The notes: generated by a model not told the origin, from the letters alone. Positions 1 to 56,309 are shown, counted from the first letter of the stretch. The stretch is DNA of 56,309 nucleotides from Stramenopiles sp. TOSAG23-2 (GCA_900128395.1 LT649258.1:1-56309); one strand, 5' to 3'. Numbers and translations are program-made.

Positions 1-106
1 TTCCGTTTAAGTAAGGACCATCGTATACTCCCCCAAAATCACCCCTACGCGAACACTAATTCAATTATATAGTAATGTTGCATTTATATTATTATTTTTT
101 TTTTAC

Positions 107-240
107 TTAAATTCTACAGTGTATTGTGGACGGAGAGATCTTTCCTATCAAGGCGATTTAGGATTTTTCGATTTGTCCCTTCTGGATACTTAAATCCTAC
201 AGAAGTATGTGGACGGAGAGATCTTTCCTATCAAGGCGAA
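107..240. repeat. Diverged ~50-nt direct repeat pair
   Basis: cttaaa(t/c)..ctacag..gtggacggagagatctttcctatcaaggcga occurs at ~107-156 and ~189-239 with an identical core and a diverged 5' half. Confidence 0.8.
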
Positions 241-589
241 TCCTTGGGTCTTTTGCAGGTGCACAGCACTGAATATTAACAGAGTGTGACTGATACTATC
301 ATCTACACAACAACAAATTAAATTATTAATTTTTGAATTTGGTCCAACAAATATAAATATTTTATATACTGGTATATATTTCATTTCATTTCATCTCATT
401 CCGTTTTTTCAACATTCTTTCCATTCATTCATCATTATATTTTTACAAACCCTTTTGTCAACATAACAGACTGACATAATAATTATAATTGTATCAATGT
501 TATAATAATTTTATATAAATAAAAGGTGGTGAAAATATTTTTAAAACATCATTTTACAAAAGTATTTTTTTTTTTTTTAAATAAAAAAG

Positions 590-2727
590 ATGGACAATAA
601 TAATAATAACGAGGGCAATAATAGAAATAACGATGCTACGCAAAGAAAAGTTATATTGACAAAGCAAGCTGTAAAAATAGAAGCGAATAAACAAGGCCAT
701 AGTGATGTGAATACCATCAGCAAATTAACTTTGCAACGCCGTGAATTGACTGGACTTGGTAATGGTTTACATGGTATGATTAATTTAGTGTATCTTGATT
801 TATCAAGAAATATGTTATCTTCGTTGAATGGGCTTCGAAATTGCCCTGCTTTATCAACTTTGATATTGTATTATAATCGATTAGAAAATTTAAAAGAAAT
901 TAGGAAACTAGAAGCGTTGAAATTATTGCGAGATTTAGACTTGCGGTTAAATCCATTTACACGCGAAGAGTATTATAGAACATATATTGTTCATCATTTA
1001 CCATTTTTATCACGATTAGACGAACGTGATGTTGCACCAGCTGAACGAAGAGTTGCTGCTGATGTCTTACGTGAAGTAGATGTTACATTATTAGGTGATT
1101 TTGGTCGTGGTGATGATGATGATGATGATAATAGTTATGGTGAAGATGATGAGATTCGCTTTTACAATCACAGTAGGAACACCAACAACAATAGCGTGGG
1201 TAGTCCTTCTCGATTAGATGTAGATAATTTTATGATGGAAGAAGGAATTCACGTTTCAAATACTACTATTGGTAATAATAATAATAATAACAATGACATT
1301 AGTCAAGTATTAGAATCGGTGGATCAAATGAATAATAATAGTAATCGACAACAAAATCAAAGTGTTATTTTAAGAGAAAAGACACGAATGGATGAAGATA
1401 TCGATGCTGTATTAGGGGAACTTACAAATTGCATTTCAGAAGTTGCATTGCCACATCGCCTATCAATGAACCCACAAACGATTGTTCATGTACCATCTGT
1501 CGTAGCTCGTGTTGCCCAACCAGCATTACGATCCATTGTACGACGTGTTATTTTACGACAATCAAGGCAATCAAAAGAATATACAAATCGTTTAAAACGT
1601 TTTCAAGAAGAATTTGATGATTATGAAGTCAAATTGAAAAACGGTGTTTCACGAGTTAATAAATTTAAAGCGCAACTTTCAGCAACTGAAAATGACAATG
1701 AACGTTTAGTAAATGAATTGAAAAATGCACGAACAAAATTAGTAGAACAAGAAAATCGATTTTTAGCAGAAAAAGCAGAATTGGCTAGCGCAGAAATTGT
1801 AAATTCATGCTTAGAATCTATCAATATGTTAAGAGAATCACATCGTGCATTGATGAATAACAACACTGATCTACGCAATGAATTAGAAAGTGTGAAAATG
1901 CGATATAAAACAGAAGCAAATCGATGGAAAAGTAATTTTGAAGAATTGCGGAAAGTATATGAAAGTAGATTAGAGTATGAATCTACAACTGCAACGACTA
2001 TGGGCGTTGGTAGTAGTCCTAGAAAAGGGTAAGTTTTTTTTTTTTTGTACTATCTGATACATTCAAAATTTTTTTACGCACCAAAAAAAAAGTAATATAA
2101 ACATGTGAATCATTAACATATTTACATATATGGAATTGCAGGAAAAATAGAGGAAATGGATTACAAAGTATAAACGGTACTAGTAGTAATATTACTAATG
2201 GTGAACCACATACTCGTAATTATACATTTCGTATTCCAGAAAAAATAGATGCAGCATTTCAATCAGAAGTACAAGAAACAAATCAAATGGCACAAAACAA
2301 AGTAGAGGAGTATATAAATGCACGTCGTTACTCTCCAAATGATATTGAAGAAGATAAAAATGATGATTTAAATCATGATAATGGTCGACAAACAAGTATT
2401 GATGGAAAAAAATTAGTAATGGATGATATTGTTAATGCAGCTCCTTCAAAAGAATACTATAACGATACAAATCATACTACATCCCCAGCAACTATTACAT
2501 ACAACAATAATAATGATACTATATTATCATCATCAAAAGCGTCAAGGATTAGGAGATCAGCTAATAATAGTAATAATAGAGGCAATGAGGAATTGCGATC
2601 ACCATATAAAAAAATGCTTCAAGGTAGTAAAAATCGTAATGATGAAGATGCAATTAGTGCAGGGGAATGGGCAAGTGCATTAGGAATGGCTGGAGAAAGG
2701 TTAAAGTTAGCATCACCACAGAAGTAA
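590..2727 (+). CDS. CEP72: CEP72/LRRC36-like leucine-rich-repeat + coiled-coil centrosomal protein; 2 exons join(590..2028,2142..2727)
   Basis: LDLSRNMLSSLNGL..LILYYNRL..LDLRLNPF..YRTYIVHHLPFLSRLDERDV..ER matches the CEP72-type LRR/LRRcap. Intron 2029-2141 (GTAAGT..cattaac..TGCAG, 113 nt) joins ORF 590-2032 in frame with ORF 2287-2727. Confidence 0.75.
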
Positions 2728-3048
2728 TAAGAAAAAAAATTAGTTGTGTCCATTTGTGTGTAATATTATAATATATATATATATTATTCGATGATGGTGG
2801 TGTCGTGGTATTTAGTTGTGAGAGTAAAAAAATATGATACACATATATGCTCTTGTGTGTGTGCATTAATAATTTGGAATCGTCGTGTGTCTAGAGAATA
2901 ATTTTTTTACGAATGTAATTAATATTTTTATATAAATTTTTTATTTAAACTAGATTATATGTATATTATTTTCAACTAATTTTAAACGCAAAATATAAAA
3001 GCGAGAGCATATAAATTTCAAATATTATACACCTTTTAAAATATATCT

Positions 3049-3630
3049 CTAACGATTTGCTTTTGCTACACGTTCAATTTCATCTTTCTTTTTAATAGCA
3101 AAAGAGTTAGGGGAACTTTTAGATGCATTAACAATTTCATCAGCTAAACATTCAGATATGGTTTTAACATTTCTGAACGATGATGCACGTGCACCAGTAA
3201 CCATCAAGTATAATGCTTGATTTACACGGCGGAATGGTGATACATCACATGATTGACGTCTTACAACACCAGCGGAACCAACACGAGTGGAATCTTCACG
3301 TGGGCCTGCATTTGCAACAGCACTAACAACAACTTGGATTGGGTTTTCATCAGTCATCAAATGAATAAGTTCCAAAGTTGCACGTACGATGCGTACAGCT
3401 AAAAGTTTTTTACCACTGTTACGACCGTGGAACATCAATGCACATACAAGGCGCTCAATAATTGGGCATTGAACTTTACGGAAACGTTTTTTTGCATAAC
3501 GTGCTGCTGTATGTGGCAAATACACTGCGTTTTTATGTGCAATGTAATCTGTCAAGGAAATATCATCAACTTCCAACCCTTCGAAAGTCCAACGATTAAA
3601 TAATTTTGGTGCGTTTGCAAATTCAGTCAT
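3049..3630 (-). CDS. RPS5: 40S ribosomal protein S5 (uS7)
   Basis: [76 protein letters not shown]. True ATG is at 3630. Confidence 0.97.
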
Positions 3631-3754
3631 ATTTATTCTTCTTAATAATATTTTTGTTGTTGCGTTTATTTGTATTAGATATATGAATTGTATATATATA
3701 TGTTTACATATATGCATCTATCTATCTATTTTTTTGATCTAATAATAAAATATA

Positions 3755-4165
3755 NNNNNNNNNNNNNNNNNNNNNNNNNNNNNNNNNNNNNNNNNNNNNN
3801 NNNNNNNNNNNNNNNNNNNNNNNNNNNNNNNNNNNNNNNNNNNNNNNNNNNNNNNNNNNNNNNNNNNNNNNNNNNNNNNNNNNNNNNNNNNNNNNNNNNN
3901 NNNNNNNNNNNNNNNNNNNNNNNNNNNNNNNNNNNNNNNNNNNNNNNNNNNNNNNNNNNNNNNNNNNNNNNNNNNNNNNNNNNNNNNNNNNNNNNNNNNN
4001 NNNNNNNNNNNNNNNNNNNNNNNNNNNNNNNNNNNNNNNNNNNNNNNNNNNNNNNNNNNNNNNNNNNNNNNNNNNNNNNNNNNNNNNNNNNNNNNNNNNN
4101 NNNNNNNNNNNNNNNNNNNNNNNNNNNNNNNNNNNNNNNNNNNNNNNNNNNNNNNNNNNNNNNNN
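3755..4165. other. Assembly gap (411 N)
   Basis: Run of N. ORFs crossing it in the ORF track are artefactual. Confidence 1.
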
Positions 4166-6147
4166 CACATAATAGTAATAGTATAGTACCACCTTCCACC
4201 AGCACCACCACCACATCTAAAACAACAGCAAGTAATGTGGTGAAACAAAGTGATAATAAAAAAGAAGTGGCAACATCTACCTCCTCCTCCTCCTCCTCCT
4301 CATCGTCAAAAACAACATCAACAAACAAAGCTACGACCCCATCAAAGAAAATATCTCCTAAAGATGCAGGTAAATTATTTGATTCAGTATGGGCAACAAA
4401 ATCAAAAAAGGCTACCCCCTCACAAAAGCCAAAAGCAACAAATAGTAATAGTAATAATCTTCGTGGCAGTGCAAAAACTCCTAGCAACAACAACGAGAAA
4501 CAACAACAAGTGGAAGAAAAACATGAAGCAGACTTGAAACGTAGTTATGATGCATTAGATAAAGCATCGCCTGAAACGAAAGAAGCATTAGTTGAAACGA
4601 GCTCAAAATTGAAAACAGGTTTAAGTGCAAAATTAGATGCAAAAGAGAAAGCTTTAAAGATGTCTGAAAATAATCCTTTTTATGAAAAATACAGTTCCAA
4701 TGAAAAGGCACCGAAAAGAAAACCTCAGCCACAGGATAATGAAGACGAAGAAGAACCGGAAGACCCTTCTTCATTGTTAGAAGAGCAACAGCGAATGAAC
4801 GCAGGCGAGCCATTGACTTCCTCTGATAAGGATGTCACAATGAATACTGCAGAAACAATGTCAGCTGTTGCAGCGATGAACCAACCAGTAGCGCACCCTG
4901 TAAATAGTGCATGGAATCCGTTAAATCAAGACCATACACCTCAAGCGTTAACTTACGGTGCCGTACCAAGTGCAAATGCACCACATATGCCGGCAAATAT
5001 TTATCCGCTTGGTTCCGTTGATTCTGCTGGTTCAGTAGTGCCAAGTCCAACTTATTTAGCTGGGTCACATGGTGTAGTGAATTCTCAATATGTGCGTTCG
5101 CCAGATGTTGGAACAATGCCACAACAAATGAATGCAGGATTACCTGGATACAATGCAGGATATCAAGCAGGGCTTGCAGCAGCAGGTGTCAGCAGCAGCA
5201 ATACACAAACTGCATTAATAGAACAGAAACAACAACAACAACAACCAGCAGTAAATAAATATAATCAAGGATATCAAGCCGGTGTTGCAGCAGCAAAGTA
5301 TAAAGCTGGATATGAAGCTGGATTGCATTCATTGCAGCAGCAACAGCGACAACAACCGGCAGCAGCAGCGCCAGCTCCAGTAGCTGCCGCAAATGCGCAA
5401 CAACAACAACGATTTGTTCAAGTTCCAGTTGGAACACAAGCAAAAGTAGCAAATGCCGCTCCACAAGTACAACAACAAGTACAACAACAACCACAACAAC
5501 AACCACAACAAGTAATCATCAAGGTTGTACAAGAGAAACCATCTACGGCTACTGCTGTAAAATATACTCCTGCAAAAGTTCATCCACAACAACGATTGAT
5601 ATCAAAAGCTAGTTTATTAAGTAACAATGGTATGACAAAGAACCGTCAACAATTTCAACAACCACAACAAAAAAACATAAATTCAAATAGTAATAGAAAT
5701 AATTTGGCACTTTTAGATGTGAAATCCAAATCGAAAAGCAAAGTAAAAGAGCCATCGGGAGTTTACAATGGTAATTATCTTGCAAGTTGGCCACCTCCAC
5801 AAGGCACGCAACAACATTTGATGACTCCATTATTAGGAAATGCTGTAGCTCCTGCAGTTCCACCTCCATCGCCTCCACAAATTGGTATGGCACCACCACC
5901 ACCACCTGCGTCTCATATATCTAATACCCCAGATGTCCTTCCACAACCAACGCCTCCAACGGATGCAACGGATGTGCGTTATGGAGCAAAGAGATTTCCT
6001 GATCAAAGTGATGCAGGTAGCTGGGCTGGTGGCGCAAGTACAGAATCTAAGAATAACGGAGATGAAGGCGAGCCATTGTTAAATGAGCCACTGCAAACAC
6101 CGTTTGGAAGAGAGGACACGCAAAATGCACATGGAGAGATGAAGTAA
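4166..6147 (+). CDS. Low-complexity S/T/Q/P-rich protein, 5' partial (start lost in gap)
   Basis: ~660 open codons after the gap with host-like codon usage; GYxAG repeats, poly-Q and poly-P; no recognisable domain. Confidence 0.7.
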
Positions 6148-7625
6148 TTTTTTTTGTATATATATTGATTCGCTTGCTGATGTAATAATATGTACTCCTG
6201 CAATCTAGGTTTAGTTAACTCTGTCGTATCATCAAACTTAAACTCAAAGGGCCTTTCGCAAGATGGTTCATCATCTGGATGGTGTAAAGATTCCATATAT
6301 GGATGTGCTAATGCACCTTCTACTGTAATTCGTTTTCTTGGATCAAATTGACACATGTCATCAATCAATTTAAACGCAAGTTTATTTTCGTATTTTGGAT
6401 ACACTTCGCTCCATGGAACTTTCGATTTCTTTCTCATCCCTTGCATGAAACGGCGTGCTTTTGAACTCGTGATGAATCCCAATTCTTGTTCCGTTGGACT
6501 TCCAACGACGTCACAAATAATTTTTAATTCATGTATATAATCATTTCCTGGAAATAATGGTTTTCGTGACATCAATTCACCAAAGATACAACCAGCGGAC
6601 CACATATCAATGGCAGGCCCGTATTGCTTTACTGCTAACATGATTTCTGGTGCCCTGTACCATCTTGTTACGACATACTCCGTCATATCTCCCGCATCAG
6701 CTGTATCTGCTGTGCTTTCCTGGTCCATACCTCTTGCTAAACCAAAATCGCAAATTTTCAAATCACAATTTGCATTGACTAATAAATTGGATGGTTTTAA
6801 ATCACGATGTATTACATTTGCACTGTGTAAATATTTTAAACCACGTAATAATTGATATAAAAAATATTGAACATGTTCATCAGATAATTTTTGTCTTGAA
6901 TAGATTACACGATGTAAATCTGTTTCCATTAAATCTGATATTAAATATACATCTTCGAAATTCCGCATATTAGTCGGTTTGATTATATCAGTGCATGATA
7001 TAATATTTTCATGATCGAAATGTCGTAATAAAACTAACTCACGCAAAATTCGTTTTGCATCAATTAAATCCTCAAATGCTTTGGTAACTTTTTTTATTGC
7101 AACTTTTTTATTAGTACGTTTATCCAATGCAGATACAACTACGCCATAAGCCCCTTGACCGATTGGTTTGATTAATTCATAATTTTTTGTAACTGTAAAC
7201 GATGTGCCTGATACCGCAAATGAATACATTTCATTGAATGCGGGCGAACCATTACTACTACTTTTATTATTATTATTATTACTACTACTATTTTTATTAT
7301 TATATGTTGCTGATGTTCCATTACCAGTTTTACCTTTTACACCATCAATAACTTTTTGTATTGCTTTGACCCATAACAATTGCTCTTCGCTTGTACTAGC
7401 ATATGCATACAACGCAATATTTGGTGTTTTTACTTCTATTGCATTCCTTTGAATCACAGATTGCCTAACTGTCGTATCTTGTGATATTGGTATTACACCT
7501 CGTATGTTTGAATCGCCTTCCTTTTTATAATAACATAATGTATTTTCATCACTATCTAATACAAAATACCGTTTTTTCCAATTACGGCCTGATTTCATCG
7601 CGCGTTTTACTAAATACCCATTCAT
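6003..7625 (-). CDS. PH-domain MAP kinase (TEY type); 3' end uncertain
   Basis: N-terminal PH (GYLVKRAMKSGRNWKKRYFVL..WVKAIQ), then kinase motifs IGQGAYGVV, VAIKK, HRDLKPSN, DFGLAR, MTEYVVTRWYRAPE. Homology fades after LQEYIL (~6187). Confidence 0.93.
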   Translation of the reverse strand: MNGYLVKRAMKSGRNWKKRYFVLDSDENTLCYYKKEGDSNIRGVIPISQDTTVRQSVIQRNAIEVKTPNIALYAYASTSEEQLLWVKAIQKVIDGVKGKTGNGTSATYNNKNSSSNNNNNKSSSNGSPAFNEMYSFAVSGTSFTVTKNYELIKPIGQGAYGVVVSALDKRTNKKVAIKKVTKAFEDLIDAKRILRELVLLRHFDHENIISCTDIIKPTNMRNFEDVYLISDLMETDLHRVIYSRQKLSDEHVQYFLYQLLRGLKYLHSANVIHRDLKPSNLLVNANCDLKICDFGLARGMDQESTADTADAGDMTEYVVTRWYRAPEIMLAVKQYGPAIDMWSAGCIFGELMSRKPLFPGNDYIHELKIICDVVGSPTEQELGFITSSKARRFMQGMRKKSKVPWSEVYPKYENKLAFKLIDDMCQFDPRKRITVEGALAHPYMESLHHPDDEPSCERPFEFKFDDTTELTKPRLQEYILLHQQANQYIYKKNYFISPCAFCVSSLPNGVCSGSFNNGSPSSPLFLDSVLAPPAQLPASL

Positions 7626-8280
7626 TTTGACTCAATGACTCGGTTATATATTCAATACTGTATATATTTGTATATAAATATATATATATATATATATCTT
7701 TCTTTCTTTGTTGTATATAGTTCTGTTTCCTCTTCGTCTATTGCTGCATATATATAATACAGTATAATATCTATTTCAATTGTTGACCAGTACAATAATA
7801 TGTTTTTTTTGTGCTTTTCCATTCAAAAAATAATATAAAAATAATAAATAATAATAATCATCAGCATCTTCTCTCTATCAAAAACAACAACAAAACTGGA
7901 TATAGCTGGATAATAGCACAGTACTAGGGTATTAACAGTACGAAACAACGAAAATAGGGCTGAAAAAGCTGAGATTCAACGCTCAACGCGCGGTGGCGTG
8001 GGGCATGGAGTATAATCTGGCCATTGGTTAGTATACTTACAAGTACGATCATCAGCTAATTAATAGGCAAGAGGCAAGAATATAAAAGAAGTTAAATAAG
8101 GTGCTAAGAGGAAATAAAACCAACAATACATGTATCGCGGGGGTCAACACTCAGCAGGTCAGCACAGACTTTTTATATACAAAATCATATATATGTTTTA
8201 AAACCACGTCGTACATCATATCACACACAACAAAAAAATGTACTTCGTACGAAGCGTACACGTACACACACCATGTTTTT

Positions 8281-9800
8281 TTATAATTCATCCATACTAC
8301 TAAGAACACCACTACCAAATTCTGTAAAACTTGGAGGTGTGATATCCTCATTATCATCATTCATTAATTCCCTTTCAGTCAATATTTGAGGAGTTTCTTC
8401 TTTTTTCTCATTGTCAACCATATCACCAAACATATTCGTATTTTCATCAAACTTGTTTTTAATTTCAACAGTATATTCTGGATCTTTATATTTGTCGCAA
8501 CGGATTCCGTCTGTACTTTTACATTTAAAGTTTCTGTTTTTTTTAATTTTGTCGTCATAAAAATCATCTGCCTCATTAATCAATAGATGAAAATGTGCAG
8601 GTGATATATTGTTGACAACTTCATTTACCGGCCGACCTGCCGAACGCAAATGCGTTACTTCATGTACTATATCTACTATTCCGCGGAATAACGGTGGAAT
8701 TATATATTTTTTCGCCGAAGTTTTATAACCAGCGCCAAAATTGCTTTGTACCTCTGTCATAATAGGTCTCAATGTCAACTCATCAACCATAAAGTCAGAA
8801 CGATATGTACCAATGGAAAATGCATTTGATTTCCATGGCGAGCAACCCTCTTCTAAATAATAACCTAACAACAATGACTCCGGCAAATCAATATATGGTT
8901 CTTCCCCTTTCATGGTAGGAACCGTTGCATTTAAAACTCGTACAATAGATCGTTTCATTTGTGAAAACAAATATTCAAATGCACCACTACCACGATCAGT
9001 ATTGATATATTCCTTATAATCTTGCATTCTCCATTTTAAAGATTTTTTCAATTCTTTATATTTTTTATGCGATTTCTGAGCATCAATGTTTGTTACATGT
9101 TTATAAGGATTGAACTGACCATGATCATATGGTTCAGCGTTACGACGTATTTGCCATTCATCCAAATAATATACAATCAATGGATCAATTGAAACTAGTG
9201 TCCAATACAATGCTACTTCGGATTTATGGTTGTGTAACAAATATGGAGTTTGAAAATATACTTGCATTATATCTTCACCAATCATAACACCTTCATATTC
9301 TTTTGGTGAATGTAAAAATTGAATAAATTCATCATGTTGTAAGACTTTTACACCACTTCCTCCGGCACCATCACTCGGTTTCAATATAATTTTAGTATCT
9401 TTTTCTTCAATGAAACGTTGCTCTAATTCGTGAACATCTCGTTCGGAGTCAATTGGTAATAGTTCCGGTACAACATCCCATGTTTCAACGCATTCGTCAG
9501 CTTTCAAATACTTTGGGCAAACTTTTTGTTCATAACGTTTTAAATAACGTGGCAAAAGTCCTTTGTCAACAAATATATCTTCCCCTTGAAAAAAATTGAC
9601 CATTTGTCTAGAGGTTAAAAAATTTCGTTCCATTTTTTTATCCATTAACTCTGTACAATAGTCTTCCACCAAATTCAACCATATAAAAGTGCATTTTTGA
9701 AGATCAAAACTCTGCGTCCAACCATGACTTTCCCATAATTCCTCAGCAGTATATGCTCCACCAATCGAACAAAATGTTTTCTCCACATCATCACCGTTGC
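8281..9800 (-). CDS. Tubulin-tyrosine-ligase-like (TTL/ATP-grasp) protein, 5' partial
   Basis: ILKPSDGAGGSGVKV, IMQVYFQTPYLL, LVSIDPL, HVTN and SDFMVD..TEVQ resemble TTL family motifs. No proper ATG: it abuts QTRT1 head-to-head. Confidence 0.7.
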
Positions 9801-9802
9801 TG

Positions 9803-11116
9803 AGAGCTCGTGCCACAACATTAACTTTGCATCATGGACCGGTACGTACACCTGTCTTCATGCCAGTTGGGACCCAAGGAACGGTGAAAGGATTGACTGC
9901 ATCGCAATTGAAGCAATTAGATTGTGAAATAATATTAGGGAATACATATCATTTAGCATTAAGACCAGGGGCAGATATTTTAGATGAACTTGGCGGTCTT
10001 CATAAATTAGCTGGATGGGATAGAAATATTTTAACAGATAGTGGTGGGTTTCAAATGGTCAGTCTTTTAGCATTAGCTGATATCACCGAGGAAGGAGTTA
10101 CTTTTCAATCACCAGTTGACGGAACAACTATGTTATTAACCCCCGAGGAATCCATGCGGGTACAAAATTGTATTGGTTCCGATATTATGATGGTATTAGA
10201 CGATGTTGTATCCAGTGTATCTACCGATACAGAGCGTTTTAAAGAGGCAACTGCTCGAACCATTCGATGGCTTGATCGTTGCATTAAAGCTCATAAGAAA
10301 AAAGATACGCAATGTTTATTTGCAATTACTCAAGGTGGTTTAGATGTTACCCCTAATGGTTTACGGGATCAATGTTTAGATATGATGTTAAAACGCGATA
10401 AAGATTTGCCTGGGTATGCTATTGGTGGATTAGCCGGTGGTGAATCAAAAGATGCTTTTTGGAAAGTAGTAGCGCATGGTACAAAACGTTTGCCTTCCAA
10501 TAAACCAAGATATTTAATGGGTGTTGGATATCCATTAGATTTAGTTGTTTGCACATCATTAGGTGTAGATATGTATGATTGTGTCTACCCGACACGCACT
10601 GCTAGATTCGGTACTGCATTGGTACCAGAAGAGACTGGGCTCTTAAAATTGAAACAATCACTGTGTGCTAAAGATCATAGACCAATTGAAGCTAATTGCC
10701 CATGCGAAGCATGTCAAAATTACACTAGGGCAAGGATACATTACATGTTGAAATCATCTAATTCTATTGCTACTAGATTAATAACAATGCATAACATATC
10801 ATACATGATGCGTTTAGTTCGAACAATGAGATCAGAAATTATTAACGGTACATTCGATAAATTTGTTGATAAATTTTTGAAACACTTTTTCAAGTCAAAA
10901 ACATCTTATCCGAAGTGGGTTTGTGAAGCATTGACAGAAGCTGGCTTAGGCGAAGTAGTAAAAGACTTCCTTCCGAAGGATAACAATAATAAAAAAAAGG
11001 ATGATAATAATGGAAATGTAAAAAATATGAAGCGTAACAATACTAATAATAATGCTAATAATGGCGAGCAAAAGAAGACAACAAAGAAAAGAAAGAAGAT
11101 TGTTGACAAGATGTAA
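9803..11116 (+). CDS. QTRT1: Queuine tRNA-ribosyltransferase catalytic subunit (eukaryotic TGT), 5' partial
   Basis: TPVFMPVGTQGTVKG, LGNTYHL, TDSGGFQMVSL, eukaryote-type LDDVV and GLAGGE, YLMGVGYP, DMYDCVYPTRTARFG, Zn site CPCEAC..H. The N-terminal Met is missing. Confidence 0.95.
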   Translation, partial: RARATTLTLHHGPVRTPVFMPVGTQGTVKGLTASQLKQLDCEIILGNTYHLALRPGADILDELGGLHKLAGWDRNILTDSGGFQMVSLLALADITEEGVTFQSPVDGTTMLLTPEESMRVQNCIGSDIMMVLDDVVSSVSTDTERFKEATARTIRWLDRCIKAHKKKDTQCLFAITQGGLDVTPNGLRDQCLDMMLKRDKDLPGYAIGGLAGGESKDAFWKVVAHGTKRLPSNKPRYLMGVGYPLDLVVCTSLGVDMYDCVYPTRTARFGTALVPEETGLLKLKQSLCAKDHRPIEANCPCEACQNYTRARIHYMLKSSNSIATRLITMHNISYMMRLVRTMRSEIINGTFDKFVDKFLKHFFKSKTSYPKWVCEALTEAGLGEVVKDFLPKDNNNKKKDDNNGNVKNMKRNNTNNNANNGEQKKTTKKRKKIVDKM

Positions 11117-11367
11117 AAAAAAATATTTAATGTATGTATGTGTACAACTGTGGCAAGTTGATACCATCTATTTATGATACCTTCATTGGTATGTCATATT
11201 CTCTTTTATTGAAAATATCAACACCCTAGTGTGAGATAGATATTGCTGTCTCAGTTATTGCATTCTTTTGAAGAGTATGATATTATACGAAGCTTCGTAG
11301 GAATTATCATGGGAGTTAATTTTTATTTTACTTTAAAAAAAATAAATTTTAAAGCGCGTAAATTAAA

Positions 11368-13192
11368 TTACACACTCTCTTTTACACACGACTCTTTGGC
11401 TAAATTGTCATTTTTTTTTACACCACCATCTCCATCATCCACCTCGTTTAATGGCTGAAAATTTAATGCTACATTCGAAATACTTGTTGATGCTTTATTA
11501 TTATCCTCATTGCTTGATCGCATCATTCGTGATTTCATTTCAATTTTCTTATTTTCATTTTCAATATTATCCATTGAAATACCCGTAGTTTCTAATTTCA
11601 AGCACATAGATGAAATAGTAGCAAATAATGCAAAAAATCCATATATCAAAAATGTCAACTTAACGTAACCACGTTCTGGTAAACTGACAGAAATAAAAGG
11701 TGATATCATTGAACCTAATCTACTACCAGCTACTAATATACCCATCGCTGTTGATCTTATTTTTGTATCAAAACGTTCAGGTGTGTAGATATATATTACA
11801 GTAAAAGAACCTAAAATACATGCTCGTACAATTGCCAATAGAACAGTATCAAGTGTTTCATCTCGCTTATCAATTAAAAACAAAATGCCAAAAACGAATG
11901 TAACAAAAGCGAATAAAGACGCTTGCGTCTTTTTCCTACCAATTTTATCAACTAGAAAAAAATGTCAAAATCATACCAGGAGTTTCTGAAAATGCTGAGC
12001 CGAAAATTTCAACAAATGCACTATTATGAAAAACTCTTGAACATGTCAAATCATTATTATCTTGTAATAAACTTCGCCTGGTATTATTATTGAAACTGTA
12101 TTGTGTTGGTTCATTCGCTTTATTAATTTGAATCAATTCCGTAGTTAAAAGAACAACACCATAATATATTGCAGCATTTGCAACCCACATAATAAATAAC
12201 ATTATTGTATCATGGCGATATGCTGGTGCACAAATGGATTTTATTTTATCAAATGTATTATTATTATTATCTCCATTGTTAATATCTCCATTGTTATTAG
12301 CAGTCATAATATTTCTTTCGTTGTGAGTACCGTGTGTTAATTTCAATTCACCTTTTGGCAATGGTGTTTTATTCATTTTTGATATATATATTAACATATT
12401 TTTTGCACGATCATTCTGTCCTGTGGAAAGCAAAAATCGTATGGATTCAGGTACACAAAAAAACATTCCTAGAAGAATAAATAATGGGACAGCAGTTATT
12501 ATTAACATCCATCTAAATCCAGTAGTTGGTAAAGTGATCCAACTGACTGTGACTTGAAAAAGTGTACCAGCAGTCCAAAAAGACTGAACGATTACTCCTA
12601 CACGACCACGGCTACTAGCGGGAACAAATTCCATTACCCAACTATATGCCACTGGGACACCGCCCATACCCAGACCAACAATAAATCTGGCAAATATTAA
12701 CATGCCATATGTATTGACCAGAGCACTAAAAACACCGCCAAACGAACAAAAAAATGCTGTGGTGATTGCCCCGGTTTTTCTTCCAAATTTATCAGCTAAT
12801 ATACCACAAAGAAAAGCGCCTATACCCATACCTATAAATACAGACGTTGCCATCGTACTTTGTTCCTCTGGAGTAATATCAAACCTACATTTCATTATAG
12901 GGCCTAAGAAAGACAATACCATAATCTCCATTGAATCTGCAAGATAACTAAGACCGCCAATAAAGATAACAAAATATTGAAAACGACCTATGCCAAATTT
13001 ATTTATAGCATCATCTAAGGTATATGTTTCTACAATGAAAGACAATACCATAATCTCCATTGAATCTGCAAGATAACTAAGACCGCCAATAAAGATAACA
13101 AAATATTGAAAACGACCTATGCCAAATTTATTTATAGCATCATCTAAGGTATATGTTTCTACAATATTTTCATGCCTTTCCCTTTCCATCAT
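11368..13192 (-). CDS. MFS transporter, SVOP/sugar-porter type (one frameshift, one in-frame 129-nt duplication)
   Basis: LADKFGRK motif A, EFVPASSRGR, VPESIRFL, YIYTPERFDTKIRSTAMG. Removing one base from the A7 run at 11956-11962 fuses ORFs 11948-13210 and 11368-11883 as FFLVDKIGRKKT (second motif A). Confidence 0.88.
12908..13165. repeat. Perfect 129-nt tandem duplication in MFS gene
   Basis: 12908-13036 = 13037-13165; duplicates IVETYTLDD..MVLSF. Confidence 0.95.
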
Positions 13193-13816
13193 GTTGCTAA
13201 TGATTCTCAATTAATACTTGAAATATTGAACCAAACACTAACAAATATATAAATATGTATATATATGTGGTTTTCGTTTTTCCCTACAAATAATATAATA
13301 AAAATAATATGTATTATAAAACAACTGAACTAACTTATTATTTCACTTAAAATTACGGTGTTTATTTATTTGAATTTATGGCTATGTATAGTTGCTATAT
13401 ACTTGTGAATAAATAATAATAATATCTTCTGTAAAAAATACATGCATAATAATATATATATATTCATAAAAAAAATGCAAAATAATTATTTAATAATAAT
13501 AATAAATTCGAAAAGTGCGTAGAAAATCAATCGGAAAAATACATTTGAAATTATTCACAATGATTTTAATGATATATCGATGTAGGCACAAATTAAAATG
13601 GAACAAAAAGGGTATTATTATTTATATTGTCGTCAATTTGATAAAAATATTACAGTATAGGGGCCGTAGCCGCATCAGAAAAAACCACCGCTGAAATTAA
13701 AATAAATCTGGAAAAATCGGATGAGGTGGTTGTTGTTTGCTGCGTGTGTTGCAGCTGTTGTTGTTGTTGTTGTTGAAAATAATTTTTTTTTATTATTACG
13801 TAATTATAATACTACA

Positions 13817-15017
13817 GTATTACGGATAAAGTTCAATTTGGTTGGCCCTTTTTTTTTTACAAAAACTGAAAGATCCAAACACACTTCTTCAAAACGAAAA
13901 AATAGAATAAAAACACGAATAATCGATTTAACTCCCCCAAAATTTAATAAACATCTTTAAACAAGTTGTTTACAACATATTTATTACATTTGAGAGAGTT
14001 AAATACTATTTTAAAAGTGTTATATCGTTTTCTTTTTTTTCCACGTATCGCCATAGTAGCAATTTTCCGAAATTATATCCAAATTAGGGTCACATGTAGT
14101 TACAGTCAAAATGTCATTTTGTTCATTACGTTCTTCAACGATGGTGATACCACAAAACACTTTCTGTATTAATTATTTGTCCGTGGATGTATTTGTGTGT
14201 ACTAAATAATATGATATCTATTTATGATATATATTGAATAAATACAAACTATTTAAATATAATATTTTTGAAAATTAAAAAAAACTAAAATTTGAAATAT
14301 TTTTGTATTTATTTACAGTTACATATTTTACACAACAACTTTTCCCATTTCCTCCCACAATTGATTGAAGTGAAACTGCTATTCCAAAATCATCTCTTAG
14401 ATGCATGTCTCTATTTGTCATACATAAGCTACCAATAAAATAAATTATTTCATAAATCGTGACATTTTCAAAGTGTTTCTCCGCACTAGGTAAACCTTGA
14501 AGCCTTCCATTGATTGAACAATAACGTCTACCACTACTGGTTATAGAACAAAATTCACCAGCAATCATTGTCCATACATTATCTGGTATTGCATCATCTT
14601 GATAGACCGATCTCACCAAACCATATCTATCTATAATTCTCATTCTATAATATGGTCGTATTGTTTGTGTACTGACTCTTCTTACTGGAGAATTAATGCA
14701 ATGCAATTTTTGTTTCATCTGCAGAACGATAAAGTGCCATATACCCCTAATTTGGATATAATTTCGGAAAATTGCTACTATGGCGATACGTGGAAAAAAA
14801 AGAAAACGATATAACACTTTTAAAATAGTATTTAACTCTCTCAAATGCAATAAATATGTTGTAAACAACTTGTTTAAAGATGTTTATTAAATTTTGGGGG
14901 AGTTAAATCGATTATTCGTGTTTTTATTCTATTTTTTCGTTTTGAAGAAGTGTGTTTGGATCTTTCAGTTTTTGTAAAAAAAAAAGGGCCAACCAAATTG
15001 AACTTTATCCGTAATAC
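13817..15017. repeat. Long inverted repeat: 273-nt arms (13817-14089 / 14745-15017) around a ~655-nt spacer
   Basis: The arms are reverse complements with one mismatch that I could find (ttattAcat vs ttattGcat). This is reflected in identical peptides on opposite strands in the ORF track. Confidence 0.95.
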
Positions 15018-15268
15018 CATGGTGGTGGGTACAAAAAATAATAAAAAAAAAAAAATGTTTTTTTTTTTCAAAATAAATATAATAATTCAAAATATAAGAA
15101 TTAAAAGTAAATAAAAATGTAGGTATATCTTCTATTGTATGCTTTCCTTCGTTTCATTGTACTACTAAGCTTCAATTATTAAAAATATATCATTTTAGAA
15201 AAAACTATTTTTGATTTGTGTGCCCGTCTCTCTGTGTGTGTATTTATTTATTTTTCTGTTGAAAAACT

Positions 15269-17393
15269 ATGCCTAGAAAAGTACGTGCCTTACAACCATT
15301 TGTTGCACACGGTTCTGGTGTAAATTGCTTACATGTTGGCCCGAAATCTTCTGGTGTTTTAGTTACCGGTGGGGCAGATAGGTTAGTTAATGTATGGCGT
15401 GTAGGCAAACCGACTGCTATTATGACACTAGCAGGTCATAATACACCTATAACATCCGTGCGTTTCAACAATACAGAGGAATCCGTAAATGCCGGTTCAC
15501 AAGGTGGTACGATTAAAGTATTTGCTTTAAGTTCTGGTGGGAAAACAGTTAGAAATTTATCTGGACATCGCTCCGACGTATTATGTCTTGATACGCATCC
15601 ATACCATCCATATCTATTATCTGGGAGTGCAGATACAAATATAAAAGTTTGGGATATACGTCGTAAAAATTGCATGGGGACGTATCGTGGCCATAGTGGT
15701 AGTATCACGAGCGTTTTATTTAGTCCAGATGGGTCCTTAGCTGCTTCTGGTGGAGAAGATGGTGTTGTAAAAATATGGGATTTAACAGCTGGGAAATTAT
15801 TACATCAATTTGCGGAGCATAAAAGAGCCATTACCTCTATAGCTTTTCATCCAACTGAATTTTTACTAGCTACTGCAAGCATGGATAAAACTATTAAATT
15901 TTTTGATATTGATCACTTCGGCTTAGTATCAACTACTACGACTGGGACTAGCCCTGCAAAATGTATTCAATTTCATCCTGATGGGACTTTTTTAATTGCA
16001 GCCGTTCAAGATCAAATGAAATTATTTCAATATGAGCCTGTTAAATGTTTAGAGCAAGTAGAGGTACCATGGAATAATGTTGCAAATTTTTCCATACAAC
16101 AAAGTACAAATAGAATTGTTGCTTGCACTATACAAGAAAGTTTTGTTAGTCCATTTGTAGTTAAATTATACGATCCCAATAAACAGAATGGAAAGGATCG
16201 TGATGAAGGAAATAGCAATAGTAATGATATTAGGAATCAAATCAATAAGGAGATGCAAAACATGAATATTAATAATAAAAACAATGATAATAATAATAAA
16301 AGGCTCAGCCCGCGACGATCGCCAAAACATACCTCGCCCATTATATCTCGTCCTGGCAGTAAAGTATCAAGTCCTGGAGACCGTGGTAAAAATAAAGTAT
16401 ATGAAGGCAAACGCAATAGTTCATCCTCATCGTTTCTTGATCAAGCATCTTCTAATAAGAAGAGATTTAGTTCAAAACCACCTCGAGTGCCACCACTTGA
16501 AAAGGATGTTAAAATAATGGTAGTGACACCACCAAATAGCAATGAAAAAAAATACAAAAAGAAATCACCACCCCCATCTCCTGAAAATTTTAATATAAAA
16601 AAGAAAGAAAATAGACGAAAATTTATGTCACCATCTCCCATCACTACTGCTGGGACGTTGGAAAGTAAAATGGGGGGAAGTACGGCATGATGATAGTAAC
16701 AATTTACAAAAGTTTAGCAGTAAAGAGCAGGATAAAATAGATAATTTGAAGGATATTGGTGGGAAGAAAAACGAGGATGATGATGATGAGAAGGAGGAGG
16801 ATGAATACAACGATGATTCTGATCATGAAGATGGTGTCGATTTACAACGAACAAAACCCAAAGGTCTTGATTTTAATGCATTTGTGCCTAAAAAAGCAAA
16901 AAGCAAAGGGCCAATTAATCATAAAAAGATATTGAAACAAATGATGGATGGCCGTGAAGTTTTTATGAATGTTTTGACTGAGAGATTACGTGAAGCACGT
17001 GTCTTACAAAATATGTGGCAAGAAGGCGATGTTGAAGGTGTTATAGATAATGTAATTGATATTCATGATACGAATCCAAGTGTTGCAATTGACTTCTTTC
17101 GTTTTGTTCGGTTGGATACTGAAGGAATTACATTAAGATTATGCACTCGTATTTTACCAGTATTAGAAAATTTATTAGCGGAACATTGCAAATATGACAT
17201 AGAACATAAAGCAGTTGTACTGAATTCCGTAAATGTCTTGTTCAAAGGTTTCTCTGGTTTGATAAAACGGAATCGATATGCAGCTAGTGTCCATGTAGGA
17301 CCAATGGATGTCAATGGAGAAGAACGCAATAGGAGAAGCGACTTGTGTTATCGTGGTTTCTGTCGTATATTAGGCAAACATGTTTTTGATTGA
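15269..17393 (+). CDS. KATNB1: Katanin p80 WD40 subunit B1 (one frameshift)
   Basis: N-terminal WD40 repeats (FVAHGSGVNCLHVG..LVTGGAD..VNVWRVGKPTAIMTLAGH) plus a C-terminal con80-like domain (FMNVLTERLREARVLQNMW..VDVNGEERNRR-like). Removing one G from G6 at 16672-16677 fuses the two ORFs. Confidence 0.9.
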
Positions 17394-17436
17394 GAGTAGG
17401 TCTAAAATATTTTATAAAAATCCAATCATATGACCA

Positions 17437-18852
17437 CATATGGCTCAAATCGACAAAGATTTCCCCAGGTGCTGTGTAGGCGTAACTAAAATAAGCTAAT
17501 TTTACGTAATGATATATACATGCTAAATTTAAGCGCATGGGCTCTTCCTCTTCCATTCTTGGTCAATTTCAGAACTTATCTTCTGATAACATAATCTCCG
17601 AACCTAGAAGGATCTAGGAGCTGACCTTCGACCCCGGAAATCGACTTATCTCACTTTATGAGACTTTCAGGTCCTCCAATGCTTTGTTATAATCTCCGAA
17701 CCTAGAAGGATCTAGGAGCTGACCTTCGACCCCGGAAATCGACTTATCTCACTTTATGAGATTTGACAATTTCCAGATCGAAAAATTGAAAATAAAAATG
17801 TTTTTACTTGCCTTGGTGTTGAAAAAAATAAAAAAAAATAAATAATTGCTTCATGTTTGGTCAATAACGTGTATCTCTGCAAGTTATTGGCCAATATTAA
17901 ATCTAAATATATGTGCTAGAAGGTGTATATGTGCCATTGCTTATACAAAAATATGTTGCTATAATGGAATAGTCATCGTTTTTATATAGATGTGTATAGT
18001 TTAATATATTATAACAAACGAATATTTTTTGATGATGGTCCATTTTAGCATATAAAAGGCATATTTTTGCGCTTTTTTTTAGATGAAATGTTCATAAAGT
18101 GAGAGACACGATCGCGTTATCAATATTTAGAGATAATGTAAAAGTTTAGATGAAATGTTCATAAAGTGAGAGACACGATCGCGTTATCAATATTTAGAGA
18201 TAATGTAAAGGTAGCGACGGAAATGAATAATAGATATAATAATTGATGATCATCCTTGAGATGGTGGTCAATAAAGTATTTTTAAAAAAGTTATGGGTAC
18301 ATAAAGTATTGCAAAGTTGTGTTGAGAGTGTGAGAGAAAAATATTAACTTCAATAGATAAATTAATTTCATTAAAATCATGAACGTCTCTCTGTAAATAA
18401 TTAAGGTATTTATGTCTTACTATCAACACAGCATAGCGATATTTCAGTGGACTTCACACATATCCATTTGCACATATATATGAAAATATAAATATTAACT
18501 TCAATAGATAAATTAATTTCATTAAAATCATGAACGTCTCTCTGTAAATAATTAAGGTATTTATGTCTTACTATCAACACAGCATAGCGATATTTCAGTG
18601 GACTTCACACATATCCATTTGCACATATATATGAAAATATATATATTTCTATGCATTTTCAGCAGGAACCGGTGGAACTTACATACACATACAATGGCAA
18701 AATTTCAAATTTGAAGTTATTTAATAAAATTTTACACGCACGTCATAGATATTTTTTCCCACCTGATTGCAAAATTTTATTAGAAGTTCTTAAAAATTGG
18801 CTGAGATATTGATGTTGGCATGGGGGAAATCTTTGTCGATTTGAGCCATATG
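17437..18852. mobile_element. Putative non-autonomous DNA element bounded by 30-nt inverted repeats
   Basis: catatggctcaaatcgacaaagatttcccc at 17437-17466 and its reverse complement at 18823-18852. Internal direct repeats lie at 17591-17663/17689-17761, 18078-18209 and 18339-18641. No coding capacity. Confidence 0.5.
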
Positions 18853-18937
18853 ATATGTTTTGAAAAAATACACTGTTTTATAATATTTTAGATTTTTAAA
18901 AAAAATACGAAACTCGGTAAAACTTCTAAATTTAAAA

Positions 18938-19223
18938 ATAATAAAACACACCGCGCCGCAAACCGCACACCCGCACATAAATAATCAACTCAATCAACAA
19001 TATCACACAAACATACCTCTTAAAACTCTTAATTCATTTTGTAATTTTTTAATAATTTCTTGATATTTACTAATTTTCATATAATAAAACACACCGCGCC
19101 GCAAACCGCACACCCGCACATAAATAATCAACTCAATCAACAATATCACACAAACATACCTCTTAAAACTCTTAATTCATTTTGTAATTTTTTAATAATT
19201 TCTTGATATTTACTAATTTTCAT
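18938..19223. repeat. Perfect 143-nt tandem duplication
   Basis: 18938-19080 = 19081-19223; duplicates the 3' end and UTR of the coiled-coil gene. Confidence 0.93.
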
Positions 19224-20036
19224 ACCATTTTCATGATGTATTTCTTCAACGCGTTTGTTAATAATCGTTTCCCATTGCAAATTTAATTCTTTATTTACTT
19301 TTTTACTTGCTTCCAATGATTCTTCACTCTTTTGTACACGTCTACGTAATGAACGTTCCATGATGACATTGACATCATCATTATCAATTAATTTTTGTAA
19401 TTTATTATTTTCTGTTTTCACAGATGTTAATTCATCACGTAATGTATCAATTTCTTTATTCAAGCGACGCTTCAGATCATTATTTGTTTCCACATTGACC
19501 ATATTTTCTTTTCTTAATTTATTATTTAATTCTTCAATATGCAATTTGTATTGATCTTCTTTCATTTTCATTTCATTTATTTCACTTTGTTGTTGAGAGA
19601 TTAACGTTGTTTTTTTCTCCATATCAATTGCATATGCTTCTAATATTTGTTTTTTTCCCTTTAATTCAATTTGTAAATCATCATTTTTTAATTCAATTTG
19701 TTTCCTTTGATTGATTAAATCTGTTTGTGTAGCAACATTATGTAATTTCAATTCTTTTAACATATCAATACAACGTTTATAATCATGTTTTAAACCATTA
19801 TATTTATTTAATAGCGATCTAAATTCTGCATGTATAGCAAATTCCAATTTGGTATTGAATGAATTGTTGTTATCCGTACACATTGTTTTAATATAATGTG
19901 TTAAACGATTATAAATTTCAGTAATTTCATTATTATTATTATTATTTTTCTGTTCTGTTGTTGAATATTTATCTCGTCGTCGTTGTTGTTGTTCCTTTTC
20001 TTGTTGTTGTTGGTTTCTGCTTAACAATGATGCCAT
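19146..20036 (-). CDS. Coiled-coil protein (possibly 5' truncated)
   Basis: 296-aa ORF with a heptad-rich E/K/L composition; no family recognised. Confidence 0.65.
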   Translation of the reverse strand: MASLLSRNQQQQEKEQQQRRRDKYSTTEQKNNNNNNEITEIYNRLTHYIKTMCTDNNNSFNTKLEFAIHAEFRSLLNKYNGLKHDYKRCIDMLKELKLHNVATQTDLINQRKQIELKNDDLQIELKGKKQILEAYAIDMEKKTTLISQQQSEINEMKMKEDQYKLHIEELNNKLRKENMVNVETNNDLKRRLNKEIDTLRDELTSVKTENNKLQKLIDNDDVNVIMERSLRRRVQKSEESLEASKKVNKELNLQWETIINKRVEEIHHENGMKISKYQEIIKKLQNELRVLRGMFV

Positions 20037-20151
20037 TGATTTAATTCTACGTCTTTATTTTGATTTCGGTTTTGTTAATTCGTGAAATTGTTCTGTATTT
20101 TTACGTTGAAATTCTAATATTGTTTCTTTATCTAATGTTGATAAAAAGTCT

Positions 20152-20481
20152 TTATTTTGATTTCGGTTTTGTTAATTCGTGAAATTGTTCTGTATTTTTA
20201 CGTTGAAATTCTAATATTGTTTCTTTATCTAATGTTGATAAAAATTCAAACCCGTCAACTGCTTTTTCACCTTTTACAAAGACGATATTGGCGTCGTTCC
20301 AATCACGTAAATGTCGTAATGAATGAAACGAATCTTGTACGTTAAATACAAATTTATCTTGTAGATGTTTTGGTATATGTGGGAAATTACGTGCGATACG
20401 ATAAGCCCTTCGATATAAATTTAACACTTTTGTTTGATATTCTTTATTAAATATAATTTTCTGTGTTGTTTTCGATGTCAT
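20152..20481 (-). CDS. LYR-motif (Complex1_LYR) protein
   Basis: VLNLYRRAYRIARNF..NVQDSF is an LYR + F signature. Its 3' end is duplicated (97 nt, 20051-20244). Confidence 0.72.
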   Translation of the reverse strand: MTSKTTQKIIFNKEYQTKVLNLYRRAYRIARNFPHIPKHLQDKFVFNVQDSFHSLRHLRDWNDANIVFVKGEKAVDGFEFLSTLDKETILEFQRKNTEQFHELTKPKSK

Positions 20482-20536
20482 TGATTAAATTACCTATATT
20501 TGCCGTTATATACAATATATATATATATATTCAAAT

Positions 20537-20881
20537 TTATTCTTTTTTCTTTTCTTTTTCTTCTTCTGTTTCTTCCAAACCAACTTCAGAAACAATCCAA
20601 GTTACTAATCCTAATAAACAAAATGTTAATCCACCTAAGATATACACGTGTTGATTTCCAAGACCTGTATATATATATATATATATATAAATAATATTAT
20701 GTTAGTTGATTAATTCATTATTATAGTTATTCGATTTATTCGAAGATAAACAATGTATAATGAAAATAAACTTACCTTGTGTATACAATACAATTAATAA
20801 TATTAACAATCCAACGGTAGCAAATTGAAACAAACGATAGATAAATACAGGTGTCCCTGGTTCAAATAATGCTTTTTGCAT
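20537..20881 (-). CDS. PKR1: Pkr1-like V-ATPase assembly factor, 77 aa, complement(join(20537..20664,20776..20881))
   Basis: Intron 20665-20775 (GTAAGT..ACTAAC..CAG). The spliced product MQKALFEPGTPVFIYRLFQFATVGLLILLIVLYTQGLGNQHVYILGGLTFCLLGLVTWIVSEVGLEETEEEKEKKKE matches the Pkr1 pattern (FxPGT, two TMs, GNxH, WxxxE, charged tail). Confidence 0.75.
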
Positions 20882-21662
20882 GGTATATATTTTTCTTTCG
20901 CTTTTCGATTTTCTTATTTTCACACATTGAGGATGTTTTTGTGTTTTTTTGTATTTATTTATCAATTATTTAAGTGCCAGAGTGAAGGAATGAAAGTGGT
21001 ACAAGTAGTAGTAAAAAAGCATATATTTATATATTTATGGTTAAAAAATGCAAAATATATATAGATTAACACCTGATTTTATACAATATGTGACGCGATT
21101 GAACGATTAAATGGCATTCGAATCATTATCTCCTCTCAGCATCTCGTCCCTTCCTTGGCATACACAGTACACATACCCACACATCCCTGCATAAATGTAT
21201 CACCAAATAATACAAATTGTTTTCTTAATATGCTCAACTCAATCATTTCATTTATAAATCCCTCTCTCTCTCTCTCTGTTAATACCTACGTTAATTTAAT
21301 ACACCAACACATCAATTGAACAACTATGTCTCACATCTTAATTTCATGTGAATTATTTTCTGTTCGCCACGTCAAATGCATAAAATTACATACAATTTTG
21401 ATTTTCTTCATCTTTCCTCCTCTTCTCTTTATATTTTTTTAACAAAACACCATCAAAACCTCTTTTCGATTTATTTTGATGATTATTTCAATATTATCAT
21501 TATTATATTCATTTGTTTACATTACTAAAAATAAATATACATGTACAAAGTACATATATTATTATTATTACTCCTACTACCACTACACGTCACATTTATG
21601 CAGCACATTTCTGTCCACAACGCATATAAAAAATAAATTTTGTTACGGATGATGGACAAATC

Positions 21663-21844
21663 TCGTACATAAGGGAAAAATTTATGGAATCCCGTCGTAC
21701 TTTTTTAAAAAATAGATTAAGTATATATATTTGTATACTAAGGTTCAGGGGTTTATTTGGTAGTAATATTAGTATACAAATATATATACTTAATATATTT
21801 TTAAAAAAGTATGACGGATTTCAGAAATTTTTCCTTATGTACGA
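21663..21844. mobile_element. MITE-like palindrome, family A copy 1
   Basis: ~80-nt imperfect arms (tcgtacataagg..ttaagtatatatatttgtatactaa and its reverse complement) with a 27-nt loop; related copy at 30.8 kb. Confidence 0.7.
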
Positions 21845-21897
21845 AAGGCACTTTTTTCGTGAAAAATTTATGAACGTTCACATGTGCACCCAGACCA

Positions 21898-22177
21898 GCA
21901 GATGATTAGTAAATCGGACCGAAAATATTAGGATAGGAATAGCATTATAACAGAGTTGAAGAGTAGGGTTCAAGCGGACCGTAATTTTATCACAATATGC
22001 CGATTATGGATATTATTAACATACAAATATCCGATTTTATTTTGTAAAATGGTATATCGCTTTGTTTATTTCTTTTAAAAAAATGAAATCACAAAATCCT
22101 TTTTTAAAATTCATTTTTTGATAAAATTTGGGTCCGCTTGATTTCGGTCCCATTGGTTCCGATTTAGAATCATCTAC
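21898..22177. mobile_element. MITE-like element with imperfect TIRs
   Basis: Left agatgatt..taaatcgga and tcaagcggacc..aattttatca match the reverse complement of 22112-22177. Confidence 0.55.
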
Positions 22178-22783
22178 CTAAGTATTGATTATTGATTAGT
22201 GCAGTGCACCTTTTTTTTACATGCACACAGCAGGGGCAACATATCGACAATCGACACTGAATTAACATCCTCATTGAATTAGAATGCTATTTACAACTTC
22301 ATTATTCCATTTGTTAATTGCTGATTAATAAATAGTAAATCGACACTGAATTAACATCCTCATTGAATTAGAATGCTATTTACAACTTCATTATTCCATT
22401 TGTTAATTGCTGATTAATAAATAGTAATAAATACCCGTATTGAGACCTCATAAATGCTGTGAAAAATACTAATATTGATATGCAATGTAGGATATGTGGA
22501 GCATTGGTTTTTAAGACAAAGATATCCATCTGCTTCGAGATCCAAACGGTTTATCCATACGAACCAAGAAGAGGTGTAGAGCAACAACTCTAGAAAAAGA
22601 TATAAGATATTATATATATTTACAAAAGTAAAAGTAAAGTCTGTAAAGTTTCAACAGACTTTAGACTTTCTTCTTAGTTATATAGAGTTACATATAGATA
22701 TATTCTACTGTATAAATATATATAAAATTATTAATTACGTATTACTGCGCATTTCTTTCTGGCTCAGAAAATTATATATAAAC

Positions 22784-25700
22784 ATGAGTAATTTTGATGA
22801 TAACTCTTTGATGACAAATATGCCAAACGTTATAAATAGATTACATACAAATGGTGCTACTATGCGCTCAACAACGAAGAGAAAAGCACCACAAAGAAAA
22901 GAAAAAGCACAAAATAAAAGATCAAAATTATTGGAGCTTCGATTATTGGTGCTAAAAGAACTAGAAGAAGAGAAAGAACGTCAACGTCGTCAGAAAGAAC
23001 TAGATGAAGAGAAAGAACGTCAACGTCGTCAGAAAGAACTAGATGAACGGGAAGAACGTCAACGTCGTCAGAAAGAACTAGAAGAAGAGAAAGAATGTCA
23101 ACGTCGTCAGAAAGAACTAGAAGAAGAGAAAGAACGTCAACGTCGTCAGAAAGAACTAGAAGAAGAGAAAGAACGTCAACGTCGTCAGAAAGAACTAGAA
23201 GAAGAGAAAGAACGTCAACGTCGTCAGAAAGAACTAGAAGAAGAGAAAGAACGTCAACGTCGTCAGAAAGAACTAGAAGAAGAGAAAGAAAGGAAAAGAA
23301 GTACTTTCGTAAATTTAAAAAGCAAATACAAAAAAAAATTTCCAGGCAGAATACCATTTATAATTGCCTGCGAGAAAGGTGCTTTCGTGGATGTCAAATC
23401 ATTTCTATCATATTACAATGGAAGTGGTAATAACACGATGACTATAAATGATATGGTAAACCAAAGAGGTAAAGATAGCAATGAGGATGAAAGTACACCG
23501 TTAATGGCAGCTGCAAAGAACGAACATTTCAATATTGTTGAATACTTAATACAAGAGGGTAAGGCTTCTCCTGTTATTACAGATAGTAATGGATCGATGC
23601 CGTTGCATTTAGCAGCACGTTTTAACGAAAAAAGTACTAGGACCGTGGAAATATTATTGCGCGAAATGAACCGTAATAGTATCAACCTGACAAATGATTG
23701 TGGACACACATCATTGTGTTCAGCATATTGTAACAGAAGTACAATTAAAGAAGACATTGTTGCTCTGATAAAGGCAAAGGATGGACGTGTAATTGTTGCC
23801 CGTATAAATGAAGCGTTAAAAAATTCATTCGCAGAAGGAACGCCTTTAGTATGTGCATGTGAAAAAGGACGTTTGGAGGATGTAAAATTATTGCTTACAG
23901 GACATGATGAAAATTGTGGTAGTAATGGTAATAATAATAATATGACATTGAAAGAATATGTGAATCAAGTCGGTAAAGATAGTAATGGCAAAGAATCAAG
24001 AAGGTAAAGATAGTGATGGCAATGGAAGTACACCTTTAATGGCAGCTATTACAAACAAGCATACAGACATAAAAATGTATTTAGTTGAGCATGGTGCTGA
24101 TTTACACAAAGCATACAAAGAAGAATTTCCAGACGGTACGCCATTAGTATGCGCATGTGAACAAGGGCGTTTGGAGGATGTAAAATTATTGCTTACTAGT
24201 CAGGTTAAAAATGATAATATGACATTGAAAGAATACGTGAATCAAGAAGGTAAAGATAGTGATGGCAAAGAATCAAGTCGGTAAAGATAGTAATGGTGAT
24301 GGAAGTACACCTTTAGTGGCAGCTGCAGAGAACAATCATCAAGAGATAGTTGATTATTTGGTAGATATTGCATATGCTGATGATACTGAGATATTTAGGA
24401 AATATAAGAAAGAATTTCCAGACGGTACGCCATTAGTATGCGCATGTGAAAAAGGACTTTTGGAGGATGTAAAATTATTGCTTACAGGACATGATGGAAA
24501 TGGTGGTAGTAATGGTAATAATAATAATATGACATTGAAAGAATACGTGAATCAAGAAGGTAAAGATAGTGATGGCAATGGAAGTACACCTTTAGTGGCA
24601 GCTGCAGAGAACGATCATCAAGATATAGTTGATTATTTGGTAGATATTGCATATGCTGATGATACTGAGATATTTAGGAAATATAAGAAAGAATTTCCAC
24701 GCGGTACGCTATTAGTATGCGCATGTCAACAAGGACGTTTGGAGGATGTAAAAGTGTTTCTTACTAGCCAGGTTAAAAATGATAATATGGCATTGAAAGA
24801 ATATGTGAATCAAGAAGGTAAAGATCGTTATGGTTATGATCGTACACCTTTAATGATAGCAACAGACCAAGCCATTATTGATTATTTATTCTCCATTTTG
24901 CTAGATGGTGTAACACTTAATACAAACACATTGACTGATGTGTATATGAAAGCAATTCCAAAAGGTACGCCAATAGTATGTGCATGTGAAAAAGGACGTT
25001 TGGAGGATGTAAAATTATTGATTACAGGGCGTAATAATGATGTGAATGGTAGTAATGGTAATAATAATAATATGACATCGAAAGAATACGTGAATCAAGA
25101 GGGAAAAAATAGTTATGGTAATGAGTGTACACCTTTAATGATAGCAACAGACCAAGCCATTATTGATTATTTATTCTCCATTTTGCTAGATGGTGTAACA
25201 CTTAATACAAACACATTGACTGATGTGTATATGAAAGCAATTCCAAAAGGTACGCCAATAGTATGTGCATGCGAAAAAGGACGTTTGGAGGATGTGAAAT
25301 TATTGATTACAGGGCGTAATAATGATGTGAATGGTAGTAATGGTAATAATAATAATATGACATCGAAAGAATACGTGAATCAAGAGGGAAAAAATAGTTA
25401 TGGTAATGAGTGTACACCTTTAATGATAGCAACAGACCAAGCCATTATTGATTATTTATTCTCCATTTTGCTAGATGGTGTAACACTTAATACAAACACA
25501 TTGACTGATGTGTATATGAAAGCAATTCCAAAAGGTACGCCAATAGTATGTGCATGCGAAAAAGGACGTTTGGAGGATGTGAAATTATTGATTACAGGGC
25601 GTAATAATGATGTGAATGGTAGTAATGGTAATAATAATAATATGACATTGAAAGAATACGTGAATCAAGTCGGTAAAGCTAGCTCTAGTAGTGTTTTTGA

Positions 25701-26190
25701 ATATACACCTTTTTTTGAATATACACCTTTAATGATAGCTGCAAAGAACGAACATTTCCAAATAGTTCAATATTTAATTGAACAAGGTGAAGCTGATCCT
25801 AATATTGCATGTAGTGATGGAAGGACACCTTTAATGCTGGCTGCAAGAGAAGAACATTTCCAAATAGTTAAATATTTGATTGAACAAGGTGAAGCTGATC
25901 CTAATATTGCACATAGTAATGGAGTGAATGCATTGCATTTAGCAGCAGCAAATAACAAAAAGAATACTGTGTTGGTTGAGTTGTTATTAACTAATATGCC
26001 TCTTAATAGCATAAATAAGAAGACCAGGTGGTACGGGGGACGCACTCCCCTGGACTTGGCATATCATCGTAATGATAGTCCACTTCGCCAAGAGATCATT
26101 GCACTTTTACGTTCAAAAGGTGGAAAAGCAAATTATGTTGATGAAAATGGTAGAATTGTAGGAAGAGGTAATGGTGATTTAAATCATTGA
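22784..26190 (+). CDS. Modular ankyrin-repeat protein, family 1 locus A (two frameshifts at 31-nt duplications)
   Basis: Repeated EFPxGTPLVCACEKGRLEDVKLL..NNNNMTLKEYVNQxGK..TPLMxAA..HFQIVxYLIEQGEADPNIA..NALHLAA..TPLD modules across ORFs 22784-24007, 23985-24284 and 24259-26190. Confidence 0.85.
22955..23293 (+). repeat. 39-nt coding tandem repeat (KELEEEKERQRRQ) x8.7
   Basis: aaagaactagaagaagagaaagaacgtcaacgtcgtcag units; charged single-helix/coiled-coil type. Confidence 0.95.
24844..25670 (+). repeat. 285-nt (95-aa) near-perfect coding repeat x~3
   Basis: Units start at 24844, 25129 and 25414 (TPLMIATDQAIIDYLFSILLDG...). Confidence 0.93.
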
Positions 26191-26384
26191 AAGAATGGAG
26201 ATTGAAAAAGTCAAAGTGTAATATTTCTTTCTCGATCAATCGGGTTAGAAAGTCGTGTTAATTGTAGAGAAGTGTGGTTGTAATATTTGTAGTTATTAAA
26301 GTTTTATATTTTTTAACAATTAGTCGCGTTTATTTTGCAATATTATTTATTTCATAATTTATTTTAATAAAAATAGTCAGTATT

Positions 26385-26850
26385 CCTATAGGGGTTCAAA
26401 AACCTGGGTCGCAGTATTCACCTGCTATAGTGGTATATACACTACATAGCATTGTAATGGTATTACTATATTATATTTATTTACTAGGTACATACCATCG
26501 GCTACTGTCATTAATTTTATCAGTCCATTTTCGCAATTGGATGCATTTAAACATAAATTATTAGATATTCATATATGCATTTTGGCTACAACACAAAAGT
26601 TGCGAAAATCTCCTGCATTTCAATTCTGGGTTCTTGCCGTGAATCACTTCGTACAAGATAGACATACCATTGTATATATTTGATAGAATATATTACAGGT
26701 ATTTACGTGAATCACTTCGTACTTATTGCTATACTAAATACCTGTAATATATCTATCAAATATAAACAATGGTATGTCTATATTGTATGCTATATCCATT
26801 GTATATATAGCAGGTGAATACTGTGACCCAGGTTTTTGAACCCCTATAGG
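26385..26850. mobile_element. MITE-like element with 45-nt TIRs and nested hairpin
   Basis: cctataggggttcaaaaacctgggtcgcagtattcacctgctata (26385-26429) matches the reverse complement of 26806-26850 with 1 mismatch. An inner inverted pair lies at ~26657-26705/26735-26781. Confidence 0.7.
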
Positions 26851-27060
26851 TAAAAAAAAAAGTAGTTTATTATACATATAAATAGCGTAGGAGACGCATA
26901 GTAAGAGAATAGCATTAGGAAGAGTAGAGGAAACTGTCAATCAGAGATTCGTTAAGATGTGGTGCCCAGAAGAGGTGCATAATGAATGAATACACATACA
27001 TATATATATTAATATATGTATGTGTAAGAGGATGTGGAGAGAGATATAAATATATAGAAG

Positions 27061-27594
27061 TACAGAGTGTATACGAGATACGAGAAGTAATAATATCATA
27101 ACTATATAGCATAAACAATCACTATACTATTCACATACCAAGACGAATATCTAGACAAATACTGGGGGCCGTATCAAATATCGGAATATATTATCTACTA
27201 TTACGATTAACAGAGGCGAGGAAAATAAAACCAAAAGATAAGCAGTTAATAAACTCATACTTCAGAGATTTCTATAAAGATAGAACTGAACATAATAAAG
27301 CGCTGGAAAGAGCAAGACAAAGAAGAGCAGAACAAGAAGCGTTAGGAAGACGAAATAGTACACGAATTAGAAAGGAACCAGAAAGATTAATAGAAGTAAA
27401 CTCAATAAATTTAACAGCAGAAGCGTTGATACGAGATAGTGAAGAATTAGAATATTATTATCATAATCATGACGTAGGACAAATAGTAAACGATACAGAG
27501 TGTATACGAGATACGAGAAGTAATAATATCATAACTATATAGCGTAAACAATCACTATACTATTCACATACCAAGACGAATATCTAGACAAATA
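27061..27594 (+). mobile_element. Retroelement-like remnant flanked by ~100-nt direct repeats
   Basis: Direct repeats at 27061-27160 and 27494-27594. An ATG-less open frame (~27105-27540) encodes RRNSTRIRKEPERL and uses A-rich AGA/ATA/GTA codons unlike the host genes. Confidence 0.4.
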
Positions 27595-27908
27595 AGTTTG
27601 TTGTTGTTGTTGTTTGTTTGACTAACAACTAAAAAAAATGACTATATAATAATAATAATAATAAATGGTAATACATCATAGTAAATTATTGAAAACAAGA
27701 TATATATATATATATAAACACTTGTTGACTATATAATAATATTAATAAATGGTAATACATCATAGTAAATTATTGAAAACAAGATATATATATATATATA
27801 AACACTTGTAAAACAATACAAGATACCACAATATAAGAATATTTATTCACATTGAATCGTGTCTATATAGGAAACAATTGTAACAATAATAGTGTAGGAA
27901 ATTTAAAA

Positions 27909-28403
27909 ATGAAAATACAACAACATTTTAAAATGTATATAATTTTATTATTTCTATCAACAATATTGATAGATGTAAGCATGGCTAATAATAATACAAT
28001 AACGACAACTAATTCACCACCAGTACCAGTAACGACAACAAAATCGCCACCTGTGCCAGTAACAACAACATCATCGCCAACGCCGCCACCACCACCACCA
28101 TCCCCAGTAACTACCAAAGCTCCGCCAATCCCTCCTCCTCCGTCTTCGTCAACAACTACAAAAGCAAACATACCAAATCCTCATGATAAAAACAAACCTC
28201 ATGATAAAAACAAAACTACTGGAGGTGCATTAGGTGCTGGATGGATCGTCATGATTACTATATTATCAATCATAGTACTTGGTGCTGGTACTTATGGTGG
28301 TGTGATATATTATCGCCGAAATCACCAAGGTGTCGCAAGGCATTCATTATCATTTTTTCAAGATGATGACAGTTCCAATGGTAGGGAATATTCGTTAATT
28401 TAA
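27909..28403 (+). CDS. Type I membrane protein with mucin-like P/T stalk
   Basis: Signal-like MYIILLFLSTILIDVSMA, repeated TTxSPPVPV, TM GWIVMITILSIIVLGAGTYGGVIYY, then RR and a tail ending EYSLI. Confidence 0.8.
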   Translation: MKIQQHFKMYIILLFLSTILIDVSMANNNTITTTNSPPVPVTTTKSPPVPVTTTSSPTPPPPPPSPVTTKAPPIPPPPSSSTTTKANIPNPHDKNKPHDKNKTTGGALGAGWIVMITILSIIVLGAGTYGGVIYYRRNHQGVARHSLSFFQDDDSSNGREYSLI

Positions 28404-29632
28404 TAAAATAGAATAGGTTCATCCCTCAACAAGTTTTAGAAAATAAAAACAAAAACAGAAAATTTGACACACAGGGTGAAAGCAGTTGAAGTGAAAAGTG
28501 GAACGGAAGTGATTGCCGGTTGTATTGGAGAGAGAGAGGGAGAGATTCGTTAATTTAATAAAATAGAATAGGTTCATCCCTCAACAAGTTTTAGAAAATA
28601 AAAACAAAAACAGAAAATTTGACACACAGGGTGAAAGCAGTTGAAGTGAAAAGTGGAACGGAAGTGATTGCCGGTTGTATTGGAGAGAGAGAGGGAGAGA
28701 GAGTCGTGGTATTGGATAAAAATACGAAGTTTGTATATTTTCTTAAAAACACACATTAAAAGTTTTAAAACACGTTTTTTTTACAGATTCCATCTCAATT
28801 AGCAGACTAGAGTTTCTTTGATGAACCTCCCACATATGCGGTCTAGAGTTCGTGTGTAATGTGCGTGTACCATTTCTCACAATTACAACAAGCATTTTGA
28901 TATTATATAACTCCATATAATCTACCTACACTACCTTTGTTACCCGCCCCCCCCCTGACTATCACACATGTTTTACAACAAAATTTTTAATTTTTTATTT
29001 TTGATTAATAATACGCTTCATATTTATATCATTAAATATTAATTCCCCATTTCATCATTCTTCTATATAAGAAAAGCAAAACGAGTATATTACTCGTCCT
29101 CTGTTCAAAAACCTTTTCAATCTCAATTAGCAGACTAGAGTTTCTTTGATGAACCTCCCACATATGCGGTCTAGTTCGTGTGTAATGCGTGTGTGTACCA
29201 TTCTCACAATTTACAACAACAAACATCTTGATATTATATAACTCCATATAATCTACCTACACTACCTTTGTTACCCGCCTCCCCCCTGACTATCACACAT
29301 TTTTTACAACAAAATTTATTTTTCATTTTTGATTAATAATACGCTTCATATTTATATCATTAATATTAATTCCCCATTTCATCATTCTTCTATATATAAG
29401 AAAAGCAAAACGAGTATATTACTCGTCCTCTGTTCAAAAATCTTTTCCTACATATTACATTTTTCAAATATGTTTAAACAACACACATCCGTAAGTTCCA
29501 TCCACTTCATCCTATATAAGAAAAGCAAAACGAGTATATTACTCGTCCTCTGTTCAAAAACCTTTTCCTACATATTACATTTTTCAAATATGTTTAAACA
29601 ACACACATCCGTAAGTTCCATCCACTTCATCC
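28390..29632. repeat. Cluster of tandem duplications
   Basis: ~155-nt perfect pair (28390/28545), ~330-nt diverged pair (~28790/29120) and ~120-nt pair (~29392/29513). Confidence 0.85.
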
Positions 29633-29637
29633 ATTAC

Positions 29638-30492
29638 TCATTGCCAACTTTTACCCCAACGATGTACAGCAAATGTATTTTCATTGTAATATTTATTAAT
29701 TTCATCATCCCCATGATCGATGATATTAAAATCAATATGATTTGGTATTGGGTAAAAATATTCTTTTGGTAATATCAAAATATTTTTATATTTCATTAAT
29801 AATTTCAATGTAGGATGTAACAATACATTGGTTATAAATAATGGACCAGTACGTTCAATTGTTGACATTGGTGAAGATTGTACCGGTATGTTCATCATTT
29901 TTGCTACTAATACTTTTGGATCAGGTTGTATGGTTTTCATTAATTGTAAGACAATTGGATGTGTTGGTATACATCCAATCAATGCATTGTTTAATTCCAT
30001 TTTATTTGTAGAGACATTTGATTCACCAATGAATAAATCAATACCAGTATTACAAAAGGATTCAAATGGTTTGATACATTTAAAATCAACATCTACATAA
30101 ATACCACCATAACGATATAATAATTCTAAGCGTAAAATATCACTTTTCTCACCATAATTCGTAGCTAAATCAAATGCTTTATGATTCATTAATTCTTTTT
30201 CTTGTCGTAACGTTTGAACACGTTCATCATTCCATAAAATAATTTCAAAGGTTGGATTTAATAATTCCCATGTTTTATAAAAACGTTCATAATATTTTGC
30301 AGTTGGAAATGGTGAACCAAGCCAAATAAAATGAATAATCTTCGGGATTGATACGGTACTACTTAAACATTGATTCATTTGAAATTGTTGATATCGTTGT
30401 TGTATAATAGTTAACATATTATCTTGTTGTTCGTTGGATGCAATGGAAGTTGGTTGCGTCGTTGTTGAGGATGATGTGGTAATTGATGCCAT
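29638..30492 (-). CDS. GT32-type (DXD sugar-binding) glycosyltransferase
   Basis: IPKIIHFIWLG, SDILRLELLYRYGGIYVDVDF, NNALIG, ERTGP, FAVHRWGKSW. ATG at 30492. Confidence 0.9.
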   Translation of the reverse strand: MASITTSSSTTTQPTSIASNEQQDNMLTIIQQRYQQFQMNQCLSSTVSIPKIIHFIWLGSPFPTAKYYERFYKTWELLNPTFEIILWNDERVQTLRQEKELMNHKAFDLATNYGEKSDILRLELLYRYGGIYVDVDFKCIKPFESFCNTGIDLFIGESNVSTNKMELNNALIGCIPTHPIVLQLMKTIQPDPKVLVAKMMNIPVQSSPMSTIERTGPLFITNVLLHPTLKLLMKYKNILILPKEYFYPIPNHIDFNIIDHGDDEINKYYNENTFAVHRWGKSWQ

Positions 30493-30815
30493 GTTTGTGT
30501 GTGATAGAAATATATAAATATAATGGTTATATATAGCAAAAGGTTTGAAACGTACAAAAACTGTCCGCACCACAGGCACACGTGAATGGACTTCGAATAA
30601 TTGTTTTCTTTGGGATTTTACGATGCAATGATTGTTATATTTTATTATATTTTTTCTATATTCTTCTTAATACTTCAATATTTTCATACTTATATTTTCT
30701 ATTTGGTGCTTTGTTTTAATATATATATATACTTTCAACAATTAACACGTGTTATTATTGAAATTATATTGTTGTTGTAATTTGTATGTATTATGTTGCT
30801 GTTGTGAAAACGATT

Positions 30816-30948
30816 ATCGTTCATACTTTTTTTAAATTTGTATGTTAAGTATATATATTGGTATACTAAGATTCATATTTGATTTGATAGAATTATTAGT
30901 ATACCAATATATATACTTAATATATATTTATTAAAAAAAGTGACGATT
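30816..30948. mobile_element. MITE-like palindrome, family A copy 2
   Basis: catactttttt..ttaagtatatatattggtatactaa / 26-nt loop / ttagtataccaatatatatacttaa..aaaaaaagt; same architecture as 21663-21844. Confidence 0.65.
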
Positions 30949-31427
30949 ATTTTCATTATTTCCTTAAATAATGTAAGAAGTCTCTACAATCTACAATTCT
31001 ACCGTTATAATTCCCATATTTGGAATTTGAGTGGCGAATTTTAATGCCTATTTTAAAAAAAGACGGCCTATTTAGATGCTATTGATTTACATGGGACGCA
31101 CTATGAAGGAAATTTTCAGATCAAAGATCCACAACAATAAAGTATGGCCAAAATGGTGTGGTCCGACGTCCGACGGTCTGACATATAGCTAATATATATA
31201 TGTACATAAGATAGCTTACATGTATAATATATTATACATGTACATATCCGCGCATACATGTAAAAGGGATTCAATCTAGTATCATCATTCGTATTTCTCT
31301 TACTGTACATTAACATATCTAAAAGTGATTTCTGTTGAATTGAATTTATTACGTTTGTGGTGTAGTAATTTAGTATTATATTTTATTTATAGCAACAACC
31401 ATTTTGTATATTTGAAACAGAACAAAG

Positions 31428-32906
31428 ATGAAGAAAAATCAATTAAAAAATGCAACTGTTCTACCACGTGCAGTGGTAAAGAAAAAAGAAATTCGTATTG
31501 AAATGCCATCACAAAAGGAAGTAGTGGTAGATAATAATAAAACAAGTGATTATTATATTTGTGCGAATTTAATAGTACGTATACCTCATGGCGAGCAAAT
31601 ATTAACACCGGGTGATGTGGTATCGTATCCATTGAACAATACGACTGTATTGGATGTACGAATCCCTGATCAATTATATAATATATATGACGAGAGAACC
31701 AAAGCAGCAATGATAATACAACAATTTTGGAAAAATCGAATTATACGTAAATTTGTAAACGTAGTTGAACTGGCACAAGAACATCAAGTGAAACGATTTG
31801 CACGAATCGGTTGGGCGATCATGATTATGTTAGGTGTTGCTAAGGGAGTTGTCAAGTGGAGAAGCAATCTTAGATATGAGATTTACTCTGTCGTTAATAC
31901 ATTATCTTGCTTTCTTTTTTTTCTAATCTTTGCACGTACACTTGTTTTAGGTAACCAAATGAGATATTATACTTATGTAAGCACGGGAATATTTTATGTG
32001 TTTACTATTGCTACTGATAGCATTGTTGGCCAAATGATGCGTGGATTTGATCCGTTTTGGACAATACTTAATACTTTTATTGTAGCTCCAATAGGTTTTT
32101 TTTTCTTTTGTCGTGTATTGAATATTTTTACAACAATATTACAATACGAGTACAAAGAAAATATCAAACAACTATCAAGTACGTTAAGTGGACGTTTTTT
32201 AGCAGCATTGCCTGTAATCATTTTATTTGCATTGCAGGCTCAAGTACTACGATTTGCAGCGCCAATATTACATGGCAGTATGTGTGAATTGATGCCAGGT
32301 GCCAATCCACCTTCAACAACAAATCCATGGTGGACTAATTGTACAGAGAATATTAATAAAATGAACGTTTATTATCTAGCAAAACCGACTTCGATACATG
32401 AAATAGAATTGAAACGTGCAATTGAAGAGTATGTGCCGGTTTGGAACCAGATAGGTTTTCAAAGCAATCAATCTGTCGAACCAATGCTTCTCTTAGTTAC
32501 TGGTCAAATTTTATTTCGTGTATGCCGTTTAACGATTCGAGATATACTTGCAATACGTACGTCTTTTTGGGAACTAACAGTGGTAATTGTAACTGTTTTA
32601 AACTTACTTGTTGTATTTCTTGGAGGTAGTATTGGAATGAAACCAGGGTTTTCGTCTCCAGCTGCGTATGATTTTTTTGCTAGCACATTGATGTATACAT
32701 TTGTATATTGGCCACTTATGCTCATACGATTCATTGCCTTATATCTGCTAATAACAAATGGTCAAAAATGCATGAATATGGAAATCAATGGTGGGGATCC
32801 ACATAAATATTCATATGGAGTACGTGTAATTCATAAACGGAAAATAAATGTGAAGGCGAAACCAGACAACCAGACATCATTGAATCACCCGCTACCGATA
32901 GTTTGA
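31428..32906 (+). CDS. Multi-pass membrane protein with IQ-like motif
   Basis: 492-aa ORF; AAMIIQQFWKNR is IQ-like; about 7-8 hydrophobic segments; family unknown. Confidence 0.75.
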   Translation: MKKNQLKNATVLPRAVVKKKEIRIEMPSQKEVVVDNNKTSDYYICANLIVRIPHGEQILTPGDVVSYPLNNTTVLDVRIPDQLYNIYDERTKAAMIIQQFWKNRIIRKFVNVVELAQEHQVKRFARIGWAIMIMLGVAKGVVKWRSNLRYEIYSVVNTLSCFLFFLIFARTLVLGNQMRYYTYVSTGIFYVFTIATDSIVGQMMRGFDPFWTILNTFIVAPIGFFFFCRVLNIFTTILQYEYKENIKQLSSTLSGRFLAALPVIILFALQAQVLRFAAPILHGSMCELMPGANPPSTTNPWWTNCTENINKMNVYYLAKPTSIHEIELKRAIEEYVPVWNQIGFQSNQSVEPMLLLVTGQILFRVCRLTIRDILAIRTSFWELTVVIVTVLNLLVVFLGGSIGMKPGFSSPAAYDFFASTLMYTFVYWPLMLIRFIALYLLITNGQKCMNMEINGGDPHKYSYGVRVIHKRKINVKAKPDNQTSLNHPLPIV

Positions 32907-33400
32907 TATCTGACATGGAGCCACCTGATCCTGATGATACCATTGATGTAAACTGTAAACACACAAGTTAATATTGCGCATCAGAGTCAAGTTTAGCTTT
33001 TTAGTATACCAAAAATATATATATTTGATACAGGGGGAGCACTATTAGATTAATCAAAAAAATCAAAAATGGCCGCCAATGGATGAAATCTATGGATGAA
33101 CATCTCTTTACCTCTTTACCTCATCGGTAATTTCTGTTTACGGAAATTATCGACACACGACACATCTTGGTGACTTGTGGAGATAGATAATTAAATATTT
33201 AATATTGGCTCAGTCACTGTATTCTTTTTGAGAGTCAGGAATTGTCATGGGTAGGGGATAAAAAATTGGAAAATTATAAATTATGGAATTATTAAAATAC
33301 GAAATACGCGTACACGCGTACATATTTTTTTTACTCTAGAGATATTTTAACCTTTATAAACAATCAATTATTACTCGCTCCTCGCTCCATATATTTTTTT

Positions 33401-36387
33401 TCAATTCTTAGCACGTCTTCTTGCTTGTTGTCGTCTACGTATAAATTTTGTTGCTTCTAATATTACATCTTGTGCACCCGTTGATGGTGGTGTATCACTT
33501 TCACCACCACTATTATAATGATTATTATTATTATCATCCTCATCTTCATGACGACGATTACTATTATTATTATTATTATTCTTTTTAAAATTATTACTAT
33601 TATGTTGTGGATGATTATTTGTATTCACATTTTGTGGTAACAATGGTGGTCGTTTATGTACTTTTTGTTGTTGTATTTTTTTATTTTTTTTATTTTTCTT
33701 TATATTTTGATGATTTCCTCCTCTTCCACCTTCTTGGCGATGACGATGTTGTTGTTGTTGTTGAGGATGATCACGATTACTGCGTCCTTTACGAGAAGAT
33801 GATGATCTACTACTACTATTATGATCATTATTCATCACACGTTCAACCATTAAACGTTCTTTTTCCATCATACGATCTACTTCATCAATATCTGCATCTA
33901 ATTCAATTTCTTCACGTGTTTTATACATTGAATTATCATTATTATTATTATTATTTGCAGTATGATAATGTTGTTCATGACGATCACGTTGATCTTCACG
34001 TGAATGATGATGTTGTTCTTTACCATTATTACGATTGCTACGTCTTCGATTTCCATGGTCGTGACTATTATTATTATTGTTCTCATTCTCATTATTATTA
34101 TTATTATAAAAATGTTGTTGTTGAAATTTCATAAAATCTTCTCTTGATTTATCTTTATCTTTCATTAATTTCTTAATTTCATCTTGTAATTTAATAATTT
34201 CATTATTTTTCTCATCTACTTCTTTATTTGCTTGTTCATGCCCAGAACGTAATACACTCATTTCTTGAATTAATTTACGTGAAAACGATTTCTTTGCTTG
34301 TACCAATGCACGTTCCCCCCATTGCCTTGCTTCCTTTGCTGCACCTTCTGCATTATGTAATTGTGTCTGTGTTTGCATTAATTGATCTTTTAATACTTGA
34401 TTTTTTTGATTGGATTGTGATAATCTCATGACCGTTTTATGTTTTGCATTTAATGCTTCTGTTAAACGTGATGTAGCAACTTCAGCTTTTGCAACTAATG
34501 CAGCAACTTCTTCCCTACGTTCTTGTCGTTCCTCTTGTAATTTACGTTGCATCGCTTTGCTTTGTCTTGACATATCCCGATAATTTTCATTTTGTTCTTT
34601 AAAATTAGCTTTTTCATGTCGTAATTCACTTTCTAATTGTTTCACACGTGATTTCGTTTGTTTCAATATTTTTAATGCATCCTTTAATTCTTTTTGAATT
34701 TTAACAACATCTTCCTGTAATTGTTTTTTCACTAATTGTAACTCTTGTATTGAACTTGTTTTTTCAAAATTTTCTTGTATGATTTTATCTTTTTCACCTT
34801 CAAATTTAATTTTACTTTCATTTAATAAATTAATTTGTTTCTTTAATTCATCTTTTTCACGCCTTAATGTATTTGTTGATTGATCGTAACGTTTTATCGT
34901 ACGTGTTTTTTCATTAATTTCTTTTCTATATGATGCCATTTCCTCATTTGCAATTTTCATTTTAGATGTTAATGTTTCATTTTGTTTCTCCACACGTGCA
35001 CGTTCATATCTAGCATTACGTAATAAATCACTAACAACTTCCTTTGCTTTATTTGCTTCATTCACACGTTTACGCATGAAACTTTTCAATGTTTCTACTT
35101 CTTTTGTAGTAGATGCATTTATTGATGTTAACTCTTCATTTTTTTCATGTAATTCTTGATTAGTTTCATTTAAATTTGTTATTTTAATATTTTGCGATTC
35201 AATTTCTTGTTTTAAACGTTTTGTTGTTTCATATGCAGCTTTAATTGCATTTGAATCTGTTAATTTTTGTTGTCTACCAACGGTTTGCGATGTGAAATGT
35301 TTTACCCCTATAATTATTATTATTGTTAGTCTTATATTTGATTTTGTTGTGATGAAAATGTTATGGTTTTTATATTATGTAACTTACGACTTTTTAATAC
35401 ATTCATTTCTTTTAATAATTTTTCATTTTCTTCTTCATATTTTAAACATTTTTTATTTGCAATAATTTCTAAATCTGTTTTAATTTGTTCTGTACGCGAT
35501 GCAGTTTGATCCTTTGTTTCTTTCACTAATTGTATTGCATTGTTTGTTTTCTTTTTTTGCTCCTCTAAACGTTGTTTTAATAATTCAAATTTATCCGTCC
35601 ATGCATTTGACTGTGAATTATATTTTTTTTTCCATTTTTCAATAGTATTATTTGAATGAAATTTATTATTTTCCAATAATATTCTTAATTCATCTAATTG
35701 TTTTTCATACGATTCTTTATTTGTTTTAATTTGCGCTTCTAAATGCGTAATATGATTTAATAAATCGGAATTGGTTTTTGTACTTGTTTCCAACTGCATA
35801 TTAGCTTCATCTCTACTTTCTTTTGCTTGTATTAATGCTTCTTTCATTGTTGCTAATATTTCCAATGCTTCTTTACGTTCACGTTTTGCTTGTTCTAACA
35901 TTGTAAACCATTCTTTTAAATTATCTTTAGGTAATTCTGGCATACCTTTTGGTAATACATATGGCTTTGGTATGTGATTTGCTGTTGCAGCTGGTTTTTT
36001 CGATAATACTGCATGTACATCGATGAAGGATGAGGTTGTTTCTGGTGTTGTTTCATCTTCATCACGTTGTTTTAACTTTGTTTTTTCTTCTGATTTTTTT
36101 GCAATACGTACAAATGGTGATACAGATGTTAAACTAAATATTTTACGTTTATCGATTGGTGATGGTAATGTTAATGGGTTCACCTGGTTATTGTTGTTGT
36201 TTTCATTGTCATCGTTTTCTGGTTGTTGTTGTTGTTGTTGCTGACTGTTGTTGTTCTTGTTGTTAATATCAATATTCATATTCACTTCTACTTGTTTTAA
36301 TGTCGTTAACGGGTTTGAATAATAATCATTTCCTGTTTGTCGTTGTTGTTGCTGATTGTTGTTGTTGTTCTTCATATTCATATTCAC
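33401..36387 (-). CDS. Long coiled-coil protein, 2 exons (intron 35308-35387); 5' end uncertain
   Basis: An 80-nt intron GTAAGT..GACTAAC..TAG joins ORF 35332-36387 in frame to ORF 33401-35089. A duplicated segment (36274/36377) obscures the start. Confidence 0.8.
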
Positions 36388-36957
36388 TTCTACTTGTTTT
36401 AATGTCGTTAATGGGTTTGAATAATATGTATTTTTTCTTTTCCAGCTTTTCCTTTTCCCTTTCCCTTCCTCCCCCCCTATTATATTTTTTATTATCGATA
36501 GCTTTTCAAAGGGTTTTTTATTTTTTTATGTTTGTTTTTTTAACCGTCAATAACGTTTCGATTTCAAGAATTGGATATAGAGTTAGCAGGTGGATAGTAT
36601 TGTAGAGTATATAGCAGGTACACAGCATATGGGGATTAGTAAAACCATTTACAACACACATCCTAATATAAAAATTAGCGGCCCAGACATATGGGTTGTA
36701 CTTCTTCCTAATATCCCTCCTTGGTTCAGCAAGTGTGCCATCAAGATTAATTACCCTTCCGATCAAGTTCCCCATTAAATGTAACCTACAATGATTTAAC
36801 AACATGTCCAAGGGTTTAACTTTTTTACCAAGGTGGATAATAAATTGTACCATAAATTGTATCTCATGGCACAACTCATTATATGTGCATCTTACCGTAA
36901 CTTGTCGAAAGATTACATACAAAAATAACTGAGAGACAATATTATCTATCGGTCACA

Positions 36958-37350
36958 CTATAGTGATGTTGGGATTCTCGTACATAAAAGAGAATCATAA
37001 TGATTAAATACGGTTTCATTGATACCTTCTCCAATATGATCCAATATGATGTCAATGATTCTTACATCCCCATTGTAATGCATTATTGCCATATGAAGTG
37101 CATTGTTTTTTGAATTCATTTCACCTGTCAAGCATAGTATCGTTGCCTCCATTCTGAAGTAAAAAGTAAACCATTTCATAATTTCCGTGTTGAACGCATG
37201 ATAACAATGCAGTATAGCCAGAAAAACCTCGACCGTTTCTACCGTACAAGTCAATATCAAAGTCATTCCCCATCATGAATATACAAACATGATCCATATT
37301 TCCCATTTCTGCTGCCTTGATGAACAGTGTTGGAATTGAATTAATATCGG
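36958..37350 (-). pseudogene. Ankyrin-repeat fragment, family 2 (frameshifted)
   Basis: AAEMGNMDHV..GYTALLSCVQHGNYEMVYFLLQNGGN, then a frameshift to NNALHMAIMHYNGDVRIIDIILDH. Confidence 0.6.
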
Positions 37351-37489
37351 AATGCAATGCCCCAGAATGAAGATCATATGAGAAAGGTATGGAAAAAATC
37401 AGGATTTGTACACTTGTGTTGCCCACTTGGATTATCAAGTGTGGCACCATCACATAAAAGTTATGGAACTTGTTCATTTGAATATCGTT

Positions 37490-37821
37490 TGCAATTAAAA
37501 GTGAAAATTGGTGCAGATGCAGATGATCCAACATTTGATACTGCACTGTTAAGTTGTGTTCAACACAGAAATTATGATATGGTTGAATTTTTATTGCAAA
37601 ATGGAGCAAACCCGATACTACGCTTAACAGGTGAAATGATTTTAAAAAACAATGCGCTTCATATGGCCATAATGCATTATGATGGGGATGTAAGAATCAT
37701 TGACATGATATTGGATCATATTGGCAGAGAAGGTATCAATAAAACCATATCCAATCGTTATGGTAAACAAGCTATGCATTGGCTTACACACATTTGTCAT
37801 GAAGTTATAGTAGCGTTATAG
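37490..37821 (+). pseudogene. Ankyrin-repeat fragment, family 2 (paralogue, 5' partial)
   Basis: GADADDPTFDTALLSCVQHRNYDMVEFLLQNGANP..NNALHMAIMHYDGDVRIIDMILDH..NRYGKQAMHW; an inverted paralogue of the adjacent minus-strand fragment. Confidence 0.6.
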
Positions 37822-38065
37822 CATTAAAATAGTGTTCTTTGCAGGGTTATGATAAGTATAATTAGCAGGTACATAGGCCTAAAATAGAAGAAATTTGACG
37901 GAAAATTGACACACATTTCTGATAATAAATACACATATATATCAAATATATATACGGATTTGATCGATGGAAAGATGGAAATGTGAATGTATATATTGTA
38001 TATTGAATATATATTGTTGGTGAATCATATTTGTGTGTGGAAAGACGGCTTGGGAAAGACGACGT

Positions 38066-38128
38066 TCTCTCTGCCTCTGCCTCTGCCTCTGCCTCTCGCT
38101 CTCTCTCTCCGTGTGTGTGTGTGTGTAT
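38066..38128. repeat. Compound microsatellite (CTCTGC)n(CT)n(GT)n
   Basis: Seen directly. Confidence 0.9.
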
Positions 38129-38383
38129 AGGGTGACTCGTAGTTGTGTTTTTGTGTGATTCTCTGTCTATATTTGTATCCACGTGTTTGTGTGTGTGTGT
38201 ATTGTTTTAGTGAGTGGATCATATTGTATACGGAAAGATTAAACGATTCTATCGATCTATTTATCTCTCTTTTTGCGTGTTTAATTGAATAATTGTGTGA
38301 AGATTTGCTCTGCGTGTATTGCGTATATTGTGTGTAAGTGAACATTTCCTGTGCGTGTACATATTGTGAACATTTGCCCCAAC

Positions 38384-39196
38384 ATGTCCGACAATGAAAC
38401 AAAAGATGATAATAATAATAATAATACAGAAATAGAAATGTCATCATACATATTATGTTATAATGAATTAAATGATAAAGGTAAGACCTGGGATGAACAT
38501 TGGGTAGTAAATGAAAACCATATAGATGCAGTTGCTATGGAAGATATTGTTGAACAAGTGGAGGAAAAGTATGAATGGGAAGGTATAAACGATTCCAATA
38601 CTAATAATAACGATAATATTATTAATAAAGATATACAAATACAATATGAAACTGGCTGTACATATTATGCACAACATATTAAAGGATGTTTTTTAGTCAT
38701 ACATAATTTTGAGGATTATTTAGATGAAGATATATTTGAGGATTATTTAAAAACAGATGATAAGAAAGTAAAAGAGGACGAACAATCAAAACATGCATCC
38801 ATTTTTTTAGAAACTGGGCAGTACGTCATAGAAAAAGATGATTTAATCTTTTATACAAAAGGTATTTTCTTTTGTATTTTAGCATTATTTGTTTCGATTA
38901 TCATAATGGGTTTACTAGAAGTATTTGTTATGTTTTTCGATGATAGTATAACAGTAAAAACTGACATTCATCGTTACGATGCCAACAATCAAACGTATTT
39001 AAGAAGCAGTAATATTACAACGACAACGGATATACATTCATCATTAACAACAAGTACATCATCACCAGCATCATTAATAGCAACAACAACAAGTCCACCA
39101 CCACCAATAAATCCTCCTCCAACAACAATGACGACGACGACGTTTATGCATGATAATATTACAAACAACACATCAAATACGAGCTGGAGTCTATAA
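38384..39196 (+). CDS. Hypothetical single-pass membrane protein with T/P-rich C-terminus
   Basis: ATG at 38384 (MSDNETK), acidic N-terminal part, TM GIFFCILALFVSIIIMGLLEVFVMFF, T/P-rich tail. Confidence 0.6.
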   Translation: MSDNETKDDNNNNNTEIEMSSYILCYNELNDKGKTWDEHWVVNENHIDAVAMEDIVEQVEEKYEWEGINDSNTNNNDNIINKDIQIQYETGCTYYAQHIKGCFLVIHNFEDYLDEDIFEDYLKTDDKKVKEDEQSKHASIFLETGQYVIEKDDLIFYTKGIFFCILALFVSIIIMGLLEVFVMFFDDSITVKTDIHRYDANNQTYLRSSNITTTTDIHSSLTTSTSSPASLIATTTSPPPPINPPPTTMTTTTFMHDNITNNTSNTSWSL

Positions 39197-39883
39197 CAAA
39201 TGGGCAAATGATCAATAGGGAACCAACAAGTCAAATGTCTGTAACATGTATATCATGCATGTTGTATATTATGCGGAATGCACCATGCATGTTGTATATT
39301 ATATACGGAATGCGCAAGTGATTAATAACAACAACAAGCCAAATAACATCACCATCATCAATAATCATTATAAATACAAACACACAGTATACATTAATTA
39401 AATAAGAGCTGGAGTTTGCCTGTATAACATTAATGTATATGATGTATATATTATATATAGCGCATGCATAAATGCACAAAATTCACGCGAATCATTTGTT
39501 TTCTTTACATATAACAAATGGAAAAATCTCTTTCGTTCTTTATAAAATTTTAAGTGTGTGTCCATTTAAAATATTTTTTTATGTAAATTTTTTTTCTATG
39601 ACATAGACGTATTTTTTTTATCACATCAAAAATGATTTATTTTGAACTAAAAATTCTATTAATAACCTCTACAAGCATGGTGTGATAAAAGAGTGAGATA
39701 TAGATATAAATATAATACATCGTATAGGTTGAGGAAAAACTATCACTTCAGAATAACACCGTCTTATATTATAGTAGATATCAAATATATATATATACAC
39801 GTGCACACGACGTATACTAAAAAAATAATAAAAACAAATATTGAAATTATAAATTTAAATATTGTATATAATATTATAATATA

Positions 39884-40966
39884 ATGAATCCTGTTACTGA
39901 ATTCACAGTGAATGGCATTCTATCCTCTGGCCTTGATGATGGGTCAAAGAGACATGCATTGGAACGACTAAAGGCAATGGTAAACGTTGCACTCTCAAAT
40001 CTACACACAGAAACTCCAAAATCAAATTATGATTTCTCAACATTACCTGGTATTGATGATATTTGTGTGAAAACAATCATACCATATCTTGGTAACGATG
40101 GTCAAGCGTTAATGAATATGTTTGGAAAAACAACAAAACGATTTTTAACTGTACCGACGATACGTGATGCATATAATAGTAATATTTTGAATTGTTATAG
40201 GAATGTTTTGAATCGTTTAAACAATCGTTATAAAACTGAATTTCCAGAAGGTACGCCAATAGTATGTGCATGTCAAAAAGGACGTTTGGAGGATGTGAAA
40301 TTATTGATTACAGGGTATAATGATGTGAATGGTAGTAATGGTAATAATAATATTATGACATTGAAAGATATGGTGAGTCAATTCGGTAAAGGTATTAATG
40401 GTTATGATCGTACACCTTTAATGGCAGCTGCATTTAAAGAACATTTCCAAATAGTTAAATATTTAATTGAACAAGGTGAAGCTGATCCTAATATTGGACA
40501 AGTAGTTGCATGTGAGAAAGGACGTTTTGAGGATGTGAAATTATTGATTACAGGGTATAATGATGTGAATGGTAGTAATGGTAATAATAATATTATGACA
40601 TTGAAAGATATGGTGAGTCAATTCGGTAAAGGTATTAATGGTTATGATCGTACACCTTTAATGGCAGCTGCATTTAAAGAACATTTCCAAATAGTTAAAT
40701 ATTTAATTGAACAAGGTGAAGCTGATCCTAATATTGGACGTAGTGGTGGATATAATGCATTACATTATGCAGCATATTATAACAAAAAGGATACGAAGTT
40801 GATTGAGTTCTTATTAACTAATATGTCTCTTACTAGCATTAATAAGAAGGCCATGTTCGGGGACACTCCCCTGGACTTTGCATATGATCATAATGATAGT
40901 CCAATTAAACAAAAGATCATTGATCTTATACGTTCAAAAGGTGGAAAACGTCAAGGAGAGTTATGA
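39884..40966 (+). CDS. F-box-like + ankyrin-repeat protein, family 1 locus B
   Basis: DFSTLPGIDDICVKTIIPYLG..LMNMFGKTTKRF (F-box-like), then the same EFPEGTPIVCAC..EQGEADPNI..NALHYAA..TPLD modules as locus A. Internal 240-nt duplication at ~40261/40501. Confidence 0.8.
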   Translation: MNPVTEFTVNGILSSGLDDGSKRHALERLKAMVNVALSNLHTETPKSNYDFSTLPGIDDICVKTIIPYLGNDGQALMNMFGKTTKRFLTVPTIRDAYNSNILNCYRNVLNRLNNRYKTEFPEGTPIVCACQKGRLEDVKLLITGYNDVNGSNGNNNIMTLKDMVSQFGKGINGYDRTPLMAAAFKEHFQIVKYLIEQGEADPNIGQVVACEKGRFEDVKLLITGYNDVNGSNGNNNIMTLKDMVSQFGKGINGYDRTPLMAAAFKEHFQIVKYLIEQGEADPNIGRSGGYNALHYAAYYNKKDTKLIEFLLTNMSLTSINKKAMFGDTPLDFAYDHNDSPIKQKIIDLIRSKGGKRQGEL

Positions 40967-41060
40967 TGCAAATGGTAGACATTTAGGAAAAGGTAATGGT
41001 GATTTGAATGATTTACACAATGTTATCAAATCGTAATAGTGTGAATTATATGATGAAATA

Positions 41061-41470
41061 AACATTTCCAAATAGTTAAATATTTAATTGAACAAGGTGA
41101 AGCTGATCCTAATATTGGACGTAGTGGTGGATGGAATGCATTACATTGGGCAGCACGTTATAACAGAACGAATACTGAGTTGATTGAATTGTTATTAACT
41201 CATATGACTCTTGATAGCATTAATAAGAAGGACGGGTTGAGATTCACTCCCCTGGACTGTGCATATGATTATAATCATAGTCCGCTTCGCCAAGAGATCA
41301 TTGCACTTTTACGTTCAAAAGGTGGAAAAGCAAATTGTCATGATGCAAATGGTAGAAATGTAGGACCAGGTAATGGTGATTCAGTATTTGATAGATTGTA
41401 TGATACAAGATCATACACGGGTGTATATGCAGAACGTTTCAAAGGAGCGGATGGAAGGATCAATTTATAA
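41061..41470 (+). pseudogene. Orphan C-terminal ankyrin cassette of family 1 ending in a p25alpha-like motif
   Basis: Starts abruptly at HFQIVKYLIEQGEADPNIGRSGG (71 nt identical to 40680-40750), has no ATG, and ends SVFDRLYDTRSYTGVYAERFKGADGRINL. Confidence 0.7.
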
Positions 41471-41677
41471 ATGATGTTATGAGGAGGAAGTCAGTTTAAA
41501 ATCTACCGAAAGAGTAAAAATCTTTACGCGTACGTAGAATAAAAATTAATAAAAATTTTGTGACAAAATTTCTTTTGTGGTTTGTATTATATATATATAT
41601 CAATAACATTATAAAATTGTTTTTTGACTCCTTTCACAACCTTTCACCTCTCCACCCTTTTTATTATTAAATATTTT

Positions 41678-42187
41678 TTAATTTCCGAGTTGTTTAGCAT
41701 TTTGCTCCGCTTGTGCTTTAACTTTTTGTTGATAGACTTGCATCAATTGTTTAGCTTGTTGTTGTTTTTGTCGAATTAAAATTTCCAATTCTTGACTACG
41801 TGCTTTTAAAAATTTTAATTTACGATCGAAAAATTGACCAGCATCCGTTGCATTTTTCTCCGTATAATATCCTGTGCCTATTGCTAATAATAATTTATCA
41901 TTACTAGTTGTTTTTGCTGGTACATACATAGATTGTGTTAATGGTATTAATGTTTCCGTACCAACAACTGTTTGTTTTAAATCTGAAATAGCTTTTTGTG
42001 ACCTGACAAAACGACCCATAGCAAGTTTCAACTGCTCATAATTCTTTATTAAATTGGTTTGCTCTTGATCTAGTGTTTTTTTAATTCGCCCAAGTTCCGC
42101 GATTGGTAAGGATTCGATGGGTATACCACCATCTCCTTGCGCTTGTTGTTGCTGCTGTTGTTGTTGTTGTGCGGCTACTGCTGACAT
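41678..42187 (-). CDS. PFDN5: Prefoldin subunit 5 (alpha type)
   Basis: ETLIPLTQSMYVPA..LLLAIGTGYYTEK..FFDRKLKFL is the prefoldin-alpha hairpin signature. Confidence 0.93.
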   Translation of the reverse strand: MSAVAAQQQQQQQQQAQGDGGIPIESLPIAELGRIKKTLDQEQTNLIKNYEQLKLAMGRFVRSQKAISDLKQTVVGTETLIPLTQSMYVPAKTTSNDKLLLAIGTGYYTEKNATDAGQFFDRKLKFLKARSQELEILIRQKQQQAKQLMQVYQQKVKAQAEQNAKQLGN

Positions 42188-43325
42188 GTTAATTTATATA
42201 TATATTTCGAAATTATTGTTATAAACTCTTTTTTAATACGTAATGATGTTAATTTATTATTTTGTTGAATATATTATTTTTTTTTTACCACAACAATTTT
42301 CTGATGTTAATTTCAAAACAATGTTGTATTATCTATATATATATATATTTCAATATGAATAGAAGAAAAAGTTGATGTAACAAACTACGATTATGTATAT
42401 TTATCTTTTCATACATGTACATCCGAATGTTTTGTACATCTGTAAATATATATTTTTAAAATATTTACGTAAGGTATATATAATAATAATGCTACAAGTG
42501 TTGTGGGGAAGTTAGTTCTACATTATCCTTAATTGGAAACGAGTAGAAATACCATTCATTCAAAATTAAAAAACTTTTCAAATTAAAATGAATAATAATT
42601 CAATAATAACACCATCTATAATGTAATTGGAATTATTGCTCACAAGGCCTAATATCCCTATCAGATTTTGTATACTTTTTTCTGACTTATAAGCAAGAGA
42701 TTCTGGAAAAGTTTGATGGGATCGTTGTTTGCAAAATCATGTTGGAATTTTAATCGAATTTTAATCCATTTATAGTAAGGTAGTGTTAAACCTTATTTGT
42801 ATCTTAATACTGTTTGCATTATTTCAATCAATTATCGGATATTTTAATCTATATGAATAATATAATTGTAATAAATGAAATAAGTTCTTTGAATTACCAT
42901 ATACACAGTATTGAAATACTAAATCCCGAAAAATTCTGTCGAAAAGAGGAATTGTTCATCTTTTGCTGGAATTTGATTCTAAAAAGGGGGGATAGAAAAA
43001 TACAAATCGATAAATAATTTATAATATTATTTTTTGATGAATATTGTAACGGGAGATGTTTTATCTAAGTACAACATATGTATCCATTTAACATATACAT
43101 ATCTTCTAATTCCTTAGTATACTAAAACACATAACTATCAAAATCTGCATATTTTATTATATAAAAAAAATAAATTAATAATTATAAAAAATAAACTAGA
43201 GTAATTATAAATGTATCATCCACGGGGAAACATTGATGTTTTGTATGCAAAAGTTAAAACAAGTTAATATATATATTGATAAAATAGGATAATTTGTCTA
43301 GAGAGAAAGATAAAAAACGCCAAAT

Positions 43326-45648
43326 ATGAAGAAAATCAATAATTTATTGGTATATGCATTTGTTGCTATGATATGTATTTTATTAATGGTAACATCTGTA
43401 CATAGTATATCGCATAAACATAGGATACAACGACGTGCACGTGCATTGGAACCACAAATAGCAGAACAAGCATTAAATAGTAAACCTGATAAAGAAGACG
43501 ATGATGATAATGAAGGCGAGGTGGAAAACGTAGTTGAAAACAGTAGTAATAGTAGTAGTAATAATGATGAAGAAGAAGAAGAAGAAAAACCGTCATCGTC
43601 AACAAGTACTAAAAAATCAATCTTTAAAAAGACAGAAACACCAGCTGAAAAAATGCAAAGACGTCGTGATGGTTTACGTAAAGCAAGAGCAGAAAAAGCA
43701 GGTAAAACATCCAAAGCGAATGAAGCGAAGAAAGTAGCACCAACACCTACGTAAAGCAAGAGCAGAAAAAGCAGGTAAAACATCCAAAGCGGATGAAGCG
43801 AAGAAAGCACCAGTAATAGTAAATAAAAAAGATGAAGATGAAAATGCATCGAAAGAGGAAGAGAAAGATTTGGAAAATGATGATACAGAAGAGGAGGAAG
43901 AAGAAGAAGAAGAAGAGGAAGAAGCACCGAAGAAACAACCAATCTTTAAAAAATCTGAAACACCAGCTGAAAAAATGAAAAGACGTCGTGATGGTTTACG
44001 TAAAGCAAGAGCAGAAAAAGCAGGTAAAACATCCAAAGCGGATGAAGCGAAGAAAGCACCAGTAATAGTAAATAAAAAAGATGAAGATGAAAAGGCATCG
44101 AAAGAGGAAGAGACTGAAACACCAGCTGAAAAAATACAAAGACGTCGTGATGGTTTACGTAAAGCAAGAGCAGAAAAAGCAGGTAAAACATCCAAAGCGG
44201 ATGAAGCGAAGAAAGTAGCACCAACACCAACAAAAAAAGATGATGCTGAAGAACTGGAAGAAGACGATGAGAAAGAAGATGCTGAGGAAGAAGTTAAAGA
44301 TACACCAAAAGCAGCAACTGGTGCAAGTGTAGAATCGAAAGGAGATGACGATGAGGATGAAGAAGTAAAAGAATCCAAACCAAAATCAACGACAAATAAA
44401 AAAGAAACATCGGAAGATGACGATGAGGATGAAGAAGTAAAAGAATCCAAACCAAAATCAACAACAAATAAAAAAGAAACATCGGAAGATGACGATGAGG
44501 ATGAAGAAGTAAAAGAATCCAAATCAAAATCAACAACAAATAAAAAAGAAACATCGGAAGATGACGATGAGGATGAAGAAGTAAAAGAATCCAAACCAAA
44601 ATCAACAACAAATAAAAAAGAAACATCGGAAGATGACGATGAGGATGAAGAAGTAAAAGAATCCAAATCAAAATCAACAACAAATAAAAAAGAAACATCT
44701 GAAGATGATGAGGATGAGGATGAAGAAGAGAAAACAGCTTCAACAGGAGCTGCAGCTACTGGTACAGCAGCAGCAGAAGAAGGGAAAAAAAACAAGAAAC
44801 CAAGTATTACATCCAAAGATGTATTAAATGGTTTAACTGATGATGAAGCATTAGGTAAAACATCCACTTTTTTAACGAAACGTACAGAAGCAGCATCAAA
44901 ATTAATGAAAGTAAAAGAAAAGCGTTTAAAATTGGAACAATATTTAAAACAAATGAATAGTCATGTCATGAAAATGAAAAAGGTATTAGGTAATACAACG
45001 GAAGAACAATTACATAAAACAGAATCTGAATTGAAAGAAAAATCAAAAGAAATCGAAGAGGAAAAGAAAAATACAAATGAAAAATTAAATGAAAATGAAA
45101 AATCAACGAAACTTGCAATGAGTGAATTAAATGCCAAAATCGAATCTGTGGAAAAACAATCCAAAGATGAAGATGAAAAAAAAGCAATGCAAATTAAAAC
45201 GTTGGAAGAAAAAGTAAATTCATTAGAAAAGACAAATAAAGCTGAAAAAGATGAAAGTGAAAAGAAAATTAAAGAAAAAGAAGAGGAAGTTGAAGCGGAA
45301 AAACAAGAAGTTATGAAAAAAGAACAAGAAGTCATTAATGTTGAAAAAGATGAAACGAAACAAGTCAATAAAATGAAAAAAGAAGAATTAGATACAGAAA
45401 AAAAATTAAAAAAAGAAGAAATTGAAGCAGGTGATGCAGTTGCCCCTGAAGAAGATGGCGATGATGAGAAGGAGGAGGAGGAAGAACTTCTTTTACAACT
45501 ATTCTAACATTTCTTCTTTGTACATCTATCTGTTCAAGATGATGATGAAGAAGAAGATGGTGTTACATCCACTGGTGCATCTACTGGTGGTAGTAGTGCA
45601 TCTGGTGCTGCTGGTAGTGCAAGTGGTACAGCAACTGGTAGTTTCTAA
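43326..45648 (+). CDS. Secreted, highly acidic repeat/coiled-coil protein (broken at ~43749; probable last exon 45539-45648)
   Basis: Signal peptide MKKINNLLVYAFVAMICILLMVTSVHS; repeats ETPAEKMxRRRDGLRKARAEKAGKTSKADEAKK and EDDDEDEEVKESKPKSTTNKKETS; intron-like 3' end (ttctaac..caag) before 45539. Confidence 0.7.
44343..44725 (+). repeat. 72-nt coding tandem repeat x5
   Basis: gatgacgatgaggatgaagaagtaaaagaatccaaa(c/t)caaaatcaacaacaaataaaaaagaaacatcggaa units. Confidence 0.95.
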
Positions 45649-46000
45649 AAACGCTTTTATTAATAAATATTATATATATATTTTTAAATAAAAAAAAACA
45701 TTTCTCATTGTTCTCATATTTTTATTAATAGACGAACTGATCATGAAAATGGGGGTTCAAGGTTCAAATAAAAGTACATATTTAATTTTACTATGCATAA
45801 TAAATATATTTGATATGATATGTAGAAATCATCATAAATTCATAAAATCCAAAAATGACCAATGTTAATTTGGATGAAAATATCTAGAATATCCGATTGT
45901 TTATTATATTATCCTATATAAATATTTATTTATGGTATACTAAATATGTACTTATTTAGGAGGTTTTCAAATTCATGTTTTCATCGGTCTTATTTGCTGT

Positions 46001-46325
46001 ATCGTTATAATGCTATATGGTGATACGTGCTATGTGCCTGTATATAATGCTATGCGCCTGTACATGGTTCTGTTTTCGAGAATCCTTCTTCAATTTAAAA
46101 TAGGCGTTTGTGCGTTATCTACAGTACAGTAGTGCGTAGTGTTAGCTTGGTTAGCAATCGTTATAATGCTATATGGTGATACGTGCTATGTGCCTGTATA
46201 TAATGCTATGCTCCTGTACATGGTGCTATGTGTTCTGTTTTTTTCGAGAATCCTTCTTCAATTTAAAATAGGCGTTTGTGCGTTATCTACAGTACAGTAG
46301 TGCGTAGTGTTAGCTTGGTTAGCAA
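46001..46325. repeat. Slightly diverged ~160-nt tandem duplication
   Basis: atcgttataatgctatatggtgatacgtg..ttagcttggttagcaa occurs twice, with small indels. Confidence 0.85.
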
Positions 46326-46685
46326 ATGTTATAGAGGTACTTAGAAACTTAGAAACTTCTTGTTATCTTTTTTGACAGGATTGTACTTATATCAATAAAA
46401 GTATATAGATTTCTATCTAGGACCATTTGAGATAAGCGGAAAAGATCTTGAACTTTGTTGTTGCGATTTTCCTTTCGTCTTTTAATTTCCGCATAGTATT
46501 TCCATAGTAAATAATACACGCCGCCACGTGGATAATTTTAATACTTACTTTTTTTATATATACTATATACTGTAATATATACAACCATGGGTAAGACGTA
46601 ATACACGAAAAAAAACAAAAAAAGAAAGGAAAAAACAATATAATATATCAATTATTATAACATAAAAAGAAAGTATAACAACAAT

Positions 46686-48151
46686 ATGATACGTGAACCA
46701 TCAATAAACAACACGCCAAAAGTTATTAATGGTATTATTGGTGGTGTTGGACCAATGGCAGGTGTAAAGTTACATGAAAAGATTATCCAATTTACACCAA
46801 CAAATGGAACAGATCAATCTCACTTGTGTGTACACCATATATCACAAAGTCAATATATACCTGATCGTACGACCTTCTTATTAAGCAATATGACGCTATC
46901 GAACCCCAATGACACCACAGTGATAGAAGAACGAAAGAACGGTATTGAAGAAAAGAATGAAATCAATGAAAGAAAACAAAAACGTAAATTTGATGAATTG
47001 TATAACAATACTACTATTGAATCAAACGAATCTGTAATTTCCATGGAAAAAAACAACGATATTAACAACAAAGACGATGTTATTATTAGTAATAATGAAT
47101 CGTTATTGATCAATCCAGCATATGGTGCATTAAAAGCTGTTAAATCATTAATTAATTCTACGAATACGAATCATAAATTATTTCCATGGAAAAAAACAAC
47201 GATATTAACAACAAAGACGATGTTATTATTAGTAATAATGAATCGTTATTGATCAATCCAGCATATGGTGCATTAAAAGCTGTTAAATCATTAATTAATT
47301 CTACGAATACGAATCATAAATTATTAATTGGTGTACCATGCAATACATTTCATTCAAGTAAAATATGGAATGTTTTTGAAAATGGAATTCATGAATATAT
47401 AGAGGAAAACAAACAAACAACTCAACAAGTAAAAAAGTTGAAAGTACATGTATTGCATATGATTAAAGAAACCGTTCAATATATATATCGTACATTGAAT
47501 CATCGAATGATGATGATGTCGTTTCCAATGGATCTTCCAGTAATTACTGCTACAACAAGAAAAATGGGAAAAGGCGAAGAACAGCCAATAGATCTTACAG
47601 TAACTACGGCAACAACAACGACAAGAAAAATGGAAGAACAACCAATACAAATGAAAACATTTAAAATTGGTTTATTATCAACACAAGGTACACGTGATAC
47701 AAAAATTTATCATGAAGCATTTCAACAAATGCATTGCAATATCGATACGGCGTCGTCTTTTCCTTTTAAATGTGAACTTGTATGTTTACCACAATTATTA
47801 CAAGATAAAATGACAAATTTAATATACAATAAGCAATTTGGTATTAAAGCAAAATCAAGCCCTACAGTTGATCCACGTGTGGTTACAGATATGAATGATT
47901 GTATTGAATATTTCATCAAAAATCATAATTGTGAAATTATTATTTTAGGGTGTACAGAATTACCATTAGCCATACCAGCAACAAATTCATATAAAGGTAT
48001 AGATGGAAAAACGATTTATGAACATGGCGATATACAATTGATTGATCCAGTAGAAATATTGGCAAAATCATACGTGCGTGAAAGTATACGACATCGTGAG
48101 ATGGAAAATGAAATCTTACAACGTGCTGTTTCAATCGAATCGAAACAGTAG
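46686..48151 (+). CDS. PLP-independent aspartate/glutamate racemase family protein (split by a 143-nt duplication)
   Basis: GIIGGVGPMAG, DQSH, IPDRT, GVPCNTFH, IGLLSTQGT, ILGCTELPL, IDPVEILA. The duplication 47037-47179/47180-47322 causes the frameshift. Confidence 0.9.
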
Positions 48152-48735
48152 TGGTGCTTCATGGCGATATACAATTGATTGATCCAGTAGAAATATTGGC
48201 AAAATCATACGTGCGTGAAAGTATACGACATCGTGAGATGGAAAATGAAATCTTACAACGTGCTGTTTCAATCGAATCGAAACAGTAGTGGTGCTTTTGG
48301 TGGTGATTTTACGACCAGTTCGTGAAATATGAAGTTCCACACATTTACACTGAATTGTGAATTGCTAAAATTTGTATTATTTTTTTGAGCGAAGGGTGTA
48401 TTAATTAATTTTCAGAGTGTTTCAAAAGATTTATTATAGATATATTGTGTGCGTAAAAAAAAAGAAGACAAATATTTGAAAATATTGGGAGGGGGGGGTT
48501 TACGAAGTACGAGTAAATTAAAACAAATTTTTTAAAGATTTTATATAATATTTTACGTAAACTTTTTTTACTTTTTACGTATATTACACACATTTTACAT
48601 CATTAGTTTTAAAAAAACGTGTACCACTACATATACACACACTTATACACACCATTACACCACTCCCCACACTTCTCTCGTTTTTTAAAAAACATTTTTA
48701 TGTATGATAATAAAATTAAAATCTCCTTTTTTTTA

Positions 48736-50973
48736 TTATCCATGGTTGTGTTTAAGAAGAACTGATAGTGATGAAAAGAAAAATAGTATTAAAATTGGCG
48801 ATGTACTTAATTGTTTTGTTGGTGGTGCCAATGATGATAAATTATCATCCTCAACAACACTTTTTTCCTCCGTCGTCATTGTAACAATATTAGTATCTTC
48901 TGTTCTCTTCGTTTGATGTATTGGTGAAATTGGATTAATTTTCAAATCATCATCATTACTACTACTATTAACGATAAAAGTATTTGTTTCATTGATAATA
49001 GCATCTGCATCATTTAATAAATCTTTCGTAATAGTATCATCGACGACATTATTATTATCACCTGGTTCCTTCAAACCAAGATCGGTACTTAATATATCAA
49101 AGACACTTTTCGTTGATTTTGTTTTTTTCGTCATCTTTACACTAACTTTCTCGTTTTTAACATTACTATTCATTTTCTTTTTATCATTTTTTTTCTTTCT
49201 TCTTCTTCTATTACTACCACTGTTATTAGTATTGTTCTTGTTATTATTATTATTATTGTTACTATTAGACGATGACGACCATTCATCGAATGTATCTGAA
49301 AATGAACGATACCATTTTTTCGCCATAAGACTACCGGAACTAACTGCACTACTTATTGCTTCCGATGCGATTTGTGCATTTGCTTGTGCTGCTTTAACAA
49401 CTTCTTGTACATCTTTACGATATTCTTCCCTCGTCTTTTGTTGTTGATTTCTTCCTGATCGTTTATTACCACCACCACCAACTCGGCGTTTACTTCTTTT
49501 ATTATTATTATTATTATTCACCATTAATGGATTTGCTAATTCACCATTTAAATATTTCTGTTCATTTTCTTTTATAAGTTGTGCTTCTAATAATAATTGA
49601 TTTAAATCAGTTGGTGGATATGTTTGTAACATTTTCAATGCTTGTCCAAAATCGTATTTTAAAATTTTTGTACGGATACGTATGACCATGGCACAGCAAA
49701 TGTAAATTAAAAAATCAAATCTACTTGAATCACTAAATAAACTATCCCATAAACGTACTGTATCTGGCAAAACAAATTCACGCGATAACATTGTTGTAAT
49801 CCAACGAAAGGTATAAAATTTTGGATCGATATTTAATAAATCTAAATATTCAGCAAGTTTTGGATCTTGTCTAACTAATATATTACTATATTTATCAATA
49901 TAACCATTGATACCTGAACTTGTTTTATCTAATGTTGGTATGAACCAATCTTTAATTTCACCCATTAATTGCATAAAACACCAAAATGTATCGGCTTCTA
50001 TATTAATTGGATCATTAAAATCGATGAACTTTTCATCCTTCGTCGTCGTTGTTGTTGAATGGCTATTATCATCCTTTTTTTTATTACCATCATCATCATC
50101 ATCTTTTTTCTTTTGTGGAAGAATTGTTGTTCCATAAGTATTATTATAATCAACAGTATCTGTCATGAAAACATAATATAATGGTGCTAATACTTCATTC
50201 ATGCCTTGTATATAACTAACACCAGGATTTAACTTTGCAAAAATAAATAACATACGTTTCATTACTTCATATGTATTGCCTTGTGTGAAAAAACTATAAC
50301 CAGGATGTGTACGATGTACATCCTTTGCTATTGTTTCTTTGATTTCTTCATCTTGATAAAATATATTCCATTGACTAGTAGGTTCTGTAGATAATGGATT
50401 ATCTTCAAAAGTTGGTTCATTTTTATTTAATAATTCTTCCTGTGTTGTGATAAAATCATTAATAAATTGCTTATATAAAAACCGTTTTTCATTTAATCGT
50501 TCTTTCCATTTACTTGGATCTAATGGCAATAAACCTAATAATACACGCCAACTTATTGAACGTAAACCTTTTGGTGAATCTGGTATACCATAAAATGAAA
50601 TATTTTGTAATTGATTTAAATTTATTTTACGTCGTTCTTGTAATGTTGCAGTTTCTTCTAGGTCTTGTTTTATATTTGTTTTCTTTTTCACAATGGAACC
50701 ACGTAATATTTTTTTAAATAATACAGGTCGACGTAATAATATATTTGGTTTATTATTGTTGTTGTTGCTTTGTTGATTATTATTATTGTCATTATTATTA
50801 TTATTATTATTATTTGTAATTGATGTATTATTATTATTATTATTATTATTACTATTATCAATATTTATTCCTGTGGATGCTTGTATTGGTGATGTTTTTG
50901 GTTTACTTGTTGTTGTTGTTGTTAGCGGTGGTGATAGATGCGATGTCTGATGATTTTCATTTGTATCACTCAT
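48736..50973 (-). CDS. TBC1D13: TBC-domain Rab GAP, TBC1D13-like
   Basis: RSISWRVLLGLLP, DNPLS..SQWNIFYQD, IAKDVHRT (R finger), YIQGMNE (Q finger), EADTFWCF, FRWITTMLSREF..LWDSLF. ATG at 50973. Confidence 0.88.
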   Translation of the reverse strand: MSDTNENHQTSHLSPPLTTTTTSKPKTSPIQASTGINIDNSNNNNNNNNTSITNNNNNNNNDNNNNQQSNNNNNKPNILLRRPVLFKKILRGSIVKKKTNIKQDLEETATLQERRKINLNQLQNISFYGIPDSPKGLRSISWRVLLGLLPLDPSKWKERLNEKRFLYKQFINDFITTQEELLNKNEPTFEDNPLSTEPTSQWNIFYQDEEIKETIAKDVHRTHPGYSFFTQGNTYEVMKRMLFIFAKLNPGVSYIQGMNEVLAPLYYVFMTDTVDYNNTYGTTILPQKKKDDDDDGNKKKDDNSHSTTTTTKDEKFIDFNDPINIEADTFWCFMQLMGEIKDWFIPTLDKTSSGINGYIDKYSNILVRQDPKLAEYLDLLNIDPKFYTFRWITTMLSREFVLPDTVRLWDSLFSDSSRFDFLIYICCAMVIRIRTKILKYDFGQALKMLQTYPPTDLNQLLLEAQLIKENEQKYLNGELANPLMVNNNNNNKRSKRRVGGGGNKRSGRNQQQKTREEYRKDVQEVVKAAQANAQIASEAISSAVSSGSLMAKKWYRSFSDTFDEWSSSSNSNNNNNNNKNNTNNSGSNRRRRKKKNDKKKMNSNVKNEKVSVKMTKKTKSTKSVFDILSTDLGLKEPGDNNNVVDDTITKDLLNDADAIINETNTFIVNSSSNDDDLKINPISPIHQTKRTEDTNIVTMTTEEKSVVEDDNLSSLAPPTKQLSTSPILILFFFSSLSVLLKHNHG

Positions 50974-52107
50974 ATTGTTGGAATCACTTTTTATTACAGA
51001 GTCAAATAATGTCTTTACAAAAAACAATTACTAAGTTTCAAACTGATATTATTTCAACTATACAAATTTGACTGAAAACCGAAAAAATGATGAAAAACGA
51101 CGAAGAGGAATTTAAAATCTAAAATCCAAAATCACAAAAAAAAAAACAAAAACTATATTAAGAATAATAATTCTATATTTGTTGATTATATATATATATA
51201 TATACAAGGTATCAAATGGTTTTTATTACTTGTTGTGACAATACCCTATAAATATATATATATATTTGCTATATTTTTACATATATTATTCGTTCCTATT
51301 TCCTACATGGGGGTTGTTCTACAGGGGTAGTTAGAGTGAGGGTTTTAGGTTGCATTGTTGCATCGGAAAATTTCGTTAAAAGGTCAATAAATACTATTTA
51401 TTTTAGTTAAAATTATATTACTTTTACAGAATTCATCGAAATCTTATTTATATTTTTAAGGATGGTTTCTCTTCGTTATTTCAGCCTAGCCAAAAACAGA
51501 TATGGAGAAAATGCAACGCAACTTTGGACTTTTTGGTTGCAAAGCTATGATTATATAGGAATATCATTATATACAATTCTGTGTAGTGTATTTAGCAGGT
51601 AGCAGGTGAATACTACAATGGAGATGTGTGGGATTTATTAGATTATTCTGTGGAGATGTTATGTGGAGTGTGGAGATGTGGAGATTCTGAGATTCTGAGT
51701 TTTGATTGACATTTCTCAAATTTCTCCTATCAAATGACGCATGATTTTTATTATACTTGTGAAAGGGAAATTTGTCCTCTCGTCATTTCTCATTTTTATT
51801 TTGATTTTCTCCTATCAAACGACCATAATTTATACTTGGAATTGAAATTAGAATACCAATATTTTAAAGTAGCCATTAAACGACAATAATGTATACTTAA
51901 AAGGACATTTAGAATATAAAAAATTCACACCAACCAAAAAAATCCTAAAAATACAAGAACGGATTTAGCCTCGGACTTCATAAATAATAAACAAGAACAC
52001 TATTACAAGAAAAAAACACTGAGTAGTAAAGAGTAAACAAACAAAACCAGACGATAATAAAAATATACAACAACAACAAGCGCTAAACTATAACATATAA
52101 AACAAGA

Positions 52108-55100
52108 ATGAACAATCATGCAACATTATCACAAGCATTTGATGAATATGCAAATTATGAAATTACGGATGAAGATTTAGCAATCAAAATTGAAGAAAAC
52201 CATTCTCCTTTTTTTCATCCATTTCGTGCACAAGATAAATTGAAAATATTACAATATGTAAATTTAATTCAATTTGCGCCAAATGAATTAATTTCAAACA
52301 ATTTATTCAATGAGAATGCCAAAATTACTGAGGGGGGTAACGACTCCGAAGACAGTAACAACAATCGTGTTGATGAAAGTGATACTGACAACAGCAACAA
52401 CAACAACACCAAAAAAAATGTAGATATTTATGATTATATATACATTGTAAAAGGTACCATTAAAGCAACTGTAGAAAAAGAAAGCAATTTTAAAATAAAA
52501 ACATTGGGCAAGATTGGAAAAACTGAAGACATTGGTAGATTAAGGGTGAATGTTGAAATGCAATATGGCATATTAAACAATATCAATGTATACGCAAGCA
52601 CGGCTGGATGTGTGGCAATTGTGTTATCATATAAAGAATACATACGATTTGCTGAAAATGCACAACATGTTGAAAATTCGAACCGTTTAGGTCCAGCAGA
52701 ACTATCAAGACGTATGCAACTTCTTCGTAAAAATCCATTGACAAATACATGGGATAATCGAAAACTAGCTAAAGTTAGTAATGCATTGAAAGAAATTAAA
52801 TTAGAAGCATTTCAAACATATCAACAAGAAAATTCGTTTTGCAAAGAATTATTTTTTGTATATCGTGGTGAAGTACAATTGAAAAAAGAAGGAAATTTTC
52901 AAAGTTCACATAGTGGTACCAATGTTGGTGGCGGGGGGAATCAATATCAACCGCAAACACAACAAAAGAAACATCAGCAGCAGTCGTCACCACAATATTC
53001 GCAACAACAACAGCAACAACAGCAACTTAATACGCGTAGGTCAACGACATTAGCTGTATTAGGCCCATCACACATTGGAGGTGTTGTAGAAATTGTTCAA
53101 TTGCATGAAACGGGAGCCGCTGTATACAGATCAACCATTTTAGCTGGTGTTTCTGGTGCTACAATATTGACATTATCCTCTTACATGGCTAATATATTAT
53201 TATTTTCAAATGAACGTGAATGGAATATTTTATATTCATTACGACGTCGTAGACTTTTATGGGATACAATGAGAATGAATCAACAAAGTCGACATACTGA
53301 TATTTCATTGACATTAAACAATAGCCATATGATGATTAATTTCGGATATGTTTTGACCGAAGGTGTCATTGCACATTTAGAAAGTGGAACGGCAGTAAAG
53401 ACGGTTGGAATGTTACAAGAAAAAAGCAACAACAATAATAATAATAATAATAATAATAGTATGCAAAAAATTCAAGATACCGATTATTATTTAACAGTGC
53501 AACATGCTCGAGAGCGTCGACGAGCAGGAGAAGCTTTGATGCGAGCTGGAGAATATTCGATGGCATTATCAATATTTCGTATTGCAAATGAGATGTTCCA
53601 TGCATCGATACCATTGTTATCAAAAACAAACGGCATTATCAAGGAAGAAACGGCCTTAAATTTGAAACAAGGATTTGAACGATTGGGAAAGATGTGTCTA
53701 GCATTTGCTGCATTAGCTGCATTTGCCGTACGGTATAAACTTACCATTGAAGCAATTACCAACTGCGGATTAAATTTTTGTCGCCGTTCATACAACAAAG
53801 CTACAAAGGAATTCATAAAAGCGCATGAAGAATGGAAAATATTTTTGCGACTTTATGGAAATAGCAACGAATTGAAACAATATGTTGAATTAAATCACCA
53901 TTATAAAACGATGAAACCAATGGCAAATGGCCTTATCAACGAAATGGCAAAAATGACACGTAAAGCAATGCATACGGAACAACGCCGTGGAAGCGATAGT
54001 AGTAGTAAAATTAATAATAATAACGGTGCATTGTCTAGAAGAGGCTCGTCGAATCCAGAGGCAATTGATCTCGACTTGATAGATAATCAAATGGAAGGCA
54101 CAATGCATGTTCCATCTCCACCAAAAGCAAACAGTGGTAGAAATTCTTCTACAAATTCACCAAGGCATAATCATACAAACTTTTCAATGATTCAAAAACG
54201 AAGCGATAGTAGAAGTAGAAAATCTTCAACCAAACCAAATAACGGTTTGGTCTTAAAAGCGAATAATAAAATTGTTGTACGCTCACATCCAGATGCGGTC
54301 CATACAGACCATCATCATATGATCAATCCAACGTATCACAATCCATATCGTTATCCACTTGTTGAGGATGATATGAAATTGAGTAAATATAAAAACAATG
54401 AACTTGTTAAAATATCCAAACGGAATGCATCGGTACAAAATATATTAAAAAAGCGAAGTAATAAAAGAGACATACGAAAAAGCCCAAATAACAATCGTGA
54501 TTGCGTTGGCCATACGTCATTTCCATTGACAAATAGTAACAATAATATGAATAATAATTATCATGAGAGTAAAATGAATGAAAATCATAATGGTGAAACG
54601 AAAATCGCATCGCCACCTGTCCAACCTCCAATGCGACAACCTATATTCAAAATCAACGTTTTGCTGATTGAACCAAATGAAAAAAATGCTAGATTATTTG
54701 GTTATTTACTAGCTACTCAAGCAAGGCGTTATGGTATTAGTTGTAATTTTACCCACGTACGAGGTGGTAGAAAAGGTTTGCAATTAAGTGGTAATACGAG
54801 CGAAATGTATTCATATTCGGCAACTCCAGCAACAATTGGTCGTGATGCTGATGCAAGTTATATGTTGAAAAAAATAACAACGAAATTTACTGCAATTATA
54901 GTTGCAGTGGAAGTACATGATATATCATGGCGATCAGTTGTTGAAAAAATACGCATGAATAATTCACGTACAATAATTTACACGGTTGCTAATTGTTCAG
55001 GGGAACAAGAAGAAGAAACGTCGTTTGTGAAAACTACATGTAAATATGGTGGCAATGGGTTTTATAAGAAACCATATAATAGAGGCATGGCATCGAGTGT

Positions 55101-55197
55101 GATCATGAATATTGAAAAATTTCACCAGCAAAATAAAAGCAAAGCAAATCAGTTCATCTTTAAAGCCATTAAAGATAGAGATAGGAGTAACATGTAA
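52108..55197 (+). CDS. Protein with two degenerate cNMP-binding domains and a C-terminal pseudo-receiver domain
   Basis: YIYIVKGTIK and LFFVYRGEVQL..LAVLGPSHIGG..YRSTILA are cNMP-like. INVLLIEPN..FTAIIVAV..VVEKIR..GGNGFYKKPY is REC-like. Confidence 0.65.
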   Translation: MNNHATLSQAFDEYANYEITDEDLAIKIEENHSPFFHPFRAQDKLKILQYVNLIQFAPNELISNNLFNENAKITEGGNDSEDSNNNRVDESDTDNSNNNNTKKNVDIYDYIYIVKGTIKATVEKESNFKIKTLGKIGKTEDIGRLRVNVEMQYGILNNINVYASTAGCVAIVLSYKEYIRFAENAQHVENSNRLGPAELSRRMQLLRKNPLTNTWDNRKLAKVSNALKEIKLEAFQTYQQENSFCKELFFVYRGEVQLKKEGNFQSSHSGTNVGGGGNQYQPQTQQKKHQQQSSPQYSQQQQQQQQLNTRRSTTLAVLGPSHIGGVVEIVQLHETGAAVYRSTILAGVSGATILTLSSYMANILLFSNEREWNILYSLRRRRLLWDTMRMNQQSRHTDISLTLNNSHMMINFGYVLTEGVIAHLESGTAVKTVGMLQEKSNNNNNNNNNNSMQKIQDTDYYLTVQHARERRRAGEALMRAGEYSMALSIFRIANEMFHASIPLLSKTNGIIKEETALNLKQGFERLGKMCLAFAALAAFAVRYKLTIEAITNCGLNFCRRSYNKATKEFIKAHEEWKIFLRLYGNSNELKQYVELNHHYKTMKPMANGLINEMAKMTRKAMHTEQRRGSDSSSKINNNNGALSRRGSSNPEAIDLDLIDNQMEGTMHVPSPPKANSGRNSSTNSPRHNHTNFSMIQKRSDSRSRKSSTKPNNGLVLKANNKIVVRSHPDAVHTDHHHMINPTYHNPYRYPLVEDDMKLSKYKNNELVKISKRNASVQNILKKRSNKRDIRKSPNNNRDCVGHTSFPLTNSNNNMNNNYHESKMNENHNGETKIASPPVQPPMRQPIFKINVLLIEPNEKNARLFGYLLATQARRYGISCNFTHVRGGRKGLQLSGNTSEMYSYSATPATIGRDADASYMLKKITTKFTAIIVAVEVHDISWRSVVEKIRMNNSRTIIYTVANCSGEQEEETSFVKTTCKYGGNGFYKKPYNRGMASSVIMNIEKFHQQNKSKANQFIFKAIKDRDRSNM

Positions 55198-55849
55198 GAG
55201 CATTTAAAAATTTTCGCCATCTTTAATGTAGATAACTCTAAATGTTTATATTTTTTTATTATTTTATTAAATTTTATTATATTATCTTTAAAGCCATTAA
55301 AGATAGAGATAGGAGTAACATGTAAGAGCATTTAATATTACGGAGCGCACTAGCACTAGCACTTTTGTACTTTGTAATCCCGTGTAAACATATATGTATT
55401 TACGAATATCGTATAAATTATATTTTTTTAGATTTTATAAAAATAACAAGAGACCCGCGGGCTTTTTTTTTTGTTTTAAAAGTATTAAGTTTTAGTAAGA
55501 AGTGAGTGTTTTAATACCGAAGGTTTGTATTTTAATTACTCTCTCTCTCGAGGTAGTAAAAAAAATATATGATACAGAGTGTTTGACATAATTTTATTTA
55601 AAAGAAATAGAGCTACCTGTGTACCTGTGTGTATACAATACACAATGCTTTTACGGATCAAATATGAATATTGTTTGATTTGTTATTGTTTTCGTTTTTT
55701 TTATTATCAAATTATTAATACTTTTTTATTTTCAATTTTTCTTTTTTGTAAATTCTTACATTTTTTTCAGACGGTATATATTAAACCGAAGAAACAAAGT
55801 TGCTTCGCCTGCCATCTGTGATCTAATAATTTTTAAAATGTTAAATACT

Positions 55850-56206
55850 TTAATTATTTTGTTCATCAACAATTGGTAGTACTTGTGTCATTTTTGTTTT
55901 TTTTGTTTCGGGTTTTTCTTCAACACTTTTCTCATTTTCTTTTCCTTTGTCGTTGCTTTTATGTTCAGTGTCCCCACCATTTTTTTCGGCAGTTTTGCAT
56001 TCCTCTATTTGATGTATGAAGCTCTCTTTCATTAAAAACAATATTGCAGCTATAAAAATCACTACAGCCTCCCATTCTTTTTCATCCACGTCGTTAATGG
56101 ACATTTCATCTTTTAAATCCTTTTCCCTCTCTTCCTCCGTCATTTCCTCCCATTCTTTTTCATCCACGTCGTTAATGGACATTTCATCTTTTAAAACCCT
56201 ACTCAT
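55850..56206 (-). CDS. Short acidic ORF, probably the 3' fragment of a membrane-protein gene fused to a repeat
   Basis: Duplicated LKDEMSINDVDEKEWE (56068-56117/56147-56195), then a hydrophobic stretch and a charged tail. Confidence 0.3.
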   Translation of the reverse strand: MSRVLKDEMSINDVDEKEWEEMTEEEREKDLKDEMSINDVDEKEWEAVVIFIAAILFLMKESFIHQIEECKTAEKNGGDTEHKSNDKGKENEKSVEEKPETKKTKMTQVLPIVDEQNN

Positions 56207-56309
56207 CTTTTAGAAATAACGTGATTAGATGTTCGTATATCCGTTCATGTGATGCACGCGAATAATTTTTCACCCAGTCTTAATCATCTTTGACAGAATA
56301 AAGGGCATT

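What the first reader, a model, noticed from the sequence alone, without database searches (positions are those of the whole stretch)
22784..41470. DARPin-like ankyrin repertoire: invariant framework with hypervariable binding-surface codons
Seen: modules at 22.8-26.2 kb and 39.9-41.5 kb share near-identical DNA, but differ sharply at the loops before TPL/NAL (GKDSDGNGS, GKDRYGYDR, GKNSYGNEC, GKGINGYDR; NIAHSNGV, NIGRSGGY, NIGRSGGW; KKTRWYGGR, KKAMFGD, KKDGLRF) and around helix 1 (HLAAANN, HYAAYYN, HWAARYN). A hand count over 66 aligned codons (40751-40948 vs 41132-41329) gives 24 amino-acid-changing and 3 synonymous codon differences. Established: ankyrin beta-hairpin and helix-1 residues form the ligand surface, the positions randomised in DARPins. 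Inference: a diversifying recognition or immune-like receptor family, e.g. against viruses or parasites, in a protist.
Basis: partly seen in the sequence, partly recalled or inferred. Interest (0 to 1): 0.8.

Follow-up and report, generated by a model that had tools for sequence, protein, structure and literature searches.

The report
Hypervariable ankyrin binder family in protist
An uncultured marine protist carries dozens of ankyrin-repeat genes with an almost fixed scaffold and about twenty fast-changing residues on the ligand-binding face, like a natural library of designed binders, which suggests a repertoire for recognising many different protein targets.

Summary
The core observation holds. 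The quoted loops exist and the 24:3 codon count is exact. "Near-identical DNA" is overstated: the two loci are 68-86% identical and the longest exact shared word is 52 nt. The 24:3 count alone is not significant (binomial p=0.17; whole-module dN/dS 1.2-1.7).

The family-wide signal is strong. Relatives number 379 protein hits and 150 confirmed metagenome stretches. In 96 codon-aligned modules, 18 positions chosen beforehand (the DARPin-randomised positions 2, 3, 5, 13, 14, 33 of three repeats) give omega 7.6 against omega=1 (2dlnL=132). Independent pairs give dN/dS 4.6 (3.9-5.5). The remaining codons give 0.8-0.9. Hypervariable sites lie in the beta-hairpin/loop and on one face of helix 1. They are rich in Asp, Asn, Tyr, Arg and Trp. 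One assembly set holds 39 modules with 39 different hypervariable strings.

No NOD domain is present. The N-terminal heads are unknown domains; an F-box-like motif is only a lead. An immune-like role is inference. The repeat order of gene A is unreliable: two frame-breaking 31-bp duplications and many exact tandem duplications suggest assembly artefacts. This is a new variant of a known kind.

The parts
22784..24007 (+). Gene A, first reading frame (407 aa): N-terminal coiled-coil repeats, a diverged 4-repeat ankyrin domain, then the first family-type repeat. The frame ends inside a hypervariable loop.
22955..23290 (+). 39-bp x 8.6 tandem repeat that encodes KELEEEKERQRRQ units in gene A
23962..24022 (+). 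First imperfect 31-bp tandem duplication. It shifts the frame of gene A within loop codons (NQVGKDSNGK / NQEGKDSDGN).
   Evidence: Not bridged by any listed independent contig.
24239..24300 (+). Second imperfect 31-bp duplication, with the two variants in reciprocal order. It shifts the frame again.
24262..26190 (+). Gene A, third reading frame (642 aa from the ATG): about 7 R1-R2 repeat units, then the C-terminal hypervariable module C1 and its tail
24774..25669 (+). 285-bp x 3.1 tandem array (97% matches). The units share the same loop, GKNSYGNEC.
25822..26127 (+). Module C1 (RTPLMLAA...SKGGK): repeats R2-R4 with hypervariable loop and helix-1 codons
   Evidence: Contigs of runs X1/X2 match 25785-26005 and 26107-26187 without differences.
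39884..40966 (+). Gene B (360 aa): N-terminal head, two R1-R2 units, module C2, short tail KRQGEL
   Evidence: AF2 model mean pLDDT 84.
39884..40240 (+). Gene B N-terminal head (type b): helical, no Pfam family. Conserved core DFSxLPGIDDICVKTIIPYLxNDxQALxNMFxxTTKRFL.
40267..40739 (+). 240-bp x 2.0 tandem duplication (98%) within gene B. Both copies carry the loop GKGINGYDR.
40622..40948 (+). Module C2, the 109-codon reference for all site numbering. Hypervariable codons are ref 4, 6, 8, 9, 10, 15, 18, 19 (40631-40678), 40, 42, 44, 49, 52, 53 (40739-40780) and 77, 78, 79, 81, 86, 89, 90, 92 (40850-40897).
41057..41470 (+). Fragment C3: a 5'-truncated module that starts within R2 helix 2, directly after a stop codon and without a start codon. 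It is a likely pseudogene piece or an unrecognised exon. The module itself spans 41063-41329.
41378..41467 (+). p25-alpha-like C-terminal tail of C3 (VFDRLYDTRSYTGVYAERFKG...)
   Evidence: PF05517, E 0.0098, below the curated cut-off

Best explanation
The two loci belong to a large, germline-encoded family of intracellular ankyrin-repeat proteins. Each member has a variable N-terminal head of about 70-160 residues, one or more R1-R2 repeat units, and a C-terminal three-repeat module. The scaffold of that module is almost invariant. About 22 of its 109 residues are hypervariable. Those residues lie in the beta-hairpin or loop before helix 1 and on one face of helix 1 (canonical positions 1, 3, 5, 10, 13, 14), so together they would form the concave ligand-binding face. 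Every paralogue therefore presents a different binding surface on the same fold. Diversity arose by gene and repeat duplication followed by positive diversifying selection on the surface codons. Purifying selection, and possibly gene conversion, keeps the framework alike. Shown here: the fold, the positions, the selection signal, the family size and the inheritance of the variants. Inferred: the family works as a repertoire of recognition modules for many fast-changing protein ligands, such as viral, parasite or other non-self proteins, and the N-terminal head supplies the output. One candidate output is an F-box-like adaptor that would pass bound targets to a ubiquitin ligase.
For: Fold. Pfam ankyrin families hit at E down to 1e-63. 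The AF2 model of gene B has mean pLDDT 84, and above 90 over the C-terminal module. The best Foldseek matches are DARPins, FEM1B, EHMT1 and gankyrin.

Family size. There are 379 protein hits among 961 candidates. Of 318 pattern matches in metagenome contigs, 150 were confirmed by tblastn and 80 loci were kept. Thirty-three of those 80 loci come from one accession set, which yields 39 modules with 39 distinct hypervariable strings. Identity within that set is 16% at hypervariable sites and 83% in the framework.

Bimodal variability. Over 79 protein modules, entropy is below 0.5 bit in the framework and 3-3.6 bits at the variable columns.

Selection. The class was fixed before looking at the data: 18 codons, the DARPin-randomised positions recalled from Binz et al. 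2003. Forty-eight independent nearest-neighbour pairs give dN/dS 4.6 (bootstrap 3.9-5.5) against pooled dS, and 2.75 (2.3-3.4) against the class's own dS. The rest give 0.87. GY94+F3X4 on a fixed tree of 96 modules gives omega 7.6 against omega=1, 2dlnL=132, p=1.5e-30; the rest give 0.81. Parsimony counts find 22 of 109 sites with dN above 2.8 times the global dS, and 20 sites with uncorrected binomial p<0.05. Core framework sites are below 0.5; exposed outer-face and loop sites are about 0.5-2.4.

Placement. By DSSP on the model, hypervariable sites fall in the hairpin or loop and at helix-1 positions i, i+3, i+4. No site in helix 2 reaches the hypervariable cut-off.

Composition. Hypervariable sites are rich in Asp, Asn, Tyr, Arg and Trp. 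Trp is 7.9% there and 0% in the framework; Tyr is 11% against 2.4%.

Inheritance. Two near-identical pairs from different contigs (L001/L002, L053/L061) have 0 hypervariable changes beside 1-3 framework changes.

Not consensus errors. Contigs of runs X1 and X2 match the C1 module exactly, and the pattern recurs in at least 9 accession sets.
Against: No ligand, localisation or expression was measured.

The selection tests use a single FastTree topology for paralogues that may recombine, and the hypervariable sites are saturated. Their pN stays at 0.52-0.58 whatever the framework pS, so omega values are rough. The periodic class gave an implausible omega of 25.

Low framework dS may partly reflect gene conversion or constraint on the DNA, which would inflate ratios that use pooled dS. 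The estimates that use the class's own dS (2.75 and 7.6) do not depend on this.

Only tblastn segments without stops were used, so broken copies are under-represented.

The output domain is unknown. F-box-like reaches only E 0.12-0.15, in 2 of 33 members.

In the window itself, gene A is frame-broken twice and C3 has no start codon, so at most gene B is clearly intact here.
Confidence: 0.6

Rival explanations
1. Offensive rather than defensive repertoire. The same hypervariable binders are effectors aimed at proteins of prey, hosts or competitors (as in the ankyrin effectors of Wolbachia or Legionella), or they serve mating or allorecognition, rather than sensing invaders.
For: The selection pattern is equally expected for effectors in an arms race or for self/non-self loci. 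Fungal HIC-repeat NLRs act in allorecognition (PMC4986451, passages). The family sits in a probable marine protist.
Against: The N-termini read show no hydrophobic signal-like start (by eye, no predictor was run). Several heads begin with a basic PAKRxK stretch, which looks more like a nuclear signal. No secretion or delivery system was seen. Nothing here separates this reading from the defensive one.
Confidence: 0.2
2. No adaptive diversification. The variable positions are merely unconstrained surface residues that drift to saturation, while gene conversion or strong constraint keeps the framework, synonymous sites included, alike and so inflates dN/dS.
For: Hypervariable pN is flat at 0.52-0.58 across all framework pS bins, as saturation would give. 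Framework pS is low (mean near 0.1). Whole-module omega is only 1.2-1.7 in the window and 1.29 family-wide.
Against: Within the 18 pre-chosen codons alone, non-synonymous changes exceed the neutral expectation set by the same codons' synonymous changes: omega 2.75 by counting and 7.6 by likelihood, 2dlnL=132. Drift gives at most 1. Outer-helix and loop positions, exposed in canonical ankyrin repeats, show only 2-3 alternative residues and omega of about 0.5-2.4. Trp and Tyr enrichment in a 31% GC genome is not what drift predicts.
Confidence: 0.08
3. Programmed diversification. The variable codons are rewritten by a dedicated mechanism, such as cassette conversion from pseudogene donors or targeted hypermutation, rather than by ordinary mutation plus selection.
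For: A start-less module fragment (C3) lies right behind gene B. Two 31-bp junction duplications lie exactly in loop codons of gene A. Paralogues with almost no framework synonymous change differ at nearly all variable codons.
Against: Near-identical copies on different contigs keep identical variable codons (0 changes in L001/L002 and L053/L061). Changes are not restricted to adenines: 445 of 1102 differences do not involve A. The 31-bp duplications occur only in this window, 2 places, and in none of 80 related loci. The window also holds many exact tandem duplications that look like assembly artefacts.
Confidence: 0.07
4. Artefact. The variation comes from sequencing, amplification or assembly errors in a repetitive family.
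For: The window has 11 exact two-copy tandem duplications of 67-155 bp, some of which break ORFs. It also has an N gap and two frame-breaking 31-bp duplications. Depth in runs X1 and X2 is very uneven.
Against: The same positions vary in 101 distinct modules from at least 9 accession sets and in 120 listed database proteins. Framework codons between the variable ones are error-free. Independent contigs reproduce C1 exactly. Errors would not respect codon positions or avoid stop codons (0 stops in 84 full-length segments).
Confidence: 0.02

Closest known systems
Ankyrin (also TPR and WD) repeat domains with high internal conservation in fungal NOD-like receptors (Podospora HNWD/NLR genes; Dyrka et al. 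2014, PMC4986451, passages read)
   Same: The ankyrin scaffold is nearly invariant. [quoted passage not shown] Repeat numbers vary, and heads are exchanged between members.
   Different: No NACHT or NB-ARC domain was found here (0 of 120 and 0 of 19 precomputed Pfam lists). The proteins are short (200-400 aa). Most of the variation is between paralogues that hold one three-repeat module, not between many near-identical repeats inside one gene. The heads are unknown domains. The host is a marine protist.
DARPins (designed ankyrin repeat proteins; randomised positions recalled from Binz et al. 2003, not read here)
   Same: A consensus-like scaffold carries diversity at positions 3, 5, 13 and 14 of each repeat. 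DARPin structures are the top Foldseek matches. Tyr, Trp, Arg and Asp are frequent at the variable sites.
   Different: This family is natural. Positions 2 and 33 are mostly conserved, while positions 1, 10 and 16 also vary. Loop lengths vary. R1 carries a long Asn-rich insertion.
Expanded ankyrin family of Bathycoccus prasinos (149 copies; PMC3491373, passages read; supplement Figure S12 not seen)
   Same: It is a marine picoeukaryote family with C-terminal ankyrin repeats, an N-terminal part without database hits, tandem duplicates and no assigned function.
   Different: Homology to the present family was not tested. That paper reports no hypervariable positions or selection analysis in the passages read. 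The window's GC content is 31%. An automatic Atlas lead to Chlorophyta clusters scored only 0.85-0.86.
Expanded F-box and MATH-BTB ubiquitin-ligase adaptor families under positive selection in nematodes and plants (Thomas 2006, recalled, not read), and poxvirus ankyrin/F-box host-range proteins (PMC11074647, search listing only)
   Same: The proposed logic is the same: a constant adaptor motif joined to a fast-evolving substrate-binding domain, in large tandem families. The heads here carry an LPxxDIxxxIIxYL...TKxF motif that resembles an F-box.
   Different: The F-box assignment is not established here. In poxviruses the F-box-like part is C-terminal, whereas here the head is N-terminal.
Variable lymphocyte receptors of jawless fish and plant NLR LRR domains (established knowledge; PMC8226289, search listing only)
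   Same: A solenoid repeat scaffold carries hypervariable residues on the concave face and serves as a recognition repertoire.
   Different: Those use LRR, not ankyrin. VLRs are assembled somatically. Here the variants are germline and inherited.

Membership tests
Ankyrin repeat superfamily | Pfam Ank/Ank_2 match above the curated cut-off | tested here: met
   Five of 5 window ORFs: Ank_2 43-212 bits against a cut-off of 27.3. All 33 of 33 family ORFs.
Ankyrin repeat superfamily | Helix-loop-helix-hairpin solenoid fold | tested here: met
   The AF2 model has pLDDT above 90 over the module, with paired helices and hairpins. Foldseek matches DARPins and FEM1B at E 1e-7 to 1e-6.
Fungal-type NLR/STAND receptors with HIC ankyrin repeats | Central NOD module (NACHT or NB-ARC) | tested here: not met
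   Neither family appears in the precomputed Pfam lists of 120 of 120 listed hits or 19 of 19 longer forms, nor for the window ORFs. In one search only 25 of 50 families were shown, none of them a NOD family.
Fungal-type NLR/STAND receptors with HIC ankyrin repeats | Repeats more than 85% identical over at least 100 aa within a protein | tested here: met
   Gene A has 285 bp x 3.1 at 97%. Gene B has 240 bp x 2 at 98%. Assembly artefact is not excluded.
Fungal-type NLR/STAND receptors with HIC ankyrin repeats | Positive selection at concave-face codons | tested here: met
   (omega 2.75-7.6 at the pre-chosen positions).
F-box proteins (SCF substrate receptors) | F-box or F-box-like Pfam match above the gathering score | tested here: not met
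   PF12937 scores at most 12.3 bits against a cut-off of 24.3, with E 0.12-0.15, in 2 of 33 family ORFs and in P0102. There were 0 hits in 9 head relatives. The window head has no family at E up to 10.
F-box proteins (SCF substrate receptors) | Three-helix F-box fold | tested here: inconclusive
   The head model has pLDDT 76.6, with short helices at 57-68 and 73-83 and a long helix at 91-119. Foldseek found nothing at E of 0.001 or better. VIA-align's best Z was 6.4, a generic helical match, and no F-box protein is in the 50 rows shown.
F-box proteins (SCF substrate receptors) | Binding to Skp1 | not testable with these tools
Diversity-generating retroelement targets | Variation confined to adenine positions of a template repeat | tested here: not met
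   At hypervariable codons, 445 of 1102 nucleotide differences do not involve A (GT 250, CG 111, CT 84).
Diversity-generating retroelement targets | Adjacent reverse transcriptase and template repeat | not tested
   No search for a reverse transcriptase was run.
DARPin-like variability pattern | Variation at positions 2, 3, 5, 13, 14, 33 and a constant rest | tested here: inconclusive
   Positions 3, 5, 13 and 14 are hypervariable in all three repeats. Positions 2 and 33 are not in R3, and position 33 is not in R4. Positions 1 and 10 are hypervariable as well.

The most novel reading that the evidence does not exclude
A unicellular marine eukaryote keeps an innate, germline repertoire of dozens of natural DARPin-like binders. 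Their interchangeable N-terminal heads, some acting as divergent F-box adaptors, would hand bound foreign proteins (giant-virus, parasite or prey-derived) to the ubiquitin system. That would be a NOD-independent, ankyrin-based recognition arm of protist immunity, and it would also be a natural source of pre-selected binding scaffolds.
Probability: 0.2. Interest if true: 0.9.

Novelty: new variant of a known kind. Interest (0 to 1): 0.72.

Why it matters
Receptor families built on a repeat scaffold with a hypervariable concave face are known in animals, plants and fungi, but are hardly described in free-living protists. Here the pattern is unusually clean: 83% identity in the framework against 16% at the variable sites. 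It is coupled to unknown head domains rather than to NOD modules. The family occurs in uncultured marine plankton, where defence against viruses and parasites is poorly understood. It gives concrete genes for asking how unicellular predators or algae recognise non-self. It also offers a natural test of the design rules behind DARPins. Four full-text searches found no paper that describes this family. Supplements were closed and subscription journals are not covered.

Tried and rejected
Whole genome: none is held for this window, so paralogues were collected from public proteins and metagenome contigs instead.

Earlier findings of this scan: nothing by place or by sequence; one unrelated phage note by words.

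PHI-type recombination test on 162 informative sites of 96 modules: no signal (observed 1.085, permuted mean 1.059, p=0.88). Saturated sites make this test weak, so it neither shows nor excludes gene conversion.

Reads and contigs: Logan contigs of 4 runs are too fragmented in the repeats. No listed contig bridges either 31-bp duplication or the tandem arrays, so these stay unverified. Depth is a sum over paralogues and cannot give copy number.

F-box idea for the heads:
- Pfam is sub-threshold.
- A PDB sequence profile search with the type-c head alignment gave nothing (best E 0.16, a histone).
- hhalign links head types a and c (E 5e-5 over the LP...IL..LD.KS motif). Types b and c match only at the extreme N-terminus. 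Type b does not match d/e/f.
- A search of 1.8 billion cluster representatives with the gene B head found only 16 relatives.
- In the Atlas, an F-box cluster is rank 4 at 0.80, a level that shuffled sequences often reach.
- Fold searches showed no F-box protein among the hits.
The idea is kept as a lead only.

Viral origin or viral homologues: no relative in IMG/VR with the two peptide patterns used.

Naming the relatives: a cluster look-up returned no organism names. This was not pursued further.

My first idea that gene B carries a frameshift after SKGGK is rejected. Many relatives end the same way (SKGGKRG...), although the tail of the other subfamily is still readable in the +1 frame.

Binning pairs by framework pS selects on noise in the lowest bin. 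It is therefore used only to show that hypervariable divergence is flat, not to estimate omega.

Full report
CONTEXT. The window is AT-rich (27-38% GC in 2-kb windows) and has one N gap at 3755-4165. It carries ordinary eukaryotic genes: ribosomal protein uS7, a PH-domain MAP-kinase-like kinase, a tubulin-tyrosine-ligase-family protein, queuine tRNA-ribosyltransferase, a WD40 protein, prefoldin and a TBC RabGAP. No whole genome is held for it. The finding's span, 22784-41470, is not one element. It covers two loci with family genes, 22.8-26.2 kb and 39.9-41.5 kb. Unrelated genes lie between them, among them a glycosyltransferase, a multi-pass membrane protein and coiled-coil proteins, plus a different, inverted pair of ankyrin ORFs at 36996-37762.

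THE OBSERVATION. The quoted strings are all there. The hand count is exact: 24 replacement and 3 silent codon differences over 66 codons. Two points need correction.

- The DNA is not near-identical. The three C-terminal modules (C1 25855-26127, C2 40682-40948, C3 41063-41329) are 84-86% identical. blastn between the loci gives 68-85%, with a longest exact word of 52 nt. Only framework blocks are identical.
- 24:3 is close to the neutral expectation, because about 80% of sites are non-synonymous (binomial p=0.17). Nei-Gojobori dN/dS for whole modules is 1.2-1.7.

The distribution of the changes is what departs from chance. In the window alone, codons at canonical ankyrin positions 1, 3, 5, 10, 13, 14 differ in 12/12, 12/12 and 8/12 cases. 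Other codons differ in 16-19 of 77 cases (Fisher p 1e-7 to 0.006).

THE FAMILY. A search with gene B found 379 proteins among 961 candidates. Many are 60-80% identical, and they come from marine metagenome or transcript catalogues and from unnamed eukaryotic assemblies. A scan of metagenome contigs gave 318 pattern matches. Of these, 150 were confirmed by tblastn and 80 loci were kept. By accession prefix, 33, 17 and 9 of the 80 come from three sets, 9 from one JGI project and 12 from other assemblies. Many loci hold two or three family genes in tandem. Runs that hold parts of gene A are three small runs of one study, which may be the source, and many marine metagenomes.

Over 79 protein modules the column entropy is bimodal: below 0.5 bit for the scaffold and 3-3.6 bits for about 20 columns. 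Within the largest accession set, 39 modules have 39 different hypervariable strings. Mean pairwise identity is 16% at those sites and 83% elsewhere.

SELECTION.
- Data set. From the 80 loci and the window I took every tblastn segment that covers the 109-residue reference module (window 40622-40948). That gave 102 segments, or 101 after removing one identical duplicate. I dropped five divergent rows before all counts (WIN_23468, L009_1536, L017_2242, L023_300, L025_2686), which left 96. Segments with stops would not have entered, and none of 84 full-length segments had one. The set is therefore biased towards intact modules.
- Pre-chosen class. To avoid circularity, the test class was fixed beforehand. 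It consists of the DARPin-randomised positions 2, 3, 5, 13, 14, 33 (recalled from Binz et al. 2003), placed by the T/N-P/A-L anchor in each of three repeats, 18 codons in all.
- Counting. Forty-eight phylogenetically independent nearest-neighbour pairs give dN/dS 4.6 (bootstrap 3.9-5.5) against pooled dS, and 2.75 (2.3-3.4) against the class's own dS. The other 91 codons give 0.87.
- Likelihood. A GY94+F3X4 fit on a fixed FastTree topology gives omega 7.6 for the class. Against omega=1, 2dlnL=132 and p=1.5e-30. The rest give 0.81 and all codons together 1.29.
- Site by site. Parsimony counts single out reference positions 4, 6, 8, 9, 10, 15, 18, 19 / 40, 42, 44, 49, 52, 53 / 77, 78, 79, 81, 86, 89, 90, 92. 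These are canonical positions 1, 3, 5, 10, 13, 14 in each repeat, plus extra loop residues in R2, position 2 in R4 and position 16 in R4. Their dN is 2.9-7.5 times the global dS. Core scaffold sites are below 0.5; exposed outer-face and loop sites are about 0.5-2.4.

CAVEATS ON THE SELECTION TESTS. One tree was used for paralogues that may recombine. The variable sites are saturated: pN is 0.52-0.58 at every level of framework divergence. The periodic class therefore gave an unreliable omega of 25. Low framework dS could partly come from gene conversion. A PHI-type test found no signal (p=0.88), but it is weak here.

STRUCTURE AND CHEMISTRY. The AF2 model of gene B has mean pLDDT 84, and above 90 over the last 100 residues. 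It shows hairpins followed by helix pairs. With reference position p equal to residue 246+p, the hypervariable sites fall in the hairpin or loop before helix 1 and at helix-1 positions i, i+3, i+4. No helix-2 site reaches the hypervariable cut-off. Foldseek's best matches are DARPins and natural ankyrin domains such as FEM1B, EHMT1 and gankyrin. The variable sites are enriched in Asp, Asn, Tyr, Arg and Trp (Trp 7.9% against 0%, Tyr 11% against 2.4%). This composition is typical of protein-binding hot spots and is notable in a 31% GC genome.

GERMLINE OR PROGRAMMED. Two near-identical pairs on different contigs carry identical variable codons beside 1-3 framework replacements (L001/L002, L053/L061). 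The variants are therefore inherited. Differences are not adenine-specific. I see no need for a dedicated diversification mechanism. The start-less fragment C3 behind gene B and the loop-located 31-bp duplications keep a small probability for cassette-like exchange.

ARCHITECTURE AND LIKELY MECHANISM. A typical member is 250-400 aa and consists of:
- a head;
- a helix ending in YKxEFPxGTP;
- R1 (VCACEKGRFEDVKLLI) with an Asn-rich insertion;
- R2-R4, which carry the variable sites;
- one of two tails, ...SKGGKRG or ...SKGGKANxxDxNGxxVGxGNGDLND.

Heads fall into at least six sequence types. Types a and c are related through a shared LPxG...IL..LD.KS..S motif (hhalign E 5e-5). The gene B head (type b) has only 16 relatives among 1.8 billion cluster representatives. 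Other members carry coiled coils (gene A), MORN repeats, ubiquitin, zf-MYND, or, in one long and possibly fused model, kinase plus TIR_2.

The head motif resembles an F-box to the eye (LPxxDIxxxIIxYL......L......TKxF). The objective tests do not support membership. Pfam F-box-like reaches only E 0.12-0.15, in 2 of 33 members. The Atlas lead is at chance level. Fold searches with the head model (pLDDT 76.6) showed no F-box protein among the hits.

My best reading is therefore a repertoire of intracellular binders whose output is set by the head. A ubiquitin-adaptor role is one candidate. I put about 0.9 on diversifying selection on the binding face, about 0.45 on recognition of non-self or other fast-evolving ligands, and about 0.25 on an F-box-like output.

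COMPARISON WITH WHAT IS KNOWN. The nearest described phenomenon is the ankyrin, TPR and WD repeat domains with high internal conservation in fungal NOD-like receptors. There, positively selected sites also map to the inner helices and the hairpin of the concave face (PMC4986451, passages). The present family shares that logic but fails the defining NOD feature. It is also organised differently, with many short paralogues rather than long arrays. Bathycoccus has a 149-copy family with C-terminal ankyrin repeats and an unknown N-terminus in tandem arrays (PMC3491373, passages; a later paper links ankyrin gene content to cold clades, PMC11409870, passages). Homology to it was not tested, and the passages read report no hypervariability. 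Four full-text searches found no description of this family. The papers on marine heterotrophic flagellates listed have zero occurrences of 'ankyrin'. Supplements could not be opened.

RELIABILITY OF THE WINDOW'S GENE MODELS.
- Gene A is read in three frames because of two imperfect 31-bp tandem duplications at 23962-24022 and 24239-24300. Each lies in loop codons and each is followed by an in-frame ATG. The related protein P0001 reads through the equivalent places without them. The 31-nt spacing occurs in none of the 80 related loci. No listed contig bridges the duplications.
- The window also holds 11 exact two-copy tandem duplications of 67-155 bp, some of which break ORFs, for example 47037-47325. 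That looks like an assembly artefact.
- The number and order of repeats in gene A, and perhaps the 240-bp duplication in gene B, should therefore not be trusted.
- C3 starts right after a stop codon, inside a repeat, and has no start codon. Its framework omega against C2 is about 1.2-1.3, which fits a decaying fragment.
- None of this affects the family-level result.

VERDICT. It is a new variant of a known kind.

Noticed in passing
window 12908-13165, 18078-18209, 18339-18647, 18938-19224, 20051-20244, 22249-22427, 27649-27809, 28383-28700, 29393-29632, 47037-47325, 48023-48296: Eleven two-copy tandem duplications of 67-155 bp at 98-100% identity. Some lie in coding sequence. The one at 12908-13165 repeats 43 residues of a transporter. 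The one at 47037-47325 splits one gene into ORFs 46686-47252 and 47186-48151, which share a peptide. They look like unmerged overlaps from assembly rather than biology.
   Followed up: partly
window 23962-24022 and 24239-24300: Two imperfect 31-bp duplications in hypervariable-loop codons of gene A carry the two sequence variants in reciprocal order. They are joined at a shared GAATCAA(G) word, and each creates an in-frame ATG. They occur in this window only (2 places; none in 80 related loci). They may be real unequal exchange between repeats, amplification chimeras or misjoins.
   Followed up: partly
window 41378-41467: The tail of fragment C3 resembles the C-terminus of p25-alpha/TPPP proteins (PF05517, E 0.0098). 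The common family tail ...ANxxDxNGxxVGxGNGD may derive from such a gene.
   Followed up: no
window 40949-41036: Gene B ends KRQGEL*, as many relatives do. The longer tail of the other subfamily (YDANGRHLGKGNGDLND) is still readable in the +1 frame. The two tail types therefore seem to differ by a frameshift.
   Followed up: partly
window 36996-37762: An inverted repeat (arms of 112, 74 and 36 nt, 81-92% complementary) holds two diverged head-to-head copies of a different ankyrin ORF (TALLSCVQHGNYEMVYFLLQNG / TALLSCVQHRNYDMVEFLLQNG).
   Followed up: partly
related modules from loci L001-L080: Replacement divergence at the 18 periodic sites is the same (pN 0.52-0.58) for pairs with almost no framework synonymous change as for pairs with pS 0.25. 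The framework clock and the variable sites are decoupled. This points to concerted evolution of the scaffold or to very fast early diversification after duplication.
   Followed up: partly
protein P0142 (1666 aa): A long relative combines a family-type ankyrin module (residues 77-179) with a protein kinase (1001-1254) and a TIR_2 domain (1277-1361). It may be a fused gene prediction. If it is real, it links the module to an immune-type signalling domain.
   Followed up: partly
window 22955-23290 and 44343-44728: Coding tandem repeats: 39 bp x 8.6 (KELEEEKERQRRQ) at the start of gene A, and 72 bp x 5.3 that encodes an acidic Lys/Glu/Asp-rich repeat in the ORF at 43870-45507.
   Followed up: no
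heads of family types b and c: Many heads start MASLT(I/T)NPPPAKR(L/Q)K/R, a basic stretch that looks like a nuclear localisation signal. It is shared between otherwise unrelated head types (hhalign E 4e-6 over 19 columns).
   Followed up: no
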